Positions 1-64,000 of a DNA stretch of 64,000 nucleotides are shown here, piece after piece. The number at the start of each line of letters is the position of its first letter. Positions within the stretch are counted from its first letter, which is position 1. The notes under the pieces are model-generated. The model did no database searches. It was not told where the DNA came from and saw only the letters and a list, made by a program, of their open reading frames with translations. Where the stretch lies: NCBI GenBank assembly GCA_964501335.1, contig CAZCTC010000023.1:23216-87215 (forward strand), in the 5' to 3' direction. This DNA comes from an uncultured Anaerolineales bacterium (GTDB taxonomy: Bacteria > Chloroflexota > Anaerolineae > B4-G1 > SLSP01). The position numbers and the translations under genes are program-made.

Positions 1-1098
1 CGTCCCGGCCATCCCGTCGTCATCGGCATGCTGGAATCCGGCATCCCCATCCTGGGCCTGCCCGGCTACCCGGTCTCCGCCTTCCTGACAGCCGAACTCT
101 TTGTGCGTCCGCTGTTGACCCGCTGGCAGGGCCTGCCCGCTTATCAACCGATCACGCTCGAAGCCCAGATCACCCGCAAACTGCTCTCGCCGGCCGGCGA
201 AGACGAATTTGTCCGCGTGGTGGTCGGCAAAGTCGGCGAGCGCACCCTGGCGGCCCCGCTCTCCCGCGGCGCCGGCGTTCTCAACTCGCTGGTCCGGGCC
301 GATGGCGTCGTCCGTATCCCGCGTTTTTCTGAAGGCGTAAATATCGGCGACACGGTAACCGTCGAACTTTCCCGCGCTCCCCACGCCATCGACCAGACCC
401 TGCTGGCCATCGGCAGCCACGACCTGGCGCTCGACCTGATGGCCCAATTCCTGACCGAAGCCGAACCACCCCGCCGCCTGGTCAGCGCCAATGCCGGCAG
501 TCTGGGTGGATTGCTCGCCCTGCGCCGCGGAGAAGCCCATCTGGCCGGCTCCCACCTGCTCGACCCGGAAACAGGGGAATACAACCTTCCCTATATCCAA
601 CGTACCCTGCCGGACACTCCCGTCACCGTCGTCACGCTGACGTTACGGGAACAGGGCCTGATCGTACCGGCCGGCAATCCTAAAGGAATACAGGGACTGC
701 ACGATTTAAATCGAACGGAACTGACCTATGTCAATCGGCAAAAGGGATCGGGCACCCGAATCCTGTTGGATTATGAACTCGGAAAAATGGGCCTTCTCCC
801 TACGCACATCCGCGGATATGACCGCGAAGAAGTGACCCATCTGGCCGTTGCCGTGGCGATCGCTACCGGCCGGGCCGACTGCGGCCTGGGAGTCCGGGGC
901 GCTGCGGCGGCCCTCGGCCTTGATTTTATACCCGTAGCCTGGGAACGCTATGATCTGGTCATCCCGCGCCATTTTTGGGAATCCGAACTGCTGGCTCCCT
1001 TGCACACCCTGCTGCAAAATCCGCAGTTCCGCGCTGCAGTAGCCGGGGTCCCCGGTTACAATCCGGCCCCCATGGGACAGATTGTAACGACCTTTTAA
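1..1098 (+). CDS. moeA: MoeA-type molybdopterin molybdenumtransferase, C-terminal part (5' end lies outside the window), fused to a periplasmic-binding-protein-like domain
   Basis: Frame 1 is open from base 1. GLPGYPVSAFLTAELFVRPLL resembles the MoeA domain III/IV signature. The C-terminal ~230 aa (GSHDLALDL...YVNRQKGSGTR) look like a PBP/molybdate-binding-like domain. Confidence 0.7.
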   Translation, partial: RPGHPVVIGMLESGIPILGLPGYPVSAFLTAELFVRPLLTRWQGLPAYQPITLEAQITRKLLSPAGEDEFVRVVVGKVGERTLAAPLSRGAGVLNSLVRADGVVRIPRFSEGVNIGDTVTVELSRAPHAIDQTLLAIGSHDLALDLMAQFLTEAEPPRRLVSANAGSLGGLLALRRGEAHLAGSHLLDPETGEYNLPYIQRTLPDTPVTVVTLTLREQGLIVPAGNPKGIQGLHDLNRTELTYVNRQKGSGTRILLDYELGKMGLLPTHIRGYDREEVTHLAVAVAIATGRADCGLGVRGAAAALGLDFIPVAWERYDLVIPRHFWESELLAPLHTLLQNPQFRAAVAGVPGYNPAPMGQIVTTF

Positions 1099-1243
1099 AT
1101 AGAATCCGTTCCCGGCTGACCTGAACCGGCCGTCAGCCCGGAAAAACAGAAAAACCTTTGTTTTCGTACCTGTAAAAATACCCGCGAAAACATAAACAAA
1201 AAAACCAGACACCAGATCATAACCGGTAAGGTTGGAGGTTACT

Positions 1244-2083
1244 TTGAAATTCACAAAACAACAAAAGATAATTCTGGGCGCGATGACAGGCGTTACACTG
1301 CTGGTCCTCATATCGACCATTGCCGTGATCTTTGTAGTATGGCAAGATTTCAACACTCAGGTAACCGTCATCCCTACCATGGTCATCGCCGAAAACACCC
1401 CCGTACCGGCAACCATTCCCACCTGGACCCCGACCCCCACCTTCACCCCGATCCCCACCCCACTGCCCCGGGAAACCCGTACGCCCACCCCGACGCCGAC
1501 CCGTTTCCCCACCCGCACTCCCACCCCCACCGCCACCCCGGTCCCCGTCGAATTGATCAATCCGGAATTCGATATGATCATGCCCAACCGCATTCCCGGC
1601 TGGAAATGGGGCGCCGATGTCAATTACAAGCCCGGCGGCGCCTACGATCCCTCCACCTCATTTGCTGAACCGATGTTCAACCTGGCAGATGATCCCGCCC
1701 GGTACATCAATAACTCAACCCTGAAAATTGAAACCGTTCGCTGGTTAAAATTCCGCACCTGGATCTACCAGACCATCACCGTTACCGCCGGTTCAAATAT
1801 TCAGTTCCAGATCAAATCCAGTGCCTTCTCTTCCATCGAACGAATTATCGTCAAAGCCGGCATCGATCCCAATGGCGGCGATGGTTGCGACCATGCCACC
1901 TGGGGAGAAGCCAAAGCCATCAACCAGGACGATGGCGTCGTAAAACTCAGTTCTCCGCGTGTAGCCGCCGGCAAAAACGGTCAGGTCACGGTCTGTTTCT
2001 ATGCCGAACCCCGCTATGCCGATATCAACAACGCCGCCTTCTTTGATCAGGCCGCGTTGATCATTGCGCAACCTCGCCCGTAG
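1244..2083 (+). CDS. Membrane-anchored hypothetical protein with a Pro/Thr-rich linker and a beta-rich (CBM-like) C-terminal domain
   Basis: N-terminal TM segment (GVTLLVLISTIAVIFVV) followed by a ~60-aa PT repeat linker. GGAGG lies 5 nt upstream of the TTG at 1244. Alternative starts are 1232 or the ATG at 1283. Confidence 0.55.
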   Translation: MKFTKQQKIILGAMTGVTLLVLISTIAVIFVVWQDFNTQVTVIPTMVIAENTPVPATIPTWTPTPTFTPIPTPLPRETRTPTPTPTRFPTRTPTPTATPVPVELINPEFDMIMPNRIPGWKWGADVNYKPGGAYDPSTSFAEPMFNLADDPARYINNSTLKIETVRWLKFRTWIYQTITVTAGSNIQFQIKSSAFSSIERIIVKAGIDPNGGDGCDHATWGEAKAINQDDGVVKLSSPRVAAGKNGQVTVCFYAEPRYADINNAAFFDQAALIIAQPRP

Positions 2084-2096
2084 AAAGGATAAAATC

Positions 2097-3161
2097 ATGG
2101 CAATGCCCCCTCAATTGTGCGATATCGTAGTTGTGGGTGCCGGCCTCACCGGAGCTTATGTAGCTCGGCGGCTGGCAGATAATGGGCTGAAGGTTGTAGT
2201 CCTGGAAGCCGCGGCGCAGGCCGGCGGCGCCGGAGCCCGCGGCGCCGGCCTGGCACTCTTAGGAACCGCAGAACCTTACGCCGACCTGATCACCCGGGTT
2301 GGCGCAGACAAAGCCCGGCAGACCTGGGATCTCACCCGCCAAAATCTGGAATTGCTTGCCACCGCCGCCGCCAAAGCCGGCATCACCTCTCAAGTGGTCG
2401 GTAGCTTCCGCCCCGTCAGCGACAGCTCAAACGCCCAAATCCTCAACCGTTCCGTAAGCCTGCTGGTACGGGAAGGCTTCGCCGTCGAACTGGATGATGC
2501 TACAGAACAGGGATTTTTGGTCGCCCTGCACACCTGCGAAGATCTGGCCTTCGCGCCGGCCACCCTGGCCCGGGCGCTGCTCAACCATCCCAACATCACG
2601 CTGCAATGCAACGCCGAAGTCCAGGAACTCAATCTCCGCGCTCCGGATCAGATCGACATCTGGATTCACAAGCAGTATCTCTGGAGCAAACAGGTCATCC
2701 TGACCTCAAACGCTCATATCCTGCATCTCAGTCCCCGCCTGGCTCCCTTACTGCAAACCCTTTCCATCCAGGCCGTCGATTGCCCCGCTCCGGGCCCCTT
2801 AACCATCCCCTGGGTACTGGAAGAAGGTCAAATTCTCATCCAGGCCCGGGATTCTCAATGGCGGCTGGTCGCCTTGCCGCGTAACACCCAAACAGATCCC
2901 TGGCCGTTGCTCTCCCGCGCCGCCGCACACTTCTGCCCGGAAGCCCCCATCCTGCATCGCTACAGCGGCTGGAACACCCAAAGTACGGATGGATTACCCA
3001 TCGTCGGCGCACTTCCCGATCTTCCCGGCGGCTATTTCATCGCCGGCCTGGGGCCATGGGGGCTCAGCTGGTCGCTCATCGCAGCCGAAAAGCTGGTCGA
3101 CTTAATTCTTACACAGGAAGATCCCGGGATGTTGTCGCTTAATCGCTTTCGTCAAGATTGA
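2097..3161 (+). CDS. FAD-dependent oxidoreductase (DAO / glycine-oxidase-like family)
   Basis: N-terminal dinucleotide fold DIVVVGAGLTGAYVARRLADNGLKVVVLEA. The ATG at 2097 is preceded by AAAGGA. Confidence 0.8.
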   Translation: MAMPPQLCDIVVVGAGLTGAYVARRLADNGLKVVVLEAAAQAGGAGARGAGLALLGTAEPYADLITRVGADKARQTWDLTRQNLELLATAAAKAGITSQVVGSFRPVSDSSNAQILNRSVSLLVREGFAVELDDATEQGFLVALHTCEDLAFAPATLARALLNHPNITLQCNAEVQELNLRAPDQIDIWIHKQYLWSKQVILTSNAHILHLSPRLAPLLQTLSIQAVDCPAPGPLTIPWVLEEGQILIQARDSQWRLVALPRNTQTDPWPLLSRAAAHFCPEAPILHRYSGWNTQSTDGLPIVGALPDLPGGYFIAGLGPWGLSWSLIAAEKLVDLILTQEDPGMLSLNRFRQD

Positions 3162-3348
3162 CTAACCATTTAGGACACTCCTGTGGTATACTGAATCGCA
3201 GGGAAGCTGGAAGAATAGAAGATAATAAGAGTTTGGTTCCAGCCTTCCTTTCTTCCAATTTTCCATAAAAGAACCGCCAGAAACTCCTGGAAAACAATGC
3301 CGATTTCCAATCATGGAAACTTGAATTACTTATTTTTAAGGAAAGGCC

Positions 3349-4074
3349 ATGACAGCGCCAGCGGAAAAAAGTTTGACCACCATTCAAGTCGTAATTGTTG
3401 ACGACCACCCGTTCTTCCGACAGGGTCTGCACGATGTGCTCAGTGCTGAGTCGGATATCAATGTGGTGGCCGAAAGTGGAGACGGGCAGGAAGCCGTTGA
3501 GTTGCTTTGCTCCGTTCGTCCTACCGTCGCCTTGATGGATGTCAATTTGCCCGGGCTCAACGGCCTTCAGGTCACAAAAAAGGTCAAAAACCGCTGCCCG
3601 GAAATCCAGTTCATCATCCTGACCGCTTACGATGACGACGAACAAATCTATCATGCCATTCGTATCGGCGCCTCCGCCTACTTCTCCAAAGATGTCGATC
3701 CCCAACGCCTGGTAGAAACTATTCGTACCGTCGCCCAGGGCTATTTTGTCATCGCCAACCAATCACTCACCCCCACTGAAGCTGAAAAATGGATTTTGGA
3801 ACGCTATCGCCGCTATGGCGTGGAACCCGATGACGATTCCTTCTCTCCGCTCACCGATCGGGAAATGGAAATTCTGGAACTCATCATCGAAGGAATGAGC
3901 AATAAAGAAATCGCCTATCGCCTGGGAATCAGCCAACAAACCGTCAAAAACCACATCACCTCCATCCTCTCTAAACTCAATCTGTCCGATCGTACTCAGG
4001 CGGCCATTTATGCTCTGCAACGCGGTTGGGTGCGGTTACCCTCACAACAGGCCCGCGAAAAGACAGATCACTAG
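3349..4074 (+). CDS. NarL/FixJ (LuxR-type HTH) family response regulator
   Basis: Receiver domain (VVIVDDHPFFRQGL...DVNLPGLNG) plus a LuxR HTH (LTDREMEILELIIEGMSNKEIAYRLGISQQTVKNH). Confidence 0.9.
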   Translation: MTAPAEKSLTTIQVVIVDDHPFFRQGLHDVLSAESDINVVAESGDGQEAVELLCSVRPTVALMDVNLPGLNGLQVTKKVKNRCPEIQFIILTAYDDDEQIYHAIRIGASAYFSKDVDPQRLVETIRTVAQGYFVIANQSLTPTEAEKWILERYRRYGVEPDDDSFSPLTDREMEILELIIEGMSNKEIAYRLGISQQTVKNHITSILSKLNLSDRTQAAIYALQRGWVRLPSQQAREKTDH

Positions 4075-4156
4075 CAGCAACTCGCCCCTCGTTTTTCAGG
4101 TGGCAGGTCGGTTTAATACACATTTCAGCCTAACGGCAGTACGTTGAAGGAGAAGC

Positions 4157-5206
4157 ATGACGGACGACAAGCGGCAACAATTACTGGAACCCCACCGCAA
4201 AGCGGCTGAGCTGGTTCAACGCGAACTCAAAGAAGTGGATATGCTCATCCAACAAACCACCTCCGAAGTGGAACGTTTGCAAACCCAAAACGCCCGCGCC
4301 GTAACGCGCGTTAAGCAGGTTGAATCCCAATTTGAAACGGTACCGCGTGAAGACATCAAAAGTGCTTACAACAGCCTGTTGGAAAACCAACAACGGCTCT
4401 TTACCATGCAGGGCCAGAAAGAAAAACTCCTCAGCGAACAAAAATCCCTGACCCGGCTGGCCGATGTCTACCAGAAACTCCTGGATAATTTCGATCCCCA
4501 GGAAAAACCGACACCTGGAAGTGCTCCCGCCCCCAGTCCTCAGGTCCAGATGAATGTCATCAACATCATCGAAGCCCAGGAACGCGAACGCCAGCGCCTC
4601 TCCCGCCAGATGCACGACGGCCCGGCCCAATCGTTGACCAATCTGGCCTTGCAGGCAGAAATCTGCGAACGGCTCTTCGATCGCGACCCGGAACGGGCCA
4701 AAATTGAACTGGGAGAACTACGCACCAGTGTCATCAACACTTTCCAGCGTGTCCGCGGCTTCATCTTCGATCTGCGGCCCATGATGTTGGATGATTTGGG
4801 ATTGGTCCCCACGCTTAAACGCTACGTCGAAGGCGTCACCGATAGTGGATTCTCCGGGGCTACCCTCTCCATCACCGGCCGGGAACGCCGTATCGCCCCT
4901 CATAAAGAAGTCACCATCTTCCGTGTCATCCAGGAACTCATCCATACCGGCCGGGAATACAGCCGGGCCTCCACCATCAAAATCGCCCTGGATATGGGAG
5001 AAACCCAGGCCCGCGTCGTCGTCGAAGATAACGGCAGCGGCTTCGATCTGGACGAAGAACTCACCAGCGCCGACGCCATGCGCCTGGGATTGCAGACCCT
5101 CAAAGAACGCATCGAAATGTTGGGCGGTCGCATCACCTTCGACAGCACCCCCGGGCGGGGGATGCGCATCACCTTTACGCTGCCGTTGGAAAAAGAAGAG
5201 CACTAA
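4157..5206 (+). CDS. Cytoplasmic HisKA_3-type sensor histidine kinase (DegS/NarX-like)
   Basis: Coiled-coil N-terminus, H-box RQRLSRQMHDGPAQSL, and a HATPase_c domain (VVEDNGSGF...GGRITFDSTPGRG). Adjacent to the NarL-type RR. Confidence 0.85.
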   Translation: MTDDKRQQLLEPHRKAAELVQRELKEVDMLIQQTTSEVERLQTQNARAVTRVKQVESQFETVPREDIKSAYNSLLENQQRLFTMQGQKEKLLSEQKSLTRLADVYQKLLDNFDPQEKPTPGSAPAPSPQVQMNVINIIEAQERERQRLSRQMHDGPAQSLTNLALQAEICERLFDRDPERAKIELGELRTSVINTFQRVRGFIFDLRPMMLDDLGLVPTLKRYVEGVTDSGFSGATLSITGRERRIAPHKEVTIFRVIQELIHTGREYSRASTIKIALDMGETQARVVVEDNGSGFDLDEELTSADAMRLGLQTLKERIEMLGGRITFDSTPGRGMRITFTLPLEKEEH

Positions 5207-5270
5207 AAATCCAACGCAGTCCAACCAACACTTGACAAAACTCCCCGTTTCGTGCTATATTATCATCGAA

Positions 5271-5308
5271 GAGCACTGGCGGGGAAAACCCGCCCGTGCT
5301 CATTTTTT
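5271..5308 (+). terminator. Intrinsic terminator downstream of the two-component operon
   Basis: GAGCACTGGCGGGG-AAAA-CCCGCCCGTGCTC stem-loop with one mismatch, followed by ATTTTTT. Confidence 0.7.
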
Positions 5309-5353
5309 CGGACCGACCCAGAGTGGTCGATCCTGGCCATTGGCCTGACCCAT

Positions 5354-5381
5354 TTGACAACTCAATGGATTCAACTATTCT
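5354..5381 (+). promoter_or_regulatory. Candidate sigma-70 promoter of rpoD
   Basis: TTGACA (5354-5359), a 16-nt spacer, then TATTCT (5376-5381), about 25 nt upstream of the GTG start. Confidence 0.35.
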
Positions 5382-5403
5382 CTAGAAGGCAGGCACACCG
5401 AGG

Positions 5404-6717
5404 GTGAAACGTCGTAACTTAATGGTTGACAAGGAACCGGACTTGACCGAGGAAGAAATTCTGGAAAGCGATCTGCTGGATGAAGAGCCCATCGAAGGCG
5501 AAGAAACGCTCGAGGAACCCCTTGAAGCGGCGCCTTTACCTGGGTTGGCTGAAGAGTCCGGCGAAGAATATCTCCTGGCCCTGGGTTATGAGCGAGGGTT
5601 TGTAACCTACGAGGATATCCTTAAAATCTTCCCCGAAGTGGAAGAGGATATCGATCGCCTCGATGAAATTATCAGCGCGCTCGTGGACGCCGGGATCACG
5701 GTGGGCGGCCCCAATGAGGAACGCCCCGCGGCCCTGCGCCTGCGCGATGAATTGGATGAGCTGGAAATCGAAGATGCGGAAAATGAAGAAGATATCTACC
5801 GCACCATCGAAATCGATGATACCATTGGGCTCTATCTCAAGGAAATCGGTAAAGTCCCCCTGCTGACCGCCGAAGAGGAAGTCTCTTTAGCGCAGCGAAT
5901 GGAACAGGGGAAACGCGCTCAAGCCAAGCTCAAAGATCGCAAAATCTCGCGCGACGAACGTCGCGAATTGGAACGCCAAAACGAAGACGGGATCGCGGCG
6001 CGCGAACATCTCATTCGCGCCAATTCCCGCCTGGTCATCAGTGTGGCAAAAAAATACATCGGCCGCGGAGTCCCTTTCCTGGATCTGATCCAGGAAGGTA
6101 ACATTGGGTTGATCCGGGCGGCCAATAAATTTGATTATCAACGTGGCCATAAATTCTCTACTTACGCTACCTGGTGGATTCGCCAGGCAGTCACCCGGGC
6201 CATCGCCGATCAAAGCCGCACCATTCGCGTTCCCGTTCATATGGGCGATCAAATCAACAAATTGCTGCGAGTTTCGCATCAATTAACCCAACGTCTGGGA
6301 CGAGAACCTTCACCGGAAGAACTGGCAGTGGAACTCGATATTCCGCTGCGCAAGGTCGAACAAATGCTGGATGTGGCCCGCCGGCCGTTGTCGTTGGAAA
6401 TGCCCACCGATGACGAAGAAGAAAGTACCCTCGGCGATTTTGTCGAAGATACGGAAAGCCCGGCCCCCCCCGATGAAGTCAGCTCGGCCATGCTACGGGA
6501 ATTGCTGCTGGAAATCCTGACCGAATTGCCGCCGCGGGAGGTCAAAATCCTCCAGATGCGCTACGGCTTGTTGGACGGACAGACCTACACTCTGGAAGAA
6601 GTAGGTAAAAAATTGGGCGTCACCCGCGAACGGGTGAGACAAATTGAAGCGCAGGCGTTAAGCCGTCTTCGCCATCCCGCCCACGCCCGCCGACTTCGGG
6701 ATTTCCTGAGAAGTTAA
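5404..6717 (+). CDS. rpoD: Primary RNA polymerase sigma factor (sigma-70 family, RpoD/SigA)
   Basis: Acidic N-terminus. Region 2 motifs: [53 protein letters not shown]. Region 4: [25 protein letters not shown]. Confidence 0.95.
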
Positions 6718-6722
6718 AAAAA

Positions 6723-6748
6723 AGACGCTCACATGAGCGTCTTTTTTT
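6723..6748. terminator. Bidirectional intrinsic terminator between convergent rpoD and tsaC
   Basis: AGACGCTCACATGAGCGTCT hairpin with an A-run upstream and a T7 run downstream. Confidence 0.8.
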
Positions 6749-6795
6749 AATCTCGACATGCATGGTTAGCCCCAAAGACAAGGAAAAAACTCATT

Positions 6796-7863
6796 CTAAC
6801 CTTCTGAAAGGATGATCACCTTACCGCCCGCCGCGCGGGTCAGACGATCGCGTACTGCCAGCCCCAACCCGACAGTCCCAAAATCCCGGGCCAGAATCAC
6901 CTGAACCCCGGCCTGATCCAACTGGCGCAAACAGACAAAAAGCTGTTGGGCCACAGCTTCAACTGCCGCTTCGGCTCCGGGAATCGCCATCGGCACCGCC
7001 AAATCGCCTAAAACCTCCCGATCCTCTTCTGCCAACAGCAAACCGACCGGCACACCTGCACCCTGTAACCGCAACGTTTCAGCCCGCAGCGCCGCCCACA
7101 GGGCCCTCCGAGAGCCTTGATAAAGATAAAGAGCCGCCCGGGGCGCATAATGCTGTAATAAAGTCCCGGGAGCGGGCGCTCCCCCCCCCTCAGAAGGCAC
7201 GACCGGCCGTTCCAACAGCATGACCGGCCCCAAAACCGCCTCCAGTGCTTCCCGGCCGATTCCGCCCGGCCGCAACACCACCGGCGGCGACTCGACCAGC
7301 GACAATACCGTCGATTCGACCCCGATGGCTGTCGGCCCGCCATCCAGAATCATATCGATCCGCCCATCCAGATCAGCCAGCACATCCTCCGCCCGCGTCG
7401 GACTGAGTCGACCGAAACGATTCGCACTCGGCGCCGCAACCGGCCTCCCCGTCGCCTTGATCAAAGTCAGAGCCACCGGATGAGCCGGCATCCGCACCGC
7501 CACCGTCTCGCCGCCGGCCGTCACCGCCAACGGCACATTGGAATGGCGCGGCAGCACCAGAGTCAACGGCCCCGGCCAGAACTGCGCCGCCAGTTTTAAG
7601 GCCAACGGCGGAACCGTCGCCGCCACCCGCTCCAGATCGTTCAGCGAGGCTACATGTACAATCAACGGATCGAAAGAGGGACGCTCTTTCGCCGCAAAAA
7701 TTCCCTTTACCGCTTCCACATTGAAAGCATCGGCTCCCAGACCATAGACGGTCTCCGTCGGAAAAGCCACCAATCCACCAGAACGCAAAACAACGGCGGC
7801 CCCTTCAATCAGGGCCGCCGCCGGTTGTTCCGCATCAAGGGTCAACATCCGGGTCGTCTTCAT
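6796..7863 (-). CDS. tsaC: L-threonylcarbamoyladenylate synthase (long Sua5/YwlC form with a C-terminal Sua5 domain)
   Basis: YrdC-fold signature GGLVAFPTETVYGLGADAF...APSANRFGRLSPT, plus a ~130-aa C-terminal extension. Confidence 0.9.
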   Translation of the reverse strand: MKTTRMLTLDAEQPAAALIEGAAVVLRSGGLVAFPTETVYGLGADAFNVEAVKGIFAAKERPSFDPLIVHVASLNDLERVAATVPPLALKLAAQFWPGPLTLVLPRHSNVPLAVTAGGETVAVRMPAHPVALTLIKATGRPVAAPSANRFGRLSPTRAEDVLADLDGRIDMILDGGPTAIGVESTVLSLVESPPVVLRPGGIGREALEAVLGPVMLLERPVVPSEGGGAPAPGTLLQHYAPRAALYLYQGSRRALWAALRAETLRLQGAGVPVGLLLAEEDREVLGDLAVPMAIPGAEAAVEAVAQQLFVCLRQLDQAGVQVILARDFGTVGLGLAVRDRLTRAAGGKVIILSEG

Positions 7864-7949
7864 CGCTCCCCCTGGCCCGACCCCAGATTAGAGAAATCCT
7901 CACGGCCACTCTCCCTGTCGGGCGGGGCTATTGTACCACAAAACCCGGG

Positions 7950-8204
7950 TCAAAAACGCAAAAATGCCAGGATGGCGGCTCCTGCCGCTAACGCCAGCAC
8001 GAACCACCCCAGCCCCTGTAACAACCAGACCACCCGTAATTGTTGCCCATGCTGACGGTGAAAACGCTTACCACGTTCTCGTGCCGCCGGATTGTCGACC
8101 TCAGCCCCAATCCCGTTAGCCAGCCACCAGGCCCGGGCACAAAAAACATACTGGCCCACTTCACTGGCCCGTAATGGCCGCTCGACAGGAAGGTCTTCAC
8201 TCAT
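7950..8204 (-). CDS. Small hypothetical protein with a C-terminal TM helix
   Basis: 84-aa ORF whose ATG overlaps the stop of the upstream gene (ATGA at 8201-8204). C-terminal hydrophobic segment WLLQGLGWFVLALAAGAAILAFL. No family recognised. Confidence 0.4.
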   Translation of the reverse strand: MSEDLPVERPLRASEVGQYVFCARAWWLANGIGAEVDNPAARERGKRFHRQHGQQLRVVWLLQGLGWFVLALAAGAAILAFLRF

Positions 8205-8896
8205 TCGGTTGTCTCAGCAGCCGTTGCCGTCGGCCGTTCTACACGCAACGCCTTCAACAGACGTTCCGCCTGCAACCCATTGGTCAAATCGCCCCGAGTG
8301 CGTTCCAAAACGCCCCGCAATTGATCGACCCGATGGCGCAGGCCTCCGGTAATGGCATCCGGATAATCAAACGAAATTAACAGATCGTACACCGCATCCA
8401 TAGCAGTCAACAACCGTTCCGCCTCATCCATCCGCGATTGTCGCATGGCATCCAGACAACGGCGGCGCAATTCACTGGCGGCTTCACAGGCCCCATTTAA
8501 GTAAGTGGAATAAGGCACCCCGAGCGTTTCAGGAAAAGGCGGCGGAGTCCCCGCCACCAGCGCCAGCGTGACATGGGCCTCAACCAGCTCCTTTAACGCA
8601 TCCTGCGTATATCCCGCAAAGAAAAGATCGGGAAAGGTTTCCAGCGTAGCACGGAGTCCCGCGCCCACAGCATCGGCCTGCGCCAGCAAAGCCCGGGCTT
8701 CCGGCCATTCATCCCGATGCGCCGAACGGATAGCCGTCGAACAGAAACGGATCAACTCTCGACTTTGCACCAGGGCCTGATCCCGGGCGGTGTTACGAAT
8801 TTCAAAATCCCGCTGGGCAGCCTGTGCCAGCTGCTCTAACCATGTATCCAGATGAGCTTCCATAAATTCTCCGTTTTCCTGATGATATTTTCGCAT
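8201..8896 (-). CDS. Hypothetical all-helical protein, possibly translin-family
   Basis: 231-aa ORF with good coding appearance. Helical-bundle composition with weak resemblance to archaeal/bacterial translin-like proteins. The family assignment is tentative. Confidence 0.45.
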   Translation of the reverse strand: MRKYHQENGEFMEAHLDTWLEQLAQAAQRDFEIRNTARDQALVQSRELIRFCSTAIRSAHRDEWPEARALLAQADAVGAGLRATLETFPDLFFAGYTQDALKELVEAHVTLALVAGTPPPFPETLGVPYSTYLNGACEAASELRRRCLDAMRQSRMDEAERLLTAMDAVYDLLISFDYPDAITGGLRHRVDQLRGVLERTRGDLTNGLQAERLLKALRVERPTATAAETTE

Positions 8897-8918
8897 TCGG
8901 ATCGCCCGAAAATATCAA

Positions 8919-9251
8919 TCACCCCTCGGGAGTTCCCGGAGGGCGGACCCCCCCAAAGAAAGCCCGGGCCAGATCATCCCCGGGTTCTCCAGGAATAACG
9001 ATCTCCCCAAACGTGCTCTCATATTTGGTCAAATTCTCCTGCAAAGCCCGCAACAGCAACTTGGCATTGAGAGGCGTCATCACTACCCGGGCTTTCACCC
9101 GTACTTGAGAATGATTGGGCATCGTCTGAGCCAGATCGATGATGACCTCAGAAGGCGAATGGGTGATCAAAGCAAAATTAGAGTAGACCGGCTCAAGATT
9201 GCCGGGCAATTCCACGTTCAAGGATTTGGGCTTGGGAGCATCCATGGTCAC
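8919..9251 (-). CDS. DUF3467 domain protein
   Basis: VYSNFALITHSPSEVIIDLAQ...ARVVMTPLNAKLLLRAL matches the DUF3467 core pattern. Confidence 0.7.
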   Translation of the reverse strand: MTMDAPKPKSLNVELPGNLEPVYSNFALITHSPSEVIIDLAQTMPNHSQVRVKARVVMTPLNAKLLLRALQENLTKYESTFGEIVIPGEPGDDLARAFFGGVRPPGTPEG

Positions 9252-9270
9252 TCCTTGTAAAATAATATAA

Positions 9271-9307
9271 ATGTTTGCGCCCGACTCAATTTGCCGGGCG
9301 CAAACAT
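9271..9307 (-). terminator. Intrinsic terminator downstream of ssb
   Basis: 13-bp perfect stem ATGTTTGCGCCCG/CGGGCGCAAACAT. On the minus strand it is followed by TTATATTATTTT. Confidence 0.6.
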
Positions 9308-9351
9308 CTCGATTTTATCCTCGCTCGGGCTTGAGAGCCTGCCGGGTATTT

Positions 9352-9801
9352 TTAGAAGGGGATATTGTCTTCGTCGGGCAAAGAATCGGACCCGAAATCG
9401 TCGGAAGACCGACCGCCACCTCCGCCTCCACCACCGACCTCGGGGCCGCCTTCTCCCTTACCGGTCAGCAGTCGCAAATTCTCTGCCGTCAGTTCAAAAG
9501 AAGCACGCGGCTTGCCGTCCTGGGCGGTCCAGACCCGCGGCCCGCCCGTCTCTTTGTCAGGCTGTAGCCGGCCTTCTACCAAAACTTTGCTGCCTTTTTT
9601 GAGATATTGATTGGCAATTTCGGCCTGGCGGCGCCAGCACGTAACTCTGAACCAGATCGTCTCTTCTCCCTGCGAACCGTCGGGATTATTCCATCTCCGG
9701 TTGGTTGCGACGCTAAAAGTGGTCACCGGCGCCCCATCGGGTGTGTAACGCATTTCAGGGTCCCGCCCTAAGTTGCCGACAATGATTACTTTATGATACA
9801 T
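9352..9801 (-). CDS. ssb: Single-stranded DNA-binding protein
   Basis: OB-fold N-terminus MYHKVIIVGNLGRDPEMRYTPDGAPVTTFSVATNRRW, a Gly-rich linker, and an acidic tail ending DEDNIPF. Confidence 0.95.
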   Translation of the reverse strand: MYHKVIIVGNLGRDPEMRYTPDGAPVTTFSVATNRRWNNPDGSQGEETIWFRVTCWRRQAEIANQYLKKGSKVLVEGRLQPDKETGGPRVWTAQDGKPRASFELTAENLRLLTGKGEGGPEVGGGGGGGGRSSDDFGSDSLPDEDNIPF

Positions 9802-9855
9802 ACCGCCTCCTTTAAGAGTGGTTGCAATCCTTTCCGGATTGCTAACGGACTCGCC

Positions 9856-11802
9856 TCAGTGTATATCAAATTGGGAAAAGGGCAACAATTGCCCCCTTAA
9901 CGCATCCGGAGTTGCGGCGGTCAATGGAACATATTCCACACCAGGATAATGAGTTCTGAAAAAAGCTCGCAGGTCATCCCCCCACGCCGCCGGATTGACC
10001 GCCAGGACACGCCGCAACGGTAAATCTCCAATGCCGGCATCATCGGCACTGCCCCCCACCGTGAAGCGGCGTCCTTCCCATGTCGTTTCCACAACCGCCT
10101 GGGCCCACACTCCGCCGGCCCCGGGAGGCAACAACACATAACTCCGCTCATAGGCTTCCCGCGGACTCCCGCCCCCTCCAGGTAAAGGCTCAGTACCTCC
10201 CGTAACCGCCCAATCGGGAATCGCGGTCAGCTGCGCTGCCAGGGCGTCCGGGGTGACCGCCTCCACCGCCAGATAGATTACCCCCGGATAGAACTGCTGG
10301 AAAAAAGCCGCCAGATCGCCGTTCCAGCCGCCCGGATTGATCGCCACGACACGCCGGGCATTCAACGCCCCGATCCCCGCATCATCGGCACTCCCCCCCA
10401 CGGTAAAGCGCCACCGCTCCCAAACACTGCGCACCACCGCTCCCGCCCACTCAGCCCCGGCCGCCGGCGGCAACAACAGATAAGTCCGGGCATACTGCAC
10501 CCGTGGCTGACCGCGCAACGGGGCCTCCAGATAAGGCCGTGGATTTAACCACCCATTCGTCACCGGGAGAGGCACAGTCGATACTTTCATCCCCAGATGC
10601 AAATGCGGACCGGTGCTCATTCCGGTCGAACCGGCCATGCCCACAATATCTCCTGCCTGTACCAGCATCCCCTGCGATACGTGGATATCCGACAGATGCC
10701 CATAAATTAACAGGATCTCTTCATGCTGCGGGCCGTAACTGCGCACCCGCACATGGTGGCCGTAGCCCGTCTCATCAAAAGCCACCTGGATCACACTTCC
10801 CGCCAAAGCCGCACGGATCGGCGACTGTTGCGGCGCACTGCCATTGACACGAAGATCCACACCGTTATGACCGGCATTCAGATGGCTGGTCTGTTGATAC
10901 CAGGCCTGATTTTCACCGAAATATTGATTGTACTTTCTGTATTCGCTGGGCCACACCATCCGCGCCGCAAACGGATCAAGTAAAACAGGACGTGAAGCCA
11001 AGGCCGTGAAAGCAGGACGGGATGTGCCATCCGCAGCCAGACAGCCCAACGGCTCCAGCTGCGGATCAGAGCTACGCCAGGGATAAAGACAGGCCCCGCC
11101 CAACTGATCATATTGAGAAAGCAGCGTCATCAAATCCGCATATTGCGTCCCGCGGGCCTGAGAAGTCGTGGCGACATCGAAATTGCCGCATTCAGTAATC
11201 CAGAAAGTTTGTTCCGGAAAAACTTCCAGATAGCGCCGCAAAAAACAAAGCATCCCCTCATAGCCGCACATTTCAGCCGCCGTGGTCCAAGAGAGATGCA
11301 AAGCCACCCAATCCGCCTGCTCCATGGCAGTCGTACAGCCGCCTTTAAAGAGCTGCCAGTCTCCCAATCGTTCATCCAAAGCCGGAAATCCGATCTGCAC
11401 GCCGGATCCCAACCGGGCCCGCAACAAAGCCGAGACTTCAATAAACCAGGCACAGAAACCGGCTCCATCGCTCCACGAAACACCCATACCCCGCTCGGGA
11501 CGATTCGGCCCATCCTGGATTTCCAACAACAGCACCCCCTGCGCCACAAACGGCCGCGCCAGTTCCACCACCGCCTCGACAAAAGTCAAAGCCGAAGTGG
11601 AGACCTGAGCCGGCAAAGAGCTGTGAAGTTGCAGGATAAATTCCAAAGCACCACAACTGCGCCAACGGGGCAAATCCTCCACCGAATGGTCAGCACAGTT
11701 CAAGCGTACTAAATGCAACCGGCCCCGCGTCAAGGATGAAAAATCAGCTTCTTGGGCGGGGCCGGGAGGGGCTACAATACCTGCATAAAAAGGTTCTCTC
11801 AT
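9856..11802 (-). CDS. Multidomain cell-wall hydrolase: TIM-barrel-like N-domain, M23 peptidase, and two tandem ~95-aa domains of unknown function
   Basis: M23 motifs GHNGVDL and GSTGMSTGPHLHL. The N-domain contains FWITECGNF, a clan GH-A-like nucleophile context. The start ATG at 11802 overlaps the upstream amidase stop (ATGA). Confidence 0.85.
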   Translation of the reverse strand: MREPFYAGIVAPPGPAQEADFSSLTRGRLHLVRLNCADHSVEDLPRWRSCGALEFILQLHSSLPAQVSTSALTFVEAVVELARPFVAQGVLLLEIQDGPNRPERGMGVSWSDGAGFCAWFIEVSALLRARLGSGVQIGFPALDERLGDWQLFKGGCTTAMEQADWVALHLSWTTAAEMCGYEGMLCFLRRYLEVFPEQTFWITECGNFDVATTSQARGTQYADLMTLLSQYDQLGGACLYPWRSSDPQLEPLGCLAADGTSRPAFTALASRPVLLDPFAARMVWPSEYRKYNQYFGENQAWYQQTSHLNAGHNGVDLRVNGSAPQQSPIRAALAGSVIQVAFDETGYGHHVRVRSYGPQHEEILLIYGHLSDIHVSQGMLVQAGDIVGMAGSTGMSTGPHLHLGMKVSTVPLPVTNGWLNPRPYLEAPLRGQPRVQYARTYLLLPPAAGAEWAGAVVRSVWERWRFTVGGSADDAGIGALNARRVVAINPGGWNGDLAAFFQQFYPGVIYLAVEAVTPDALAAQLTAIPDWAVTGGTEPLPGGGGSPREAYERSYVLLPPGAGGVWAQAVVETTWEGRRFTVGGSADDAGIGDLPLRRVLAVNPAAWGDDLRAFFRTHYPGVEYVPLTAATPDALRGQLLPFSQFDIH

Positions 11803-12578
11803 GGCGATTCCCCCTCGATATAACAAATCAATCCTTCAGCAATACCCAACGCCACCACATCCGACCGTTCGGTCAACATCTCCCGATCGTCCAACATAAA
11901 ACCGATTTCGATAATCGCCGCCGCCGTATTTTTATCGATCTCATAATAAGCATGATAGCGGGTCATATCGTAAGTAATGGTATTCGCATCAAAAGCCATC
12001 CCGGTGCGTTCCTGATAATGTTTGATAATACAACGTACCAACCGATCTTCGTTGTTAGGAATATAACTGGATTCGGCCCGGGCGACTTTGAACCCGGATT
12101 TTCCGGGATAGAGGCAAGAATCAGAATGAATAGAAAGAATTGCTTGGGCTTGATAATTTTCCAGACGGGGATCGAACTCATCGAGCAAATCTACCTGCCA
12201 GCCGCGTTGGGTCAATAAAGCCACCACGCGACGCGCCGCATCCGCATTGATATCCACCTCTCTCAATCCATCAGGGCAAACAGCCCCGCTATCATTGCCG
12301 GAATGCCCGGCGATGATCCCGATATGAGGCGCACTGGGAGTTGGCTGAATCGCTGCCGGCGTTGGAACCGGGGTAGGGTTCTCCAACGCCACCACCACGG
12401 GCCCGCCTGTATCAGACCCTGTACCGCCTGCTACAGGGGGCAAGGAAACAATCGGAACCCATCCCAGGGAAACGAAGAATGCCGCCGCCAGCGCCAATAC
12501 CACCAGCGCCCGGACAGCGTATCCCACAGCCCACGGATCGGATTCCCCCGTAACATTACCCACACTCGCACCTATCAC
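11799..12578 (-). CDS. N-acetylmuramoyl-L-alanine amidase (Amidase_3) with an N-terminal membrane anchor
   Basis: IGIIAGHSGNDSGAVCPDGLREVDINADAARRV...LSIHSDS...IIEIGFMLDDRE. Confidence 0.85.
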   Translation of the reverse strand: MIGASVGNVTGESDPWAVGYAVRALVVLALAAAFFVSLGWVPIVSLPPVAGGTGSDTGGPVVVALENPTPVPTPAAIQPTPSAPHIGIIAGHSGNDSGAVCPDGLREVDINADAARRVVALLTQRGWQVDLLDEFDPRLENYQAQAILSIHSDSCLYPGKSGFKVARAESSYIPNNEDRLVRCIIKHYQERTGMAFDANTITYDMTRYHAYYEIDKNTAAAIIEIGFMLDDREMLTERSDVVALGIAEGLICYIEGESP

Positions 12579-12634
12579 TGAAAATTCTTACCGGCATTCC
12601 AGCCGGCCCGGCGCGTTTTATCCACGCCGGGCGG

Positions 12635-13423
12635 CTAGCGCATCCGACGACGCCACTCTTCCTTAACCTGAATCGCATCCCAATTGTCTTTGTGAATCAG
12701 GAAGTCCAGCAACAATCGATTGAACTTCACCGTCTCCTCCAACATCGGATAATGCTGACATTCGTTGAAGGGGAAAGGATTCACATTGTAATCCAGATCG
12801 TCCAGAAGAGATTGTTCTGGCGGCGTAACCACCGGATCTTGTTGCCCGTAAGCCAACATCACCGGCAACTCCACATTCTCCAGGACCCGCCCCAAATCTT
12901 CCGTCAAAGCTGTCTTCACGCTCAGCGTAACCGCATCGGCGTCAATCTTCACAGCTTCCAGGGCGACCTCTTGATAGGAGTTCAGCTTCCGTCCCAAAAC
13001 TTTGGAAGCCACATTGTCTCCGCCGGCATAGGTGCTCAAGGACCGGGCAATCTGCCCGCCTATCATAGGCGTACTGACCGCCATCACCTGCTCGACCCGC
13101 TCCGGGAACTGAGCGGCAAACAGGATCGCAACCATCCCTCCCAAACCGTGGCCGATCAAAGGTACCTTATTGATTCCCATTTGATCCATGAACTGAGCGA
13201 CCTGCGCAACATACCCCGGCACCGTATAGCGATTGCGGACTTTGTCGGAATCCCCAAAGCCCCAGAAATCCATCGCATAAGCCCGGTAGTTGGAGGACAT
13301 CTCTTCCATGGTAGGAACCCAGTACCGCCACGAGCCTAACCAGTCGTGGAGGAAGAGCAATGGCTTTCCACGCCCCAGCGTTTCGTAATGAACCAAGCTG
13401 CTTTCCAGGATAATGGCACTCAT
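12635..13423 (-). CDS. Alpha/beta-hydrolase-fold protein lacking the nucleophile serine (GHGLG in place of GXSXG)
   Basis: Paralogous to the 24133-24918 product (VHYETLGRGKPLLFLHDWLGSWRYW vs VHYETFGRGKPVILLHCWLGSWSYW). The nucleophile elbow reads IGHGLGG. The His context (CQHYPMLEE) is retained. Confidence 0.8.
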   Translation of the reverse strand: MSAIILESSLVHYETLGRGKPLLFLHDWLGSWRYWVPTMEEMSSNYRAYAMDFWGFGDSDKVRNRYTVPGYVAQVAQFMDQMGINKVPLIGHGLGGMVAILFAAQFPERVEQVMAVSTPMIGGQIARSLSTYAGGDNVASKVLGRKLNSYQEVALEAVKIDADAVTLSVKTALTEDLGRVLENVELPVMLAYGQQDPVVTPPEQSLLDDLDYNVNPFPFNECQHYPMLEETVKFNRLLLDFLIHKDNWDAIQVKEEWRRRMR

Positions 13424-13448
13424 AAGCGAGTCCCCTTGTATAGTGTAG

Positions 13449-13829
13449 TTAAGCCTTACCGATTTTCTGCAACAGCCGCTTGACCTGCTCGGTCAATTCC
13501 AGGGGGGCAAACGGTTTAAGAATGTACTCCGTCGCTCCCACTTCCAAACCTTCATTGATCTCGCTTTCCTGCCCTTTGGCCGAAAGGAAAACCACCGGGA
13601 TCTCCTTCGTTTCCGGCTTTTCCTTGAGCTTACGACATGCCTCATATCCCGTCATCCGGGGCATGCGGACATCCATCAAAATCAGGTCCGGCTTCTCCTG
13701 CTCGGCGCGCTCGACTGCCTCGGCGCCGTTGGCTACCAGGATTACATTATAACCTGCAAAGTCCCTTAATGTAAAGCCAATCAGCTCCCGAATATCGCGT
13801 TCATCTTCTGCTACCAGGATTTTTACCAT
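13449..13829 (-). CDS. Single-domain response regulator (CheY-like receiver)
   Basis: MVKILVAEDERDIREL...DLILMDVRMPRMTGYE...LSAKG. The start at 13829 lies 10 nt after the upstream kinase stop. Confidence 0.9.
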   Translation of the reverse strand: MVKILVAEDERDIRELIGFTLRDFAGYNVILVANGAEAVERAEQEKPDLILMDVRMPRMTGYEACRKLKEKPETKEIPVVFLSAKGQESEINEGLEVGATEYILKPFAPLELTEQVKRLLQKIGKA

Positions 13830-13839
13830 TCGACCGCTC

Positions 13840-16800
13840 CTAAATCTTTGCTTGATGATCCACAAAACTGGAGATCTCAGACGCCAGCGCTTCCACCGAG
13901 AAAGGCTTGGTCAAAAACCTCAGGGCCCCCAAGGCTTGGAATTCCTGAGCTTTGCCGCCCTCATCCAACACGCTCCCGGTAAGTACAATCACCGGAATAT
14001 CGGCCGTTTGAGTATCGCGTTTCAGCTCTTCCAATACCTGGTACCCATCGATATCGGGCAACTTGAGATCCAGCAGGATCAGAGCCGGGTTCAATTCCCG
14101 AGCCAGGCTTAACGCCCGTCCACCTCGCGCCGTGGTCCGCACACCCAATCCTTGCGTGCGCAGGGCCTCCCGCATCAGGGCCAGAGTTTCCTTATCGTCA
14201 TCCACAATCAGGACCAATCCCTTTTGCGTCAGCACCCGATCCACCACACTCTGAAGCTGAGCTTCATCGAGAGGCTTGGTCAAATATTCCGCCGCCCCCA
14301 ATCGCAAGCCCTGCTCCACATCCAACACGACGGAGACAATCACCACCGGAATATCCGCAGTTTCCGGATCGCGCTTCAACAACTGCAGAACCTCGAACCC
14401 ATCCAAATCCGGCAAGCGGATATCCAGAGAAATCAGCTGGGGGCGCTCTTTACGCGCCACCCGCAAAGCCTCTTCTCCTGAAGTGGCCATCAATACCCGG
14501 CGCCCTTGCGTCTCCAGCGTCAGCTGAATCAGCCTCGCCACGTCCACATCATCTTCCACCACCAGAATAGTGGTCAAGGGCTCCCCAAACTTCCGAGGCG
14601 GCGTCCCGACATCCTCTTTTAATTCGCCCTCGGCCAGCGGCAGGGTAAAAGTGAAAATACTGCCGACCCCTAATTCACTTTCTACCCAGATATCACCCCC
14701 GTGCATTTGAATCAGCGAGGTCGTGATCGAAAGCCCCAACCCGGTCCCGGAAACCTCATGGACGGCCGGATTGTCCACCCGGAAGAACCGATCGAAGATC
14801 TTCTGCTGATCTTCTTTAGAAATCCCCATCCCGGTGTCTTCCACTCCCACATGCATCATCCCATTACGAACATACGCATGGATGATGATGGCGCCCCCCT
14901 CGGGCGTATACTTGTAGGAATTTCCTACCAGATTAGTAAGGATCTGGATCATCCGGCTGGGATCACCAAAAACCTTCGGCAAGCCCTCCGGAACGACCGT
15001 CGTCAACTGCATCTTCTTTTCCTGAATCTTCGGCAGCATAGAAGCAGCTACCTGTTCGATCAAAGGCTCAATCCCTGCCGGCGAACGATCCAGCTTTACC
15101 TTGCCGGTCTCAATCCGCGAAAGATCCAGAATATCGTTCACCAGGGCAGTCAACCGGTCGGCATTGGTCTTGATAACGGTCAGGAAATTGCGCTGCATAT
15201 CGGTCAGTGGCCCGGTGGCCCCCATCAGCAGCAAATCAACATACCCTTTCACCGAAGTCATCGGCGTCCGCAGCTCATGCGAAACGTTGGAGACAAACTC
15301 GCTCTTGGCCCGATCCGCCATCACCTCAGCCGTAACATCCCGGAAGACCGATACCACCCCTAACAGCTCATGCGAACCGGAGAAGACCGGCGAACAGTGC
15401 ACACTGATCATCTGCCGATCCACATCCAGCCGATCGGAGAAATACTGCCCCGCCTCGTAAGCATCGGGATTCTCTTTCCATTGATGGACAATATCCAGCC
15501 ATTCCCGTGCCCGCGAACCGTACAGGCCCAGCATCTCATCCAGCATCCGGCCCAACGCCTGCGAACGGTTCAAAGAGAAGATCCGCTCCGCCGCCGCATT
15601 GAACAGGATAACACGGCCGTTGGCATCGGCCATCATTACGCCGTCCGCAATACCTTCCAGAATAGCCTGGTTCTTGACCGATTCCACCTGCTGGGTACGC
15701 AACATCACGCCTAACCGTTCGGCCTGTTCCCGGATCAACCGGTAAAGCTCCGCATTATTGAGCGCATTGCCCAACTGCGTGGCGGCCGCTTCGACCAACC
15801 GGGCATCGATCTCGGCAAACGCATTCATCATGGAAGAATGCAGGAAAATAGCCCCCAACGCCTCGCCTGCCGTGCCCTTAATCGGTACAGCCAGGACGGA
15901 ACGTGTAACATCATCTTCTTCCTTAATCCAGCGCGGGTCCTGATCCACATCTTCAATCACCACCGACTGGCGCTTGCTCAGCACCCACCCCACCAACCCC
16001 TCGGTCAGCTTGAACCGGGCCGGAACTCCGCCCGGAGCCACCCGCTGTTGATGGCCAATGCCGGCACGATAGATCAATTTGTTCGTATTCGGATCTAGCA
16101 ACAGAACCGAACCGCGCTCGGCCTTGACGGCATCCCGCAGGAACGAAAGCGCCTTGTCCAGCACCCGGTCCAGATCCAGGCTGGAAACCAGCTCGGAAGC
16201 AATCCGGTAAAGCACGTCTGTACGATCGCGTTCTCGTCGCAGCTCGTCCAGCGCACTCCCCAACTCTGCCGTCCGCAGCTCCACCCGTTTCTCCATTTCA
16301 TTCGAAAAGCGGGTAACTTCATCAAAGAGTCGGGCATTTTCTACCGCCACCGCGACCTGATCGGCCAGAGCCGTCAGGGTTGCCACCTCTGTCGGCGAGA
16401 AATCCCCTACCTGCTTCCGGTCGGCTGTTAAAATACCCACCACCCGGGCATCCACAATCAAGGGAACCAGTACGGATGAACCGATCGGCAAGGGGCCCGG
16501 TTTAAAACGCGAATCGGCACTCGTGTCGTCCAGGACCAGTGGCATCCCGGTTTGCGCCACCACATCGATGACCCCATCGTTGCCCGCGCCGGGAGCGAAG
16601 GAATACTCATAAATCATATCCATCGGATATCCCGAAGAAGCCCGGGCCTCAAAGCGCTGAGTCTCTTTGTTCTGAATAAAGACCGTGGTGTAATCGTAAT
16701 TCAGCAGCTGGGTTACCGCCTGAGCCACCGTCCCCAGTAACAAATTCAAATCCAGCTTGGTCGTGATCGAGCGACTCAGCTCGTTGAACAACCGCAAAGT

Positions 16801-19800
16801 ATTCAACTGCCGGCGCAAATCTTCAAACAGGACATTGTTCTCGATCGCCAGCGCCACCTGAGCCGCGAAAAGCTCCAGCACTTCCACCGAGTTTGTCGTC
16901 GGCATCAACCCGCTGCGCGGATTATCCACCGACATCATCCCAATAACATCGCCCCGCGTATTGCGCAACGGCACCAGCAAAGCATCCGCCGGATGCCAGT
17001 GACCGGCCTCTCGCACCACCCCGCCCGGATCCAACGTAAAACGATCCAGATTCTGAGCCACATCGGCCCATTCGGCCGGGATATAATAGCAACGGCCCAA
17101 CCGGAAACGTTCCTGGAACAACAACTTTACCCGCGACCAGGGCGAACGCACGCGCTTCAAGCGATCCAGATCAGCCAACGGCATCCCGGCTCCGGCCACC
17201 CGGCGCAACGTATCCCCTTCAAGGATACTGATCAGCACCAGATCGTATTCCGTGCCTTCCTGAACCGCGTAAGAGACATCCTGCAACACATCGTCCATGG
17301 GCCGATCCGAACGCATGGTCCGGATCACTTCCAACAACCGGGCCACCTGCTCCGCCCGGCGACGCATCAGCTCACCCCGTTCCACCTGTTCCCGATACTG
17401 CCGGGCATTGCTGATCGCAAAAGCCAGTTGGCCGACCACGCCCTGCATAAAATCACGGAAAGCCGCGTCGAAAACGTCCGAACGGGAGCTGTGCAACAAA
17501 ATCACCGAAGCCAGTTGTTCTTCAAAAAAGACTGGCGCGACCAGGAATGTATGCGTATTCGATAAAGGCCAGGTGCAGCCGGGTTCAATCGATAGATCGG
17601 GAATCAGGGTGACCTGCGGACGCTGCAAAAATTCATTGAAAGGAAAAGGCCCATTCTCTGTAATAAGAGCTTTGACCTGCGCCAAATCCTCAGCTGTATA
17701 CCCCTGCGCCACCCCCACCATCCAGGACTGATCCTGTTGTAAGAGAACCACCCCAGCCTCGGCCCCTCCGAACTGCACGGCTTCTCTCAATACCACCTGC
17801 AAAATCGCCGTCAGATCAAGAGTGGCAATAATCTCCCGATTGATCCGCTGCAAGGTCTCCAGGGCATACACCCGGCGGCGCAGAGCATCGTCGGTCTGCG
17901 AGAACAACCGGATATTCTCAATGGCGACCGCGGCCTCTTCGGCCAAAATCCGCAGCAGATCCATCTCTTCTGTCGTAAAGTGATGCGGTTCACTAAATTG
18001 CACCGAGAGCAACCCGACCGGATTTTCTCCCCGTCGCAGGGGCACATCGGCAAACGCCCGGCACAGATCGATGTTGGACAAGGATTTCCCCGTAGGGTTT
18101 GAATTTAGTGAATCTTCCACCACAATCACGGAATTGTTGGCAATCGCCCGGGCCTGAGCTCCATAGCTTAAAGGAATCTCCGGCAAAATACGATTGTTTT
18201 CCTGGCCCACCATGGCGACGCGATTGAGGACCTGCGTGCGAGGATCCAACACAAAAATAACCGCACGTTGACAGGACATCACATCGAAAACCGCCTGAAC
18301 AATGGCATTTAACACCATCGTCTGGTCCAGCGACCCACCGATCGCCGAGGCCACCGAAACCAGGGCCTCCATATGACGGGCCCGGCCTTCGGTCCGCTCT
18401 AACAACTGAGAGAAACGCACCATTCCGGACACCTGCGACGCCAGCATCTGCAACATCTGGGCATCATCGGCCGTAAAGCGCCTTCGCCCGCGAGGATTGG
18501 CAATCTGAAGAAACCCAATCCGTTCACCGCTGGCCTCTAAAGGCACCAGCAAAGTCTGCTGAATCTTCGCCACAAACGCCAGTTCCAACAACCCTAACGA
18601 TTCCACATCCGGACTATGCGGAACATCCTCAATGATCCAATAAGGCGTTTGCTGAAAAACCTGCTCCCGATGGCTGTTTCGCGGCAGCTGAACCACATAA
18701 TTGCTTACCCAGGCTGCGTTGACCCCAAAGAAAGGCGCCCGGGCACTCAGCTGTTGACGCTCTTTATCCAGAAGCAACACTCCGGCAATTTCAACCTTAA
18801 AGAGATCGGCAACCCGCTGGCTGATTTCAGCAAAGAGTGCATTGGCATCTACCGCTCGCCCTACCGCCCCCGCCGTCTCCCGCAACTGCTCCAAAACCTG
18901 CAACCGGCGTTGCTCGGCCTGGAATAGCCGGGCATTGTCGATCGCCGCCGCCACCTGGATCCCGACCGCCTGCAAAAGATCCAAATGTTGCGGAGTGAAC
19001 TGGTGTTGACGGAAAGCCGCCATCTCCAGCGTCCCCAGGAAATCTCCCCGGGCCAGCAAAGGCACCCCGATAAAAGACTGAACCGATAACTCTACCAGCT
19101 TTAACTTCGGCTGAGCTTCTTCAAATTCGGCCACATTTTGCAACAACAACGGCCGACGATTGCGTGTCAACCACCCGGTCAATCCTTCATTCAGATAATA
19201 AATCTGGCCCGTCCCCGCCTCATAGCGCCGGGTCGCTTCATCCTGTGAAACGGCCCAACAGGTCAGATATTGACGGTCAGGATCCCAGAGATTGATCTCC
19301 GCCATCTCATAAGGGATCGAAATGCGCAGCAGGTTAAGAATCTCATCCATCACCTGCTCGGGATCCAGACGTTCCCCCATCAGACGGCCAATTTCATGCA
19401 AGGCTTCCAACTCTCGTTGTCGCCAGTTGGCGGTCTGCTGCATCAACGAAAGCCGATCACCATTATCCAACGCCGGACGCAAAGCTGAAATCAACGCCCG
19501 CGCCAGCGAAAACTCTGCAACCGAAAAAAGCTCACTGGAACGCACCAACACCAGGGTGCCGGAACGGGTTGTGATTTGAAGTGGGATGGCCATCGCGCTG
19601 GAAACGCCACAGGCCGCCACGACCGGACCATGTTCCATCACCGGAGAATCACTGACCAGTTGAGCCAGGGCAAACCAGGAAACAGCTTCTAAAGTTAAGC
19701 CTTGAGAACGAAGCGGGGCCTCGGAATCTTTATCCACCCAGGCCACTCCATCTGCTGAAATCGCCTGTTTTAACTCTGCCAGAGCCCCATCCCAAAGCTG

Positions 19801-20172
19801 ATCCACGTTCGTTACTCCACTTAACCGTTCACCCAATGCTATCAAGCCGGTTTCCAATCGCCCATCCTCAACCGGTGCACGACCACGATTTCCAATAACC
19901 ATGCCTAAAACCAGCCCCATCGCCAACATTCCACCGTCAAAGGTCCACAGGCCGTTTCCCAAACCGGGAAGGGCACATAGCCCTAAAACCAGAGCAATTC
20001 CCCAACCGGCCCGTCGACCCCATATTCGAACAGCAAAAAGGACTGGAATCGCTAACGCCAAAAATCGCAAAGTCAGAGCCAGTTCAGGCGACAAACAAGA
20101 CAAGACCAGACCGCCCCCACCCAGGGCTGCCCAGACAGTCCACCGTCGCCGCAAACTGCGCTCGTTTTTCAT
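13840..20172 (-). CDS. Giant (2110 aa) membrane-anchored hybrid sensor histidine kinase: multiple GAF domains, PAS, HisKA, HATPase_c, two receivers
   Basis: N-terminal TM helices, repeated GAF-like segments, H-box FVSNVSHELRTPMTSV, G-boxes GTGLGLSI, and two C-terminal REC domains (ILVVEDD..., VLIVDDD...). Confidence 0.9.
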   Translation of the reverse strand: MKNERSLRRRWTVWAALGGGGLVLSCLSPELALTLRFLALAIPVLFAVRIWGRRAGWGIALVLGLCALPGLGNGLWTFDGGMLAMGLVLGMVIGNRGRAPVEDGRLETGLIALGERLSGVTNVDQLWDGALAELKQAISADGVAWVDKDSEAPLRSQGLTLEAVSWFALAQLVSDSPVMEHGPVVAACGVSSAMAIPLQITTRSGTLVLVRSSELFSVAEFSLARALISALRPALDNGDRLSLMQQTANWRQRELEALHEIGRLMGERLDPEQVMDEILNLLRISIPYEMAEINLWDPDRQYLTCWAVSQDEATRRYEAGTGQIYYLNEGLTGWLTRNRRPLLLQNVAEFEEAQPKLKLVELSVQSFIGVPLLARGDFLGTLEMAAFRQHQFTPQHLDLLQAVGIQVAAAIDNARLFQAEQRRLQVLEQLRETAGAVGRAVDANALFAEISQRVADLFKVEIAGVLLLDKERQQLSARAPFFGVNAAWVSNYVVQLPRNSHREQVFQQTPYWIIEDVPHSPDVESLGLLELAFVAKIQQTLLVPLEASGERIGFLQIANPRGRRRFTADDAQMLQMLASQVSGMVRFSQLLERTEGRARHMEALVSVASAIGGSLDQTMVLNAIVQAVFDVMSCQRAVIFVLDPRTQVLNRVAMVGQENNRILPEIPLSYGAQARAIANNSVIVVEDSLNSNPTGKSLSNIDLCRAFADVPLRRGENPVGLLSVQFSEPHHFTTEEMDLLRILAEEAAVAIENIRLFSQTDDALRRRVYALETLQRINREIIATLDLTAILQVVLREAVQFGGAEAGVVLLQQDQSWMVGVAQGYTAEDLAQVKALITENGPFPFNEFLQRPQVTLIPDLSIEPGCTWPLSNTHTFLVAPVFFEEQLASVILLHSSRSDVFDAAFRDFMQGVVGQLAFAISNARQYREQVERGELMRRRAEQVARLLEVIRTMRSDRPMDDVLQDVSYAVQEGTEYDLVLISILEGDTLRRVAGAGMPLADLDRLKRVRSPWSRVKLLFQERFRLGRCYYIPAEWADVAQNLDRFTLDPGGVVREAGHWHPADALLVPLRNTRGDVIGMMSVDNPRSGLMPTTNSVEVLELFAAQVALAIENNVLFEDLRRQLNTLRLFNELSRSITTKLDLNLLLGTVAQAVTQLLNYDYTTVFIQNKETQRFEARASSGYPMDMIYEYSFAPGAGNDGVIDVVAQTGMPLVLDDTSADSRFKPGPLPIGSSVLVPLIVDARVVGILTADRKQVGDFSPTEVATLTALADQVAVAVENARLFDEVTRFSNEMEKRVELRTAELGSALDELRRERDRTDVLYRIASELVSSLDLDRVLDKALSFLRDAVKAERGSVLLLDPNTNKLIYRAGIGHQQRVAPGGVPARFKLTEGLVGWVLSKRQSVVIEDVDQDPRWIKEEDDVTRSVLAVPIKGTAGEALGAIFLHSSMMNAFAEIDARLVEAAATQLGNALNNAELYRLIREQAERLGVMLRTQQVESVKNQAILEGIADGVMMADANGRVILFNAAAERIFSLNRSQALGRMLDEMLGLYGSRAREWLDIVHQWKENPDAYEAGQYFSDRLDVDRQMISVHCSPVFSGSHELLGVVSVFRDVTAEVMADRAKSEFVSNVSHELRTPMTSVKGYVDLLLMGATGPLTDMQRNFLTVIKTNADRLTALVNDILDLSRIETGKVKLDRSPAGIEPLIEQVAASMLPKIQEKKMQLTTVVPEGLPKVFGDPSRMIQILTNLVGNSYKYTPEGGAIIIHAYVRNGMMHVGVEDTGMGISKEDQQKIFDRFFRVDNPAVHEVSGTGLGLSITTSLIQMHGGDIWVESELGVGSIFTFTLPLAEGELKEDVGTPPRKFGEPLTTILVVEDDVDVARLIQLTLETQGRRVLMATSGEEALRVARKERPQLISLDIRLPDLDGFEVLQLLKRDPETADIPVVIVSVVLDVEQGLRLGAAEYLTKPLDEAQLQSVVDRVLTQKGLVLIVDDDKETLALMREALRTQGLGVRTTARGGRALSLARELNPALILLDLKLPDIDGYQVLEELKRDTQTADIPVIVLTGSVLDEGGKAQEFQALGALRFLTKPFSVEALASEISSFVDHQAKI

Positions 20173-20224
20173 GAATTTGTTGATCGGGCGATTGATAATC
20201 CTGCTGAATAAGCGAAACGAACCG

Positions 20225-21121
20225 TCAGGCCTTGCGTCCCGCCCGGCGCCGCACCTCCGCCGCTGCTTCCGTGATCTCCCGGATGTCGGTAAAGGGGCCG
20301 TCGTCAGCCGTCAACAACCCGGCCTGCAAACTCATCAACGGCGCCTGTACCTGCTTGCCATCGGCATCCTTGATCAACAGATAACCTTGCTGACGGGTGC
20401 GGAAGTCATAGTGAGTGCCCACATTAGCGTCGAAACGCTTCTGCATTTCACTCTGAATCGGCATGGACAGCTCCTTGCGGGTAATCACAATAAAGTCATC
20501 CCCGCCGATGTGCCCGACGAAATCATCCGCCGTCCCCATCTCTTCAACCACCCCATTGATCAGCATCCCGGTGAACCGCAGCACCTCTTCCCCGGCCACG
20601 AAGCCGTAGACTTCGTTAAAGGAATCGAGCGCATTGATCCCGATATACAGGATGCCCCAGTCGTCCCGGCGCATCAACTGCCGGAGCTGCTCCTCGATCA
20701 ATTGTCCGCTGGGCAGACCCGTGCTGGGGCTGGTAAGGCTCTCCACCACGGCCCGACGGATGGTATTGCGCACCCGCAATCGCAGCTCTTCCACATCAAA
20801 CGGCTTGGTGATATAATCGTCGGCCCCTAATTCCAGGCCATGGATCTTATCACTGCGCTCATCCTTCTGCGTGAGGAAGATAATGGGGATATGGCTGGTG
20901 CGCAGGTTGGTGCGGAGCCGGCGACAGACCTCATACCCATCAATGTCGGGCAACATGATATCCAACACAATCACGTTGGGCATCTTTTGCCGGGTCAGGT
21001 CCAGTGCGTCTCCACCCCGCGGGGCCACATAAACCTCGTACCCCTGCGATTTGAAGTACAACTGAAGCATGTTGGAAATGTCGAAATCATCCTCTACCAC
21101 CAGGATACGACCTTCGCTCAT
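20225..21121 (-). CDS. Response regulator with a GGDEF-like output domain carrying a non-canonical GGDDF motif
   Basis: REC domain (ILVVEDDFDISNML...VLDIMLPDIDGYE) plus a GGDEF-fold region with HIGGDDFIVIT. The stop overlaps the start of the downstream gene by 4 nt. Confidence 0.85.
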   Translation of the reverse strand: MSEGRILVVEDDFDISNMLQLYFKSQGYEVYVAPRGGDALDLTRQKMPNVIVLDIMLPDIDGYEVCRRLRTNLRTSHIPIIFLTQKDERSDKIHGLELGADDYITKPFDVEELRLRVRNTIRRAVVESLTSPSTGLPSGQLIEEQLRQLMRRDDWGILYIGINALDSFNEVYGFVAGEEVLRFTGMLINGVVEEMGTADDFVGHIGGDDFIVITRKELSMPIQSEMQKRFDANVGTHYDFRTRQQGYLLIKDADGKQVQAPLMSLQAGLLTADDGPFTDIREITEAAAEVRRRAGRKA

Positions 21122-22203
21122 TCTACCCCTCCTGCGTGGGCTCTGGCTTTAACACCCTCAATTATAGCGTCATCTAGCTTTCGTTCAAAACTGCGCAACG
21201 CGGCCAGGCGAAACCCATGTCGAGTCGCCAGCGCATCGATCTCCAGGATCTGCTCAACGCGCAAATCCTTACCGACGGTGTAATCCTCGAAGCGCCCTTC
21301 AAAGGTCAGAGTCATGGTTTCAGCCATACAACCGTATGTCATTTCAGGCGGCACCCCGTAATTAAACCCGAAGTCCACCTTCCCCGGAACTCGGACCAGG
21401 CCTCCATCCAATACCAGGACATCCTTGCGGCTCTGCGCCACCTCGCTGGAAACATCCCGCGGTCGGGAAACATCGCAGACCACCGCCCCCCGGCGCAGAT
21501 ATTCAGGTTTGAGCAAATTGCCGCCGGCGCTGGTCACCGTCATCACCACCTCGGCCTCCCGAATATCCGCCACTTCTGTTGAGAGCGTCACTTCTCGGGC
21601 GCCGGCGCCCCGTACCCGCTCTGCAACCTCTTCCAATCGCTCCAGCCGCCGCCCAATCAACATCAACCGTCCCGCATCCGGCGCCAGCATTTGCGAAACC
21701 GCCGCCCCAATTGCACCCGACGCACCTACCACTGCTACGGTTGCGCGGGGTAAATCCACACGCATTTGTCGTGCTGCATCCCGAGTCGCATGAACCGCGA
21801 TGGCTGCAGTATAACTATCCCCTGTAGTAACAGCAATATCCAGCTCGCGGGCAATTGTGATTCCACCGTCTCCGACGACTGAAGTGTAAGCCCCCAATCC
21901 CAGGACTTTGGCCCCCAATTCGCGGGCCATCACCCCAGCCGCAACAATTTTGCGATACACTTCCGCCGGCGGCAGGGTGATCATCCGTTGCGCCGTATAA
22001 GGTACAGCGATCAACCACCCTTCAATTTCTTTCCCTGTCGCTTCTGAACGAATTCCGGTAATATGCGAAATGTACACCGGAGGCCAAAACCGGGAAAGAA
22101 AATGAATCGTTCCTTCCGGTAGAATCTTCCCTAAAAACGGATATTTGCGCGCTACATCGCGTTTGGGATCGATCGGATGAATAATAAAAGCAAAAGAATC
22201 CAT
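21118..22203 (-). CDS. COG5322-type NAD(P)-dependent dehydrogenase homologous to cyanobacterial long-chain acyl-ACP reductase (AAR)
   Basis: FAFIIHP... N-terminus. Rossmann motif ATVAVVGASGAIGAAV (AAR has ATVAVVGATGDIGSAV). C-terminal YGCMAETMTLTFEG...ATRHGFRLAAL parallels AAR FACFAEAMLLEFEG...VRHGFQPLAL, including the catalytic-Cys position. AAGGAG RBS lies before the ATG at 22203. Confidence 0.75.
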   Translation of the reverse strand: MDSFAFIIHPIDPKRDVARKYPFLGKILPEGTIHFLSRFWPPVYISHITGIRSEATGKEIEGWLIAVPYTAQRMITLPPAEVYRKIVAAGVMARELGAKVLGLGAYTSVVGDGGITIARELDIAVTTGDSYTAAIAVHATRDAARQMRVDLPRATVAVVGASGAIGAAVSQMLAPDAGRLMLIGRRLERLEEVAERVRGAGAREVTLSTEVADIREAEVVMTVTSAGGNLLKPEYLRRGAVVCDVSRPRDVSSEVAQSRKDVLVLDGGLVRVPGKVDFGFNYGVPPEMTYGCMAETMTLTFEGRFEDYTVGKDLRVEQILEIDALATRHGFRLAALRSFERKLDDAIIEGVKARAHAGGVE

Positions 22204-22210
22204 TACTCCT

Positions 22211-23470
22211 TCATTCCCGAGGGTAGAGCCTTGGATGAAGCCGATCCCCATCCGGCAACGTCAAATGATCACTATCCTCATAGAAAATATTCTTTGAAAT
22301 CACGCGGCGTTCCGGTGAAGCAAATAGAATCACATCCGATTCGATCATCCGGGCCGGGAAAACGATCATCCCGGACCCGATTCTCACATTATGGCCCACA
22401 GCTCCGCCTAAAACCGGCATCCCGGTATCTTCCAACTTGCCGCCAAAATGAGTCTTGATCGGTCGTGGTACCAGGTTGAAATCCGTAAAGGTATTGCCGG
22501 CTCCGATAAAAGTCCCTCGCCCGACCACGCACATCTGCAAGCAGGTGTTTTGTGCAATCAGACAGTCATCCATTAACACCGTCTCAAAAAGCGAAGCCCG
22601 AAAAGGTAGGAAAGTCCGCTTCCCGACCACACTCAACAACAACTGACATCCCTGCTGAATGTTAACATTGTCGCCGATGATGCAGTTGCCGATCACCGCA
22701 CCGGGGCCCACCGTTACATTGTCCCCAATATAGGCCGGCCCTTGAATCACCGCGCTGGGATCGATACTGCAATTGCGCCCGATATGGACCAGCCGGGAAG
22801 AAGTCAAGACCTGCCGGCGTTCCAACATCCCCCGCCACATCATCTGCAACACCACCGATAGTTTGCTTTCCACATCCCGTTCCATGCGAGCCCCGATAGC
22901 AAAAATACCGAAGGTCACATTGGCATGCAGCAGATGCAACCAGTGCTCGATAGAAAGGAAAGCTTTGGTGGGAATCTGATACGTCAGATCACCGTAAGCA
23001 TTGGACATATGGGTAGGCACATGATAATAGCCCACTTCACGGGGTTCCGTGTGCATCACCAGCGGCCGGGGCTGCGGTTCAACGCCATAGGGATAAAACC
23101 AAAGATCGGCCAGATAATAATTGCCCTGGCGCCGAATGCCCCGCTGAAGGTTCAAGGCATGCGCCGAAATTGCCGGATCGCTTAGCTCAAAGGCCACCTG
23201 GCAAGCTTTGCCCGATTCCCGGGCTTTGGCAATAAAGGCCTGCATAAAGTGCTCATCAAAGAAGAGATTGTCCCTATAAACAATCGTCTCTGTGCGGGCC
23301 GGACCGATTTCCGAAACCGAATCCACTTCCCGTTCTTCAGTAATATAAGGAGCTAAAATATCCCGCTGATGCAGCCACAGCGGCTTGTTGAGCACATTCA
23401 ACTCCCGGGCCGGTTCATTGAATGGAGGGATCTTTCGCTTGTCCCGCAGAATTATTTTCCTCACAACCAT
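22211..23470 (-). CDS. Left-handed beta-helix (hexapeptide-repeat) protein, nucleotidyl/acyltransferase-like, with a novel N-terminal domain
   Basis: C-terminal half has hexapeptide repeats (IGRNCSIDPSAVIQGPAYIGDNVTVGPGAVIGNCIIGDNVNIQQG...). The N-terminal ~220 aa are unassigned. Confidence 0.6.
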   Translation of the reverse strand: MVVRKIILRDKRKIPPFNEPARELNVLNKPLWLHQRDILAPYITEEREVDSVSEIGPARTETIVYRDNLFFDEHFMQAFIAKARESGKACQVAFELSDPAISAHALNLQRGIRRQGNYYLADLWFYPYGVEPQPRPLVMHTEPREVGYYHVPTHMSNAYGDLTYQIPTKAFLSIEHWLHLLHANVTFGIFAIGARMERDVESKLSVVLQMMWRGMLERRQVLTSSRLVHIGRNCSIDPSAVIQGPAYIGDNVTVGPGAVIGNCIIGDNVNIQQGCQLLLSVVGKRTFLPFRASLFETVLMDDCLIAQNTCLQMCVVGRGTFIGAGNTFTDFNLVPRPIKTHFGGKLEDTGMPVLGGAVGHNVRIGSGMIVFPARMIESDVILFASPERRVISKNIFYEDSDHLTLPDGDRLHPRLYPRE

Positions 23471-23500
23471 CCCCGCAATCGTTCTACCTGGTTAAGCCGC

Positions 23501-24136
23501 TCAAAATAAAGGTTGGCGACTGATACGCACGGTGCATACAGATTCACCGGCAGCTACACAGGAAATTTCTTCAACTGCAAATCGCCGCCCGCCGCTAATC
23601 CAATACAAAGTTTCTTCAATGAGTCCTACGGGCAACGCACAGGCAACCTGACCGGTATCCCTTCCCCAACAAAAACCACAACGATCCATCACCCAAAAGA
23701 AATCAACCGCATTTTCGCCTAAGGTAACGTGTAAATCCGAATAACGGTTGAAAATCTCCGCCAACACCTCCAGACCGATGCGCATCCGCAAACCCAGAGG
23801 CATAAAACGCAGGGCCACATCCGCCCCGCCTAACAGACCCCGAATATCCTGTACCCCATATTTAAAACAGGCCCGTCCGGTGCGTAAAGCCAACTCCCGG
23901 CCGGCCCGCGGCCCATAGAATTCTTCCAAAGCCGCCATCAAGCGGGCCATTTCCGCAAAGGTGATCCCTGGATTAAAATCCGGCGGTGGAGGTGAATTGA
24001 GCCACACCGAAAGCCGGGCCAGATTCATCACCGCATTCATCCCAGCCTTACCAACCACCTCATCTAACGCTTCCAGGAAAATACGGGTAATCTTATCCGG
24101 AAAAGCGTACGTTCCGGTTCCCAGATCTTCACTCAC
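23501..24136 (-). CDS. V4R (4-vinyl-reductase-like) small-molecule-binding domain protein
   Basis: C-terminal V4R-like Cys pattern (DRCGFCWG...C...C...C). The start ATG overlaps the upstream hydrolase stop (24133-24136). Confidence 0.65.
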   Translation of the reverse strand: MSEDLGTGTYAFPDKITRIFLEALDEVVGKAGMNAVMNLARLSVWLNSPPPPDFNPGITFAEMARLMAALEEFYGPRAGRELALRTGRACFKYGVQDIRGLLGGADVALRFMPLGLRMRIGLEVLAEIFNRYSDLHVTLGENAVDFFWVMDRCGFCWGRDTGQVACALPVGLIEETLYWISGGRRFAVEEISCVAAGESVCTVRISRQPLF

Positions 24137-24918
24137 GGCTGCGCCAAAAATTCCCTTACGGTTTTCAGGAAACGATCGGTCTCATCCAACATCGGGAAAT
24201 GAGCCGATTCTTCAAAATAATGTACCACATGGCGTTCCACGCCCTTGCGTAACAACTCGCCCTGATGGGGGTCCACAATATTATCTTTGCGGCCATAAAT
24301 TCCCATGGCCTGCAATCGCAGCTCGTGCAACCGTGGCCGGAGATCTGTGAACCGCAAATCACGAATACTGGCCGAAAACGATTCCATGGTAGTCCGCGAA
24401 AGATCGTTTTGGAACATCGCATACCAGGTGCGCCAATCACGGGCATAAAAACGCGAAAAGACCTTCACGCCCCAGGCGAATTGATTGGGAAAGGTGTAAA
24501 GCAACCAGGCAATCTGGCGATTACCGGCCAGCTTGAGCAGGAAATTCAATCCTGATCCCGCAATCGGCGAACCGACGACGGCCACCTTGGAAACCCGATG
24601 GGGATAGGTTAAAGCCAACCCCAAGGAAACCGTCCCGCCCATCGAATGTCCCATGACCGGAGTGCGATCCAGCCCCATCCGATCCATAAACTGATCGACC
24701 ATTTCGATGTATTCGGTAACCGTAAAAGAGCCTTGCTTGGCCGATTCCCCAAACCCCCAAAAATCCAGGGCGTAGGTTTTGTACTTATCGCCCAGATATT
24801 CCATAGTGGAAAGCCAGTAACTCCATGACCCCAACCAGCAATGCAACAAGATCACTGGCTTTCCACGGCCAAATGTTTCATAGTGGACGATTCCCCGATC
24901 CGTGACAATGGAACTCAT
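24133..24918 (-). CDS. Alpha/beta hydrolase (intact GHSMGG nucleophile elbow)
   Basis: HCWLGSWSYW oxyanion region, GHSMGG, and C-terminal ESAHFPMLDE (catalytic His context). Confidence 0.85.
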   Translation of the reverse strand: MSSIVTDRGIVHYETFGRGKPVILLHCWLGSWSYWLSTMEYLGDKYKTYALDFWGFGESAKQGSFTVTEYIEMVDQFMDRMGLDRTPVMGHSMGGTVSLGLALTYPHRVSKVAVVGSPIAGSGLNFLLKLAGNRQIAWLLYTFPNQFAWGVKVFSRFYARDWRTWYAMFQNDLSRTTMESFSASIRDLRFTDLRPRLHELRLQAMGIYGRKDNIVDPHQGELLRKGVERHVVHYFEESAHFPMLDETDRFLKTVREFLAQP

Positions 24919-25016
24919 AGTATTACCCCAGCCCCAGATTTTCCGCTCCCACTAATCTTAACACAGCCTTGCCCGGGGAAACACAAAGGGGCCGTTGCAG
25001 TTGAGTTAAGAAACGG

Positions 25017-25559
25017 TTACGATTCCTCGGTCTGATCCATCGATTCCAGGACCGAGTACAACAGTTCCAACAGCACATTTTTCACTGCCGTCTTATCCGT
25101 TCCCACACAGGGCACCACTTTGACCCCTTCCTCCACATGCAGGGCAATTCGTAAATCATCGGGCTGCCAGGCATCATCCATATCCTGCTTATTGGCAGCG
25201 ACGATATAAGGCACAGGGGAATAACTACGGAAGGTCTCTAAAATCCGACGCGCTTCCCGGAAAGTCTCCGGGCGCGTGCTGTCGACCAGCACCACAAATC
25301 CCAACATCCCTTCGGAAAGGATCTCCCACATAAAATCAAACCGCCGTTGCCCCGGGGTTCCAAAGAGATACAGCACCAACTCTTCATCAATGGTGATCCG
25401 CCCGAAATCCATGGCAACGGTCGTCTGGCTTTTAATACGTTCCGCGTCTTTCGAGATCCGCTTCTCCGTAGAGACGACATCAATCTCGCTGATCGCCTGA
25501 ATGAACGACGTCTTACCGGACGAAAAAGGGCCTGTAACAACAATTTTGAGCGTCTGCAT
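25017..25559 (-). CDS. Small Ras-like GTPase of the CvnD/MglA-like (COG2229) group
   Basis: P-loop VVTGPFSSGKTSF, switch II LFGTPGQRRF, and NKQD specificity motif. ATG at 25559, with an alternative TTG at 25583. Confidence 0.85.
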   Translation of the reverse strand: MQTLKIVVTGPFSSGKTSFIQAISEIDVVSTEKRISKDAERIKSQTTVAMDFGRITIDEELVLYLFGTPGQRRFDFMWEILSEGMLGFVVLVDSTRPETFREARRILETFRSYSPVPYIVAANKQDMDDAWQPDDLRIALHVEEGVKVVPCVGTDKTAVKNVLLELLYSVLESMDQTEES

Positions 25560-25579
25560 CTGATAACTCCCGGATCCGA

Positions 25580-26422
25580 TCAATCACTCTTCAGTTTATC
25601 AATCAGCTTTTGCACCAGGCCACGCTTGACGGCCGGACGTTGAAGCTGAATGCTGGATTCGCCATCCCCGGCCGTGGCTCTGGTCGGCGTTGTCGGCGCC
25701 GAAGGCCGTTCGGGTCGAATCACTTCCACCAAACCTGCCTGAATCAGGCTATAAATAATCTTGCGGATCTGGAATTCGCTCATATTGTTACTCTGAGCGA
25801 TTTGCCGGATCGTGTTGCGAGGATTGATGAACGAAATGACACGCCACTCTTCTACACTCAGGTTGATGTTGCGCAATGGCGTCGAGGGTCGCTCAGCAAA
25901 TTTCAAAGAAATATCCAAATCGGGGAGTTCTTCTTGAAGACGTTCCCATTCTTTCTGCCGGCGGCTGCCCTCCATGATGACATTTTCCAGGGCAATCGAT
26001 GTGGTCACCTTATCCTGTCCAGGAACCACCGCCGGTTCAAATTGGAACTTACCTTCAGTCCAGCCGAACACCTGGTAGACCAGATCGAGCACATACTTGT
26101 TCAACCCTTTGATCAGCTCGGCCTGGGCCACTGTCCCTGCATTCATCAGGGTAATGGCAATATCATGGTCGGATTTCCCCGCCATGTGCTGTAAGATTGC
26201 CCGCACCTGCTCCGGATTTAACTTGCCCGATTTCTGCAAGATGGCAAGTAAGGAATCCTCCTCGCCCTCTTTGGTAGCATAAACCAGTTTCCCTTCCCGG
26301 AAGCTCAACGTGGCCTTGCCTTGTGAAGCTTCCAGATAGAGGGTCCCGGTCTTACGAGCCAGGTTAATCAAATTGAGCAGTTGGGTAATTCCAAAGTCTT
26401 TAAGGTTGCCTTTAAGCGCCAT
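25580..26422 (-). CDS. DUF4388 (PATAN-like) protein with a C-terminal DUF742-like winged-helix
   Basis: N-terminus MALKGNLKDFGITQLLNLINLARKTGTLYL is the DUF4388 signature. C-terminal EWRVISFINPRNTIRQIAQSNNMSEFQIRKIIYSLIQAGLV. Confidence 0.75.
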   Translation of the reverse strand: MALKGNLKDFGITQLLNLINLARKTGTLYLEASQGKATLSFREGKLVYATKEGEEDSLLAILQKSGKLNPEQVRAILQHMAGKSDHDIAITLMNAGTVAQAELIKGLNKYVLDLVYQVFGWTEGKFQFEPAVVPGQDKVTTSIALENVIMEGSRRQKEWERLQEELPDLDISLKFAERPSTPLRNINLSVEEWRVISFINPRNTIRQIAQSNNMSEFQIRKIIYSLIQAGLVEVIRPERPSAPTTPTRATAGDGESSIQLQRPAVKRGLVQKLIDKLKSD

Positions 26423-26622
26423 CTCCCATCGTCCTTAATCTAAAACCTGTCGGAAGGGATTTCTAGACAGCCTGGCAAGGCTGCACTAAGCTACAGCATC
26501 GACTCCTTCTCGCGGCACGCCACACGTCCCTGGAAAAAGCAACCGGGGAACTCCCATAGTATTATCAATTATAACCGCCTTCTGTCATTGAGCAAATATG
26601 GCTATGTCAACCCCGCGAAAAG

Positions 26623-28440
26623 CTATTCACGACCGGACTTTATAGCGGCGGCCTGCGCCAGGATCTCCCGCGCACCTTGCTGCGCCGCCTCTCCCTGGGT
26701 GCCTAACATCTGGCCCAACTCAGTCAATTGCGACTCCTCGGACAAACGCACCACCCGGGTCACTGTCCGACCTTCCTGCACCCCCTTTCGTACCTGATAA
26801 TGAGCATCCCCAAATCCCGCCAGCTGCGGTAAATGGGTAATACATAACACCTGATGGCGAGGGTGGCCGTTATCCCCCGGAGCAGAAAGTCGCCACAGCT
26901 TGGCCCCCACCACGACCCCCACACGACCACCAATCCCCTGATCGATCTCATCAAAGATCAAAGTCGGGGTGCGATCCGCCCGGGAAAGTACGGTCTTTAA
27001 AGCCAGCATCAACCGCGCCGTTTCACCGCCGGAAGCCACCCGGGCCAGCGGCCGGAGCCCCTCGCCTACATTGGCCGCCAGCAAAAACTCCACCCGATCG
27101 ATCCCGGTGGTATCGAAGATCGCCGGATTGACCGGAGTCTCATCCTGGATCTCACGGCCGGCACTGGTAATCCACTTCACCGCCGGCTCGGCCGCGGCCA
27201 GTGGCGCTCCCCCCGGCCCCTCTTCCCGGGCAAAAGAAACCCCAAAACGCGCCCCTTGCATCCGCAAATCGCTCAGCTCGGATTCCATCCCCTCGGCCAG
27301 ACGCTGCGCTGCGGCCTGACGTTGCACAGAAAGCGCCATCGCCTGTTCGGCCACCTGAGCTACCAGTTGAGCCTCCGCCACTTCCAGCTCCGCGATCCGT
27401 TCATCGCTATGCTCCAACCGTTCCAACTCTTCGGCTGCCGTCTGCCCGTAACTGACGACCTGCTCGACCTCGCCCCCATATTTGCGTTCCAAACGACGCA
27501 ACAAAGCCAACCGCTCTTCTACCTGCCCCAACCGTTGAGGATTGAATTCAATCCCGGCAATATAGGTGCGTAAGGTCCGCACCAGATCTTCCAATTGATA
27601 CCCTACCTCTTCCAGGGCCTGGGACTGCGGCTCCAGCCCCGCATCGATCCGTACCAGGGTATGCATCTCCCGCTGCGCCTGCCCGAGCTGATCGACCACC
27701 GCCGGACTGCCTTCCGCCCCTTCTTCCAACAGACTCAATATCCCGGTGGCCAGCGTTGAAAGCTGCTCGGCATTGGCCAGATGGAGCCGTTCCTCTTCCA
27801 GTTCAGCCTTCTCGCCCGGCTTCAATCCGGCCGACCGGATCTCTTCCACCTGGAAGCGTAACATATCCAGACGCTGCATCCGCGCCTGTTCGTTTTGCCG
27901 CAGATCGGCCAGTTCCCGCCGAATGGCCGAAACCTGACGCACCGTTTCCGTCAATGCCGCCCGCGGCTCGTCCAATCCGGCAAAACGATCCAGCAATTGC
28001 AGATGCTCCCGCACCCGCAACAGACTTAAATGCTCGCTCTGCCCATGGATATCGATCAGTAATTCCGCAATTTCCCGCAAAGTGCCGAGAGAAACTACAG
28101 AGCCGTTCACCCGGGCAATCGTCCGTCCGCCGGTGCGAATTTCCCGGCTCAACCACACGCTGTCTGGAGATTCCCCTTCCAGCCCTTCTTCCTCCAGGCG
28201 CGCCACCAGAGGGTTCTGTTCATTTACATCCAGAACAAATAACCCCTCCACCAGGGAACGCGGAGCCCCTTCCCGGATTGCCGTAGCATCAGCCCGTCCA
28301 CCTAACAGCAATAATACTGCATCAATTAGAATGGACTTACCTGCCCCGGTTTCGCCGGTAAGAATATTAAAACCCGGCTCCAGCGTCAGATTTAATTCAT
28401 CGATAATCGCAAAATCACGGATATGTAATTCACGCAGCAT
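26623..28440 (-). CDS. recN: DNA repair protein RecN
   Basis: MLRELHIRDFAIIDELNLTLEPGFNILTGETGAGKSILIDA..., a long coiled coil, and C-terminal SGGETARLMLAL...LIFDEIDQGIGG. Confidence 0.95.
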   Translation of the reverse strand: MLRELHIRDFAIIDELNLTLEPGFNILTGETGAGKSILIDAVLLLLGGRADATAIREGAPRSLVEGLFVLDVNEQNPLVARLEEEGLEGESPDSVWLSREIRTGGRTIARVNGSVVSLGTLREIAELLIDIHGQSEHLSLLRVREHLQLLDRFAGLDEPRAALTETVRQVSAIRRELADLRQNEQARMQRLDMLRFQVEEIRSAGLKPGEKAELEEERLHLANAEQLSTLATGILSLLEEGAEGSPAVVDQLGQAQREMHTLVRIDAGLEPQSQALEEVGYQLEDLVRTLRTYIAGIEFNPQRLGQVEERLALLRRLERKYGGEVEQVVSYGQTAAEELERLEHSDERIAELEVAEAQLVAQVAEQAMALSVQRQAAAQRLAEGMESELSDLRMQGARFGVSFAREEGPGGAPLAAAEPAVKWITSAGREIQDETPVNPAIFDTTGIDRVEFLLAANVGEGLRPLARVASGGETARLMLALKTVLSRADRTPTLIFDEIDQGIGGRVGVVVGAKLWRLSAPGDNGHPRHQVLCITHLPQLAGFGDAHYQVRKGVQEGRTVTRVVRLSEESQLTELGQMLGTQGEAAQQGAREILAQAAAIKSGRE

Positions 28441-28712
28441 AAAGCCCTGAATTCCCCCCCGGATTGTCTGGCGGTCCTTTTTGCAAAGAACAGCATCCCC
28501 TATTATAACGTAAGTTGCCAGCTTCGCTTGAAAACGGCAAAAGAGTTTAAAAAATTCTGTCGTTTTCGGATAAATCGTCTTTCTGAGTAAATCCTTACGT
28601 TATTATAGATCAAACCAAAAAGGGGAAAAGTGTGCCAGAATGACTCTGAGAGCTTTTGAGAGATGCTGTATGTTATCATATGCCCGGGTTGTAATGAAAG
28701 GAGAACTATTAC

Positions 28713-30017
28713 ATGTCTGAACAACATTCGTCACGTCTGCCTGGATTTTACAATTTACCGCTGAACGAACGCGTGGAGATCTTGGTCCGGCAGGCGGGAT
28801 TAACCGAAGACGAAAAAGCGGTTCTCAACGGCGGCCTCGATCCGGAACGCGCCAATGCAATGATCGAAAATGCCGTGGGACTTTATACACTGCCCCTGGG
28901 CATCGCGACCAATTTTCTGATCAACGGTCGCGAAGTCCTGATTCCGATGGTCGTCGAAGAGCCCTCGGTGGTAGCCGGCGCTTCGCTGGCCGCTAAACTC
29001 GCCCTGACCGGCCACGGCTTCGTCGCAGTCGCCGATGCTCCCGTCATGATCGGCCAGATCCAGATAGTCAACGTCCCCGATCCCTGGTCGGCCCGGGTAG
29101 ACCTGCTGGCCCACAAAACCGAATTGCTCCACCAGGCCAATCAAAGCGACGAGGTCCTGGTCAAATTGGGCGGCGGGGCACTGGACCTGGAAGTCCGGAT
29201 TATCGAACAAACCCCCGCCGGCCCCATGTTGATCATCCATCTGCTCTACGATGTACGCGACGCCATGGGCGCCAATGCCGTCAATACCGCCTGCGAACAA
29301 CTGGCCCTCACGATCGAAGGTCTCACGGGCGGCACGGTCTTCCTCCGTATCCTGAGTAACCTGGCCGACCATCGACTGGCCCGCGCCCGGGTCAGCATTC
29401 CCGAAGAAGCTCTGGCCTTCGGCAATTTCCGCGGGCCGGCAGTCGCTCACGGCATCGAATATGCCTGGGCCCTGGCCGCCGCAGATCCCTATCGCGCCGC
29501 GACCCATAATAAAGGAATTATGAACGGCATCGATGCCGTCGTCATCGCCACCGGCAACGACTGGCGCGCCGTGGAAGCCGGCGCCCACGCCTACGCGGCC
29601 CGAGAAGGACGTTACACCAGCCTGAGTACCTGGCGCCGGGATGGCAAAGGACATCTGACCGGCTCTTTAGAATTACCCCTCGCCGTCGGCATCGTGGGCG
29701 GCGCGACCCGCGTTCATCCCACGGCCCGGCTGGCCTTAAAACTGTTAGGCATCAAGACGGCCCGCGAACTGGCTGAAATCATCGTCTGCGTCGGCCTGGC
29801 CCAAAACCTCGCAGCCCTGCGCGCACTGGCCACAGAAGGAATTCAACACGGCCATATGGAACTCCATGCACGCCAGGTCGCCATGGCGGCCGGAGCCTCC
29901 GGCGATGAAATTGAAAAACTGGCCGAAGCATTGACCCGGGAAGGACTCATCCGCAGCGATCGCGCCGCCGCTTTATTACAGGAAATGCGCCGTCGTCCCG
30001 CCGATGAGAAACATTAA
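28713..30017 (+). CDS. mvaA: Class II hydroxymethylglutaryl-CoA reductase
   Basis: ENAVGLYTLPLGIATNFLINGREVLIPMVVEEPSVVAGAS, DAMGANAVN, GIVGG motifs. Confidence 0.9.
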   Translation: MSEQHSSRLPGFYNLPLNERVEILVRQAGLTEDEKAVLNGGLDPERANAMIENAVGLYTLPLGIATNFLINGREVLIPMVVEEPSVVAGASLAAKLALTGHGFVAVADAPVMIGQIQIVNVPDPWSARVDLLAHKTELLHQANQSDEVLVKLGGGALDLEVRIIEQTPAGPMLIIHLLYDVRDAMGANAVNTACEQLALTIEGLTGGTVFLRILSNLADHRLARARVSIPEEALAFGNFRGPAVAHGIEYAWALAAADPYRAATHNKGIMNGIDAVVIATGNDWRAVEAGAHAYAAREGRYTSLSTWRRDGKGHLTGSLELPLAVGIVGGATRVHPTARLALKLLGIKTARELAEIIVCVGLAQNLAALRALATEGIQHGHMELHARQVAMAAGASGDEIEKLAEALTREGLIRSDRAAALLQEMRRRPADEKH

Positions 30018-30059
30018 AATCAATTGATGGTAAACATGGAATCAAGGAAGGAGAATTTC

Positions 30060-31124
30060 GTGGAACCCAACCGCGTAATGCAACCCATGCGGCCGGTGGG
30101 GATTATCGGCTACGGCTCTTATGTCCCAATGTACCGCCTGCCCGGCACCGAAGTGGCCCGGGTCTGGAAAGGTCGGGGCAAGGGCCCCATTAAAGAAAAA
30201 GCAGTCGCCGGCCTCGATGAAGATACGGTGACCATATCGATTGAAGCGGCGCGCAACGCCCTCGCCCGGGCCAATATCGATCCGTCGCTGCTGCGTGCCA
30301 TTTGGGTCGGCAGTGAATCTCCTCCCTATGCCGTCAAACCATCGTCCACCTTAGTCGCCGAAGCCATCGGCGCCTCGCCCTATCTCCTGGCGGCCGATCT
30401 GGAATTCGCCTGCAAAGCCGGAACAGAAGCCATGCAGGCCGCCATGGGCCTGGTCGGCTCCGGCATGGGAGACTACGCCCTCGCCATCGGTGCCGATACC
30501 GCCCAGGGTCGCCCCGGCGATGAACTCGAATATACAGCCGCCAGCGGAGGCACCGCCTTTATCATCGGACCGGCCGACAGAGAGGCCCTGGCCATTTGTA
30601 AAGGCTCGCTCTCTTATGTCACCGATACCCCGGATTTCTGGCGTCGGGCCTACCAGCATTACCCCAGCCATGGCGGTCGCTTCACCGGAGAACCGGCCTA
30701 TTTCCATCATCTCCGCTCTGCCGTGGAAGCCCTCCTGGAAGATATGCAGATGCAGGCCGGCGATTTCACCTACGCGGTCTTCCATCAGCCCAATGTGAAA
30801 TTTCCCCAGCGCATCGCCGAACGGCTGGGCTTTAAACCCGCACAGATCGCCCAGGGCATCGTCAGCGATGTCATCGGTAATACCTATGCCGGCGGCGCCA
30901 TCACCGGCTTTTCCAGCACCTTAGATATCGCCAAAGCCGGAGATCGTATTTTGGTCGCCAGCTTCGGCTCCGGGGCCGGCTCCGATGCTTTTATCTGGGA
31001 AGTTACCCCGGCCCTCGAAAAACGCCGCGCTCAGGCGCCGCTCCTGGCCGACTATATCCGCCGGCGGGTGGAAATCGATTATGCCACCTACGCCCGCTAT
31101 CGTCACAAGATACAGATGGATTGA
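30060..31124 (+). CDS. Hydroxymethylglutaryl-CoA synthase, archaeal-type
   Basis: [15 protein letters not shown]..., EFACKAGT (catalytic Cys context), AVFHQPN. The GTG at 30060 is preceded by AAGGAAGGAG. The ORF is open from 30024. Confidence 0.85.
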
Positions 31125-31136
31125 GAGGACGAACGT

Positions 31137-32294
31137 ATGAGAGACGTCGCCATTATTGGAATCGGACAAACCCCGGTCGGAGAACACTGGACCACCGGCC
31201 TGCGCCATCTGGCTTTTGAAGCCGCCCAGAATGCCCTGCGCGATGCCAATATCTCCCGGGTGGATGCTATTTACGTCGGCAACATGCTGTCCGGAGAAAT
31301 CGCCGGCCAGGAACATCTGGGCGCTCTGGTTGCTGATTTTCTGGGAATGAGCGGAGTCGAAGCCATGAAAGTCGAAGCCGCCTGTGCTTCGGCCGCCGCA
31401 GCCATGCGCGTCGGTACGATGGCGGTTTCCAGTGGGATGGTCGATCTCGCCATGGTCGTGGGGGTAGAGAAAATGACCGACACCTCCGGCCGGGAAACCA
31501 CCGCCGCCCTGGCGCAAGCCGCCGATGCCGAATATGAAGTCAGTCAGGGCGTTTCTTTTGTGGCCCTGAATGCCCTGCTGATGCGCCGTTACATGCACGA
31601 ATTTGGTTGGAAACGCGAAGACTTTGCCAATTTCGCCGTCACGGCCCATCAGAACGCAGTGAACAATCCTTACGCCATGTTCCGCCATGCCATCACCCCG
31701 GAAGAATATGCCCGAGCCGGCATGATTGCCACCCCGGTCGGATTGCTCGACGCGGCTCCGGTCTGCGATGGAGCCGCCGCCGTCATTCTGGCCCCGGCCG
31801 AATATGCCCGCACCTTGAGCCCCGCCCCGGTGCTCATCCGCAGCTCGGCCGTGGCCACCGCGCCGCTCTCCATCCACGACCGCCGGGATCCGCTGAGTCT
31901 GGAAGCCGCTATCCTTTCCAGCCGGCGGGCCTACGACCGGGCTGGAATCCAGCCGGCCGATCTGGATTTCTTTGAACTGCACGATGCCTTTGTGATCATG
32001 TCGGCCTTAAGCCTGGAAGCGGCAGGCTTTGCCGAACGGGGGCAAGGAGTCCGGCTGGCGCTGGAAGGTGAAATCTTCCGGCAGGGACGGGTTCCCATGG
32101 CCACCCAGGGGGGGCTGAAAGCACGCGGACATCCCGTTGGGGCCACGGGGCTTTATCAAATCGTCGAAGCCGCAACTCAATTGCGCGGTCTGGCCGGGCC
32201 CAACCAGGTTCCCAATGCTCGTCTGGGCATGACCCAAAATATTGGCGGCAGTGGGGCCACGATTATCACGCACATCCTGGAAACGCTGGTTTAA
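31137..32294 (+). CDS. Thiolase (acetyl-CoA C-acetyltransferase), archaeal-type
   Basis: VAIIGIGQTPVGEH..., VEAACASAAAA (active-site Cys), ELHDAF, NIGGSGAT. Confidence 0.9.
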   Translation: MRDVAIIGIGQTPVGEHWTTGLRHLAFEAAQNALRDANISRVDAIYVGNMLSGEIAGQEHLGALVADFLGMSGVEAMKVEAACASAAAAMRVGTMAVSSGMVDLAMVVGVEKMTDTSGRETTAALAQAADAEYEVSQGVSFVALNALLMRRYMHEFGWKREDFANFAVTAHQNAVNNPYAMFRHAITPEEYARAGMIATPVGLLDAAPVCDGAAAVILAPAEYARTLSPAPVLIRSSAVATAPLSIHDRRDPLSLEAAILSSRRAYDRAGIQPADLDFFELHDAFVIMSALSLEAAGFAERGQGVRLALEGEIFRQGRVPMATQGGLKARGHPVGATGLYQIVEAATQLRGLAGPNQVPNARLGMTQNIGGSGATIITHILETLV

Positions 32295-32372
32295 ACAAAC
32301 TCAGACGTGGTCCATGGGATTATTCAATCTTAAAAAGTTAATAAAAGGCTTTTAGCCAGGGAGGATCTTACA

Positions 32373-32780
32373 ATGGAAACCAAAGTTGCACATGATTGGA
32401 GACTGCGTGGTCAGCGCTATCGCCTGGAAGGCGAGGTTTGTCCTCATTGCCAGGCAAAAATCTTCCCCCCCCGGGATATCTGTCCAGCCTGCGGCCAGCC
32501 GGCCAAAGAACCCTATGCCTTCAGTGGTCGCGGTGAAGTCTACTCGTTCAGCACCATTTACAACGCGCCGGAAGGTTTTGAAGAATATACCCCCTATACC
32601 GTGGCATTGATCAAGCTGGAAGAAGGCCCGATGATTACGGCCCAGCTCACCGATGTACGACCGGAAGATGTCGAGATCGGGATGCCGGTCGAAATGGTAA
32701 CCCGCAAAATCCGGGTTCAGAATACGGAAGGCACCATCACCTATGGGTACAAATTCCGGCCCTGCCTGGTCCGGGTCTAA
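32373..32780 (+). CDS. DUF35 Zn-ribbon/OB-fold protein (scaffold partner of thiolase and HMGCS)
   Basis: CPHCQAKIFPPRDICPACG zinc ribbon followed by an OB-fold (GEVYSFSTIY...VALIKLEEGPMITAQL). Confidence 0.85.
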   Translation: METKVAHDWRLRGQRYRLEGEVCPHCQAKIFPPRDICPACGQPAKEPYAFSGRGEVYSFSTIYNAPEGFEEYTPYTVALIKLEEGPMITAQLTDVRPEDVEIGMPVEMVTRKIRVQNTEGTITYGYKFRPCLVRV

Positions 32781-32810
32781 TTATCCTGAACCTTGCATCC
32801 CCTTACACTC

Positions 32811-32842
32811 AGAATCGCCCGCCTTTTCAGGCGGGCGATTCT
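32811..32842 (+). terminator. Stem-loop downstream of the mevalonate operon (weak U-tract)
   Basis: AGAATCGCCCGCC-TTTTCA-GGCGGGCGATTCT, a perfect 13-bp stem. The downstream sequence ATAAGAAA is not U-rich. Confidence 0.5.
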
Positions 32843-32903
32843 ATAAGAAACAACTTCACTGACCCGAAAAACAAAAAACACCCCCTTTCACCCCTCACTT
32901 CAT

Positions 32904-32932
32904 TTGCCAGTATAGGAAATTAGTCCTATACT
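32904..32932 (+). promoter_or_regulatory. Candidate promoter with an embedded palindromic operator upstream of the REC-kinase gene
   Basis: TTGCCA (32904-32909), a 17-nt spacer, then TATACT (32927-32932). The spacer/-10 region contains GTATAGGA-AATTAG-TCCTATAC (32910-32931). Confidence 0.4.
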
Positions 32933-32984
32933 CTAAGCGTTATAGAAAGATTATCTGTGGATTCTCTACACAGCAGGAATAGTT

Positions 32985-34082
32985 ATGGTTCACAAAGCAG
33001 ATATTTTAATCGTCGATGATACCTTAGAAAATCTACGCCTCCTTTCCCAAATCCTATCCGGGCATGGATACCTGGTACGCGTAGCCCTCAATGGACTCCA
33101 TGCCCTGGATACCATTTCGGAAAAAGCTCCTGACCTGATCCTGCTGGACATCATGATGCCCCACCTCGACGGCTATGAAGTCTGTGCGCGATTAAAAGCC
33201 GACGAAAGAACCCGCTCGATTCCGATTATCTTCATCAGTGCCCTTGACGGCATCGACGATAAAATCCGCGCTTTTGAAGTCGGAGGCGTGGATTACATCA
33301 CCAAACCCTTTCAAATTGAAGAAGTGCTGGTCCGCGTTCAAACCCATCTGGCTCTTCGCAACCTTCAATACGATCTGCAGATCAAAATCTCCGAACTGGA
33401 TTCCTTTGCCCATACCGTGGCCCACGATCTAAAAAATCCCCTCACTACCATCATCGGTTATGCCTCCTTAATGTCCAGCGCCGCCGGTAAAGATCTGCCA
33501 GTGGATCGATTGCGCCAGATCGTCACCCATGACAGCCAGTTGATTCTCCAGATTGCGGACCAAATGAACAACATTATCGACAGCCTGCTGGTATTGGCCA
33601 GTGTACAAAATCAGGCCGTCATTTTCCATCCGGTAAATATGGGCCCCATTTTGGAAAAAGTACAACAACGCATCCTCCCGCAAATCCACGACAACCAGGC
33701 CCGGCTGATTCTGCCGGATCAATGGCCTATGGTTCAGGGCTATGCCCCCTGGGTCGAAGAAATCTGGGCCAACTACCTCAGCAATGCCTTGAAATATGGA
33801 GGTCAACCGCCTCAAATTGAATTAGGAGCCACCCCGCAAAATGATGGGTGGATCCGTTTCTGGGTCCGCGATCATGGACCGGGATTGACTCAAGAACAAC
33901 AATCCCGCTTGTTCACCCCCTTTGAACGATTAGGACAACCGGCCCATAACGGACATGGACTGGGCCTTTCGATTGTTTCACGAATTGTGGAACGGTTGGG
34001 GGGGCAGGTAGGGGTAGAAAGTGCACCGGGCCAGGGCACAACGTTCTTCTTCACGTTGTTGGAATCCAGAACGGCCTCTTAA
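32985..34082 (+). CDS. Hybrid response-regulator/histidine kinase (REC-HisKA-HATPase_c)
   Basis: REC (ILIVDDTLENLRLL...LLDIMMPHLDGYE), H-box FAHTVAHDLKNPL, HATPase (VRDHGPGL...GHGLGLSIV). Confidence 0.9.
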   Translation: MVHKADILIVDDTLENLRLLSQILSGHGYLVRVALNGLHALDTISEKAPDLILLDIMMPHLDGYEVCARLKADERTRSIPIIFISALDGIDDKIRAFEVGGVDYITKPFQIEEVLVRVQTHLALRNLQYDLQIKISELDSFAHTVAHDLKNPLTTIIGYASLMSSAAGKDLPVDRLRQIVTHDSQLILQIADQMNNIIDSLLVLASVQNQAVIFHPVNMGPILEKVQQRILPQIHDNQARLILPDQWPMVQGYAPWVEEIWANYLSNALKYGGQPPQIELGATPQNDGWIRFWVRDHGPGLTQEQQSRLFTPFERLGQPAHNGHGLGLSIVSRIVERLGGQVGVESAPGQGTTFFFTLLESRTAS

Positions 34083-34094
34083 AACGCACTCTTC

Positions 34095-34276
34095 CCATCC
34101 CGCGCGTCACTTTTTTACCAGGAAAGTAATGGTTGCGGGACGCTAAAAAAGCTAATCGCACAGGTCGAAAAAAACCCTATTTTTGCGCGCATTCTTATGC
34201 GCGCAAAAATACAAACAAAAAACTCTCTCCATCCCGCGCGTCACTTTTTTACCAGGAAAGTAATGGTTGCGGAACG
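34095..34276 (+). repeat. Mosaic repeat tract: motif-B copy, CGCACAGGTCG block, R2 hairpin, second motif-B copy
   Basis: 48-bp direct repeat CCATCCCGCGCGTCACTTTTTTACCAGGAAAGTAATGGTTGCGG(G/A)ACG at 34095-34142 and 34229-34276 (1 mismatch). Hairpin TATTTTTGCGCGCA/TGCGCGCAAAAATA at 34178-34211. Confidence 0.9.
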
Positions 34277-34337
34277 TAAAAACTGTTTTTAATCTATGAA
34301 AATGAACAATCGCATCGGTCGATAAATTTCGGCCTTG

Positions 34338-34346
34338 TGCTATAAT
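34338..34346 (+). promoter_or_regulatory. Candidate extended -10 promoter element upstream of the PAS/GAF kinase
   Basis: TGCTATAAT (TGn + TATAAT). The -35 is weak. Lies about 130 nt upstream of the ATG at 34477. Confidence 0.35.
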
Positions 34347-34476
34347 AAATCAGAGATTGCGCAGGCTTCTCTCTCCATAAAACACTCCCAACCACACTAT
34401 AAATGCATTCGTGCATAGAACCGGTGATCTTTCACCCTGTGCTCATTGATAAAATACAGAGGCGTGCGAAAATAGC

Positions 34477-37400
34477 ATGGAGCCATCATCATTCCCCCCC
34501 TCAAACGAAACAGAGTGCCCGCAAAATTCTTTCACCCCACTTCCCGCCGAAAGAATCTTGGAAGCACTGGATGTTTTAATAGTTGTCATCGATTCCCGGG
34601 GCCGGATTGTGGATCTCAACCAGGCAGTCGAACAAAAAACCGGCTATGCCCGGCAGAATTTAATTGGGAATTATGTCTGGGAAAGCCTCTTGTGGAAAAA
34701 CCTGCCCCCATCTCCGCGTCTGGAAGCGATGCAAGCCGCCCTGACAGATCCCCTTTCCGCAACCATCTTCCCGGCTCAAATCACGCAGTATCTCGCGGGC
34801 CCCGGCGACCGCACCCTCATTCAATGGTCGATCCGCGCAGCCTTTGATGCCGATCAACATATCACCCACTACATCGGCACCGGCTTTGATATCACCCATC
34901 AACATGAATCCGAAACCGTCCTGCGCCGCCAAAATCAGGGACTGAGCCTCCTTACCCATGCCGCCCAGGCGCTCACCTCCAGCCTGGAAATGGATCGGGT
35001 CATGGCTTCTATCCTGGATGAAACCTGCCAGATCCTCGATGTTCTGGCCTGTTCAATCTGGCTGCTCAATGAAGAAACCGGTCAACTGGTCTGTGAACAG
35101 GCCAGCGGGCCGCAAAATGAACAGGTCCGCGGGTGGAAACTGGATCCCGGGGTAGGCATCGCCGGATGGGTCGTCGAACATGGACAAAGCCTGATTGTGG
35201 CCGATGCCCAAAACAACATCTACTATTTTCCCAATGTGGGAATCCACACTGGATTGGATCTCCGCTCTATCCTCTGTGTCCCCTTGCGCGGAAAACATAA
35301 AATCATCGGCGTGCTGCAAGTCATGGATCGTACCGTAGGGCGTTTCGATGCCACTGACATGTCTTTAATGGAATCCCTGGCCGCCTCCGCCTCCGCCGCC
35401 ATTGAAAATGCCCGCCTCTTCGCCGAAACTCACCAACGGGCCCATCAAATGGCCACGCTTAACCGCATCGTCCAGCAACTCAATGCGGCTCTGAGCACCA
35501 CCGATATCTTCAAGGTTTTGGCAACCGAATTGACGGCCTTGATCCCATGCGACCAGAGTTGGGTCGGTCTGCTGGACTCAACCCACGAAGCCCTGATCCT
35601 GCATTTTCTGGAAAACCAACCCGATCTCAACGCCGGCCTGCGCTGGCCGCTGGATCTGGCCTCCTGGGGTAAAAATCTGCTGCAAGGGGAAATTTCGCTC
35701 ACCCCGGAACTTCTCCAAAATGCCGATTTCCCCTACGATCGCTGGCTCTATGCAGCCGGCCACCGTTCGCAACTGATCGCTCCGCTGCAACTCGGAGAAC
35801 GCATTATCGGGGCCTTGATCCTGGCCGCTACCCGAACTACGGCTTATCTGGAATCCGATCGCCAATTGATCCATCAACTGGCCGGCACAGTAGCCGCCGC
35901 CCTGAACAATGCGCTGCTTTTTGAAGAAACCGAACGATTGAAAACGTTCAACGAACAAATCGTGCAAAACATGGATGAAGGGATCTTGATCTGTAACGAT
36001 CTGGGGCAGATCACCTTCGTCAATCCCAAGATGGCCGAAATCCTGGAAACCTCCCCCGATTCTCTGATCGAGCAATATTGGGAATCGCTCCTGCCGCCGC
36101 AAGATCTGGCCCAGGTACGTCCCGAAATCCTCGTGCGCCCCCCCCTGCGCACCGGCTATTACGAAACCAATCTAAAAACCTCCCGGGGAACCCTCCTGCC
36201 CATCCAGGTCAATGCCACGCCCCTCACAGCGACCTCCGCCCCTGGCGGAGTCTTATCGGTCATCACCAACCTGGCCCCCCGCCGGCAGGCGGAAGCCGCA
36301 GTTCAGGCCATCTTTAAAGGCACCGCCGCCACCGTCGGACGCGCCTTCTTTGAATCTCTGGTCATGGAACTGGCTACCGTATTACAGGTTCGAGCGTCCT
36401 TCATAACACTCCCCATCTCTATAGAAACCGGCGATTTACAAACGATCACCATCTGCCTGGACCGTACCATCATCCCCAATCGCCGTTATAACTGGGCCGG
36501 TGCTCCCTCCGAATTTATGTTCAAAACCGGGCAACCTTTTTATACCGATAATCTCAAAGCCCATTTCTCATGGTCCTTATTGTCTGAGGAAATCGACGCC
36601 CAAAGTTTTATGGGAATTCCCCTCTTTTCAGCAGAAGGGAAACCGCTGGGAATGCTGGTCATTACCCATGATAAGCCCATTAGCGATCCGGCCCTGGCCC
36701 ACACGTTGCTCTCGATCTTCGCCGCCCGCGTAGGCGTGGAACTGGAACGCATGGCCGCAGAAGAAGCCCTGCAGGCCAGTGAATTGCGCTATCAGGGAAT
36801 CATCGAAGATCAGCTGGAAGTCGTTGTCCGCTTTACCCTTGACGGCAAATTGACCTTTGCCAACCGGGCTGCCTGTGAATGTTTCGGGTTGGACCCGGAA
36901 ATGCTCGCCGCCTACGATTACCGCGAAACAGTACCCGAAACTTCCCGCGAATTCCTGCACCAGCAACTCCTCGCCTTAACCCCCGACAATCCGGTGTTGA
37001 TCGGAGAAAATGTCAATATCGATGCCCGGGGTGATCACCGTTGGATGCGCTGGTCCAACCGGGCTATCTTCAACGACCGGGGAGAAATCGTCGAAATTCA
37101 ATCGCTGGCCCTGGATATCAGCGACCGCAAACAAATGGAAGAAGCGCTCCGGGAATCCGAAGAGCAATATCGCCTGATGTTTGAAACCATGCTCAACGGT
37201 TTCTCTCTCCATGAAATGATCTTCGATGAAAATGGCCGGCCCAGCGACTACCGCTTCCTGGCCATCAACCCCGCCTTTGAAAAATTCACCGGCATTTCGC
37301 CCGATCGCGCGATCGGACATCTCATGTCGGAAATAATTCCCGACCTGGACCCCATCTTCCTGGAAAATTACGGCCGGGTAGCCATAACCGGCATGCCCTT

Positions 37401-39747
37401 CCATTTTGAAGCTTATGTTCCCCAATTGGGACGCCACTACGAAATCAATGCGTACAGGCCCAAACCCGGTCACTTCGCCACCATCTTCAGCGATGTCACC
37501 CAACGGGTTAAAATGTTCGAGGCTTTACAGGCTTCAGAAGAACAGCTCTCCCAAATCGTCGAAACCACCCCGGCCGGCATTATCAAATTCGACATCCATG
37601 GCCGGATTATCTTTGCCAATTCAGCGGCAGAAACCATCCTGGAACTGCAGCGCAACGACCTGCTGGGCCAGACTTACTACGATGGACAATGGGAAATTAC
37701 CACCCTCAACGGTGAGCCCTTCCCGGAAAGCCGGATGCCCTTCGTTCAAGTCCTGCAAACAGGAATCCCCGTCCACAATATAGAATTCTGTGTCCAACGG
37801 TCTCAAGGGCACCCGATCTTCCTTTCCGTTAACGCCGCTCCCTTGAAAGATGCCGAGGGAAAACTGACCGGCGTCCTGGCCGTGCTCAGCGACATCACCG
37901 AAACCCGCCGGACCGTGGAAACATTGCACATCTCCGAAGAAAAATTCCGCCGCATCGTCGAAACCGCCCGCGAAGGGATCTGGACTCTCGACAAGACCGG
38001 CCGCACCAACTTTGTCAATCATCAGGTAATCGAATTGTTAGGCTACCAGCCGGAAGAAATCCTGGGCCGCCCCTTCTTCCATTTCGTTCCGGAAGAGGAT
38101 CGTCCGGATTTCGCTCACGACCCGCAGCATGCCCCCCGGATCGCCTCAGGAAAATTCGAACAACGACTGCTGCGCGCCGACGGCAGCGAAATCTGGGGGT
38201 GGGTTTCCTCCACAGGCATCCGAGATGAACAGGGTCATTTTAACGGCATGATCGCCATGATCACCGATATGACTGAATACCGTCAGGCCCTGGAAAACGT
38301 GCGCCAGTCCGAACAAAAATTCCGCACACTCTTCGACTCAGTCGCCGACGCCCTCTATATTTTCGATAGCCGGGGACACTTCCTGGAAGTCAATCAGGTC
38401 GCCTGCGAACAGTTGGGCTACACCCACGAAGAGATGCTGAAACTCTCCCTCTTTGACATCAACGATCCCCAGGCCCAGACCAACACGACCAACCGTTTAA
38501 ACCGTGTCCTCAGCCAGGGACGGATCTTTGCCGAAACCGTTCACATCCGGCGCGACGGCACCCGGATCCCGGTAGAAATCAACAGCCGCACGCTGCTCTA
38601 CGAAAACCAGCTGGCGATCTTCAGCAGTGCGCGGAATATCACCGAACGCAAGCTGGCCGAAGCCGCCATGCAGGAACAGGAAGCCCAATACCGCATCGTC
38701 ATTCAGACAGCTCTCGATGGTTTTGTGGCACTCTCCACCCAGGGCCGCATCCTCGACCTCAATGATTCCTTTGCCCAGATGACCGGCTACAATCGGCGAG
38801 AACTGACCGGCATGAACATTCACAATCTGGACAATGGCATGACGCTCGAAACCCTCCACCGAAAGATAGAAAAAATCATCACGGTAGGTCAGGATCTCTT
38901 TGAAACCCGGTTGAAATGCAAAGATGGACACGAAATCGATGTCGAAGTCAGCGCTCACTACATGAAAACCCAAAGCCAGGGGCTCCTGTTCTGTTTTGTG
39001 CGCAACATCAGCGAACGCAAACGCAACCAGGAAATTCTTCTGCGCACCGAACGTCTGGCCGGTATGGGACGGATGGCCGCCGCCCTGGCCCACGAGATCA
39101 ACAATCCTCTGCAATCGATCGGCAGCAGCATGGAACTGGTCCTGGACTTCCCCCTGCCAGAAACCGAAAAAGCCGAATACCTTCACAATGTCCGCACCGA
39201 AATCGATCGGCTGAAAACCCTCACCCACCGCATTCTGGATTTTGCCCGCCCGCCGCGACTGGAACGCCATATGGTCCAGGTCACCGACATCCTGCAAACA
39301 ACGCTGGCCTTCGCCGGCAAACAACTCCAGCACAGTCGGATTCAAATTTCCACCGACTTGGCCGCCGATCTGCCTCAGATCTCCGGAGCTTCCGCTTCAT
39401 TGTCCCAGGTCTTCCTCAACCTGATCCTCAATGCCGCCGAAGCCATGCCCGAGGGCGGTCAACTGCTCATCTCCGCCCGGGCCGAAGAAGAGCAAATCCG
39501 CATCACTTTCACAGACTCCGGTCCCGGACTGACCTACGATGTCCAACAACAGATTTTCGAACCCTTCTTTACGACAAAAACCGACGGAACCGGCCTGGGA
39601 ATTCCGATCAGTCATAGCATCATTCAACAACACGGAGGAAAATTGCTCGCCGAAAATGCTCCCTCAGGCGGAGCCTGCTTTATCATCCTGCTCCCCATCG
39701 CCCCCCCCCTTATGACCCTGTCTGAAGAAGACATAGCTTTATTATGA
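34477..39747 (+). CDS. Large (1756 aa) cytoplasmic multi-PAS/GAF sensor histidine kinase
   Basis: Several PAS/PAC modules (repeated SE(E/L)(Q/R)YR boundaries), GAF segments, H-box MAAALAHEINNPLQSI, HATPase (DSGPGL...GTGLGIPIS). Confidence 0.9.
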   Translation: MEPSSFPPSNETECPQNSFTPLPAERILEALDVLIVVIDSRGRIVDLNQAVEQKTGYARQNLIGNYVWESLLWKNLPPSPRLEAMQAALTDPLSATIFPAQITQYLAGPGDRTLIQWSIRAAFDADQHITHYIGTGFDITHQHESETVLRRQNQGLSLLTHAAQALTSSLEMDRVMASILDETCQILDVLACSIWLLNEETGQLVCEQASGPQNEQVRGWKLDPGVGIAGWVVEHGQSLIVADAQNNIYYFPNVGIHTGLDLRSILCVPLRGKHKIIGVLQVMDRTVGRFDATDMSLMESLAASASAAIENARLFAETHQRAHQMATLNRIVQQLNAALSTTDIFKVLATELTALIPCDQSWVGLLDSTHEALILHFLENQPDLNAGLRWPLDLASWGKNLLQGEISLTPELLQNADFPYDRWLYAAGHRSQLIAPLQLGERIIGALILAATRTTAYLESDRQLIHQLAGTVAAALNNALLFEETERLKTFNEQIVQNMDEGILICNDLGQITFVNPKMAEILETSPDSLIEQYWESLLPPQDLAQVRPEILVRPPLRTGYYETNLKTSRGTLLPIQVNATPLTATSAPGGVLSVITNLAPRRQAEAAVQAIFKGTAATVGRAFFESLVMELATVLQVRASFITLPISIETGDLQTITICLDRTIIPNRRYNWAGAPSEFMFKTGQPFYTDNLKAHFSWSLLSEEIDAQSFMGIPLFSAEGKPLGMLVITHDKPISDPALAHTLLSIFAARVGVELERMAAEEALQASELRYQGIIEDQLEVVVRFTLDGKLTFANRAACECFGLDPEMLAAYDYRETVPETSREFLHQQLLALTPDNPVLIGENVNIDARGDHRWMRWSNRAIFNDRGEIVEIQSLALDISDRKQMEEALRESEEQYRLMFETMLNGFSLHEMIFDENGRPSDYRFLAINPAFEKFTGISPDRAIGHLMSEIIPDLDPIFLENYGRVAITGMPFHFEAYVPQLGRHYEINAYRPKPGHFATIFSDVTQRVKMFEALQASEEQLSQIVETTPAGIIKFDIHGRIIFANSAAETILELQRNDLLGQTYYDGQWEITTLNGEPFPESRMPFVQVLQTGIPVHNIEFCVQRSQGHPIFLSVNAAPLKDAEGKLTGVLAVLSDITETRRTVETLHISEEKFRRIVETAREGIWTLDKTGRTNFVNHQVIELLGYQPEEILGRPFFHFVPEEDRPDFAHDPQHAPRIASGKFEQRLLRADGSEIWGWVSSTGIRDEQGHFNGMIAMITDMTEYRQALENVRQSEQKFRTLFDSVADALYIFDSRGHFLEVNQVACEQLGYTHEEMLKLSLFDINDPQAQTNTTNRLNRVLSQGRIFAETVHIRRDGTRIPVEINSRTLLYENQLAIFSSARNITERKLAEAAMQEQEAQYRIVIQTALDGFVALSTQGRILDLNDSFAQMTGYNRRELTGMNIHNLDNGMTLETLHRKIEKIITVGQDLFETRLKCKDGHEIDVEVSAHYMKTQSQGLLFCFVRNISERKRNQEILLRTERLAGMGRMAAALAHEINNPLQSIGSSMELVLDFPLPETEKAEYLHNVRTEIDRLKTLTHRILDFARPPRLERHMVQVTDILQTTLAFAGKQLQHSRIQISTDLAADLPQISGASASLSQVFLNLILNAAEAMPEGGQLLISARAEEEQIRITFTDSGPGLTYDVQQQIFEPFFTTKTDGTGLGIPISHSIIQQHGGKLLAENAPSGGACFIILLPIAPPLMTLSEEDIALL

Positions 39748-39751
39748 GTTC

Positions 39752-39936
39752 GAAAAAAGCTGTATTTTTGCGCGCAAAAATACCAATAAAAAATCGACCT
39801 GTGCGGTTAGGCTGAGAAAAAAGCCCATATTTTCGGCGGCTTTCTGAAGCCGCCGAAAATATGAATAAAAATAATTCTCTCTGCCTGCTTCGCACGACGC
39901 GGCGATTCTCAGCGGGAAGGTACCAGTTGCGGGACG
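39752..39936 (+). repeat. Mosaic repeat tract: loop-less R2 palindrome, GACCTGTGCGGTT block, R2 hairpin, motif B
   Basis: GTATTTTTGCGCGCAAAAATAC (39762-39783). CATATTTTCGGCGGCTT-TCTG-AAGCCGCCGAAAATATG (39826-39863). Motif B at 39884-39936 ends 20 nt before the RR start codon. Confidence 0.9.
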
Positions 39937-39956
39937 CTAAATAGAAAGTTGCATTC

Positions 39957-40778
39957 ATGATCACTATGAAAATCACAGAAAAGACCAGACTGAACACCGC
40001 TCATATTTTAGTCGTCGACGACGAAACCACAGCCCGTGGAGCCATCGCTCGCGCCCTGCAATTGAGCGGTTATCAGGTCCAGGAAGCCGATTCCGGCGAA
40101 GAAGCCCTCCAATATCTCAATGCCCAACCTTACGATGTCATGCTGCTCGATCTCCGCATGCCCGGAATTGACGGCGTCACCGTCATGCGCCATATCCGCG
40201 CCGAACATCCCCACACCACCGTCATCGTCTTGACCGGTTATGCCACCCTGGAAAGCGCCATCGAAGCCGTCAAGGTAGGGGCGGCCGATTACTTGATGAA
40301 ACCTTGCAGCATCCGGGAAATCATCACCGCCGTGGAAAATGCCCATCAACGCCGCCAGGAACCGCGCCTGAGACAACAACTTATTGAAGTCATGCAAGAA
40401 GCCCTGGGAGCCCTGCAAACCCCCGCCCCGCCGCCCGTCGTCACGACAACACCACCATCCCATACCCCCAGCCCCTTACAACTGGATTCCGCCCGTCAGC
40501 AGCTTCTCTGGAACCCTATGAACAACACTGCCCCCCTCTCCGTCGAACTGACGACGCACGAAACAACCCTGCTTACCTACCAAATGGAACATCCCAACGC
40601 CATCCTCACCTGCAATGAACTCGCGACGGTGCTGGGATATGAGCAAATCGCAGCCTGGGAAGCCCAGGAGATCGTGCGTCCGCATATCTCCCGCCTCCGC
40701 CAAAAAATCCGCCGGCTCACCCCCGAAGAAATTATCTTCACCATCCGCGGCAAAGGCTACCGCTTCAACCTCCCCTGA
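39957..40778 (+). CDS. OmpR/PhoB-type response regulator (REC plus winged-helix) with a Pro-rich linker
   Basis: ILVVDDETTARGAI...LLDLRMPGIDG; C-terminal ...RPHISRLRQKI...IFTIRGKGYRF. Confidence 0.85.
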   Translation: MITMKITEKTRLNTAHILVVDDETTARGAIARALQLSGYQVQEADSGEEALQYLNAQPYDVMLLDLRMPGIDGVTVMRHIRAEHPHTTVIVLTGYATLESAIEAVKVGAADYLMKPCSIREIITAVENAHQRRQEPRLRQQLIEVMQEALGALQTPAPPPVVTTTPPSHTPSPLQLDSARQQLLWNPMNNTAPLSVELTTHETTLLTYQMEHPNAILTCNELATVLGYEQIAAWEAQEIVRPHISRLRQKIRRLTPEEIIFTIRGKGYRFNLP

Positions 40779-40801
40779 CGAAGAAGCAAAAATCTCCCCG
40801 A

Positions 40802-40867
40802 GGGCGGCCACATCGGGCCGCCCCTACCCAAATGCCGCCAATGTAGGGGTACCCCTTGTGGGTACCC
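40802..40867 (-). repeat. REPIN-like inverted palindrome doublet (R1), copy a
   Basis: GGGCGGCC-ACATCG-GGCCGCCC-CTAC...GTAG-GGGTACCC-CTTGTG-GGTACCC. Starts 24 nt after the RR stop. One palindrome carries the paired change GGGCGCCC to GGGTACCC. Confidence 0.85.
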
Positions 40868-40885
40868 AATCCTGACAAATCGTCT

Positions 40886-40937
40886 ATTTTCATCCTTCGG
40901 GGTGCCGCCCCCCGCATGGCCTTCTGTCCTGAAAATA
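40886..40937 (+). repeat. R5 repeat, copy 1
   Basis: ATTTTCATCCTTCGGGGTGCCGCCCCCCGCATGGCCTTCTGTCCTGAAAATA. A near-identical second copy lies at 41228-41277. Confidence 0.9.
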
Positions 40938-41060
40938 GCCCCGTCTAAGGTGCGACGCACTTTCTATCCCTAGAACCACCGATTCAAACGGACCCATCTG
41001 AAGGCAAGTCGCCTGTCCTTGCAAGATCAGAGTGCGTTGCACCTCTTTAGAAAATCACCC

Positions 41061-41222
41061 TCACCCGCACAAAGCCCCTCTCCTGTAAGTTGCGCCGCGC
41101 TGGATCGGAAGAGAGAGTTTTTTTGTTGATGTTTTGGTGCGCCTCAGAAGGCGCACCAAAACATAGGCTTTTTCAGAGCCGCACAGGCGACGCAGGCTGT
41201 CTACTTGCCGCTGTCTACTTCC
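41061..41222 (-). repeat. Mosaic repeat tract in inverted orientation: motif B, R2 hairpin, CTGTGCGG block, GTAGACAG block
   Basis: Reverse complement reads GAAGTAGACAGCGGCAAGTAGACAGCC...CGCCTGTGCGGCTCTGAAAAAGCCT-ATGTTTTGGTGCGCCT-TCTG-AGGCGCACCAAAACAT-CAACAAAAAAACTCTCTC...ATCCAGCGCGGCGC...CTTTGTGCGGGTGA. Confidence 0.85.
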
Positions 41223-41227
41223 GCTGA

Positions 41228-41277
41228 ATTTTCATCCTTCGGGGTGCTCCCCTGCATGGCCTTCTGTCCTGAAAATA
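41228..41277 (+). repeat. R5 repeat, copy 2
   Basis: ATTTTCATCCTTCGGGGTGCTCCCCTGCATGGCCTTCTGTCCTGAAAATA. Differs from copy 1 only in the central G/C segment. Confidence 0.9.
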
Positions 41278-41541
41278 AGCCGGGGCCTTTAACGCAGAGT
41301 CGCAAAGTTGCAGAGGCGCAGAGCCAGAGAAAATAATCTATCCCTCTCTGCGTCTCTCTGTGATCTCTGCGCCTCTGTGGTGAAATCTCTTTCTCCTCCT
41401 TCCAGGTGCCGCCCCCTGCAAGCTTTTGCAAACAATTGCAAGCACCGCCCTCCCTCTCTTCCGTTAAAATTAAACATACGTTGTCATAGCATTATCGTCA
41501 CGCCCATCATTGGCGCCCCAGGTCCAAATCGAGGATCAATC

Positions 41542-42087
41542 ATGAAACACACAGCAGATGCACTTAAATTCGCTTCGGGGAATTTGCTGACGTTCCGGAT
41601 GGGACCCCAACATTACGCCCTGCCGATTGAAACAATCGTGCGCGTCATCGAAATGGTCACCATCGCCCCCCTGCCGCAAGTCGATCCCAGCGTTGTCGGC
41701 GTGATCAATGTCAACGGCGCCCTGGTCCCGGTCGTCGACCTCCGCCGGCATCTGCACCTTCCCGAAATCCCCTGGGACCTGCATACCCCCATCATCTTGA
41801 TCCGTCTCGACCCCCAAACCATCGGACTGATCGTCGATGAGGTTTTAGACATTCTCGAACTGCCGGCAGATCAACGCATCGCGCCGGCCGCCATCCTCCC
41901 GGCCACCCTCGGCCAGATCTCCGTCCTGCAAGGCCTCCTTTATCATGAAGGAGCCACCCTGTTGATTCTGGACAGCTCCCGCCTCTTCGACCCGCAACAG
42001 GCCGGCCTGCTCGCCGAAGCCACGACCTTTCTGACAAAGGCCCCTCCGGAACCTGCCGCGGAGAACGCCGATGCCCACAACACCTGA
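41542..42087 (+). CDS. cheW: CheW-like coupling protein
   Basis: LLTFRMGPQHYALPIETIVRVIEM...VVGVINVNGALVPVVDLRRHL. GAGGA RBS lies before the ATG at 41542. The 41308 ORF extension runs through repeats. Confidence 0.85.
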   Translation: MKHTADALKFASGNLLTFRMGPQHYALPIETIVRVIEMVTIAPLPQVDPSVVGVINVNGALVPVVDLRRHLHLPEIPWDLHTPIILIRLDPQTIGLIVDEVLDILELPADQRIAPAAILPATLGQISVLQGLLYHEGATLLILDSSRLFDPQQAGLLAEATTFLTKAPPEPAAENADAHNT

Positions 42088-43573
42088 TCAAATCGCCTCC
42101 GAGTCCTTAGGATACGGCGATTACGTCCGCTTCAGCAAGTTACTGCTGGACCGCTACGGACTCTACTTCTCCGAACGTCGCCGCGGCGAACTGGACAACG
42201 CCGTCCGCAAAAGCTTCGCCGCCTCTACCTGCAAAGATCTCACCGAATACTACACCCTCCTGGTTGACCAAAGCGACGGCGGACTGGAACTGGAACGACT
42301 GATCAATGCAGCCACCGTCAATGAAACCTACTTCTTCCGCGACTCCGCCCAGTTCGACGCCCTCACCCAATCGGTCCTGCCCGAAATCATCGAACGCCGG
42401 CGCAGCCTGCGCACCATCCGAATCTGGAGCGCCGGCTGCGCCAGCGGCGAAGAACCCTACTCCATCGCCATGCTGCTCTGCCACCTGCTGCCCGACATCC
42501 AGGATTGGGCCATCACCATCCTCGGCACCGATATCAACACCGAAGCCCTCGACCGGGCCCGCCAGGGCATCTACGGCGAATGGGCCTTCCGTGAAACCCA
42601 GGCCCGCGAATGGCGCCCCCGTTACTTCCATCCCCACGGCCCCCGCTGGGAACTGGACCCACAGATCCGCCGCATGGTCACCTTCAATCCGCTCAATCTG
42701 GCCGAGTCGGTCTACCCGACCTATACCACCAACACCATGTACCTCGATCTGATCATCTGCCGCAATGTCACCATCTATTTCAATGAACAGGTCACCCAAA
42801 CCGTCGTCAACCACTTCTACGACGCCCTCATCGACGGCGGCTGGCTGATTGTAGGACATGCCGAACTTTCCCTCAATGTCTATCGCAAATTCACCCCGCG
42901 CAACTACCTCAATGCCGTTTTCTATCAAAAACCCTCCAGTACCCCGGTTCAAATACCAGCCCTGACGCCGCCCCCCGTTACCCTCGAACCGGCAAAAACC
43001 GAGCCCCCCAAAACATCCCTTCACCAGACGGCCCCGCTCCCCGCATCCATTCCACCGCCTTCCTTGCTGGAACAGGCCCGCAAGTATCTTGAATACGGTC
43101 AGTCCCAAAAGGTCAAAGATCTCCTCCTGCCCGCCCTCAAGCAAAGTGGCATAGACCGTGCCGCCTGTTACACGCTGCTGGGACAGGCCTGCGCCAACCT
43201 CAACCAGCTGGAAGAAGCCGAAAACTGGTGCCAGGAAGCCGTCAAAATCGACCGCCTGGCCCTGGAAGCCTATTACACTCTCGGCCTGGTCCTTCAACAT
43301 CAAAAGCGGATCGATCAGGCCATCGAAGCCTTGAAAAAAGTAATCTACATCGACCACAACGACATCCTCGGCCATTTCACCATTGCCCGCCTCTACTATG
43401 AACGAGGAATGCACTCTCAGGCCCTCAAAGCTCTGGACAATGCCCGCCGGCTGCTGGAAAACCGCTCCGACGACAGCGTCGTACCCCGCTCCGGCAACGT
43501 CACCGTCAAACGGCTGCGCGACGCCGTCACCCGCCAGCAGCAACAATGGACCGCCCAGTCCACCAAAAACTAA
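42071..43573 (+). CDS. cheR: CheR-type MCP methyltransferase with a C-terminal TPR domain
   Basis: CheR_N plus SAM domain (NETYFFRDSAQF...IRIWSAGCASGEEPYSIAMLL...ICRNVTIYF), followed by TPR repeats (aa ~340-470). Confidence 0.9.
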   Translation: MPTTPDQIASESLGYGDYVRFSKLLLDRYGLYFSERRRGELDNAVRKSFAASTCKDLTEYYTLLVDQSDGGLELERLINAATVNETYFFRDSAQFDALTQSVLPEIIERRRSLRTIRIWSAGCASGEEPYSIAMLLCHLLPDIQDWAITILGTDINTEALDRARQGIYGEWAFRETQAREWRPRYFHPHGPRWELDPQIRRMVTFNPLNLAESVYPTYTTNTMYLDLIICRNVTIYFNEQVTQTVVNHFYDALIDGGWLIVGHAELSLNVYRKFTPRNYLNAVFYQKPSSTPVQIPALTPPPVTLEPAKTEPPKTSLHQTAPLPASIPPPSLLEQARKYLEYGQSQKVKDLLLPALKQSGIDRAACYTLLGQACANLNQLEEAENWCQEAVKIDRLALEAYYTLGLVLQHQKRIDQAIEALKKVIYIDHNDILGHFTIARLYYERGMHSQALKALDNARRLLENRSDDSVVPRSGNVTVKRLRDAVTRQQQQWTAQSTKN

Positions 43574-43639
43574 TAAATAACTCGAGTTGCTACCTCGATA
43601 AATCTGGCACATTATTCAAGATCCGCTGCATGCCATCCA

Positions 43640-43810
43640 GAAGTAGACAGCAGCAAGTAGACAGTAGACAGCAAAAATCTTCGCCTTACCGGCTCAATGA
43701 ACTGAAAAGCCCATTTTTTCGCACTGACAGTGCGAAAAAATGAATAAAAATTAATTTTTCTCCCCCTCCAGCGCGTCGTCTCTTACGGAGAAAATGCCCT
43801 GTGCGGGATG
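43640..43810 (+). repeat. Mosaic repeat tract: GTAGACAG block, R2 hairpin, motif B
   Basis: GAAGTAGACAGCAGCAAGTAGACAGTAGACAGC (43640-43672). CATTTTTTCGCAC-TGACA-GTGCGAAAAAATG (43712-43742). Motif B at 43766-43810 ends 15 nt before the cheW ATG. Confidence 0.9.
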
Positions 43811-43825
43811 TTACAAGAGGAAAAT

Positions 43826-44482
43826 ATGAAAAACAAATCACAGTCCACCCTACAACAAAAAACCAACTTGAATTGGGATCAACTCCATGAGCGCATCGCC
43901 GCCGTCGAAAGCGCCCTGGACGAAACCAGCACCGCCAGCCCCGAAACCCTCCACCGCGCCTGGGCCCAACGCGCCGCTCAAATCGCCCGCAAAGCCGCCG
44001 AGGGCGACCTCGGCGAACAATGTCAGCTGGTCGTCGTCCGCCTGGGACAGGAACTCTACGGCCTGGAAGTCCAATACGTCTTCGATGTCCGCCCGCTGGA
44101 ACGCCTCACCCCCATCCCCCGCCTCCCCCACTGGGTTCTGGGCGTCGTCAACCTGCGCGGCCAGATCCTCTCCGTCGTCGATCTCGCCGGCTTCCTGGGC
44201 CTGCCCCACGCCGATAAACCGGCCGAATCCGACTATCTGGTCGTCATCGAAACCCCCGAAATGGAGCTGGCCCTGCGCGTCGATGAGATCTTCCGGGTCG
44301 AATCGCTTCCCGCCAACCATATCCACGACCCGGCCGGCATGGCGCTCAACATCCGCACCCAATATGTCCGCGGCGTCGCCGAATTACAAAAAAGCGATGA
44401 AATCTCCGATCTGATGGTCATCCTGGATCTGCCGGCCCTGCTGCGCGATCCGCAACTCATCATTCACGAAGAAAGCCTGTAA
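43826..44482 (+). CDS. cheW: CheW-like coupling protein (second copy)
   Basis: QLVVVRLGQELYGLEVQYVFDV...VLGVVNLRGQILSVVDLAGFLGL. AGAGGA RBS lies before the ATG at 43826. The upstream ATG at 43808 lies inside motif B. Confidence 0.85.
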   Translation: MKNKSQSTLQQKTNLNWDQLHERIAAVESALDETSTASPETLHRAWAQRAAQIARKAAEGDLGEQCQLVVVRLGQELYGLEVQYVFDVRPLERLTPIPRLPHWVLGVVNLRGQILSVVDLAGFLGLPHADKPAESDYLVVIETPEMELALRVDEIFRVESLPANHIHDPAGMALNIRTQYVRGVAELQKSDEISDLMVILDLPALLRDPQLIIHEESL

Positions 44483-44494
44483 AGAGAGGAACCC

Positions 44495-45115
44495 ATGGCC
44501 TTCACCTACTTTTTCCGGGATCCGGAGACGCTGGCATTGATCGTCAAACACGCTTTGCCCGATCTCAGCACGCGCTGCTACATCAATATCTGGGATGCCG
44601 GCTGCGCGCACGGCCCGGAACCCTACTCCCTGGCCATTACGCTCCGGGAAAACATGGGGCGCTTCCTCTTCCGCAATGTACGCATCTACGCCACCGATCT
44701 GGATGAAAACGACACCTTCGGGGGGATCATCGCCCGCGGCTGTTACAACGAAGCCGAAACCCGCCGCATCCCGGCCGATATCTTGGCGCGCTACTTCGAT
44801 CCCCAACCCGAAGGATTTCAAGTAAAAGCAGAAATCCGGCAGACCGTCCGCTACCAGCGTCACGATCTGCTTTCCCTGCAGCCCATCCGGGAAGAGCTTG
44901 GACTGATTGTCTGCAAAAATGTCCTGTTGCACCTCTCGCCGGCCGATCGCATTGCCATCATCCACATGTTCCACGCCGCTCTGGCTGAAGGCGGTTATCT
45001 GGTCACCGAGCCCACCCAGAAACTGCCGCCCGAAGTCGAACCGTTCTTCCACCCCCTTACCGAGGTCGGACAGCTCTGGCAAAAGGTCACAGCCTCCGTC
45101 CCACAACTCTGTTGA
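44495..45115 (+). CDS. Short CheR-like SAM-dependent methyltransferase lacking the CheR N-terminal helical domain
   Basis: Begins directly at the TYFFRD motif ([13 protein letters not shown]...). [21 protein letters not shown]...VCKNVLLHL. Confidence 0.8.
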
Positions 45116-45152
45116 ACACATTCAACATAACAGTCAAAAAAGGGGGAACATC

Positions 45153-47720
45153 ATGAACGCTTTAAATGACATGAAAGTCGGTACCAAACTTATCCTCAGC
45201 TTCTTGCTGATTGCCTTCATCCTGGCCGGCGTCTCAGTGATCAACTACCTCAACATGAGCAACGTCGATAAAAATGTCGACGCGCTCTATAACGACCGCA
45301 TGCTTCCGGTCAACCAGCTGCAAAACGCCCGCGCCGCCATTCAGACCATCCGGGGCAATCTTTTTAAAATGCTCCTTTTCCCGGAAGAACGGGCCGATAA
45401 AGAAGCCGATATCAGAGACCAGATCGGCATCATCAACGATAACATCGCCGCCTACAAAGACACCTATCTGGTCGATGAAGAAAAAGCGGCTTTAAAAATA
45501 TTCGAGTCGGCCTGGACCACCTATCAAAACCGGGTCCTGGCCGACGTCGAATCGATCCAGGAAGGCGATGAGGCCGCCGCCCGCCAACATCTGCAGGAAG
45601 GCGGCCTTACCGACAATGCCCGCGAAGCCGTCGGCGACACCCTGGATGAACTGATCCGGATCAATTTAGACCTGGGCAAAGAAGCTCACGACAACGCTCA
45701 AATTACCTATAGCAACGCCAATCTGATCTCACTGATCGCCGGGATCTTCGGCGTTATTCTTGCCATCGGCCTCGGACTGGTCATCAACCAGGGCATCACC
45801 GGCCCCCTGAACCGGGGCGTCAAAATGATGGAAGAAATGAGCCTGGGACACCTGAGCATTCGTCTGCGCATGGACCGCAAAGACGAAATCGGCATCCTCG
45901 CCCGCGCCATGGATAGCTTCGCCGACGACCTGCAAGTCCTTGTCGTCGGTTCGCTCAAACGGATCGCCGACGGCGACCTTTCAGTCGAAGTCCCGATCAA
46001 AGACAACCGGGACGAAATCGGTCCGGCCATGAACCAGATCCTCGCCTCGCTGCGCGGCCTCATCGCCGAAGCCGGCACCCTCACCCGCGCCGCCGTCGAC
46101 GGCCGGCTCTCCGTCCGCGGCGAGGCCGGCAAATTCAAAGGCGGCTACCGCGAGATCGTCCAGGGCGTCAACGACACCCTCGATGCCGTCATCGGCCCTC
46201 TCAACGTCGCCGCCGAATATGTCGAACGCATCTCCCGCGGCGATATGCCCCCCGTTATCACCGACACCTACCACGGTGACTTCAACGAGATCAAGAACAA
46301 CCTCAATACCCTCATCGCCACCCTCAACAGCCTGATCGAAGAAGCCAAGATCCTCACCCGCGCCGCCGTGGACGGCAAACTCGCCACCCGTGGAGACAGC
46401 AATAAATTTAAAGGCGGTTACCGCGAAATCGTCCAGGGCGTCAACGATACCCTCGATGCCGTCATCGTCCCCCTCAATGTCGCCGCCAGATATGTCGAGC
46501 AAATCTCCCGTGGCGATATACCCCAACCCATCACCGACACCTACCACGGCGATTTCAATGAAATCAAAAACAATCTCAATACCCTCATCCTCACTCTTAA
46601 CAACCTTATCGGCGAAGCCAATATGCTGACCCGCGCCGCCGTCGACGGCAAACTCGCCACCCGCGGCGATGCAACCAAATTCAAAGGCGGCTACCGTGAA
46701 ATCGTCGGGGGCGTCAACGACACCCTCGATGCCGTCATCACCCCCCTCAATGTCGCTGCCGACTACGTCGACCGCATGGCCCGCGGCGAGATCCCCCAGC
46801 CCATCACCGACCGCTACAACGGCGACTTCGACACCTTCAAGAACAACCTCAACCGCCTGAGCGATCAGCTCCGCACCATGCTCCGCAACTTCAACGACGC
46901 CAGCAACAACCTCGCCTCCGCCGCCGCCGAAATCCTCGCCGCCACCACCCAGCAGGCCTCCGGCGCCAGCGAACAATCCGCCGCCATCTCCCAGACCACC
47001 ACCACCGTCGACGAGGTCAAGGCCATCGCCGAACAGGCCGCCTCCCGCGCTCAGGAAGTCGCCAACGCCGGCCAGCGCACCCTCGAAGTCTCCCGCACCG
47101 GCCAGAAAGCCGTCCAGGACACCATCGACAGCATGGCCCAGATCAAAGAACAGGTCGAAGGGATCGCCGAAAACATCGTCGCCCTCTCCGAACAGACCCA
47201 GCAGATCAGCGAGATCATCGCCTCCGTCAACGAGATCGCCGCCCAATCCAACATGCTCGCCCTCAACGCCTCCATCGAGGCCGCCCGCGCCGGCGAATAC
47301 GGCAAGGGCTTCGCCGTCGTCGCCATGGAAGTCCGCAATCTCGCCGAGCAATCTCGACAGGCCACCACCCAGGTCAAAACCATCCTCTCCGAAATCCAGC
47401 GCGCCACCAACGCCACCGCCATGGCCACCGAGGAAGGCGCCAAAGGCGTCGACATGGGCGTCCAGCTCGCCGCCCAGGCCCGGCTCTCCATCGACCAGAT
47501 GTACAGCGTGATCAGCGAATCCGCCCAGGCCGCCTCCCAGGTCCTCGCCGGCAGCCGCCAGCAGGTCTCCGGCGTCGAACAGATGGCCGTCGCCATGCAG
47601 AACATCAACCAGGCCACCGTCCAGAGCCTGGCCAGCACCCGGCAGGCCGAGCGCGCCGCCCAGAGCCTCAACGAACTCGCCCGCGCCCTCATCCAGAACG
47701 TCGCCCAATACCGGATCTAG
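45153..47720 (+). CDS. Methyl-accepting chemotaxis protein with a 4HB-like sensor, HAMP and three 91-aa tandem repeats
   Basis: TM1 ([18 protein letters not shown]), a ~190-aa helical sensor, TM2, HAMP, repeats at 46059-46877, and signalling domain [47 protein letters not shown] lies before the ATG at 45153. Confidence 0.9.
46761..47689 (+). repeat. 929-bp segment of MCP-1 that appears identical to 49730-50658 in MCP-2
   Basis: Translations are identical in three reading frames across the segment (sense frame plus two antisense shadow ORFs), and spot-checked nucleotide lines are identical. Confidence 0.85.
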
Positions 47721-47843
47721 GGATGGGACACACCCGGGATCTTTTAACAGAAATGGTTTTACAGGGCCGGTTTTGGGCGCCCACACAGGGGCGCCCCTAC
47801 ATCAGAGGGCCTTTTGTAGGGGCGGCCCGATGTGGCCGCCCTA
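47721..47843 (+). repeat. REPIN-like doublet (R1) with a 54-bp conserved leader, copy b
   Basis: Starts at the first base after the MCP-1 stop. GGGCGCCC-ACACAG-GGGCGCCC-CTAC-ATCAGAGGGCCTTTT-GTAG-GGGCGGCC-CGATGT-GGCCGCCC (47775-47841). The leader GGGATGGGACA...TTTTAACAGAAATGGTTTTA also occurs, reverse-complemented, at 60381-60435. Confidence 0.9.
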
Positions 47844-47850
47844 TAAAAAA

Positions 47851-48058
47851 AAGCCTCTGTTTTCGCTCTGATAAAAAGCCTATGTTTTCGCGGGCTTTCT
47901 GAAGCCCGCGAAAACATAAATAAAAAATTCTCTTTCCCTATCTGGCGCGTCGCCTTTTACCTTAAAAAGGCCTGTTGCGGGACGTAAAAAGCCGACATTT
48001 AAACAAACAACCGCACCGGCAAAAAACATTACGTTTTACGTTTCACGTTTTACGTTTC
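47851..48058 (+). repeat. Mosaic repeat tract: partial R2 arm, R2 hairpin, motif B, CCGCAC block, four ACGTTTY heptads
   Basis: Hairpin TATGTTTTCGCGGGCTT-TCTG-AAGCCCGCGAAAACATA (47881-47918). Motif B at 47940-47984. ACGTTTT ACGTTTC ACGTTTT ACGTTTC at 48031-48058. 47873-48052 is duplicated at 51019-51197. Confidence 0.9.
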
Positions 48059-48076
48059 AGATCCCGGAGGTACATC

Positions 48077-50689
48077 ATGAACAACCTGAGGATTGGCGTC
48101 AAATTAATTGGTGCATTCATCATCGTCGCCCTGATTGCCGGCATCACCGGCGCCGTCGGCTACGTGAGCCTGTCCAGCGTTACCGACTCTTACAACATGG
48201 TCACGGAAAACTACCTGCCTGCCGTCCATGCCCTGGGCGTCATCAACGAAGCTCAAACCGCCATCGACTCCGGGTACAACAACCTCGCCAATCCCATGTT
48301 GGAAGACCCCCAACTGCGCAAGGCCGAATTCACCAATATCGATAGGGCCTACGAACGGTACACAGCGGCTTTAAAGATCTATGAACCGACCATCCTCCCC
48401 GGCACCCAGGAAGAAAGTCTCTTCGATGACTTTGAAATCAAATGGAAAAACTGGGAAACCGATTACCAAACCATCGTCGATCTGGCCCGGGAAGAAGATC
48501 AACTGCGCGCCGGGAACATTTCGACCAACGACGCTCGCATCCAGGAAATCGACGATCAAATCTATTCAGCCGTACTCGACATTGATGACAGCTTTACGGC
48601 GGCCGAAACGGCGCTCGCAGCATTGGTCGATTACAATTACACCCAGGCCGGCCTGGCGGATAAATCCGCCGATGCCCAATCTGAAAATTCCCGCAACCTC
48701 ATCCTCGCCGTCATCGGCTTTGCCATGATCACCGCCATCATCCTGGGCTGGGTTCTTTCCAACAGCATCACCAGCCCTCTGAGCCAGGGCGTCCAAATGA
48801 TGCAGGAACTGAGCCTGGGACACCTCGGAATCCGCCTCTATATGACTCGCAAAGACGAGATCGGGGTGCTCGCCCGCGCCATGGACCGCTTCGCCGACGA
48901 CCTCCAGGTTGTCGTGGTCGGCTCACTGAAACGGATCGCCGACGGCGACCTCTCCATGGAAATCACCCCCAAAGACGGCCAGGATGAGATCGCTCCGGCC
49001 CTCAAACAGATCGTCGCCGCCCTCCGCGGCCTCATCGCCGAAGCCGGCACCCTCACCCGCGCCGCCGTCGACGGCCGGCTCTCCGTCCGCGGCGAGGCCG
49101 GCAAATTCAAAGGCGGCTACCGCGAGATCGTCCAGGGCGTCAACGACACCCTCGACGCCGTCATCGGCCCCCTCAATGTCGCCGCCGAATATGTCGAACG
49201 CATCGCCCGCGGCGATATGCCCCCCACCATCACCGACAAATACAACGGCGACTTCAATGAGATCAAGAACAACCTCAACACCCTCATCACCACCCTCAAC
49301 CTCTTCGCCGAAGAAAACGCCCGCATGAGCCGCGAACAGAACGCCGGCGACCTCGACGCCCGCATCAATGTCGAGCGCTTCTCCGGCTTCTACCGCCAGA
49401 TCGCCCAGGGCGTCGTCGATCAGGTCTTCGAGCACATCCGCATCAAACGGATGATCACCGAGGTCGTCGGCCGCTACGGCGAAGGCGACTTCTCCGCCAC
49501 CATGGAAAAACTCCCCGGCAAGAAGGCCTTCATCAACGAACGACTCGATACCGTCAAAGCCAACCTCAGCAGCCTCGTCGAAGAGGTCAACACCCTCTCC
49601 CGCGCCGCCGTCGACGGCAAACTCGCCACCCGCGCCAACGCCAATCGCTTCAAAGGCGGCTGGAACGCCCTCGTCCGCGGCCTCAACGACATCCTCGACT
49701 CGGTCATCACCCCCCTCAACGTCGCCGCCGACTACGTCGACCGCATGGCCCGCGGCGAGATCCCCCAGCCCATCACCGACCGCTACAACGGCGACTTCGA
49801 CACCTTCAAGAACAACCTCAACCGCCTGAGCGATCAGCTCCGCACCATGCTCCGCAACTTCAACGACGCCAGCAACAACCTCGCCTCCGCCGCCGCCGAA
49901 ATCCTCGCCGCCACCACCCAGCAGGCCTCCGGCGCCAGCGAACAATCCGCCGCCATCTCCCAGACCACCACCACCGTCGACGAGGTCAAGGCCATCGCCG
50001 AACAGGCCGCCTCCCGCGCTCAGGAAGTCGCCAACGCCGGCCAGCGCACCCTCGAAGTCTCCCGCACCGGCCAGAAAGCCGTCCAGGACACCATCGACAG
50101 CATGGCCCAGATCAAAGAACAGGTCGAAGGGATCGCCGAAAACATCGTCGCCCTCTCCGAACAGACCCAGCAGATCAGCGAGATCATCGCCTCCGTCAAC
50201 GAGATCGCCGCCCAATCCAACATGCTCGCCCTCAACGCCTCCATCGAGGCCGCCCGCGCCGGCGAATACGGCAAGGGCTTCGCCGTCGTCGCCATGGAAG
50301 TCCGCAATCTCGCCGAGCAATCTCGACAGGCCACCACCCAGGTCAAAACCATCCTCTCCGAAATCCAGCGCGCCACCAACGCCACCGCCATGGCCACCGA
50401 GGAAGGCGCCAAAGGCGTCGACATGGGCGTCCAGCTCGCCGCCCAGGCCCGGCTCTCCATCGACCAGATGTACAGCGTGATCAGCGAATCCGCCCAGGCC
50501 GCCTCCCAGGTCCTCGCCGGCAGCCGCCAGCAGGTCTCCGGCGTCGAACAGATGGCCGTCGCCATGCAGAACATCAACCAGGCCACCGTCCAGAGCCTGG
50601 CCAGCACCCGGCAGGCCGAGCGCGCCGCCCAGAGCCTCAACGAACTCGCCCGCGCCCTGCTCCAGAACGTCGCCCAATATCGAATCTAG
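48077..50689 (+). CDS. Methyl-accepting chemotaxis protein (paralogue of MCP-1 with a different sensor domain)
   Basis: TM1 ([18 protein letters not shown]), a ~220-aa helical sensor, TM2, HAMP, and repeat units. The C-terminal ~310 aa are identical to MCP-1. GGAGG RBS lies before the ATG at 48077. Confidence 0.9.
49730..50658 (+). repeat. 929-bp segment of MCP-2 that appears identical to 46761-47689
   Basis: See 46761-47689. Identity ends 31 nt before each stop codon (ALIQNV vs ALLQNV). Confidence 0.85.
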
Positions 50690-50720
50690 GCATTTTATTA
50701 ACATGTACAAACCCCGGGGA

Positions 50721-50787
50721 GGGCGCCCACGCCGGGGCGCCCCTACATCAGAGGGCCTATTGTAGGGGCGGCCCGATGTGGCCGCCC
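50721..50787 (+). repeat. REPIN-like doublet (R1), copy c
   Basis: GGGCGCCC-ACGCCG-GGGCGCCC-CTAC-ATCAGAGGGCCTATT-GTAG-GGGCGGCC-CGATGT-GGCCGCCC, 32 nt after the MCP-2 stop. Confidence 0.9.
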
Positions 50788-50789
50788 TA

Positions 50790-51197
50790 TAAAAAATTCT
50801 CTCTGTCGCCTGGCATCCAGCGCGTCGATTCGAACCGGACAAAGTGTAAGCTTTACGGTTAGCCCGAAAGGCTCAAGAAAAAAGCCCATATTTTGGGCGG
50901 CTTTCTGAAGCCGCCCAAAATATAAATTAAAAAAAATCTCTCTGTCTATCTGGCGCGTCGCTTTTTGCCGAAAAAATGCCTGTTGCGGGGGCATAAAAAA
51001 CCGGGTTTTAGCACTCTCAAAAAGCCTATGTTTTCGCGGGCTTTCTGAAGCCCGCGAAAACATAAATAAAAAATTCTCTTTCCCTATCTGGCGCGTCGCC
51101 TTTTACCTTAAAAAGGCCTGTTGCGGGACGTAAAAAGCCGACATTTAAACAAACAACCGCAGGCAAAAAAACATTACGTTTTACGTTTCACGTTTTA
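50790..51197 (+). repeat. Mosaic repeat tract with two complete tandem units plus a truncated motif B and three ACGTTTY heptads
   Basis: Truncated motif B near 50813-50830. Hairpin ATATTTTGGGCGGCTT-TCTG-AAGCCGCCCAAAATAT (50888-50923). Motif B at 50948-50990. Hairpin at 51027-51064. Motif B at 51086-51130. Heptads at 51176-51196. Confidence 0.9.
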
Positions 51198-51211
51198 GGA
51201 AGGAGGGTCCC

Positions 51212-53551
51212 ATGTCCCTCAGTGCACAAATTCGGGCACAATTGATCAATAGCTTTCGGGCAGAACTCGCCGAACACATCCAAACGATGACGGACGGCCT
51301 GCTCGCCCTGGAACAACATAAACTTACTCCCGAGCAGGAACCGGAAACGCTCCAGAGCCTCTTCCGTGCCGCCCATAGCCTTAAAGGCGCCGCCCGTGCC
51401 GTCGGTGTGACCGCCATCGAGCAGTTGGGCCACGCCCTGGAAGATGTCCTGGACAGTCTGCAACGCCGTCGGCTCACTCCCACACCAGAACTCTTCTCAG
51501 CCTGCTATCGCACATTGGACACCATCCAGGTGGTCCAGACCGCCTATGAAGCCGGCGCGATCACCCCTCCGATTCAGGTCCTGCAGGCACTCACGGCGCT
51601 GGAACCCTTCCAAAGCAACGCCGCTCCGGCCGGCGACCCTCCAGCGGCGAAAGCGGAAAACGGCGGAGATCCCCCGTCCAATCAAACTCCGGCTCAACCC
51701 CCTGTACCGCCAACTCCACCGGCACCGCCCACACCTCCGGCCTCCAGCCCGGCGCCCGTGCCCGCCGCCAACAACGACACCATCCGCATCCATGCCAGCA
51801 AACTGGATGCCCTGCTCGCCCAGTTGAGTGAATTGCACGTCGCCCGGATTCGCGCCGAACAACGCACCGTCCAGGTCCATCAGGCCCAGGAAGAAATGAG
51901 CCAGTGGCAAAAAGAATGGCTGTCCGTCCGCGAAAGCTACAACCGTCTGGTCCGCCGCTCTGCCAATCGCACCGGCGAACGCGACACCCTCACCCTTCAT
52001 GACACAGACCGACTGCTGGCCTATCTGGAAAACAGCCAGGAACGGCTCCACGAAATGAGCTCCCTGGTCAATCATCTGGCCCGCGAATACAGCAACGACT
52101 CCATGCAACTCTCCATGGCCATCGACGCCCTGGAAGAAGATGTCAAACGGGCCCGCCTGCTCCCACTCAGCACCATCACCGCCCCCTTCGGCCGAATGGT
52201 GCGCGATCTCGCTCAGACCTCCGGAAAATCGGTAACCCTGCAAATCATCGGCAGCGATGTCGAACTGGATAAACGGGTTCTGGAACAGATCAAAGATCCC
52301 TTGATCCATCTGCTGCGCAATGCTGTCGATCACGGCATCGAAACAGCAGAACAACGCACCGCCGCCGGAAAATCGCTCAACGGCCGCATCGTTCTCAAAG
52401 CCGAACAGGCCGGCAAAGAGATCCTCCTCACGGTCAGCGACGACGGAAACGGCCTCAATCTCGAATCCATCCGTCAGGTCGCCGCCCAGCGCGGCCTGGG
52501 CGATCCCGCCGCCATGAACGACGCCGACCTGGCCGAAGTGATCTTCCATGCCGGCGTCTCCACCAGCCAGACAGTCACCGACGTTTCGGGACGCGGCGTC
52601 GGCCTGGATGTGGTCCGGCGCAATGTCGAAGCCCTGCAAGGCCGGATCGCCGTCACCTGGAAAGCCGGAGCCGGTTCGACCTTCACCCTGACCCTGCCCC
52701 TCGCCCTGACCAGCTCCCGGGCCCTGATGGTCAAAGCCGCGCAGCAATCCTTTGCCATTCCGGTCGGCGCCATCGAACGGATCGTACCGGCCGGCCGCGA
52801 ACAGATCCTCTCCGTCGGCGGCCATGAAACCCTGCAATACAACGGCCGCCCACTGCCGGTCGTCCATCTTTGCGATGTCCTCAACATCCCCCGCAACGGG
52901 GAGATGCACAACGACGGACGCTTCACCATCCTGATCCTGGCCTCCGTCGAACGCAAAATGGCCTTCGTCGTCAGTGAACTGGTCGGCGAACAGGAAGTGG
53001 TCATCAAAGGGCTCGGCCGTCAGATCCAACGGGTCAACGGAATCGCCGGCGCCACCATCCTCGGCAACGGAGACGTCCTCCTGATCCTCAATGTCGGGGA
53101 TCTGATCAAACTGGCGCTGCGCAGTGAACGGCGAGCCATCGTGACCACCAACGGAGAAACCGGCAACGTTTCCTCTCCAACCGCCACCAAACAGATCCTG
53201 ATCGTGGATGATTCCATCACCACCCGCACCCTGGAAAAGAACATCCTCGAAGCCGCCGGTTTTGTCGTCTGGGTCGCCACCGACGGGCAGGAAGCCCTTT
53301 CCCACATCATGGAAAACGGCCTGCCCGACCTGGTCATCTCGGATGTCTCAATGCCGCGCATCACCGGCGTCGAACTGACCCGCCACATCAAAACCGACCC
53401 CCGCACCGCGGCCATTCCGGTCATCCTCGTCACCTCGCTCGACTCGCCGGAAGACAAAGCCCGCGGCATCGAAGCCGGCGCCGACGCCTACATCATCAAA
53501 AGCCATTTCGACCAGGACAACCTCCTGGAAACTATCCATCAATTGATTTGA
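51212..53551 (+). CDS. cheA: CheA histidine kinase with a fused C-terminal receiver and a Pro-rich linker in place of P2
   Basis: Hpt FRAAHSLKGAARAVG. Linker PPVPPTPPAPPTPPASSPAPVP. HATPase (HLLRNAVDHGIE, SDDGNGL, GRGVGLDVV). CheW-like P5. REC (ILIVDDSITTR...VISDVSMPRITG). Confidence 0.9.
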   Translation: MSLSAQIRAQLINSFRAELAEHIQTMTDGLLALEQHKLTPEQEPETLQSLFRAAHSLKGAARAVGVTAIEQLGHALEDVLDSLQRRRLTPTPELFSACYRTLDTIQVVQTAYEAGAITPPIQVLQALTALEPFQSNAAPAGDPPAAKAENGGDPPSNQTPAQPPVPPTPPAPPTPPASSPAPVPAANNDTIRIHASKLDALLAQLSELHVARIRAEQRTVQVHQAQEEMSQWQKEWLSVRESYNRLVRRSANRTGERDTLTLHDTDRLLAYLENSQERLHEMSSLVNHLAREYSNDSMQLSMAIDALEEDVKRARLLPLSTITAPFGRMVRDLAQTSGKSVTLQIIGSDVELDKRVLEQIKDPLIHLLRNAVDHGIETAEQRTAAGKSLNGRIVLKAEQAGKEILLTVSDDGNGLNLESIRQVAAQRGLGDPAAMNDADLAEVIFHAGVSTSQTVTDVSGRGVGLDVVRRNVEALQGRIAVTWKAGAGSTFTLTLPLALTSSRALMVKAAQQSFAIPVGAIERIVPAGREQILSVGGHETLQYNGRPLPVVHLCDVLNIPRNGEMHNDGRFTILILASVERKMAFVVSELVGEQEVVIKGLGRQIQRVNGIAGATILGNGDVLLILNVGDLIKLALRSERRAIVTTNGETGNVSSPTATKQILIVDDSITTRTLEKNILEAAGFVVWVATDGQEALSHIMENGLPDLVISDVSMPRITGVELTRHIKTDPRTAAIPVILVTSLDSPEDKARGIEAGADAYIIKSHFDQDNLLETIHQLI

Positions 53552-53553
53552 CT

Positions 53554-53737
53554 TATATTTTCGCGCGCGCCAGAGGCGCGCGCGAAAATATAATAAATAC
53601 AAAAATACAGTTAACCCGGAAAAGTGGAAAAAGAGCCTGTGTTTTGGCGCGTTTTCTGAAGCGCGCCAAAACACCAAAAAAATTCTCTCTCCATCCAGCG
53701 CGGCGCTCTTGACCGGAAAAGTGCCATTTGCGGGACG
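53554..53737 (+). repeat. Mosaic repeat tract: two R2 hairpins plus motif B
   Basis: TATATTTTCGCGCGCGCC-AGA-GGCGCGCGCGAAAATATA (53554-53592, begins 3 nt after the cheA stop). GTGTTTTGGCGCG...CGCGCCAAAACAC (53639-53674). Motif B at 53691-53737 ends 39 nt before the cheY ATG. Confidence 0.9.
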
Positions 53738-53776
53738 AAAAAAGCAGTTTTCAACCCGAAAAAATAAGGGGTAAAT

Positions 53777-54148
53777 ATGTTAACCATCCTGATGATCGAA
53801 GACAGTCTCGTACAGGGAGAGCTCACCCAGGACTTCCTCGGCCAATACGGCATCCAGGTCAAATGGGCCCAAAACGGCGAAGAAGGTCTCTCGCTCGCAG
53901 AAACCGAAATGCCCGACTTCATCCTGCTGGACCTGGAAATGCCCGGACTCAGCGGCTTTGACGTCTGCCGCCAGCTGAAGTTCAATTCCGCCACGGCCGC
54001 AATCCCGGTCATCATCCTCACCGCGCACACCGAACTGCCGGCCGTGCGCGAGCTGCTGAACCTGGGCGCCATCGACTTCATTCCCAAAGATGCCTACTCT
54101 CATCAAGTGCTGGTCGAAACCCTGCGCCAACTGGGAACGGAGATCTGA
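53777..54148 (+). CDS. cheY: CheY-like single-domain response regulator
   Basis: ILMIEDSLVQGEL...ILLDLEMPGLSGFD...ILTAH...IPKD. Confidence 0.9.
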   Translation: MLTILMIEDSLVQGELTQDFLGQYGIQVKWAQNGEEGLSLAETEMPDFILLDLEMPGLSGFDVCRQLKFNSATAAIPVIILTAHTELPAVRELLNLGAIDFIPKDAYSHQVLVETLRQLGTEI

Positions 54149-54149
54149 A

Positions 54150-55214
54150 ATGGACTCCGGTCCGCTCCCCCTCAAACCGGTGCGGGTCGTGGTGGTAGAC
54201 GATTCTCCCACCATGCGCGGCCTGCTGGTTGCCATGCTCGAAAGCGCCGGTCAAATCCAGGTCGTCGGAATCGGTGAAAACGGCGAAGATGCCGTTCGCC
54301 TCACCCAGCGCATGCGTCCCGATGCTCTGGCCATGGACATCACCATGCCCAAAATGGACGGGCTGGAGGCCACACGCCAGATCATGCGCGAGATTCCCAC
54401 GCCCATCATCCTCATCTCCGGCTCGCGCGTTCAAAAAGATATCAACCTGACCTTTGAAGCGCTGCAACTGGGCGCCCTGGCCGTCGTTGAAAAACCCGGC
54501 CTGGAAAACACCCGCGCCTGGGAAGATCTCATCCGCACCATCCGATTGATGTCCGCAGTTCCCGTGGTCCGCCGCTGGGACAACAGTCGTCCGACCAGCG
54601 TCCCGGCTTTCCCCATGGCCACCGCCCGGGCTACCATTAACGAACGGCCTCAGATCATCGGTATCGCCGCCTCCACCGGCGGCCCGGGCGTCCTGGCCAC
54701 CATCCTGGGAGGGCTTTCCGCCGACTTTCCCCTCCCCATTCTGATCGTCCAGCATGTCACGCCGGGCTTTGCACAGGGCTTGGCCGAATGGCTGAACACC
54801 CAGACCCCCTTGCAGGTACGGCTGGCCGTCCACGGCGAAACGCCCCGCAGCGGCACCGTCCTGCTGGCTCCCGACGATTGCCATCTGCGCATCAACGAAC
54901 GCAACCTGGTGGAACTGAGCAAAGATCCGCCCTACAAAAAATTCCGGCCTTCCGCCAACTATCTTTTCGGCTCCCTGGCCCAATATTACGGGGCCCGCGC
55001 CGTCGGCATTGAACTTACCGGCATGGGAGACGACGGCGTGGAAGGCTTGCTCGCCCTGCATCGGGCCGGCGGCCATACGCTGGCTCAGGATGCAGAAAGT
55101 TCGGTCGTCTATGGAATGCCGCAAGAAGCCGTCTTACAAAATGCCGTCGATGAAATTCTGGCGCCGACCCAAATCACCGAGTGGCTCAATCAATTAGTAG
55201 CCCGACTCAAATAA
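54150..55214 (+). CDS. cheB: CheB protein-glutamate methylesterase (REC plus CheB_methylest)
   Basis: VRVVVVDDSPTMRGLL...AMDITMPKMDGLE. Catalytic domain IIGIAASTGGPGVL...LTGMGDDGVEGL. The ATG at 54150 lies 1 nt after the cheY stop. Confidence 0.9.
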   Translation: MDSGPLPLKPVRVVVVDDSPTMRGLLVAMLESAGQIQVVGIGENGEDAVRLTQRMRPDALAMDITMPKMDGLEATRQIMREIPTPIILISGSRVQKDINLTFEALQLGALAVVEKPGLENTRAWEDLIRTIRLMSAVPVVRRWDNSRPTSVPAFPMATARATINERPQIIGIAASTGGPGVLATILGGLSADFPLPILIVQHVTPGFAQGLAEWLNTQTPLQVRLAVHGETPRSGTVLLAPDDCHLRINERNLVELSKDPPYKKFRPSANYLFGSLAQYYGARAVGIELTGMGDDGVEGLLALHRAGGHTLAQDAESSVVYGMPQEAVLQNAVDEILAPTQITEWLNQLVARLK

Positions 55215-55215
55215 C

Positions 55216-55431
55216 CAGGCTGGAAAACAAGAGGAAAAACTATGTTCTCGCGGGCTTTCCGAAGTCGCTCCAAACATAAATAAAAATCGACCTGTGCGGT
55301 CAGCCTGGAAAACAAGAGAAAAAGCCATGTTTTCGCGGGCTTTCCGAAGCCCGCGAAAACATAAATAAAAAAAATTCTCTCCTCCCATCCAGCGCGGCGC
55401 TTTTTACCAGGAAATCATCGAGTGCAGGACG
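55216..55431 (+). repeat. Mosaic repeat tract: ~90-bp tandem duplication (decayed plus intact R2 hairpin) and motif B
   Basis: Decayed hairpin at 55241-55278. GACCTGTGCGGTCAGCCTGG block. Intact ATGTTTTCGCGGGCTT-TCCG-AAGCCCGCGAAAACAT (55327-55362). Motif B at 55385-55431. Confidence 0.85.
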
Positions 55432-55511
55432 TAACAACTGGCGGTTAAGCAGACCGACGAACCACCACACAGATTGTCAAAAAATTCAGAGGCCCTCCAG
55501 GAGGCTATGCT

Positions 55512-56243
55512 ATGGGCAAAAAACAGGTCTTAATTGTCGATGATGAATTACAGGTGGCACGGGCCTTACGTGCCGCCCTGGAAAGCCGCTTGGGGACCAA
55601 ATGTCAGGTCGAAATCTCCAATGACCCCATGGAAGCCATGGAGAAATTGAAAAACCAGCATTACGATCTCCTGGTAACGGATCTACGTATGCCGGGGATC
55701 AATGGCATGGACCTGTTAAAATATGCCCATAGCCACGATCAAAACCTACGCGCCATCCTGATCACCGCCTTCGGCTCTCCCGATCTGGAACAGAAAGTAC
55801 AGGAATTGCAGGCCCAATATATCCCCAAACCTTTCAATCTGCAGGATTTCATCGTCATCACCCAACAATTACTGGAAGACAACCGCCCTCAGATCATCAT
55901 TCTGGTCAACGGGGATCCCGACGTCATCAATGCCCGTCAAAAGGTACGTGAAGTAGCCCGCACCCTCGGCCTGAACGTCACCGATCAGGCCCGCATCTCC
56001 ATGGCCACCTCATCCATTGCCTACGCCCTCAAAATGGGCTCCACGCACGTCGGCCAGATCCGCATAGAATGGATCGTAGACACCCAGGGCCGGGGCATCC
56101 GCGTCACCTGCACCACCACCGACGGCAAATCGATCGAACTGCCGCCTTCCGCCGTAAAAGATGTCGCCTGGATGGTAGATCAACTGACCGTCGATCCGCT
56201 ACCATCCCAGAACACCCAGGTTGTACTGATCAAATACGTATAA
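55512..56243 (+). CDS. Response regulator with a C-terminal RsbW/SpoIIAB-like (degenerate HATPase-like) domain
   Basis: REC (VLIVDDELQVARAL...LVTDLRMPGINGMD). C-terminal ~115 aa (DVINARQKVREVARTLGLNVTDQARISMATSSIAYALKMG...GIRVTCTTTDG) resemble anti-sigma-factor kinases but lack clear G-boxes. Confidence 0.55.
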   Translation: MGKKQVLIVDDELQVARALRAALESRLGTKCQVEISNDPMEAMEKLKNQHYDLLVTDLRMPGINGMDLLKYAHSHDQNLRAILITAFGSPDLEQKVQELQAQYIPKPFNLQDFIVITQQLLEDNRPQIIILVNGDPDVINARQKVREVARTLGLNVTDQARISMATSSIAYALKMGSTHVGQIRIEWIVDTQGRGIRVTCTTTDGKSIELPPSAVKDVAWMVDQLTVDPLPSQNTQVVLIKYV

Positions 56244-56253
56244 AGAGGGCCCC

Positions 56254-56628
56254 ATGAGCAAACTAGCACTGGTGATTGAAGACAGCGAAACTCAGGCCTG
56301 GCATCTGAAAACCCTGCTGGAAACGGCCCAGATGGCGGTCGATCTGGCCTACAACGGCACCGACGGCTTTGAGCTGGCCCAGATGAACCATCCGGAAGTT
56401 ATCATCCTGGATGTCCAGTTACCGGATATGAACGGCTTTCAGGTCTGCCAGCATCTCAAAGAATTACAGGAAACCGCCGAAATCCCGGTCATCATGCTGA
56501 CCCATCAGGAGACCCACGAAGCCGTGGTGGCCGGTTTACAGGCCGGGGCCGTCGAATTCATCCCCAAAGACGCCTTCGCCGACGCCGTCCTCATCGAAAC
56601 CCTCAAACAGATGGGATTGTTGGAATAA
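56254..56628 (+). CDS. CheY-like single-domain response regulator (second copy)
   Basis: LALVIEDSETQAWHL...IILDVQLPDMNGFQ...MLTHQ...IPKD. Paralogous to 53777-54148. Confidence 0.9.
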   Translation: MSKLALVIEDSETQAWHLKTLLETAQMAVDLAYNGTDGFELAQMNHPEVIILDVQLPDMNGFQVCQHLKELQETAEIPVIMLTHQETHEAVVAGLQAGAVEFIPKDAFADAVLIETLKQMGLLE

Positions 56629-56631
56629 GAA

Positions 56632-56904
56632 GAAGTAGAGAGCAGCAAGTAGACAGTAGACAGCAAAAACCCGCCTGTGGGGTTGGTCTGGAAAAAAGCC
56701 CCTGGTTGCGGCGGCTTCAGAAAGCCACCGCAACCAGGGATAAAATAACCTCTCTCCTCCTGCTTCGCACCGCGCGGCGCTTTTCACCAAACAAAAGCCC
56801 TGTGCGGGACGTTAAAACGCCAACCGCACAGGTCAAAAAAACATTTTTTCGCACGCCGCAGACGGCGTGCGAAAAAATGAATAAAAACAACCCTTTGCGG
56901 GACG
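56632..56904 (+). repeat. Mosaic repeat tract in a convergent gap: GTAGACAG block, CCTGTGGGG block, two R2 hairpins, motif B, truncated motif B
   Basis: GAAGTAGAGAGCAGCAAGTAGACAGTAGACAGC (56632-56664). Hairpin at 56700-56739 (loop CAGA, one C/A mismatch). Motif B at 56759-56811. CCTGTGCGG/CCGCACAGG stem (56799-56807 and 56824-56832). Hairpin at 56842-56879 (17-bp perfect). CTTTGCGGGACG at 56893-56904. Confidence 0.9.
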
Positions 56905-56916
56905 CCGGAAATACCG

Positions 56917-57654
56917 CTATTCCAGAGAAGACATCGTCGCATTCGCCGTATTCGTCACCGCGTGCGGTCGCCGCCCCAACACCCCCCATCCCAGCAGCAG
57001 CATCCCCACCCCAATCAACATCACCGGCCCCATCAAACTCCCCAACCACCAGAAATCAGAAAGGATCAACGTCATCCCCCCAAACCCCACCGCCGCAATC
57101 ACGCACAAAATCAACCCGGCCACCACCAATCCCGAAGAACGCTTCCCCAAAGCCAGCGCCAGCAGCGCCAGCCCGACCGCCAGCGGCTCCGCCGCCCACA
57201 ACCAGGCCCAGGCGCCCCACCAGCCGGTCAATCCACAGAAAAGGAAAATCAGACCGTTCACCCCGATAATAATCGCCGGCACCACCAGCCCCCAGGTACG
57301 CATCCAGAAAGCCGCCGCCAGAAACCCTACCGCCAGCGCCAGCACCTCAAAGGACCACATCCAGCTCCAGGCGCCCCACAAATGCGTCAGATTGGTAAAG
57401 CTGAGGATCATTCCCGTCGCCAGAATCGGAAATCCCGGGATGAAAAGGCCGCCCAGGCCCCGATTGCTCATATTCAAGAAAGGCCCACCGACAAAAGCCA
57501 ACCCGACCATTACCACCACACTCGGCCAGAAGAAAGAAACCGCCGAACCGATCAGCGAAAATCCCAGGAAAGGAAAACCCCACATCGCCCCCAGCCCCAT
57601 CAGGCCGAATACAATCAAAAGTCCACCCACCAACAACGATCCCTTGCGTTCCAT
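56917..57654 (-). CDS. Polytopic integral membrane protein with repeated GWW/WGAWxW motifs
   Basis: ~8 predicted TM helices. AAGGAG RBS lies before the ATG at 57654. The segment VVPAIIIGVNGLIFLFCGLTGWWGAWAWLWAAEPLAVG is paralogous to the C-terminal TM region of the adjacent Ser/Thr kinase. Confidence 0.75.
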   Translation of the reverse strand: MERKGSLLVGGLLIVFGLMGLGAMWGFPFLGFSLIGSAVSFFWPSVVVMVGLAFVGGPFLNMSNRGLGGLFIPGFPILATGMILSFTNLTHLWGAWSWMWSFEVLALAVGFLAAAFWMRTWGLVVPAIIIGVNGLIFLFCGLTGWWGAWAWLWAAEPLAVGLALLALALGKRSSGLVVAGLILCVIAAVGFGGMTLILSDFWWLGSLMGPVMLIGVGMLLLGWGVLGRRPHAVTNTANATMSSLE

Positions 57655-57714
57655 CTTTTTTCTCCTTGATTTCTTACGTTGCGACACTCCGGTCACAACC
57701 ATTTAAAAGACTTG

Positions 57715-59235
57715 TTAAAAGACTAATGAAAAAACCATCACAATCACCGCCGCCGAAAGCGAGAAAGCTCCCAAAACCAGCGCCGCCACCCGCATCCAAC
57801 GATCCACCAGCGCTTTCTGTTTCATCAACCAGACCGACAGCCAGATAGTCGTCCCGATCAGGATCGGCTCCAAAGGCCAGAGAAATCCCCATTGATCCCA
57901 CCAGCCGGTCATGGAGTAATAAGAGAAAAGCACTCCATTTCCCACCAAAATCCCCACCGGGATCAGCACTCCCGGCGCCCGGGTAGTGTACAAAACCCCG
58001 CACAACAGCGTCGCCGCCAGGAATAACTCCATCGGCCACCCTGCCGCATACAACGTCTTGTGCATCATACCGGCGAGCATCACCCCGCAGAGATTGCACA
58101 TCACCAGCAATCCCACCCCCGCCAGAATCGGATTGGCTCCCTGCGGATCAGACTTCGCTTCCGTTGCCGCTTTTACGGCTGGAACCGGAGCCACGGCGGG
58201 AACTTCCGGCACCGGGATCACTTCCGTCGGAACCATAGTCGGAGCCCGCAGCCCCACATCGGTCGCATCGGCCGCAAAACCGGAATCGGTCACCCGCTCC
58301 CGCACGGTCCCCGAAAAAACCGCCACCGCCTCCTGCGGAGCCTCCACCGTCGTAAACGAAAGCGGCAGTGAAATCCGTTCCGGCAGGGCAATCCCCGCCT
58401 CCGTCGCCGCCAGGCGCAGCGACCCCGCCATCTCTTCCGCGCTCGCATACCGATCTTCCGATGATTTGGCCAGCGCCTTCAAAACCACCCGCTCCAATAC
58501 CTCCGGGATCTCCGGCGAGACCCGCCGGGGCAACGGCAGCGGATCGTTCATATGCTTCATCAAAACGGCCAGCGGCGTATCCCCATCAAAGGGCACCTGC
58601 TGAGTCAGCATCTCAAAAGCCACCACCCCCAGCGCATACAGATCGCTTCGGGCATCACAACGCCCCTCCAACCCCTGTTCCGGAGCGATGTAACTTACGG
58701 TGCCCATCAAAGCTCCCGGCGCCGTGAACCGCGTCCCGCCCATAATCTGAGCAATCCCGAAATCCGCCACCACCGCCTGCCCATGCCGGGTCAACAACAC
58801 ATTCGCCGGCTTCAGATCCCGATGGACCATCCCTGCCTGATGGGCAAAGGCCAGTCCATCCAAAATGTCCAGCAACACCCGCACCACCTCGCCGAAAGGC
58901 ATCCGCTCACCCCGCTGCCGATAGGCATTCAACCGCGCCTTCAGCGTATCCCCTTCCAGCAGTTCCAGAACCATATACGGCATGCCGTCTTGAACGTCAA
59001 AATCGAAAACCTGGACAATATTGGGATGCCGCAACGCCGCCACCGCCTGCGCTTCCCGATGGAACCGGGCGGAAAAGGACTCATCGTCGGCCAGATCGGC
59101 GCGCAGAACTTTGATTGCAACATAACGGTTCAACTGAGCGTGATACCCTCGATAAACCCGCGCCATCCCCCCCTGACCCAGAGGTTCCAACACCCGATAC
59201 CGGCCCAACGTCTGTCCTTCCAATGATCCCTGCAT
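57715..59235 (-). CDS. Hanks-type Ser/Thr protein kinase with a C-terminal multi-TM domain
   Basis: GRYRVLEPLGQGGMARVY, AIKVL, HRDLKPANVLL, DFGIA, APEQ. GGGAGGA RBS lies before the ATG at 59235. Confidence 0.9.
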   Translation of the reverse strand: MQGSLEGQTLGRYRVLEPLGQGGMARVYRGYHAQLNRYVAIKVLRADLADDESFSARFHREAQAVAALRHPNIVQVFDFDVQDGMPYMVLELLEGDTLKARLNAYRQRGERMPFGEVVRVLLDILDGLAFAHQAGMVHRDLKPANVLLTRHGQAVVADFGIAQIMGGTRFTAPGALMGTVSYIAPEQGLEGRCDARSDLYALGVVAFEMLTQQVPFDGDTPLAVLMKHMNDPLPLPRRVSPEIPEVLERVVLKALAKSSEDRYASAEEMAGSLRLAATEAGIALPERISLPLSFTTVEAPQEAVAVFSGTVRERVTDSGFAADATDVGLRAPTMVPTEVIPVPEVPAVAPVPAVKAATEAKSDPQGANPILAGVGLLVMCNLCGVMLAGMMHKTLYAAGWPMELFLAATLLCGVLYTTRAPGVLIPVGILVGNGVLFSYYSMTGWWDQWGFLWPLEPILIGTTIWLSVWLMKQKALVDRWMRVAALVLGAFSLSAAVIVMVFSLVF

Positions 59236-59278
59236 GGCATCCTCCCTTGATCGTCCCGGCACTCTGTCGTTTTTTAAT

Positions 59279-60073
59279 CTAATCTCCCAGCTGTGACATC
59301 CGCCCCGACCCGGCGATCCGGGAATCCACCTTCGGTCGGCCGCTGTAATAGATGTTGCCGCTGCCCATAATCGACCCGTCGAGCGATTCCTTCACCGCCA
59401 GCGTCACAGAACCGCTGCCCATCACCTGCGCGCTGGCCGAATCGCTGGACATCTCACTGCCGCGATAGTTGCCCGAGCCCATAATCGTCACCGTCTGCTG
59501 ATCCACCGCGCCGCCTTCGATATTGACGTTTCCCGAGCCCGGAATCGAAACCTCCAGCGCATCCCCATCCACCTGGCCCACCGTAATGGAACCGGACCCC
59601 GCCAGATTGATCTCGGTATTGTCCGCTGCCACCCCGTCGATATTGACATCGCCCGAGCCGGCCAGTCGCACATCGAAAGACTTCGCCGTCAATTCCGGCG
59701 CATCGATCGAGCCGCTGCCCGTAAGGATCACCGCATCCAGCGACTTCACGGTGACATAGAACTTCACCGGCTGCGTATGCCTGAAGATCGTCCCCGATTC
59801 CGTACTGATCACCAGTTTTCCATTATGGACTTCGGTGTGGAGGTAAGGGAGTAAATTGTCCTCAGCCTCGATCTTTAGCGACTCTTCGTCCCCCACCGTG
59901 ATGATCACATCCCCAAACGTGGCATTTTCCAACGAGGTGAAATCCTTAACCGCGCGCTCTTCCTCGACCACATGGCCCGATCCCCGCACGCCGACCATGG
60001 CGCACCCCACACTCAACACCAGCATCCCCAGCAACAACAGGCCGATCATCATTTCCCGTAACATCGCATCCAT
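59279..60073 (-). CDS. DUF2807 / head-GIN-domain lipoprotein-like protein
   Basis: Signal/lipobox-like N-terminus (LLLLGMLVLSVGCA). Eight GSG(S/D/N)(I/V/Y) beta-helix repeats. Confidence 0.8.
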   Translation of the reverse strand: MDAMLREMMIGLLLLGMLVLSVGCAMVGVRGSGHVVEEERAVKDFTSLENATFGDVIITVGDEESLKIEAEDNLLPYLHTEVHNGKLVISTESGTIFRHTQPVKFYVTVKSLDAVILTGSGSIDAPELTAKSFDVRLAGSGDVNIDGVAADNTEINLAGSGSITVGQVDGDALEVSIPGSGNVNIEGGAVDQQTVTIMGSGNYRGSEMSSDSASAQVMGSGSVTLAVKESLDGSIMGSGNIYYSGRPKVDSRIAGSGRMSQLGD

Positions 60074-60182
60074 CCTCCTTTGAAGTTTGGAGCGTTCCCG
60101 CTCACGAGTATAGAATACCTCGCCCCGGGAAAAGATACCTATCGGTCGGCTATCAATCAGCTAACAAAAATCCATCATCCAG

Positions 60183-60608
60183 AGCAGACAGCAGCAAGTA
60201 GACAGTAGACAGCCATTAAAAAAGCATTTTTTGCCTGGAACCCGCTCCATGCCGGGCGCCCCACAAAAAATGCTCTAAAATGAATGTTAGCGCGCACAAC
60301 TTCTGGGATCAAGGACGGCCACATCGGGCCGCCCCTACAAAAAGGCCCTCTGATGTAGGGGCGCCCCTGCGTGGGCGCCCTAAACTGGCCTGATAAAACC
60401 ATTTCTGTTAAAACACCCCGGCCATGTCCCATCCCTTGTGCACGCTAACAAATAAATCATCTCTGCGGTGAGCCTGGAAAAGCGGGAGAAAAAAGCCTGT
60501 GTTTTTGCGCGCATAAGAATGCGCGCAAAAACACAAACAAAAAAAACGTTCTCCCCCCATCCAGCACGTCTATTCTTCCTGTCTACTGTCTACTTGCTGC
60601 TGTCTACT
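60183..60608. repeat. Composite repeat tract bounded by inverted GTAGACAG blocks (MITE-like outline)
   Basis: AGCAGACAGCAGCAAGTAGACAGTAGACAGC (60183-60213) and its reverse complement (60579-60608). Interior: R2-type stem with a 30-nt insert (60224-60273), R1 doublet plus leader in reverse orientation (60312-60435), CTCTGCGGTGAGCCTGG block, R2 hairpin (60499-60534), truncated motif B (60558-60571). Confidence 0.85.
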
Positions 60609-60612
60609 ATAC

Positions 60613-61230
60613 CTATTCATGCGTGACCAGCTTATACCCCTGCCCGCGCACGGTCAACAACAACTGCGGATTGGCCGGATCGGGCTCCAGCCTGGACCGC
60701 AGCCGCCGCACCAGATTCTCAATCTGATAATCGAAAACCCCTTCCTGATACTCCGGCCAGACCGCCAGTCCGATCTCATCCCGGCTACAGATCCGCCCGC
60801 GCCGCTCATACAGATAAACCACCAGCTCGAACTCTTTCGGCGAAAGCGCCACCGCCTCCCGATTGACCCGTACCACGCCGGCCGCCGAATCGACCTCCAG
60901 GGTCGGAAACGGCGTGTCGTAGACCGTCACATCCGGATCGTGAAAAACCAGCGTCACATCGCCGATCATCACCCGATCCCCATCCTGCAACTCCACCGGC
61001 GCCAATACCCGCTCGCCGTTGCAAAAAGTCCCATTCGTACTGCCCAGATCTTCCAGCACCGTCCGCCAGCCCTCCCGCCGGACCCGCGCATGTTCCCGCG
61101 AAACCCGCTTGCTGGTAATCACGATGCCGTTCTCCATGGCCCGGCCCATCGAAATTTCATCCGTGCGCAAAGGGTGTTCCCGTCCGGTCGGATCGGTAAA
61201 AAACGGCACCTCATGCCCCGTTTCCATCAC
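60613..61230 (-). CDS. FHA-domain protein fused to an OmpR-type winged-helix DNA-binding domain
   Basis: FHA (ISMGRAMENGIVITSKRVSREHARV...DLGSTNGTFCNGERV). C-terminal LSPKEFELVVYL...LVRRLRSRLEPDPANPQLLLTVRGQGYKL. Confidence 0.85.
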   Translation of the reverse strand: MMETGHEVPFFTDPTGREHPLRTDEISMGRAMENGIVITSKRVSREHARVRREGWRTVLEDLGSTNGTFCNGERVLAPVELQDGDRVMIGDVTLVFHDPDVTVYDTPFPTLEVDSAAGVVRVNREAVALSPKEFELVVYLYERRGRICSRDEIGLAVWPEYQEGVFDYQIENLVRRLRSRLEPDPANPQLLLTVRGQGYKLVTHE

Positions 61231-61237
61231 CGCTCCC

Positions 61238-64000
61238 TCACCCCTGCCACTTCAACAGATCCGCATGGATCGTCGTCTGCTCCAGGAAAGTCCGCTGCAT
61301 AGACTCATCCATCCCCGTCGCCCAGGAGTGCAACAGCGCCGTGGCCCGCTGCAATATTTCCGCCCGTCGCGGATCGTTCCATTGCTGTAAAATCCGGGCC
61401 GCCTGCCAGTAAACCCAGAAAGGCTCGTCTTGAGGGATCAACTCCACCTGCGGCAACTGTTCCAATACCCAGTCCACTCCCGCCTGCGCCTCTTGCCGAT
61501 TGCCGAAACGGGCCGCAAGCTCCGCCAGCCCCATCCGAACCTGTAACAACAACGAAGGGTAATACTGGCGCACCTTCTCAAACTCCAGAATCCGGCGATA
61601 AATCGCCTGCGCCTCCGAGCCCAAATCCACGCTGGCATTGACCCGGGCCAGCGCCAGATCGACCACCACACAATCATACCAATCGTCCAGCCGGGCCACA
61701 CTCTCCGCCGCCCGGCCCAACAAGGTCCGCGCTGTATCCAGATTGCCTTGATAGAAGAACAGCAACCCCAACCCCTTCAAGGTCGCCGCCTCGCCGCGGA
61801 TATCGCCGATCTGCCGCTGCAATTCCAGGGCCTGTTCGAAATGCTCCCGGGCCCGCGGATAATCCCCACCGCTCAGCCAGATCTGTCCCAGCGTCGCAAA
61901 GACCTCCGCTTTGCCCCAACGATCGCCGCCGTCCTGACGCAACCGCAGCGACTGTTCCCCCAATTGCCGCGCCTCCGCCAGCTTCCCCTGCTGCCAGGCC
62001 GTCAGCGCCAGGCCATTTAAAGCTCCCCCGGTCCCGGTGCGATCACCCAATTCATAGAACAACGTCAGCGCCAATCGCCCCTGGCTCTCGGCCTGCTCGT
62101 ATTCATGTTGCAAAGTCGCCATCGCCGCCAGATGGACCAATACCCGCGCCTCACCCTGCCGGCAATTCACCTCACGATAGCCCTGCAAAGCCTGCTGGAA
62201 ATAAGAGATCGCTCGCGCCACCTCATTCATCTCCCAGGCCATCACCCCCATCGCCCGCAGACAATCCGCCTCCACTTCACGAGCCCGTGCCGCCCGCGCC
62301 GTCTCCAGCGCCCGTTCCAACCGCAACCAGGCCTCTCGCAGATTGTTCTGCCGAATGGCAATCCAGCCGGTCAGGAAATCCAATCGGGCCTGCTCGCGCG
62401 TCGGCCCCAACCCTTCCAGATAGCCGCGGCCCTTGTGCAGCCATTCCAGCGCCGCCGGATAGTCGCTTCGACCCTCATGGGCCAGCGCCGTCTGATAGCA
62501 AAGATCGGATTGCTGTAAATCCCGCTCCAGCGTTCGCGATTGCTGAGCCAGCAACTTCCAGGCGACCATGCAATGTTCCAGCGCTTCCGGATAACGGTTC
62601 ACAATCGTCAACACCTGACTGAGCGCATGATGCACATTCAACTCCAGCGCCGGGTTGAGATTGGCCGGAGACTTAACCCGCTCCAACACCCGCCCATACC
62701 ACAATAGCGCAGTATCCAGCAAACCACCCTGATGAGCCTGACGGGCCGCCTGCAACCCGTAATTGATCGCCGGCTGATCCTCCCCCGCCTGGCCGAAATG
62801 ATAGGCCAGTTCTTCGATCCGGGTGCCGCCCGAGCGCCGTTCCAGCGACTCGCCGGCCTGCCGGTGCAGCAACCGTCGCCGCAACACGCTCAGTTCCCCG
62901 TAAATCACCTGATGGATCTCAAAATGCCGGAAGCGCAGCTGCCCTTCACCGGGAGCTTCCAACACCAGCTGGCGCTCCAAAGCCGGTTCCAGCCGGTCCA
63001 ACATCTCCCGTTCCGAAAGCCCGCTGATCTCTCGCAGGTCGGCATAACTGAAACTCTGCCCCAACACCGCCGCCTGCCGCAGCAGCGCCTGAGTATCTTC
63101 GGGCAGCAACCCGACCCGGTGTTGCACCGCTTCCCACTCACTCATCGGCAACGCCAGCCCATCGACATCGGCAGGGAAATGCCAGCGGCCGTCTCGCAGG
63201 GTAATATAGCCCTCGTCCACCAACGCCTTCGCCGTCTCTTCGGTATAGAAGATATCGCCGGCCGTGCGCCGATAGATCTTATTCACCAGAGCCGCAGGAG
63301 CCGGCTGCTGCCAGAGATTCTCCAACAGCGTCGCCACCCCCGCCTCATCCAGCCGATCCGGAGCCATCTGGCGATACCCCGGCTCCTGCCCCAACGCAGC
63401 CAACGCATCCTGCACCAATTGATCCAGACCGGTGTGCGGATCAGGATGGCCGGGAAGACCCGGAATATGGCGCCCCAGATAACGCAACTGCTCCAGACAG
63501 AGCGAATCGACCCACTGCAAATCGTCCAGCGCCAGGAACCAGGGCCGATCCTGCATTGCCCGCTTGATAAAGCGGACCGGGCTGCCCACCAATCGCAACT
63601 GCACCACCGAGGGCGATGAAAGATTCGGCGAAAGCCGGTAAAGCTGAGGGATCAACCCCATCAAATGCATAAAGAGCTGCCAGACCTGCCGGCCCCAGCT
63701 TTCCCGCGGCGTCGTCGTCAGCTGACGTTGCAAAACCTGCACCACCAGGCGATAAGGAATCGTCCAATCCCGGTCATCTCCCGGCAGGAGAGGTTTCCCC
63801 CCCTCGCCGCTCCGCAACCGTTCATTACACTCCCATACGGCAAGATAAGACTGCCGCGCATCCAATAACTGGGTCTCGGCAGGAACCTCTCCCCCTATCC
63901 CCGCCACCGACAACAGGGTGCTCAAAATCCGTCGGGTTTGCTGAGCGCTGGAATAGCGCTCGGCGGGATTCTTGGCCAGCAACTTCAACAACAAATGCTC
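61238..64000 (-). CDS. Large regulatory protein (N-terminus outside window): end of a Ser/Thr kinase domain, an AAA_16-like region and an extensive TPR array
   Basis: The window edge falls in LLKLLAKNPAERYSSA (kinase subdomain XI context). There is a Walker-B-like FLALDDLQWVD, but I see no GxxxxGK[ST] P-loop between it and the kinase end. About 12 TPR-like repeats follow. Confidence 0.8.
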   Translation of the reverse strand, partial: EHLLLKLLAKNPAERYSSAQQTRRILSTLLSVAGIGGEVPAETQLLDARQSYLAVWECNERLRSGEGGKPLLPGDDRDWTIPYRLVVQVLQRQLTTTPRESWGRQVWQLFMHLMGLIPQLYRLSPNLSSPSVVQLRLVGSPVRFIKRAMQDRPWFLALDDLQWVDSLCLEQLRYLGRHIPGLPGHPDPHTGLDQLVQDALAALGQEPGYRQMAPDRLDEAGVATLLENLWQQPAPAALVNKIYRRTAGDIFYTEETAKALVDEGYITLRDGRWHFPADVDGLALPMSEWEAVQHRVGLLPEDTQALLRQAAVLGQSFSYADLREISGLSEREMLDRLEPALERQLVLEAPGEGQLRFRHFEIHQVIYGELSVLRRRLLHRQAGESLERRSGGTRIEELAYHFGQAGEDQPAINYGLQAARQAHQGGLLDTALLWYGRVLERVKSPANLNPALELNVHHALSQVLTIVNRYPEALEHCMVAWKLLAQQSRTLERDLQQSDLCYQTALAHEGRSDYPAALEWLHKGRGYLEGLGPTREQARLDFLTGWIAIRQNNLREAWLRLERALETARAARAREVEADCLRAMGVMAWEMNEVARAISYFQQALQGYREVNCRQGEARVLVHLAAMATLQHEYEQAESQGRLALTLFYELGDRTGTGGALNGLALTAWQQGKLAEARQLGEQSLRLRQDGGDRWGKAEVFATLGQIWLSGGDYPRAREHFEQALELQRQIGDIRGEAATLKGLGLLFFYQGNLDTARTLLGRAAESVARLDDWYDCVVVDLALARVNASVDLGSEAQAIYRRILEFEKVRQYYPSLLLQVRMGLAELAARFGNRQEAQAGVDWVLEQLPQVELIPQDEPFWVYWQAARILQQWNDPRRAEILQRATALLHSWATGMDESMQRTFLEQTTIHADLLKWQG

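Follow-up and report, generated by a model that had tools for sequence, protein, structure and literature searches.

Dispersed modular hairpin repeats in the intergenic gaps of a chemosensory region of an Anaerolineales genome

Repeat tracts in the window

The window, a stretch of 64,000 nucleotides from an uncultured Anaerolineales bacterium, carries at 34-61 kb a signalling region with a kinase gene, paralogous MCP genes, cheA and a 15-kb che operon. Ten intergenic tracts of this region, and one decayed copy near the start of the window, had been described as repeats in a sequence-only reading; from sequence reading, repeat families and alignments, we found repeats at all of these places and in the module order proposed, although the ends of several tracts lie further out (e.g., ~34322, 48021, 51167 and 55475). 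By our tally, modules of the family occupy all ten gaps of at least 100 nt at 34-61 kb vs one of the eight at 1-34 kb. From 23 copies we made a profile HMM, which matched 16 non-overlapping copies or fragments, 15 on the plus strand and one on the minus strand (41064-41204), the latter being the single inverted copy already recognized. Motif patterns derived from the unit gave 4 and 6 matches and shuffled sequences gave 0. The two complete units in tandem lie at ~50848-51141, and the short tandem at 55216 has an 85-nt period (55216-55371). As had been argued, reusable non-coding modules make up the tracts as a mosaic, and the ORFs called there translate repeats only. These modules number more than five; a 55-nt X box, at 40886-40943 and 41228-41277, and an extension on the right-hand side are among them.

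Architecture of the dominant unit

The core of the dominant unit, hereafter U, is ~130-190 nt long and has five parts, which are, in order, an A-run (A5-6GCC), a perfect palindrome of 15-19 bp forming a hairpin, a second A-run (AAYAAAAAA) with a CT tract, a conserved box (CCAGCGCGKCG-N-TGCGGGACG) and, often, 13-nt inverted ends (GACCTGTGCGGTT ... AACCGCACAGGTC). These optional, TIR-like ends are both present in 10 of 65 units, which are then 163-192 nt long. The GACCTGTGCGGTT module had been described as a block; it is TIR-like and occurs in both orientations (34154-34166, 56822-56834). Both flanks of U are A-runs, which would mask a target-site duplication. The best-conserved parts are internal (A-run/GCC, GCGCG.CG and TGCGGG) and not the ends, and similarity between copies stops at CTAAAAA or runs on into other repeat modules. 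The GTAGACAG blocks are linker modules that join U or are interleaved with it. The small hairpin suggested within the last box is unsupported, as the inner helix is paired in just 65.8% and has no convincing covariation. The features of the window are as follows (strand given where assigned).

1127-1204, plus: decayed copy with hairpin and A-run between two plus-strand genes (HMM 23.8 bits)
34082-34151, plus: partial unit of CT tract and CCCGCGCGTCAC..TTGCGGGACG box (HMM positions 89-157; 92% identity to 34222-34282, family D14)
34154-34166, minus: inverted TIR-like module (TAATCGCACAGGTCG), from sequence reading and a fuzzy match
34162-34322, plus: full unit, hairpin 34178-34211 with perfect 15-bp stem, right extension (common to copies in L134, L225, L227 and L230) with a degenerate inverted TIR at its end (HMM 93.3 bits)
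39752-39793, plus: hairpin-only module, palindrome 39762-39783, abutting the kinase-gene stop codon
39792-39944, plus: full unit with TIR-L 39796-39808, hairpin 39826-39863 (perfect 17-bp stem, fold z-score -6.9), CT tract and conserved box (HMM 121.1 bits)
40786-40943, minus: REPIN-like element of X box 40886-40943 and GTAG-tagged REP doublet 40802-40867, from identity to copies elsewhere
41064-41222, minus: sole inverted unit, hairpin 41129-41164, with GTAGACAG block 41190-41222 (HMM 104.5 bits; terminator scan; fold)
41228-41277, minus: solo X box, 92% identical to that of 40786-40943
43640-43672, plus: GTAGACAG block (family D20)
43679-43820, plus: full unit, hairpin 43712-43742, of a short-loop subfamily also in L136 (HMM 92.1 bits)
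47775-47841: GTAG-tagged REP doublet with a 15-nt spacer between its facing heads (family D16)
47869-48021, plus: full unit, hairpin 47881-47918, extension with degenerate TIR-R (HMM 128.1 bits; family D11)
50721-50787: GTAG-tagged REP doublet (family D16, 92% identity to 47775-47860)
50789-50843, plus: partial unit of CT tract and start of the box (HMM positions 83-132)
50848-51003, plus: full unit, hairpin 50888-50923 (HMM 126.7 bits)
51011-51167, plus: full unit with extension, hairpin 51027-51064 (HMM 128.2 bits)
53553-53593: hairpin-only module, perfect 19-bp stem, beginning 2 nt past the cheA stop codon
53605-53748, plus: full unit, hairpin 53638-53673 (HMM 116.8 bits; fold z-score -4.5)
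55226-55286, plus: decayed hairpin module that makes up copy 1 of the 85-nt tandem (HMM 29.6 bits; family D6)
55289-55475, plus: element of 187 nt with both TIR-like ends, hairpin 55327-55362 (HMM 131.4 bits)
56631-56669, plus: GTAGACAG block (family D20, 97% identity to the reference copy 43639-43677)
56672-56834, plus: element of 163 nt with both TIR-like ends, hairpin 56703-56739, loop flipped to TTCAGAAA (fold z-score -8.6)
56835-56904, plus: hairpin-only module 56842-56879 and TTTGCGGGACG fragment
60180-60214, plus: GTAGACAG block (family D20)
60313-60380: GTAG-tagged REP doublet in the orientation opposite to that of 47775-47841
60458-60579, plus: unit truncated in the box, hairpin 60498-60535, flipped loop (HMM 72.4 bits)
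60578-60608, minus: inverted GTAGACAG block

The GGGCGCCC..CTAC and GTAGGGGCGGCC pieces are GTAG-tagged REP doublets and form a family separate from, and younger than, U. The element at 40786-40943, which joins such a doublet to an X box, matches L223:18623-18780 at every one of 158 nt (100% identity), shares 87-92% identity with seven full-length copies elsewhere and forms a four-copy tandem array on the sister contig L223. This younger REPIN-like element is interleaved with the older U. The analogy with bacterial interspersed mosaic elements (BIMEs) is therefore apt for the REP component, as true GTAG-tagged doublets sit in the mosaic, but the dominant unit is not a REP, a classification we rejected on its perfect 15-19-bp stems and the lack of a GTAG or CGTC head.

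Pairing and covariation of the hairpin

The long hairpin of U is paired in 98.9% of cells, and both-sided (compensatory) differences were found in 11 of its 16 pairs, a value reached by none of 500 shuffles; covariation of a module, on which the structured reading had been made to depend, is thus supported here. The window hairpins fold with z-scores of -4.5 to -8.7, and perfect stems of at least 13 bp occur in 55 of 65 full units (85%) though whole units are only ~75% identical. The loop tetranucleotides are found in both orientations (TCTG vs CAGA, TCTT vs AAGA), with roughly a fifth of the copies flipped. As loops occur flipped, compensatory changes can arise at the level of DNA and are no proof of a structured RNA; maintenance of the palindrome in DNA is as likely as selection on RNA. 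Arm-to-arm conversion, a DNA-level process, would both keep the palindrome perfect and flip the loop.

Dispersal and presence/absence of the family

The modules are found well beyond this locus. One JGI assembly carries them on at least 19 further long contigs, where U units occur at ~0.3-0.4 per kb, and they are present in other Anaerolineaceae MAGs, with full units in the MAG loci L133, L134, L136 and L138. A profile of the unit's translation retrieved 26 spurious ORFs on long contigs, and all eight of those looked up were on contigs of JGI sample 3300022666; the HMM gave 61 matches in eight loci (147 kb) of this sample. The family had 0 matches in 1.24 Mb around rpoD from 80 other Anaerolineae genomes and 0 in the che loci L121-L129, and the plasmid and phage collections had no match to the repeats. 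Among catalogued families, those of Rfam gave no match at the gathering or E<=1 thresholds.

Presence/absence variation, in turn, was found at several places. In the closest relative, L143, a 50-nt gap with no hairpin stands where the window has the 1127-1204 copy, and no units were found in the 21 kb syntenic with the window. The che operon of the relative L121 has the gene order of the window with gaps of 3-134 nt vs 225-522 nt, and the identical X box and REP element lies on two contigs. The paralogous tract that follows the first MCP gene has no counterpart of the unit at 50848-51003. The family is thus dispersed and variable in presence, and it has colonised gaps of the che operon that are compact in relatives. 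Modules far beyond the locus, no match in Rfam, differences in presence and covariation together leave the mobile or structured reading standing.

Orientation and terminator shape

Read on its bottom strand, U has a GC-rich stem, 15-19 bp long, that runs straight into CUUUUUU (C and U5-6), which is the shape of an intrinsic terminator. Among the intact window hairpins scanned at 39.7-57 kb, all except 53638-53673 score as terminator-like, and do so on the bottom strand only, and the inverted unit at 41064-41222 is the only strong sense-strand terminator-like site in this interval. Canonical terminators and sigma-70 promoters are used elsewhere in the genome (e.g., 6718-6750 and ~5230-5265). 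The hairpin would be a terminator or insulator that works one way; of the copies in the che operon, only those with the T-run facing the antisense strand would have survived, so that the 15-kb operon could still be read through. Its mRNA would carry stable hairpins, maybe as sites of processing or stability, like the REPs in E. coli operons.

Co-orientation with the flanking genes holds in the window but not as a rule, since 19 units at other loci are co-oriented and 11 anti-oriented by our tally. The unit between the two minus-strand genes at 60458-60579 has its T-run facing the sense strand of both, and many copies at operon ends likewise have theirs on the sense strand (e.g., L224 after 5805, 9983 and 12581; L223 after 8501). 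Relative to GC skew, a tally of 32:17 gives a weak excess on the C-rich strand which is not strict, and the strand bias is reversed in L229 and in the co20 MAG loci. As orientation follows neither genes nor GC skew strictly, the argument that polar insertions were purged rests mainly on one operon, and the shared orientation of neighbouring copies may instead reflect simple local copying.

Origin of the tracts

In our view, the tracts are probably a BIME/MITE-like mosaic, and insertion and re-duplication of genome-wide modular repeats of this kind is a rather likely explanation for them. The tracts would be insertions and local re-duplications of lineage-specific, non-autonomous repeats, spread by an enzyme acting in trans; a TIR-binding transposase would be a candidate for U, and an enzyme of the Y1/RAYT type for the REP doublets. 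Additional copies would have come from local tandem duplication and from recombination. A RAYT or other candidate mobilising enzyme, for which a search had been suggested, was not found: Pfam scans of all large ORFs in the 64-kb window revealed no transposase, nor does the annotation of called genes list one in the 147 kb of the eight JGI sister loci. With a median pairwise identity of 75%, U is an old element; copies at different loci are never near-identical, and the best inter-locus pair, at ~92%, gives no sign of recent movement. Local segmental duplication within the signalling locus clearly produced some copies, namely 47859-48015 and 51005-51161, which are 97% identical and travel with paralogous MCP genes, and the 85-nt tandem at 55216-55371; as a full explanation it has next to no probability and is refuted by the units that lie beside unrelated genes in other MAGs and on no fewer than 19 further contigs, and most window copies are just 65-85% identical to one another.

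A possible, though doubtful, alternative is that U is a domesticated cis-acting punctuation under purifying selection, in which a hairpin that terminates or insulates one way is combined with a box for a host protein, inherited vertically across Anaerolineaceae genera and no longer or never selfish. U identity is 75.0% within the genome vs 75.2% between genomes, and between genomes a pair can reach 90.8%, against ~71% for a shared coding gene, so that conservation by function fits at least as well as selfish spread; the internal peak of conservation, the 85% of perfect stems, the many copies at operon ends with a sense-strand T-run (L224, L223) and the failure to find a transposase are all in keeping with it. 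Nevertheless, many copies are truncated, tandem or decayed (1127-1204, 55226-55286, 50789-50843, 60458-60579), orientation to genes is mixed (19:11), about a fifth of the loops are flipped, the box shows no structural conservation of its inner helix, and U is missing from the 21 syntenic kb of L143 and from the 80 Anaerolineae loci (1.24 Mb). That U itself is a REP and the tracts strict BIMEs, with palindromes that a RAYT (Y1 HUH transposase) from elsewhere in the genome would recognise and move in single-stranded form, is improbable: U lacks a GTAG or CGTC head and is preceded by A5-6GCC, its stem of 15-19 bp compares with 5-13 bp in GTAG and 8-9 bp in CGTC REPs (PMC3733652, Table 1), over 100 nt of its conserved sequence is non-palindromic, its strand bias is weak and reversed in L229 and the co20 MAG loci, and neither Pfam scans of the window ORFs nor the gene annotation of the eight JGI loci showed a Y1_Tnp domain. 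This reading would nonetheless suit the GTAG-tagged doublets in the same mosaics, which were seemingly active recently (100% identical copies, four-copy tandem), the GTAG REPs reported in Chloroflexi (PMC3733652), the weak unit excess on the C-rich strand (32:17, tally), and the perfect palindromes with flipping loops, which fit DNA hairpin biology. It is very improbable that each unit is a bottom-strand small RNA gene terminated by the hairpin and U-tail, akin to a multi-copy sRNA or type I toxin-antitoxin system. The U-rich stretch, strong hairpin and U6 tail of the bottom strand do resemble an Hfq-type sRNA 3' module, and an ATG in the hairpin arm after GGGAGAGAG gives a shared peptide start (15 letters) in several copies; yet the consensus has no conserved -35/-10 in or beside the unit, the promoter scan is at background (6 sites vs 5.3 expected), the ATG is not conserved (column G 14, A 7, T 2), compensatory stem changes would scramble any peptide, and similarity ends at CTAAAAA or enters other modules.

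Comparison with known repeat systems

Like the REP/REPIN/BIME systems of Proteobacteria, which are linked to RAYT, the window repeats are extragenic, high-copy and palindrome-based, cluster in mosaics with other short motifs and often lie just past stop codons and within operons. The GTAGGGGCGGCC..GGCCGCCC pairs are REPIN-like, being GTAG-tagged head-to-head doublets with an 8-bp stem, whereas U has a much longer perfect stem (15-19 bp), no GTAG/CGTC tag, a conserved non-palindromic part exceeding 100 nt and 13-nt ends in inverted orientation, and the DNA examined here (window and sister loci) yielded no RAYT. The box of U opens with GCGCGTCG and closes with GGGACG, so that CGTC/GACG motifs bracket it as in CGTC-tagged REPs. 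In the latter the stem is 8-9 bp, the loop 4-5 nt and the tail CCA (Di Nocera et al., 2013; PMC3733652), whereas within the box of U the inner helix is paired in 65.8% and lacks convincing covariation. The bottom strand of U also resembles the Rho-independent terminators of this genome at 6718-6750 and 9270-9320, but the putative terminator is embedded in a repeated unit of 130-190 nt and is mostly antisense to the window genes.

The Correia elements (CREE/NEMIS) of Neisseria and other MITEs are non-coding, ~100-200 nt long and bounded by TIRs, with hundreds of intergenic copies that are co-transcribed with their neighbours, and Correia elements reportedly affect termination and RNA processing. 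U is similar in length, intergenic position, non-coding nature and TIR-like ends, and would resemble them in its hundreds of copies and in being co-transcribed with the genes around it. However, its stable hairpin is an internal perfect palindrome and not paired TIRs, just 10 of 65 units have both ends, and there is no visible target duplication (TA in Correia); we know of no IS related to U. The BOX elements of Streptococcus pneumoniae are modular and intergenic, with a few boxes in fixed order, variable repetition and stable folds. U shares this fixed order with variable repetition, the intergenic location and the stable structures, but the sequences and modules are unrelated, and BOX is not known to have a terminator-shaped perfect palindrome or TIRs. 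In essence, this repeat family is uncatalogued, modular, short and non-coding, and it adds to an already known kind of bacterial repeat without representing a new kind of system.

Architecture of the repeat mosaic

From our analysis, the intergenic repeats of the window belong to a genome-wide, lineage-restricted mosaic that is real and larger than the sequence-only reading had stated, and which is composed of at least two repeat-element families together with linker modules. The ten tracts of recurring modules described in that reading were traced, by reading, a repeat finder and alignments, to a single recurring unit (the U unit). A profile HMM built from 23 U copies gave 16 non-overlapping matches in the window, 15 on the plus strand and one on the minus strand, the latter (41064-41204) being the sole inverted copy already noticed. 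Motif patterns of the unit matched four to six times in the window and never in shuffles. All 10 gaps of at least 100 nt in 34-61 kb are occupied, as against one of eight (by a decayed copy) in 1-34 kb.

The 5' part of the U consensus reads [GACCTGTGCGGTYAGCC..GAAAAG] A5-6GCC [15-19-bp stem, 4-8-nt loop] AAYAAAAAA, and the 3' part (A/T)TCTCTCYCC (ATC or TGCTTCGCAC) CAGCGCGKCG, about 28 nt, TGCGGGACG YTAAAAA. The earlier module list holds for this recurring unit but is not a complete inventory, needing an inverted first block, a right extension, the X box and the identity of the REP doublets. The first block is also found inverted at the far right end of the longer copies, which makes these ends TIR-like, and a right-hand extension reads CAAAAACCGTTTTTAATCC...AACAACCGCACAGGTCG. 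The X box is a further module of the mosaics (55 nt), and the pieces GGGCGCCC..CTAC/GTAGGGGCGGCC are GTAG-tagged REP doublets, four of which, each in head-to-head arrangement, lie in the window:

40802-40867, GTAG-tagged REP doublet
47775-47841, GTAG-tagged REP doublet
50721-50787, GTAG-tagged REP doublet
60313-60380, GTAG-tagged REP doublet

The modules recur in the order X, GTAGACAG block, TIR-like block, hairpin, CT tract, box, extension or X, and REP doublet, both in the window and in loci from other contigs (MAG locus L138; sister loci L223, L225 and L228-L230). The tracts thus have the character of a BIME, an extragenic mosaic in which palindromes alternate with a few conserved motifs in recurrent order. 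The elements (130-190 nt) are small, non-coding and multi-copy, as MITEs are, and the claim that ORFs across the tracts merely translate the repeats was borne out.

Repeat modules often start 0-10 nt past the upstream stop codon (39745-39760; 53551-53553; 55214-55216; 56628-56631; L223 8501/8502). The kinase stop codon at 39745 lies within sequence homologous to the TIR/A-run junction, and, judging by this homology, the kinase gene may owe its 3' end to the element there. A large-loop hairpin at 60226-60275 (GCATTTTTTG ... CAAAAAATGC), with the GTAGACAG block on one side and the REP doublet on the other, is outside the unit family and was seen once.

The host locus

A chemosensory cluster lies in the occupied region, preceded by genes for a giant PAS/GAF kinase and for a response regulator:

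41308-56628, + strand, che cluster: CheW, CheR-TPR, CheW, CheR, two MCPs, CheA-REC, REC, CheB, two REC proteins

The CheA, CheB and RpoD of the window matched solely Anaerolineae MAGs, at best with about 60% amino acid identity for the Che proteins and 88% for RpoD. The CheB gene is on a 101-kb contig present in NCBI, JGI and Logan; a second Logan contig, of 1.9 kb and identical in sequence (SRR6476076), also carries it and ends within a family hairpin. The plus strand of the window is C- and A-rich regardless of gene direction (GC skew -0.16 to -0.24). Such strand skew is very strong, and independent of gene direction, throughout window 1-64000 and L223-L230 (|GC skew| 0.15-0.27), and the C-rich strand carries long runs of genes (the che cluster and most genes of L226 and L227). 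Ordinary expression signals of the genome look canonical, both terminators (6718-6750 and 9270-9320) and a promoter (TTGACA-17-TATATT near 5230).

Several other observations were made in the locus. The MCP paralogues contain in-frame 273-nt tandem repeats (46029-47001 and 49001-49970), which are HAMP_2 domain arrays, and the two genes share one such repeat pair at 97% identity. Runs of three to four ACGTTTT/ACGTTTC heptamers (48035-48058 and 51175-51197) lie directly 5' of the second MCP gene and of cheA, adjoining the distal edge of the duplicated repeat-tract tail. Beyond the last repeat tract of the che cluster, two ORFs overlap on opposite strands (56917-57702, minus, 261 aa; 56962-57669, plus, 235 aa), neither with a Pfam match; both are no more than candidates for the next gene. 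An M23-peptidase gene (656 aa, 9856-11826) has no counterpart in the otherwise syntenic L143, the closest syntenic relative, which amounts to a gene-level indel.

Dispersal and taxonomic range

The possibility, raised in the earlier reading, that the modules occur only at this locus can be dismissed, as units were found on other contigs and in other MAGs. The hairpin pattern retrieved full units from the Anaerolineaceae MAG binchicken_co20_77 and from a contig binned as Geobacter (co20_405), with 2-6 units per 4.5-8-kb locus. The latter (L136, CAZHVY010000024.1, Geobacter sp. binchicken_co20_405) has six full units in an 8-kb stretch and is probably mis-binned. Because gene callers translate the repeats, we searched a protein collection with a profile of unit translations, which recovered 26 'proteins', encoded on contigs 42-272 kb long; each of the eight traced to its source was from JGI sample 3300022666. 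Annotated 'hypothetical proteins' that merely translate the repeat number at least 26 (30-95 aa; P0121-P0146), and the spurious ORF at 50743-51063 (minus strand) of the window is of the same kind.

The eight sister loci (14-20 kb each, 147 kb in total) gave 61 HMM matches. Their density, computed without the eight matches that led to these loci, is about 0.36 per kb, against 0.25 per kb in the window. For a genome of a few Mb this would mean on the order of a thousand copies, making up a few per cent of the sequence; the figure is an extrapolation subject to ascertainment bias, not a count. We infer that the sister contigs belong to the organism of the window from their similar GC content, a skew of similar size in seven of the eight, and 100% identity over 158 nt between L223 and the element at window 40786-40943.

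Beyond this lineage, no family member was found in the 1.24 Mb surveyed around rpoD in 80 other Anaerolineae genomes, among them L143, the closest (about 70% nucleotide identity, syntenic with window 1-18 kb), or in the che loci of relatives. The family does not appear to be an already catalogued one, the other escape that the earlier reading had named: no Rfam family matched at gathering thresholds over the whole window, and only chance-level matches arose at E<=1 over 39.7-61 kb. BLAST against plasmids and phages, the hairpin pattern against viral contigs, and the hairpin+CTCT pattern against the scanned JGI metagenome contigs likewise gave no match; the GC-rich box pattern alone is unspecific and draws chance matches from high-GC genomes. 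Our literature search found no paper on such repeats in Anaerolineae, nor any that mentions the JGI sample or the sequencing run.

Presence/absence and age of the copies

Presence/absence differences, which the earlier reading had proposed to look for, were seen against L143 and between the tracts of the paralogous MCP genes. L143 has a 50-nt gap where the window carries the decayed copy (1127-1204), and the tracts that follow the two MCP genes are distinguished by some 200 nt containing the unit at 50848-51003. In L121, a relative whose che operon has the same gene order, the gaps are 3-134 nt as against 225-522 nt in the window, which indicates that the tracts were added to an operon that was compact in the ancestor.

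U copies at different loci have a median identity of 75%; the best inter-locus pair reaches about 92% and none is near-identical. Identity within the window genome equals that between the window genome and the co20 loci, and the best inter-genome pair (90.8%) compares with about 71% for the single coding gene that the window genome has in common with a co20 locus. By this pattern U is old, and either conserved or continually renewed. The element at 40786-40943 is such an X box plus REP doublet; its copies are 87-100% identical and include a four-copy tandem array (L223:18141-18780), in which one copy matches the window element at 100%; identities of this order suggest recent mobility or activity of the REPIN-like X+REP element. 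The mosaics combine U, which is old, conserved and centred on a hairpin, with a REPIN-like element that is young and has copies still identical to each other; this natural system could help to separate selfish spread from domestication of terminator-like palindromes.

Terminator shape and orientation

On the bottom strand of the unit, the hairpin is extended by G-U pairs and is followed directly by C and five or six U, so that the GC-rich hairpin and U-tract of an intrinsic terminator are present on that strand only. A consensus scan called nine of ten intact family hairpins in 39.7-57 kb terminator-like, again on the unit bottom strand only, with folds of -22 to -38 kcal/mol (z-scores -4.5 to -8.7). 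In the che operon the T-run is on the antisense strand in all eight occupied gaps. The sole plus-strand terminator-like match in 39.7-57 kb, and the only sense-facing copy, is the inverted unit (41129-41164), located 3' of the kinase/regulator pair and 5' of the first cheW, where one transcription unit could plausibly give way to the next. The copy at 60498-60535 lies between minus-strand genes and directs its T-run at their sense strand, and on the sister contigs many copies follow operons with a sense-strand T-run (L224 after 5805, 9983 and 12581; L223 after 8501). Such an arrangement fits a U hairpin that would act as a one-way terminator, its polar orientation not being tolerated within operons.

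The earlier statement that most copies share the orientation of the flanking genes is right for the window, where 15 of 16 copies are on the plus strand, but a strict gene-relative rule fails elsewhere, with 19 co-oriented and 11 anti-oriented copies in tandem gene pairs. A strict rule of replication strand, of the IS200/IS605 kind, was rejected: orientation against the skew strand is 32:17 (23:6 in an early tally), and L229 and the co20 loci are opposite. Overall, orientation is only loosely tied to gene direction (19:11) or skew strand (32:17), and as neighbouring copies often share orientation, local copying could also explain the 15:1 of the window.

The hairpin, the box and the ends

Across the 23 copies, 98.9% of hairpin cells are paired and 11 of the 16 pairs have changed on both sides; shuffles and slid registers came nowhere close. 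Perfect stems of at least 13 bp are present in 55 of 65 full units (49 of these 55 at 16-18 bp), in units that are overall about 75% identical. Relative to the unit around it, the loop can face either way: it reads TCTG in most copies and CAGA in eight, and a second loop pair is flipped likewise (TCTT in five, AAGA in four). Flipped loops are produced when the two arms of a DNA palindrome recombine, or by template switching between them, a process that would also carry a sequence change over to the opposite arm. The compensatory changes are therefore no proof of selection on RNA: the covariation sought by the earlier reading exists in the hairpin, but RNA-level selection does not follow as its cause. 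The box 3' of the hairpin is conserved in sequence, with an invariant outer helix and an inner helix 65.8% paired; a structured-RNA model for it was rejected as unsupported by pair counts.

With up to three mismatches tolerated, the TIR-like motifs GACCTGTGCGGT and ACCGCACAGGTC were found at the left end of 25, the right end of 20 and both ends of 10 of the 65 units. The two-ended units, with inverted GACCTGTGCGGTT-type ends, measure 163-192 nt in nine cases and 255 nt in one outlier. Nearly all complete copies are flanked by A-runs on both sides, which makes a target duplication indistinguishable from a preference for A-rich DNA or from a part of the element. No Y1_Tnp/RAYT or any other transposase domain was found in the large ORFs of the window, no gene call in the eight sister loci (147 kb) is annotated as a transposase, and no autonomous IS with the same ends was seen in the approximately 240 kb of the lineage examined.

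Interpretation and significance

Little is known of the repeat content, mobile DNA and transcription signals of Anaerolineae, a mostly uncultured group that is plentiful in sludge and sediments. With a copy roughly every 3 kb, the repeats would strongly influence how operons are built, where assemblies break and how genes are mis-annotated in these MAGs. How U spreads and what it does to transcription we infer from sequence. An unlikely, far-reaching reading is that U is a vertical 'punctuation' element maintained by the host, which would combine a directional terminator/insulator hairpin with a protein-binding box (GCGCGKCG...TGCGGGACG), be kept across Anaerolineaceae genera above coding-gene identity, and have its palindrome kept perfect by a specialised DNA-hairpin-processing activity distinct from RAYTs and from known transposases. 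If true, U would be a genome-wide cis-regulatory and architectural system and not selfish DNA.

Other identities of the unit were tried and rejected. On consensus reading it has no sigma-70 or sigma-54 promoter on either strand, and a promoter scan stayed at background level. As a small ORF it fails, since its ATG is unconserved and its stems covary. Integron attC arrays were rejected because the flanked genes form a normal che operon, whose order relatives share, and because inspection revealed no attC-like core sites in the units. Retrons and omega-RNAs are single-copy, gene-linked RNAs, for which reason this likeness was dropped.

Comparison with known systems

A mark of REP/REPIN systems is a cognate RAYT gene (a Y1 HUH transposase), usually flanked by REPs. 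GTAG- and CGTC-tagged REPs, as well as their dimers and clusters, are distributed across phyla including Chloroflexi (PMC3733652). A GTAG REP is a stem of 5-13 bp headed by an unpaired GTAG, and a CGTC REP has a CGTC head, an 8-9-bp stem, a 4-5-nt loop and a CCA tail (PMC3733652). The doublets of the window fit the former, with GTAG, an 8-bp stem and a 6-nt loop, and the inverted doublets and clusters typical of REPINs are seen in them alone. The U hairpin differs: it is preceded by A5-6GCC, its perfect stem is 15-19 bp and no GTAG is adjacent, so that by tag and by stem length (far beyond 5-13 or 8-9 bp) it belongs to neither class. CGTC/GACG motifs are present in the box, but it lacks the features of a CGTC-tagged REP, having a far longer inner helix, 65.8% paired, and an irregular loop.

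The BIME analogy of the sequence-only reading is apt as description and literally right for the REP doublets, but not for the dominant unit; U mosaics and BIMEs are alike as assemblies of modules. MITEs fit U partially, its TIRs being in a minority, with no visible duplication and no known parent IS. As an intergenic element of terminator shape that would be co-transcribed, U resembles the Correia elements of Neisseria, and the pneumococcal BOX element likewise works as an assembly of modules. The principle is therefore not new, and elements of the REP/BIME, MITE and BOX types cover the concept.

Follow-up and report, generated by a model that had tools for sequence, protein, structure and literature searches.

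GTAG-tagged inverted repeat doublets, probably REPIN-like, in a chemotaxis and signalling gene region of an uncultured bacterium

Four short doublets of hairpin-forming sequence are located between genes in the stretch of DNA analyzed here (the window, 64 kb in length), and they raise the question whether they belong to a family of mobile repeats or are hairpins that serve the genes around them. A preliminary description had proposed that they are REP/REPIN-like elements of the kind associated with RAYT transposases. In this study, this reading gained support from the presence of a multi-copy family, from compensatory changes in the stems, from the adjacency of the same units to RAYT genes in five loci of other organisms, and from the absence of units in the corresponding operons of relatives. 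It is therefore very probable that the doublets are GTAG-tagged inverted REP heterodimers, each consisting of one Y and one Z unit with the heads inward and a spacer of 15–16 nt, and that they are REPIN-like.

Eight units of 25–26 nt were identified in the 64-kb window, each composed of GTAG, an 8-bp G+C stem, a loop of 5–6 nt, and the complementary arm. All eight are paired into four inverted doublets (a to d) with one Y and one Z unit on opposite strands and the GTAG heads facing inward; there are no singlet units in the window, as the doublets hold 8/8. GTAG is unpaired and placed directly 5′ of the stem foot in 8/8 units and is preceded by T in seven of them, while the foot itself, GGG...CCC, provides three consecutive G-C pairs in every unit. 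The stems are perfect 8-bp G+C palindromes, with one G.T pair in the Z unit of copy d as the exception. Each doublet combines a Y unit with the stem GGGCGCCC (GGGTACCC in copy a) and a Z unit of the type GTAGGGGCGGCCCGATGTGGCCGCCC. The Z type can be written as GTAGGGGCGGCC-CGATGT-GGCCGCCC and shows no difference among copies a, b, and c, whereas copy d deviates from it at one base. In copies b, c, and d, the Y type is GTAGGGGCGCCC-N6-GGGCGCCC, where the loop varies, and the Y variant of copy a is GTAGGGGTACCC-CTTGT-GGGTACCC, with a loop of only 5 nt.

All four doublets were confirmed at the positions described for them, both by reading each site and by two pattern searches. Doublet a starts with the Z unit GTAGGGGCGGCCCGATGTGGCCGCCC on the minus strand (40802-40827), followed by a spacer of 15 nt (40828-40842), which in the alignment is unlike the spacers of the other three copies, and by the variant Y unit GTAGGGGTACCCCTTGTGGGTACCC on the plus strand (40843-40867). 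Doublet b is preceded by a leader of 54 nt on the plus strand (GGGATGGGACA...TTTTAACAGAAATGGTTTTA...; 47721-47774) and consists of the Y unit GTAGGGGCGCCCCTGTGTGGGCGCCC (47775-47800, minus strand), the 15-nt spacer ATCAGAGGGCCTTTT (47801-47815), which according to fold and alignment is the loop of a long hairpin, and the Z unit GTAGGGGCGGCCCGATGTGGCCGCCC (47816-47841, plus strand); both units were found in the pattern searches and by folding. In doublet c, the Y unit GTAGGGGCGCCCCGGCGTGGGCGCCC (50721-50746, minus strand) is followed by the aligned 15-nt spacer ATCAGAGGGCCTATT (50747-50761) and by a Z unit (50762-50787, plus strand) which was detected in the pattern searches and is the same as that of a and b. 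The units of doublet d were likewise detected in the pattern searches: the Z unit with one G.T pair (GTAGGGGCGGCCCGATGTGGCCGTCC; 60313-60338, minus strand) is separated by a spacer of 16 nt (60339-60354) from the Y unit GTAGGGGCGCCCCTGCGTGGGCGCCC (60355-60380, plus strand), and a leader follows on the minus strand (60381-60436). Read on the minus strand, the aligned spacer of d equals the b/c spacer with one extra T, and the order leader-Y-spacer-Z is that of copy b.

The pattern GTAGGGGCGSCC-N6-GGSCGCCC gave 10 matches in the window when up to 3 mismatches were allowed, compared to 0.02 expected by chance; three of these were discarded as shifted self-matches of the palindromic Y units, and the other seven are real units. 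With the looser pattern GTAGGGG-N3-CC-N6-GG-N3-CCC, exactly the eight units were obtained in the window (0.03 expected). Over the roughly 80 kb of sequence at hand for the source organism, the total is eight units in four spacers, all of them intergenic. A copy of the 12-mer GTAGGGGCGGCC at 40275 is no unit; it lies inside the response-regulator gene, where it codes for VGAADY, and was rejected as a coincidence. A candidate for a decayed Y unit near 60243-60268 (minus strand) failed a one-mismatch search for the head.

The paired change described for copy a was found as stated: GGGTACCC takes the place of GGGCGCCC on both arms, i.e., CG is changed to TA on either side by four substitutions, and the loop has 5 nt. 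Also the wobble pair of copy d was present, in the 3′ arm (GGCCGTCC) at the third pair from the foot. When folded as single-stranded DNA, the single unit hairpins have predicted energies from −8.6 kcal/mol (Y unit of copy a) to −11.1 kcal/mol. In b, c, and d, the whole doublet folds into one long imperfect hairpin, for which energies of about −29 kcal/mol (−28.6) were predicted for DNA and of about −50 kcal/mol for RNA (z −4 to −6, about −4 for RNA). Copy a does not, and only its two separate unit hairpins are formed, since no pairing is possible between its Y variant and Z. Therefore, the paired change preserves the hairpin of the unit and not that of the doublet, and in copy a conservation acts at the unit level.

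The same unit type occurs in other genomes. In a genome scan with the unit pattern, for which one genome per species was used, GTAGGGGC-NNN-C ... G-NNN-GCCC was found in multiple copies and in many phyla, at no fewer than 120 loci. The hosts among the matches listed include Acidobacteriota (Pyrinomonadaceae, Thermoanaerobaculia), Chloroflexota, Nitrospirota, Cyanobacteria, and Planctomycetota as well as Geobacteraceae, Pelobacter, and Desulfuromonadales, and the exact 26-mer of the Z unit is present in one Thermoanaerobaculia MAG and in one Dehalococcoidia MAG. The two free S positions of the pattern are complementary in 146 of the 147 units among the matches listed. For an alignment of partner units (A2), the head GTAGGGG was the sole criterion of selection, and stems such as GGGCAGGC/GCCTGCCC, GGGCAACC/GGTTGCCC, GGGCACCC/GGGTGCCC, and GGGCGACC/GGTCGCCC were obtained. 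In this alignment, 82% of the cells pair compared to 71% in shuffles, and cells with both sides changed number 51 compared to 17.3 in shuffles, a value that was not reached in any of 500 shuffles. The covariation score of 0.307 was likewise not reached in 500 shuffles (0.116) and was at most 0.127 when the partners were slid. The unit hairpin is thus kept as a structure via compensatory changes in the stem.

The arrangement of the units elsewhere is mostly another one. Among the matches listed, 70 layouts are heads-outward, 51 are single units, 16 are heads-inward, and 10 are tandem, and the layout in the window is therefore the minority one for the family. Heads-inward doublets with the Z loop seen here were found on one other contig (L124), in a single metagenome scan of a collection without the source sample. 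Directly 5′ of GTAG, C is found at −2 in 78/145 cases and T at −1 in 97/145 cases among the matches listed, an enrichment which is consistent with cleavage at CT by TnpA-REP (PMC8266576). A search for the unit sequence in the full text of the literature gave primer coincidences only.

The window matches two contigs of a single JGI metagenome (3300022666). Based on Pfam matches and ORFs, the genes around the doublets are arranged as follows. An OmpR-type response-regulator gene (39957-40778) is followed by doublet a and by genes for CheW, CheR-TPR, CheW, CheR, and MCP-1 (to 47720), then by the leader and doublet b, MCP-2 (to 50689), doublet c, and CheA (51212-53551), after which response regulators and CheB are encoded. 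On the minus strand, an FHA-OmpR gene (60613-61230) precedes the leader-bearing doublet d and a DUF2807 gene (59279-60073). Wherever CheA homologues had a named source, this was Anaerolineae or Chloroflexi, which tentatively places the source organism in Chloroflexota. The distances to stop codons that had been given before were reproduced. Copy a begins 24 nt past the stop ending at 40778 and copy c 32 nt past the stop ending at 50689; copy b, counted from its leader at 47721, adjoins the MCP-1 stop codon (TAG at 47718-47720) with no base in between; and the approximately 230 nt between copy d and the FHA stop (60613-60615, minus strand) amount to 232 nt, or to 176 nt when the leader is counted as part of the element.

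All four doublets are thus intergenic, downstream of a stop codon, and between co-directional genes, and this location is also what would be expected if they were purely functional hairpins, i.e., transcription stops or stabilizers of mRNA 3′ ends that evolved and were kept for operon expression without any transposase. The stability of the hairpins would agree with such a role, as would the fact that three of the four copies have the same orientation to transcription (Y first in b, c, and d) and that the strand with GTAG, on which copy d tolerates its G.T pair, is at the same time the sense strand at this site. However, copy a is oriented oppositely, with Z first, and none of the doublets has a U-tract in the sense direction: the sequence that follows 3′ on the sense strand is AATCCTGAC in a, TATAAAAAA in b and c, and TTGATCCCAG in d, and no doublet appeared in the terminator scan. 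The doublets are therefore not canonical (Rho-independent) terminators, and the reading as intrinsic terminators was rejected. In addition, evolution in situ fails to explain why the same 26-mer is present in unrelated phyla and beside RAYT genes, and to our knowledge the conserved unpaired GTAG head has no role in termination. A purely functional origin is thus improbable in our estimation, and an effect on transcripts is a consequence that could coexist with the explanation as REP elements. Searches of Rfam gave no match at gathering thresholds in the whole window and none on the doublets at E ≤ 1.

The gene context suggests another possible function, namely that the doublets are operators or binding sites for a chemotaxis or signalling regulator such as the OmpR-type or FHA-OmpR-type proteins encoded beside copies a and d. 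They are clustered in a region of signalling genes, and two of the four adjoin genes for winged-helix regulators. Against this, they are positioned downstream of genes and not at promoter positions, the unit family occurs across phyla in unrelated contexts, and the covariation preserves pairing and not sequence, which points to a folded single strand and not to a site in duplex DNA. We consider a role as operators highly improbable.

The relations among the four copies indicate how often such an element would have been placed in the window. As far as the last base of the stop codon, the MCP-1 and MCP-2 sequences hardly differ (alignment A1), and doublets b and c have 92% identity over 86 nt and the 3′ flank TATAAAAAA..CTCTGT in common. 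The simplest reading is therefore a single insertion with subsequent tandem duplication of the MCP gene, so that b and c are probably one event copied with the gene and not two transpositions. Copy d is found at an unrelated place, inverted and 9.5 kb from c. Copies b and d, each with a full leader, align as an inverted repeat over 97 nt with 89% identity, and the leader has two copies in the window. The preliminary description had assigned the 54-nt leader to b and d only, which holds for the two full copies, and copy c was found to have a shortened, diverged version of it. Since b and d share the leader, a block of about 123 nt, comprising leader and doublet, must have been copied on at least one occasion. 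Copy a shares neither leader nor flanks with the others, and judged from the aligned copies, the four coordinated substitutions are more readily explained by origin from a different master copy than by successive mutations at the site. The window requires a minimum of three independent placements, one for a, one for b and c together, and one for d; a target-site signature common to the four copies was not found.

These relations could in part also be explained if the doublets were immobile relics, that is, REPs by descent whose RAYT was lost or never active here and which spread via local segmental duplication or recombination among repeat-rich spacers. In favor of this, the four copies lie within 20 kb, and no copy occurs in the remaining 44 kb of the window or in 5.8 kb of sequence adjoining it on the left. 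The 3′ ends of the MCP genes before b and c are identical, and these two copies also have the 3′ flank in common; the leader is common to b and d, and other repeated modules make up the spacers in a mosaic fashion. Moreover, REPtrons are known to have been lost in some strains (PMC3733652). Local duplication is a poorer fit than a different master copy for copy a, which has the variant Y with four substitutions and no common flank or leader. Likewise, the inversion of d and its distance from c do not favor local spread, and the near-identity of the Z units, of which three are the same and one has a single-base difference, suggests recent copying or ongoing correction. We regard the explanation as immobile relics as unlikely.

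Whether the doublets were added to the operon or inherited with it was approached by comparison with relatives, as had been suggested along with the preliminary description, and the syntenic che operons were found to be compact and unit-free. The closest CheA homologue (77% identical) is encoded on a different contig (L126) of the metagenome that the window matches, where the gap between MCP and CheA genes is 43 nt. Two further loci with syntenic che operons (L131 and L132; CheA 59–61% identical) have MCP-to-CheA gaps of 15 and 46 nt, and no GTAGGGGC units were found in any of the three. The corresponding gaps in the window have 356 and 522 nt and are filled by the doublets and other repeats. 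Given the compact unit-free operons, the doublets therefore appear to be additions in the source lineage and specific to it within the chemotaxis operon, in a comparison that spans large distances.

Among the other repeats, an unrelated module of approximately 120 nt was observed with at least 11 copies in the doublet-bearing spacers and more just left of the window; none was found in the loci of other organisms, and it has no match in Rfam. The 3′ half of the module is located at 50789-50843, right after doublet c. The module holds a hairpin of 16–19 bp with clear compensatory changes. Only when read on the strand opposite to that of the downstream gene does this hairpin look like an intrinsic terminator, and the whole module folds better on this opposite strand (30 compared to 20 predicted pairs). 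It is more puzzling than the doublets. One may imagine that leader, heads-inward Y/Z heterodimer, and 120-nt hairpin module together constitute a lineage-specific kit which would have broken an ancestrally compact chemotaxis operon into separately controlled units, where the doublet would act as a barrier at RNA 3′ ends or in processing and the module as a cassette that provides an antisense small RNA, a terminator, or a promoter, but this is a speculation to which we give little credence.

The interpretation as GTAG-tagged REP dimers leads to the question of a RAYT, a domesticated REP-associated tyrosine transposase of the HUH/Y1 type. Two queries were used in phmmer searches, namely the RayT protein of E. 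coli and that of L083 described below. In agreement with the preliminary description, no RAYT is encoded in the window; a RAYT of the cognate type gave nothing at E ≤ 10 in the window ORFs. None was found in approximately 22 kb of further sequence of the source organism (L001, L128, L129), and its own RAYT, searched via the peptides encoded by its Y and Z units, was not found among the 120 homologues listed.

In five loci of other organisms (L083, L124, L134, L136, L137), units are located beside or inside RAYT genes. L083 is from a deltaproteobacterial MAG and contains an ORF of 207 aa (6438-7061) which matches Pfam Y1_Tnp above the cut-off, the NCBIfam entry REP-associated tyrosine transposase (REP_Tyr_transpos) at E 7e-14, and also E. 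coli RayT. This gene has GTAGGGGC units on both sides and, inserted in frame just past the HUH motif, a heads-outward dimer. Its product has 2848 homologues at E ≤ 1e-10, many of them named 'REP element-mobilizing transposase RayT'. In L124, an exact Z unit and its partner are placed directly upstream of the RAYT N-terminus. Three homologues on long contigs (L134, L136, L137) all have GTAGGGGC units within the gene after HUH, and L136 has an additional dimer 10 nt upstream of its RAYT gene. The in-frame insertion is thus present in 4/4 full-length RAYT genes examined, and the VGA...APT insert, which is the translation of the dimer, is found in 73 of the 92 homologues with both anchor motifs among the matches listed.

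Insertion of a REP in frame between HuH and Y of the tnpA-REP gene is reported to be unique to subclass 2.4 of TnpA-Y1, which corresponds to RAYT Group 4 of Bertels et al. 2017; in the REPs of this subclass, GT[AG]G is located at the foot and the stem starts with three G-C pairs (PMC6006769). Judged by these two diagnostic features and not by phylogeny, the RAYTs associated with the units in other genomes appear to bear the hallmarks of subclass 2.4 (Group 4). Group 4 is reported to be common in Cyanobacteria, Chlorobia, and Caldilineae and, unlike Groups 2 and 3, to be linked to only moderately abundant repeats (PMC5581495).

By analogy with the E. coli system (PMC3333891, PMC8266576), each unit would fold when the DNA becomes single-stranded, a cognate RAYT would bind the folded hairpin, and GTAG would guide cleavage and rejoining nearby, at CT or a similar dinucleotide, whereby units or doublets could be copied into new intergenic sites. 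Perfect palindromes directly preceded by GTAG are recognized differently from the bulged E. coli type (PMC3333891, PMC8266576). Following the same analogy, the doublets would persist after stop codons because insertion is tolerated there, and when transcribed with the upstream mRNA their hairpins may act as barriers to 3′ exonucleases or as stops lacking a U-tract, and not as canonical terminators.

With these doublets, an uncultured, probably Chloroflexota, lineage is added to the hosts of GTAG-tagged REP dimers. Also, one narrow unit type (GTAG-GGGC...GCCC, sometimes as an identical 26-mer) recurs across phyla with one RAYT clade, and this bears on the question whether the inheritance of RAYT-REP pairs is strictly vertical. 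For annotation, it is relevant that both public assemblies of JGI metagenome 3300022666 end at or near the hairpins, which indicates that the hairpins break assemblies, and that the hairpins seed spurious ORFs and mark the 3′ ends of genes.

Among known systems, the BIMEs and TnpA-REP of E. coli (PMC3333891, PMC8266576) likewise show two REP subtypes (Y and Z) in opposite orientation, a GTAG head, and a position after genes, where the E. coli REPs stabilize the upstream mRNA. They differ in having longer imperfect palindromes with a conserved bulge and an enzyme of group 2, whereas the palindromes in the window are perfect and directly preceded by GTAG. In this respect, the window units are more like the REPs of Stenotrophomonas maltophilia, which consist of a perfect palindrome of 16 nt interrupted by 3 nt. 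With the REPIN-RAYT system (Bertels & Rainey 2011, PMC3116915), the doublets share the inverted pair of REPs with a short spacer, the long hairpin in single-stranded DNA or RNA (in 3/4 copies here), the dominance of doublets (8/8 units), and a unit type that is associated with RAYTs, in this case in other genomes. Differences are that copy a forms unit hairpins only and that the RAYT type linked to the window unit family is Group 4-like. The REPtrons of subclass 2.4 (Quentin et al. 2018, PMC6006769) have the same 'canonical long REP' with the GT[AG]G foot and three G-C pairs, the same in-frame REP insertion as the RAYT genes adjacent to units, and a scattered distribution over phyla; unlike them, the window itself is without a tnpA-REP gene.

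The GTAG superfamily (Di Nocera, De Gregorio & Rocco 2013, PMC3733652) is described as REPs tagged by GTAG in more than 80 species, forming dimers of both orientations, often heterodimers, that are located mostly downstream of ORFs. Its 24 numbered families include GTAG-11 of the deltaproteobacterium Geobacter uraniireducens and GTAG-23 of Chloroflexi, and the sub-families reported there show complementary stem variants and G.T pairs. The units in the window have the same unpaired GTAG at one end of a G+C stem-loop of 6–13 bp, the same pairing in opposite orientation, the formation of heterodimers, and the location past the ends of ORFs, in spacers of co-directional or convergent gene pairs, and in the terms of that study they are 'TT' heterodimers with GTAG inside. 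TT dimers are described there as usually having variable spacers, whereas three of the four doublets in the window have the same spacer, and the source organism is uncultured and outside the coverage of that survey. The doublets are a known kind of repeat in a new host, and no new mechanism is implied.

Besides the REP doublets, the window carries a repeated intergenic module of ~120 nt that is unrelated to them. Copies were located at 34166-34283, 39815-39942, 41063-41176 (-), 43702-43817, 47870-47991, 50876-50999, 51017-51137, 53628-53744, 55315-55438, 56689-56818, and 60486-60581 (-), and partial copies at 34084-34149, 50789-50843, 55235-55287, and 56836-56896. To the left of the window, the module was also detected on locus L129 of the same organism (123-171, 1129-1200, 2406-2550, and 2591-2672), whereas ~1 Mb of sequence from other organisms' loci contained no copy. 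Its usual place is upstream of signalling genes. The module consists of an A-run, a hairpin, an A-rich stretch, TTCTCTC, CCAGCGCG(G/T)CGC, and TTGCGGGACGTAAAAA, with the hairpin comprising 16-19 bp (for example ATGTTTTCGCGGGC-TTTCTGA-AGCCCGCGAAAACAT) and showing compensatory changes in its stem among the copies. In a terminator scan, the module's hairpin together with a T-run reads as an intrinsic terminator on one strand only, the one opposite to the gene downstream. The consensus fold of this strand comprises 30 pairs, versus 20 for the other. Comparison of the module with Rfam gave no match. It could represent an antisense small-RNA cassette, a promoter/insulator element, or a MITE-like repeat.

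A second spacer repeat of 30-39 nt, AGTAGACAGCAGCAAGTAGACAGTAGACAG, is composed of GTAGACAG-like sub-repeats and is present in three spacers of the window (43639-43677, 56631-56669, 60180-60218, and, inverted, 60572-60608). Two of its copies, inverted relative to each other and separated by 366 nt, surround doublet d and bracket the entire spacer between the FHA and DUF2807 genes. In the same region, ~45 nt past the Z unit of this doublet, GTGGGGCGCCCGGCATGGAGCGGG at ~60243-60268 (-) resembles, by its sequence, a Y-type unit that has decayed: its head reads GTGG, one G is missing, and complementarity of the 3' arm is lost. This stretch did not pass the one-mismatch search. Another look-alike, the 12-mer GTAGGGGCGGCC at 40275-40286, matches the Z-unit head exactly and is part of the response-regulator coding sequence, specifying VGAADY in the receiver domain. 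It was rejected as a REP unit and regarded as a coincidence because no hairpin follows.

The tandem MCP paralogues (44907-47720 and 47975-50689) both contain internal 273-nt repeats (HAMP_2 units). Since their C-terminal regions share 97% identity over at least 300 nt and their 3' ends are identical, sequence comparison indicates a recent duplication or gene conversion, which explains why a public assembly of the sample breaks at the MCP pair. The upstream regions of MCP-2 and CheA share a 157-nt segment with 97% identity (47859-48015 and 51005-51161). Short tandem arrays of 3-4 ACGTTT(T/C) heptamers (~48026-48059 and ~51174-51197), placed within this common segment and immediately upstream of the respective ribosome-binding sites, are a possible regulator binding site.

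Two MAGs, one of Thermoanaerobaculia (L016 3856-3881) and one of Dehalococcoidia (L078 1681-1706), each contain a solitary unit that is identical over all 26 nt, loop included, to the Z unit of the window. This identity implies either a strong constraint on the unit sequence or a transfer of the RAYT-REP pair between phyla. In RAYT genes of other organisms, REP sequences are inserted in frame (L083 6702-6775, L134 ~5265, L136 ~5274, and L137 ~5323) and encode peptides such as VGAGPRACP...GQPQGVAPT. Among the homologous proteins P0121-P0240, 92 were scorable and 73 of these carried the insert, and such in-gene REP inserts are already known for TnpA-Y1 subclass 2.4 (Quentin et al. 2018, PMC6006769).

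In the window, seven of the eight units have T immediately before GTAG, and none of them has C at position -2. For the unit family, the bases before GTAG were counted in 145 units with flanks from loci L003-L122, revealing a preference for C at -2 (78/145) and T at -1 (97/145). This C/T preference of the family is reminiscent of the CT dinucleotide at which TnpA-REP cleaves.

Follow-up and report, generated by a model that had tools for sequence, protein, structure and literature searches.

We judge it probable, on balance and from sequence, that the R2 hairpins are the palindromic core of a mosaic repeat of very high copy number that resembles REP/BIME elements, has the anatomy of a terminator in one direction only, would be lost from operons in its polar orientation, and has arms that would be kept alike by homogenisation. 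The hairpins were recognized in a 64,000-nucleotide stretch of DNA, the window, from an uncultured Anaerolineales bacterium, and the best reading of their distribution is that of a lineage-restricted, intergenic repeat of uncultured Anaerolineae (Chloroflexota).

The window is a piece of bacterial chromosome encoding giant PAS/GAF sensor kinases, response regulators and a chemotaxis cluster. A two-component cluster spans 32985-40778, and the chemotaxis cluster spans 41308-56628 (41.3-56.6 kb, + strand), with genes for CheW, CheR, CheW, two MCPs, CheA, CheY, CheB and two receiver proteins. The CheA protein shares 52-61% identity with CheA proteins from Anaerolineae/Chloroflexota MAGs, and a contig from a JGI biofilm metagenome encodes exactly the same CheA and matches the window at 99.975% identity without indels. 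No tRNA genes were found in the window, and megablast returned no phage match to it; the bacterial signalling genes together with that absent match rule out a phage origin.

A scan of the window for perfect inverted repeats located 14 R2 hairpins, with stems of 11-19 bp; the window also has two decayed copies. Perfect stems of at least 13 bp with a loop of at most 10 nt number 14 in the window, and R2 copies account for 12 of these, the other two being a terminator at 6717 and a hairpin at 32811. None of 15 dinucleotide-preserving shuffles contained a single perfect stem of that length, which excludes a chance origin of the R2 hairpins. A covariance model, R1, built from 28 R2 copies, finds 16 copies in the window, both decayed ones included. 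The features are as follows, with bit scores from this model.

1143-1208, + strand: decayed R2 copy with the hairpin unpaired, between two + strand genes (34.2 bits, E = 8.5e-5; direct-repeat family D4)
34178-34211, + strand: R2 hairpin, 15-bp perfect stem, loop TCTT, non-terminating orientation for + strand genes (72.5 bits)
39762-39783, + strand: loop-less R2 copy, an 11-bp palindrome in tandem with the copy at 39826 (41.9 bits over 39747-39798)
39826-39863, + strand: R2 hairpin, 17 bp, core CGGCGGCTT, loop TCTG (81.4 bits)
41129-41164, - strand: the sole reversed R2 copy, 16 bp, with the hairpin and AGGCTTTTT readable on the + strand (79.1 bits on +)
43712-43742, + strand: R2 hairpin, 15-bp stem, 1-nt loop, core CGCACTG (55.3 bits)
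47848-47872, + strand: remnant of the left half of a truncated R2 copy (aaaaaaaagcctctgttttcgctctga), directly upstream of the copy at 47881 (from reading the sequence)
47881-47918, + strand: R2 hairpin, 17 bp, core CGCGGGCTT, loop TCTG, between two MCP genes (84.7 bits)
50888-50923, + strand: R2 hairpin, 16 bp, core GGGCGGCTT (78.9 bits)
51027-51064, + strand: R2 hairpin, 17 bp, identical to that at 47881 (inverted-repeat scan, model and repeat family D11)
53553-53593, + strand: R2-like hairpin, 19 bp, (CG)n core, 3-nt loop (46.7 bits)
53639-53674, + strand: R2 hairpin, 16 bp including one T·G (70 bits)
55227-55292, + strand: decayed R2 copy, first unit of an 85-nt tandem duplication at 55216-55371 (26.1 bits)
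55327-55362, + strand: R2 hairpin, 16 bp, core CGCGGGCTT, loop TCCG (inverted-repeat scan, model and depth profile)
56700-56739, + strand: divergent R2 copy, 18 bp with one mismatch, flipped loop (CAGA) (64 bits)
56842-56879, + strand: R2 hairpin, 17 bp, flipped loop (CAGA) (scan, terminator ranking and model)
60498-60535, + strand: R2 hairpin, 17 bp, loop AAGA, terminator-like on the - strand behind the - strand gene 60613-61230 (scan and model)

The copies follow the plan A5-6GCC, then YRTRTTTT plus a GC core, a 4-nt loop (usually TCTG), the complementary arm and AAYAAAAA. Their palindromes, 34-41 nt in length and as a rule perfect over 16-19 bp, with an AT-rich base and a GC-rich top, end in all copies as GCC/YRTRTTTT ... 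AAAAYAYR/AAA, where the slashes mark the ends. The R2-like hairpin at 53553 begins 2 nt past the CheA stop codon, and the copy at 51027 belongs to a 157-nt duplicate, in which 51005-51161 is 97% identical to 47859-48015. A preliminary description of the family had proposed this shared plan, which holds across the copies, and the intact copies it listed were all recovered by the inverted-repeat scan, with two start positions off by one base. The decayed copies it placed at 1150-1205 and 55241-55278 were recovered by the covariance model with the somewhat wider limits given above, and the loop-less copy proposed at 39762-39783 was found as the 11-bp palindrome. A further candidate, said to carry a 30-nt loop insertion at 60224-60273, was unconfirmed, the model giving no match there (E above 1). 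Copies are bimodal, either perfect or, at 1143 and 55227, with many mismatches, as would be expected if correction of one arm by the other requires a hairpin that can still form.

Across 107 kb, made up of the window and related contigs, there are 34 strong R2 copies, at a density of 0.25-0.47 per kb, and every copy placed with respect to genes (39 of 39) is intergenic. The exact 36-mer was found in three MAG contigs from a single co-assembly, and a gapped pattern, matching at least three loci, adds at least two more contigs. A metagenome scan with an AT-rich anchor gave at least 120 matches, all by chance in low-GC DNA, and a 16-mer arm likewise gave chance matches in a 596-Gb genome collection. 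What the related contigs share with the window is the repeat alone, at 70-87% identity over 110-170 nt. The contig L001, which carries 12 R2 copies in a 20.9-kb stretch, was binned as 'Geobacter'. Because its depth profile (53.7 in run X1 and about 2 in run X2) is like that of the window (about 50 and about 2), and its proteins resemble Chloroflexi proteins, it most likely comes from the same population and was mis-binned. Sequencing depth in the run X1 metagenome is about 50 for unique flanks, while the bins of the hairpin sum to 25,000-100,000. From this depth, with double counting allowed for, the genome probably holds hundreds to about 1000 copies of R2, a number that agrees with the density per kb.

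Searches with the covariance model found no R2 copy in seven other Anaerolineae chemotaxis loci, and there was no copy in viral contigs. No Rfam family matched R2 at gathering scores, with chance-level matches at E up to 1. A literature search on REPs of Anaerolineae yielded nothing specific, and RepRanger counts generic palindromes only. The nearest relative found, with a CheA 77% identical, has a syntenic che cluster with gaps of 11-73 nt and zero R2 copies, whereas the gaps of the che cluster in the window are 225-522 nt and filled with repeats, so that the R2 repeats appear as additions inside an otherwise compact operon. The contigs of a relative about 90% identical, from run X3, are short and broken at repeats.

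The hairpin belongs to something larger. Alignment of 200 nt around each copy (A1) reveals a conserved mosaic unit much longer than the hairpin. Upstream lies module U (..CCTGTGCGGTTAGCCTGGAAAAG.GGAGAAAAAAGCC), with GTAGACAG iterons in front of it at times, and downstream lie an A-tract, module B (TCTCTCYCC..ATCCAGCGCGTCG.TTTTTACC) and module C (GCCTGTTGCGGGACG.TAAAAA). One unit in the window provides examples of both sides.

55287-55326, + strand: upstream module U (TCGACCTGTGCGGTYAGCCTGGAAAA..AGAAAAAGCC) (family D13, alignment A1 and depth)
55366-55420, + strand: downstream modules, with the A-tract, module B (TCTCTCC..CATCCAGCGCGKCG..TTTTTACC) and the start of module C (..TGYGCGGGACG) (alignment A1, families D7-D9)

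In run X1 the A-tract with module B has a depth of 4,000-14,000 and module U of 500-1,000; the segment 55366-55420 stands at 1,000-14,000, where unique DNA has about 50. A unit may be single or paired with another in direct tandem, as in the 85-nt tandem at 55216-55371, and in the nine intergenic regions with two copies these are always direct and 65-200 nt apart. REP doublets of the GTAG type share the same intergenic gaps but form a separate family. The RNAalifold consensus structure supports the hairpin alone. Folds of single sequences add an outer stem, purine-rich on one side and pyrimidine-rich on the other (GGGAGA...TCTCCC), around the hairpin, and a long-range stem between modules U and B was rejected as inconsistent across copies. 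Other roles for the unit were considered and set aside. Consistent hexamers of a sigma-70, sigma-54, sigma-28 or ECF promoter are absent by eye from modules B and C, and promoter-like sites in a scan of 41-61 kb are at chance level (6 vs 6.8). A small ORF starting from the conserved ATG of the arm would give a peptide that differs with each stem variant. A gene for a small RNA that would be read from the T-rich strand and end with the hairpin lacks a promoter and would be present in about 1000 copies.

High copy number, strictly intergenic placement in both orientations, direct tandem dimers and mosaic modules would also suit a purely selfish mobile element that moves as a single-stranded DNA hairpin through a Y1 (RAYT/IS200-like) or other transposase supplied in trans and has no role in transcription; its perfect stems would reflect selection among copies for being copyable. 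We think this rather unlikely. It has a precedent in REPINs (PMC3116915), it fits the bimodal state of the copies, perfect or heavily decayed, and the GTAG-type REP doublets in the same DNA imply that a RAYT is probably present in the genome. However, RAYT cleavage requires a GTAG or CGTC tag, which the R2 ends lack, and strengthening the palindrome abolished that cleavage in vitro (PMC3733652). In the 107 kb, as far as covered by gene tables for part of the window and for contig L226 and by Pfam scans of 19 window proteins, there was no transposase gene beside any R2 copy and no Pfam match to a Y1 transposase. Neither an empty site nor an excision joint was seen, nor was a strain-level pair of filled and empty sites found; the unit boundaries are ragged, no target-site duplication was found at R2 units, and the terminal inverted repeats with a target duplication that mark a MITE could not be made out. 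The orientation of the copies in operons, described below, would stay unexplained by such an element unless a polar effect is added.

A polar effect is what the anatomy of the hairpin and its flanks would predict. On the T-rich strand the stem extends beyond the palindrome by a mean of 2.4 pairs, mostly U·G, against 0.5 on the A-rich strand; it is lengthened by 2-4 U·G/G-C pairs and then followed by C and U5-6, and 25 of 28 copies have the U·G at the stem base beside the palindrome. These positions form C·A mismatches on the A-rich strand and A's come next, so that the hairpin there is bare. Of the 12 nt after the stem, on average 6.2 (at least 4) are T on the T-rich strand, compared with 1.1 on the A-rich strand, in line with the earlier observation of a U-tract on the minus strand only, although T tails are poor in a few copies (L003 1872, L226 11054). 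In a terminator scan of 41-61 kb, nine R2 copies took the top nine ranks, all on the T-rich strand. The number of terminator-like sites in that scan was at chance level overall (30 vs 27.5), and the terminator signal therefore lies in the long R2 stems rather than in the number of sites. The T-rich strand folds with an energy 4-10 kcal/mol lower than the A-rich strand. Segments of 81-86 nt that include the outer flank stem fold at -28 to -44 kcal/mol (z about -6 to -9), and the RNA of the copy at 47881 folds at -28.6 kcal/mol on the + strand (z -7.7) and at -32.2 on the - strand (z -6.3). Textbook terminators have a stronger stem base at the U-tract; that of R2 consists of A-U and U·G pairs, and a C precedes the T-run. 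Overall the anatomy is terminator-like, and R2 is a candidate intrinsic terminator on its T-rich strand, one way only. A search for transcripts found no RNA run that includes the region, and one RNA run has traces of the organism, as contigs of low depth.

Grouped by orientation, with our own gene calls for some loci, 12 intergenic regions have R2 copies in the orientation that would terminate in sense behind a gene, and another 12 have them antisense between co-directional genes; two more are divergent and two unclassified. No global orientation bias exists across the classified regions. The first copy usually lies 0-184 nt past a stop codon. In the two-component and chemotaxis clusters, a single 23-kb region, the orientation is the non-terminating one in eight of eight intergenic regions (binomial 2^-8 = 0.004). 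The sole reversed copy, at 41129, sits exactly between these two clusters, behind a gene for an OmpR-type regulator (39957-40778) and ahead of the first chemotaxis gene (41308). Three copies, at 56700, 56842 and 60498, have the terminating orientation for the minus-strand genes behind which they lie. That at 56700 offers a terminator-like site on the - strand behind the - strand gene 56917-57702. At 56842, TTTTTTT follows directly after the hairpin on the - strand, and the distance past the stop of the same gene is 37 nt for the hairpin or 24 nt for the 66-nt model match. On contig L226, terminating copies come after the final gene of closely packed groups, such as a TetR-flavodoxin group, and the single antisense copy lies in a 120-nt gap within a gene group. 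A tie between orientation and replication strand was rejected: the window fits it but the related contigs do not, and there is no link to GC skew, which is negative across the entire window.

The favoured explanation for this pattern is a filter. R2 copies would arise in intergenic DNA in either orientation, and those able to terminate would persist behind genes that end a transcription unit. Within an operon such a copy would be polar and would be lost, leaving copies in the non-terminating orientation; loss of polar copies from operons would thus account for the antisense-only look of the chemotaxis cluster. The preliminary description regarded the hairpins as terminators only for antisense transcription. 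The part of this concerning anatomy stands, since the terminator features are found on the T-rich strand only, but the family is not dedicated to antisense, with 12 intergenic regions of each kind. Within the window the antisense pattern is a local one, of two operon-like clusters, and the loss of polar insertions is the simpler explanation for it. That loss would suffice, and a selected role in insulating operons from antisense transcription would then not be needed.

The arms of the hairpin change together. In 34 copies, probably all from one population, pairing holds in 99.1% of 538 stem cells, and both sides have changed in 92 cells, compared with 22.8 +/- 3.5 in shuffles (none of 500 reaching the observed number), as the preliminary description had proposed from the window. 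Twelve of the 16 stem pairs show changes on both sides, pairing falls to 35-57% when partner columns are slid, and an independent MAFFT alignment gives the same result. The copies do not resolve into clonal subfamilies, a circumstance that would have undercut the claim: 28 copies have 19 distinct stems, linked by a minimum of 38 pair changes, and the distance between stems is only weakly linked to the distance between flanks (Mantel r = 0.17, p = 0.07). The GC core diverges between copies by 0.35 per site, against 0.35-0.39 for the flanks, and is still paired, with about 0.1 mismatches per core where about 3 would be expected if the arms varied independently.

The kinds of change do not resemble compensation at the RNA level. 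G·U pairs make up 4 of the 538 stem cells (<1%), with no strand bias, and the single-arm changes would leave a wobble on the T-rich strand in three or four cases, on the A-rich strand in two and on neither in two. The 38 inferred pair changes comprise 23 transversions and 15 transitions, and the transversions cannot pass through G·U. Read relative to the flanks, the loop is CAGA in 22 copies and its exact reverse complement, TCTG, in two; AAGA (five copies) and TCTT (two) occur as well. Intramolecular template switching at inverted repeats is described as homogenising arms, producing multi-base changes that look compensatory, and inverting loops (PMC8794818, PMC8604942, PMC7202029). In REPIN hairpins compensatory changes are common, and selection of the hairpin for propagation has been argued (PMC3116915). 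Because the changes are Watson-Crick only, rich in transversions and accompanied by reverse-complement loops, the co-variation of the arms is most likely a DNA-level homogenisation of the palindrome through template switching, and RNA-structure selection is not favoured as its driver. When one arm mutates, template switching within the molecule at replication would quickly transfer the change to the other arm or undo it. If propagation needs a DNA hairpin, selection for it among copies would give the same pattern and may add to the homogenisation. The conserved stem length, loop length and AT-rich base point to some constraint.

The same observations bear on the proposal, made in the preliminary description, that the hairpins are selected as RNA structures that end antisense transcription and so insulate operons. 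Terminator anatomy on the antisense strand at 12 copies in the che and two-component clusters, and the strong co-variation of the arms, are what it would predict. Yet half of all sites would terminate in sense behind a gene, and within the palindrome there is neither a strand bias in wobble pairs nor more than 1% of G·U. Pair swaps rich in transversions and flipped loops likewise tell against RNA selection, and the closely related syntenic operon functions with no R2 copies. We regard the proposal as quite improbable.

A role in the sense mRNA seems about as doubtful to us. The hairpin might block 3'-5' exonucleases or serve as an RNase III site and in this way set expression levels within operons. 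REPs of E. coli set differing expression levels within operons; the first R2 copy lies mostly within the 0-184 nt past a stop codon in either orientation, both strands fold very stably, and REPs have been reported mainly downstream of genes (PMC3733652). Such a role would not need the conserved asymmetric flanks, however, and does not predict the orientation pattern. An effect on sense mRNA would probably be a side effect rather than the cause of the family's existence.

More speculatively, and with a small chance of being right, R2 could be a self-templating replicator, in which one arm is re-synthesised from the other at each copying by snap-back or fold-back on single-stranded DNA. Each new copy would then start out as a perfect palindrome, even where the template arm had mutated. 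Such a cycle would explain the perfect stems despite near-neutral divergence, transversion-rich swaps, absence of G·U, reverse-complement loops and direct tandem dimers, and the host would co-opt copies as one-way transcription punctuation. We know of no description of self-templating propagation of a bacterial repeat.

That the hairpins are unrelated, ordinary terminators that converged on one form, as the variable GC stems and A/T-rich flanks of terminators in general might suggest, is scarcely credible, given flanks of 110-170 nt shared at 70-87% identity, which refute it, a conserved loop and AT-rich stem base, a depth about 1000-fold above that of unique DNA, and the wrong orientation of half of the copies.

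If the favoured reading, a homogenised palindrome with one-way terminator anatomy that is filtered by operons, is true, a few percent of an Anaerolineae genome would consist of about 1000 copies of a single perfect palindrome acting as punctuation for transcription in one direction only, and these copies would form a clean natural data set for the filtering of polar-insertion orientation by operons. Textbook covariation, the usual proof of selection on RNA structure, could then stem from DNA-level homogenisation of arms, a caution for ncRNA discovery pipelines that draw on covariation. The bacterial extragenic palindromes would gain a family that is neither GTAG nor CGTC.

Among known systems, the closest are REP/BIME elements and the REPINs, known from E. 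coli and Pseudomonas and mobilised by RAYT transposases, with which R2 shares extragenic palindromes of 20-40 nt, hundreds of copies located mostly behind genes, mosaics with other motifs, and common compensatory changes in the hairpin (PMC3116915, PMC3733652). Two REP superfamilies are defined by a GTAG or CGTC tag at the palindrome end (PMC3733652), and R2 differs in lacking either tag in all copies. Its stems are perfect where REP stems are imperfect, its doublets are direct tandems where those of REPINs are inverted and form a larger hairpin, and its asymmetric flanks, unlike those of REPs, give a one-way U-tract. SMAGs, which are GTAG-tagged and RAYT-linked, are small intergenic stem-loops with more than 1000 copies per genome and several stem variants; R2 is likewise a set of high-copy intergenic stem-loops with several stem variants, but without the GTAG tag.

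Kingsford et al. in 2007 reportedly described inverted pairs of uptake sequences and other intrinsic terminators derived from repeats; PMC12306157 cites this work and the 2010 work on SMAGs. As in those terminators, hairpins of terminator-like form throughout the genome have a repeated sequence as their stem; unlike them, R2 has the non-terminating orientation in half of its copies. Single uptake sequences are found within genes too, whereas by k-mer counts the R2 arms occur as hairpins only, and identity with a DNA uptake sequence was rejected on the ground that the arms are never single. Integron attC sites resemble R2 in having a conserved base and flanks, a variable paired centre and a position between genes, but R2 has no R''/R' core sites (RYYYAAC / GTTRRRY), extrahelical bases or integrase, and its neighbours are che and two-component genes rather than cassettes; the absent core sites, perfect stems and these neighbours led us to reject an attC identity. 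Like R2, hairpins made by template switching and quasi-palindrome correction have perfect stems, loops that are inverted, and compensatory changes of several bases at once that skip G·U intermediates (PMC8794818, PMC8604942, PMC7202029). Template switching and such correction constitute a mutational mechanism, not a family, and on R2 this mechanism would act across about 1000 dispersed copies. R2 does not, in our judgement, reveal a new kind of system, and we file it as an untagged, REP/BIME-like dispersed repeat with putative one-way terminator anatomy.

Hairpins other than the intergenic R2 repeat are also present, in the window and on another contig, L015:

Window 6717-6748: bidirectional terminator of textbook form, AAAAAAAGACGCTCA ca TGAGCGTCTTTTTTT, between convergent genes
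Window 32811-32842 and L015 2050-2081: hairpins whose core and loop resemble those of R2, on another stem base

The textbook terminator indicates that the organism also uses ordinary intrinsic terminators. Hairpins with the R2-like core, such as GAAATCGCGCGCCT caga AGGCGCGCGATTTC, score weakly against R1, the covariance model built from R2 copies (27 bits for the L015 hairpin), and may be R2 relatives or precursors.

The R2 family is also present on CAZHVY010000024.1 (L001, of which L226 is a stretch), binned as a 'Geobacter' MAG, and on contig L002, binned as a 'Cloacimonadota' MAG. Proteins of L001 resemble Chloroflexi proteins, and its depth in sequencing run X1 is 53.7, with the window at ~50; both stand at ~2 in run X2. 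L001/L226 and L002 look like mis-binned Anaerolineae contigs. Across window 1-64000, GC skew is negative throughout (-0.06 to -0.27) and AT skew positive, on plus- and minus-strand gene blocks alike, with C and A enriched on the plus strand; this uniformity places the entire window on one replichore.

Repeats also occur in and around the MCP genes and cheA:

44907-50689 overall: two paralogous MCP genes in tandem
46079-46852: internal 273-nt repeats of the MCP genes, 2.8 copies, 81% identity
48029-48059 and 51174-51197: tandem heptamer ACGTTTY, 3-4 copies

The 273-nt repeats are poly-HAMP arrays, and the 3' ends of MCP1 and MCP2 are 97% identical. Both cheA and the second MCP gene have the heptamer array just 5' of their ribosome-binding sites; the array is placed within a 157-nt duplicate (47859-48015 versus 51005-51161, 97% identity), and these two genes therefore have one common leader.

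Several further elements accompany R2 and its conserved flanking blocks, module U upstream and module C downstream:

43639-43677, 56631-56669 and 60180-60218, plus strand; 41190-41226 and 60575-60608, minus strand: iterated GTAGACAG motif (AGCAGCAAGTAGACAGTAGACAGC)
~40884-40946 and ~41229-41288, also contig L003 7-110: direct repeat of ~60 nt, ATTTTCATCCTTCGGGGTGC..GCATGGCCTTCTGTCCTGAAAATA
40803-40868, 47775-47841, 50720-50788 and 60312-60381: GTAG-type REP doublets, inverted pairs
56797-56838: module C hairpin, both arms
39798, 43798, 47971, 50979, 51117 and 55291: module C left arm alone

Module U is often directly preceded by the iterated motif, which may be a protein-binding site or an element end; at 60.2-60.6 kb, two inverted copies bracket a REP doublet and an R2 unit. 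The ~60-nt repeat, 94% identical on L003, flanks in two direct copies the block holding the only reversed R2 copy.

The GTAG-type REP doublets are a family distinct from R2 that shares its intergenic regions. Their arms (for example GGGCGCCC..GGGGCGCCCCTACA / TGTAGGGGCGGCC..GGCCGCCC) are 79-86% complementary in the window's inverted pairs, a REPIN-like arrangement. A separate hairpin can fold within module C (CCTGTGCGG - 16 nt - CCGCACAGG). In most copies of the module only the left arm is kept, with GACG after it; on the reverse strand this gives CGTC-CCGCACAGG, a sequence reminiscent of repeats with a CGTC tag.
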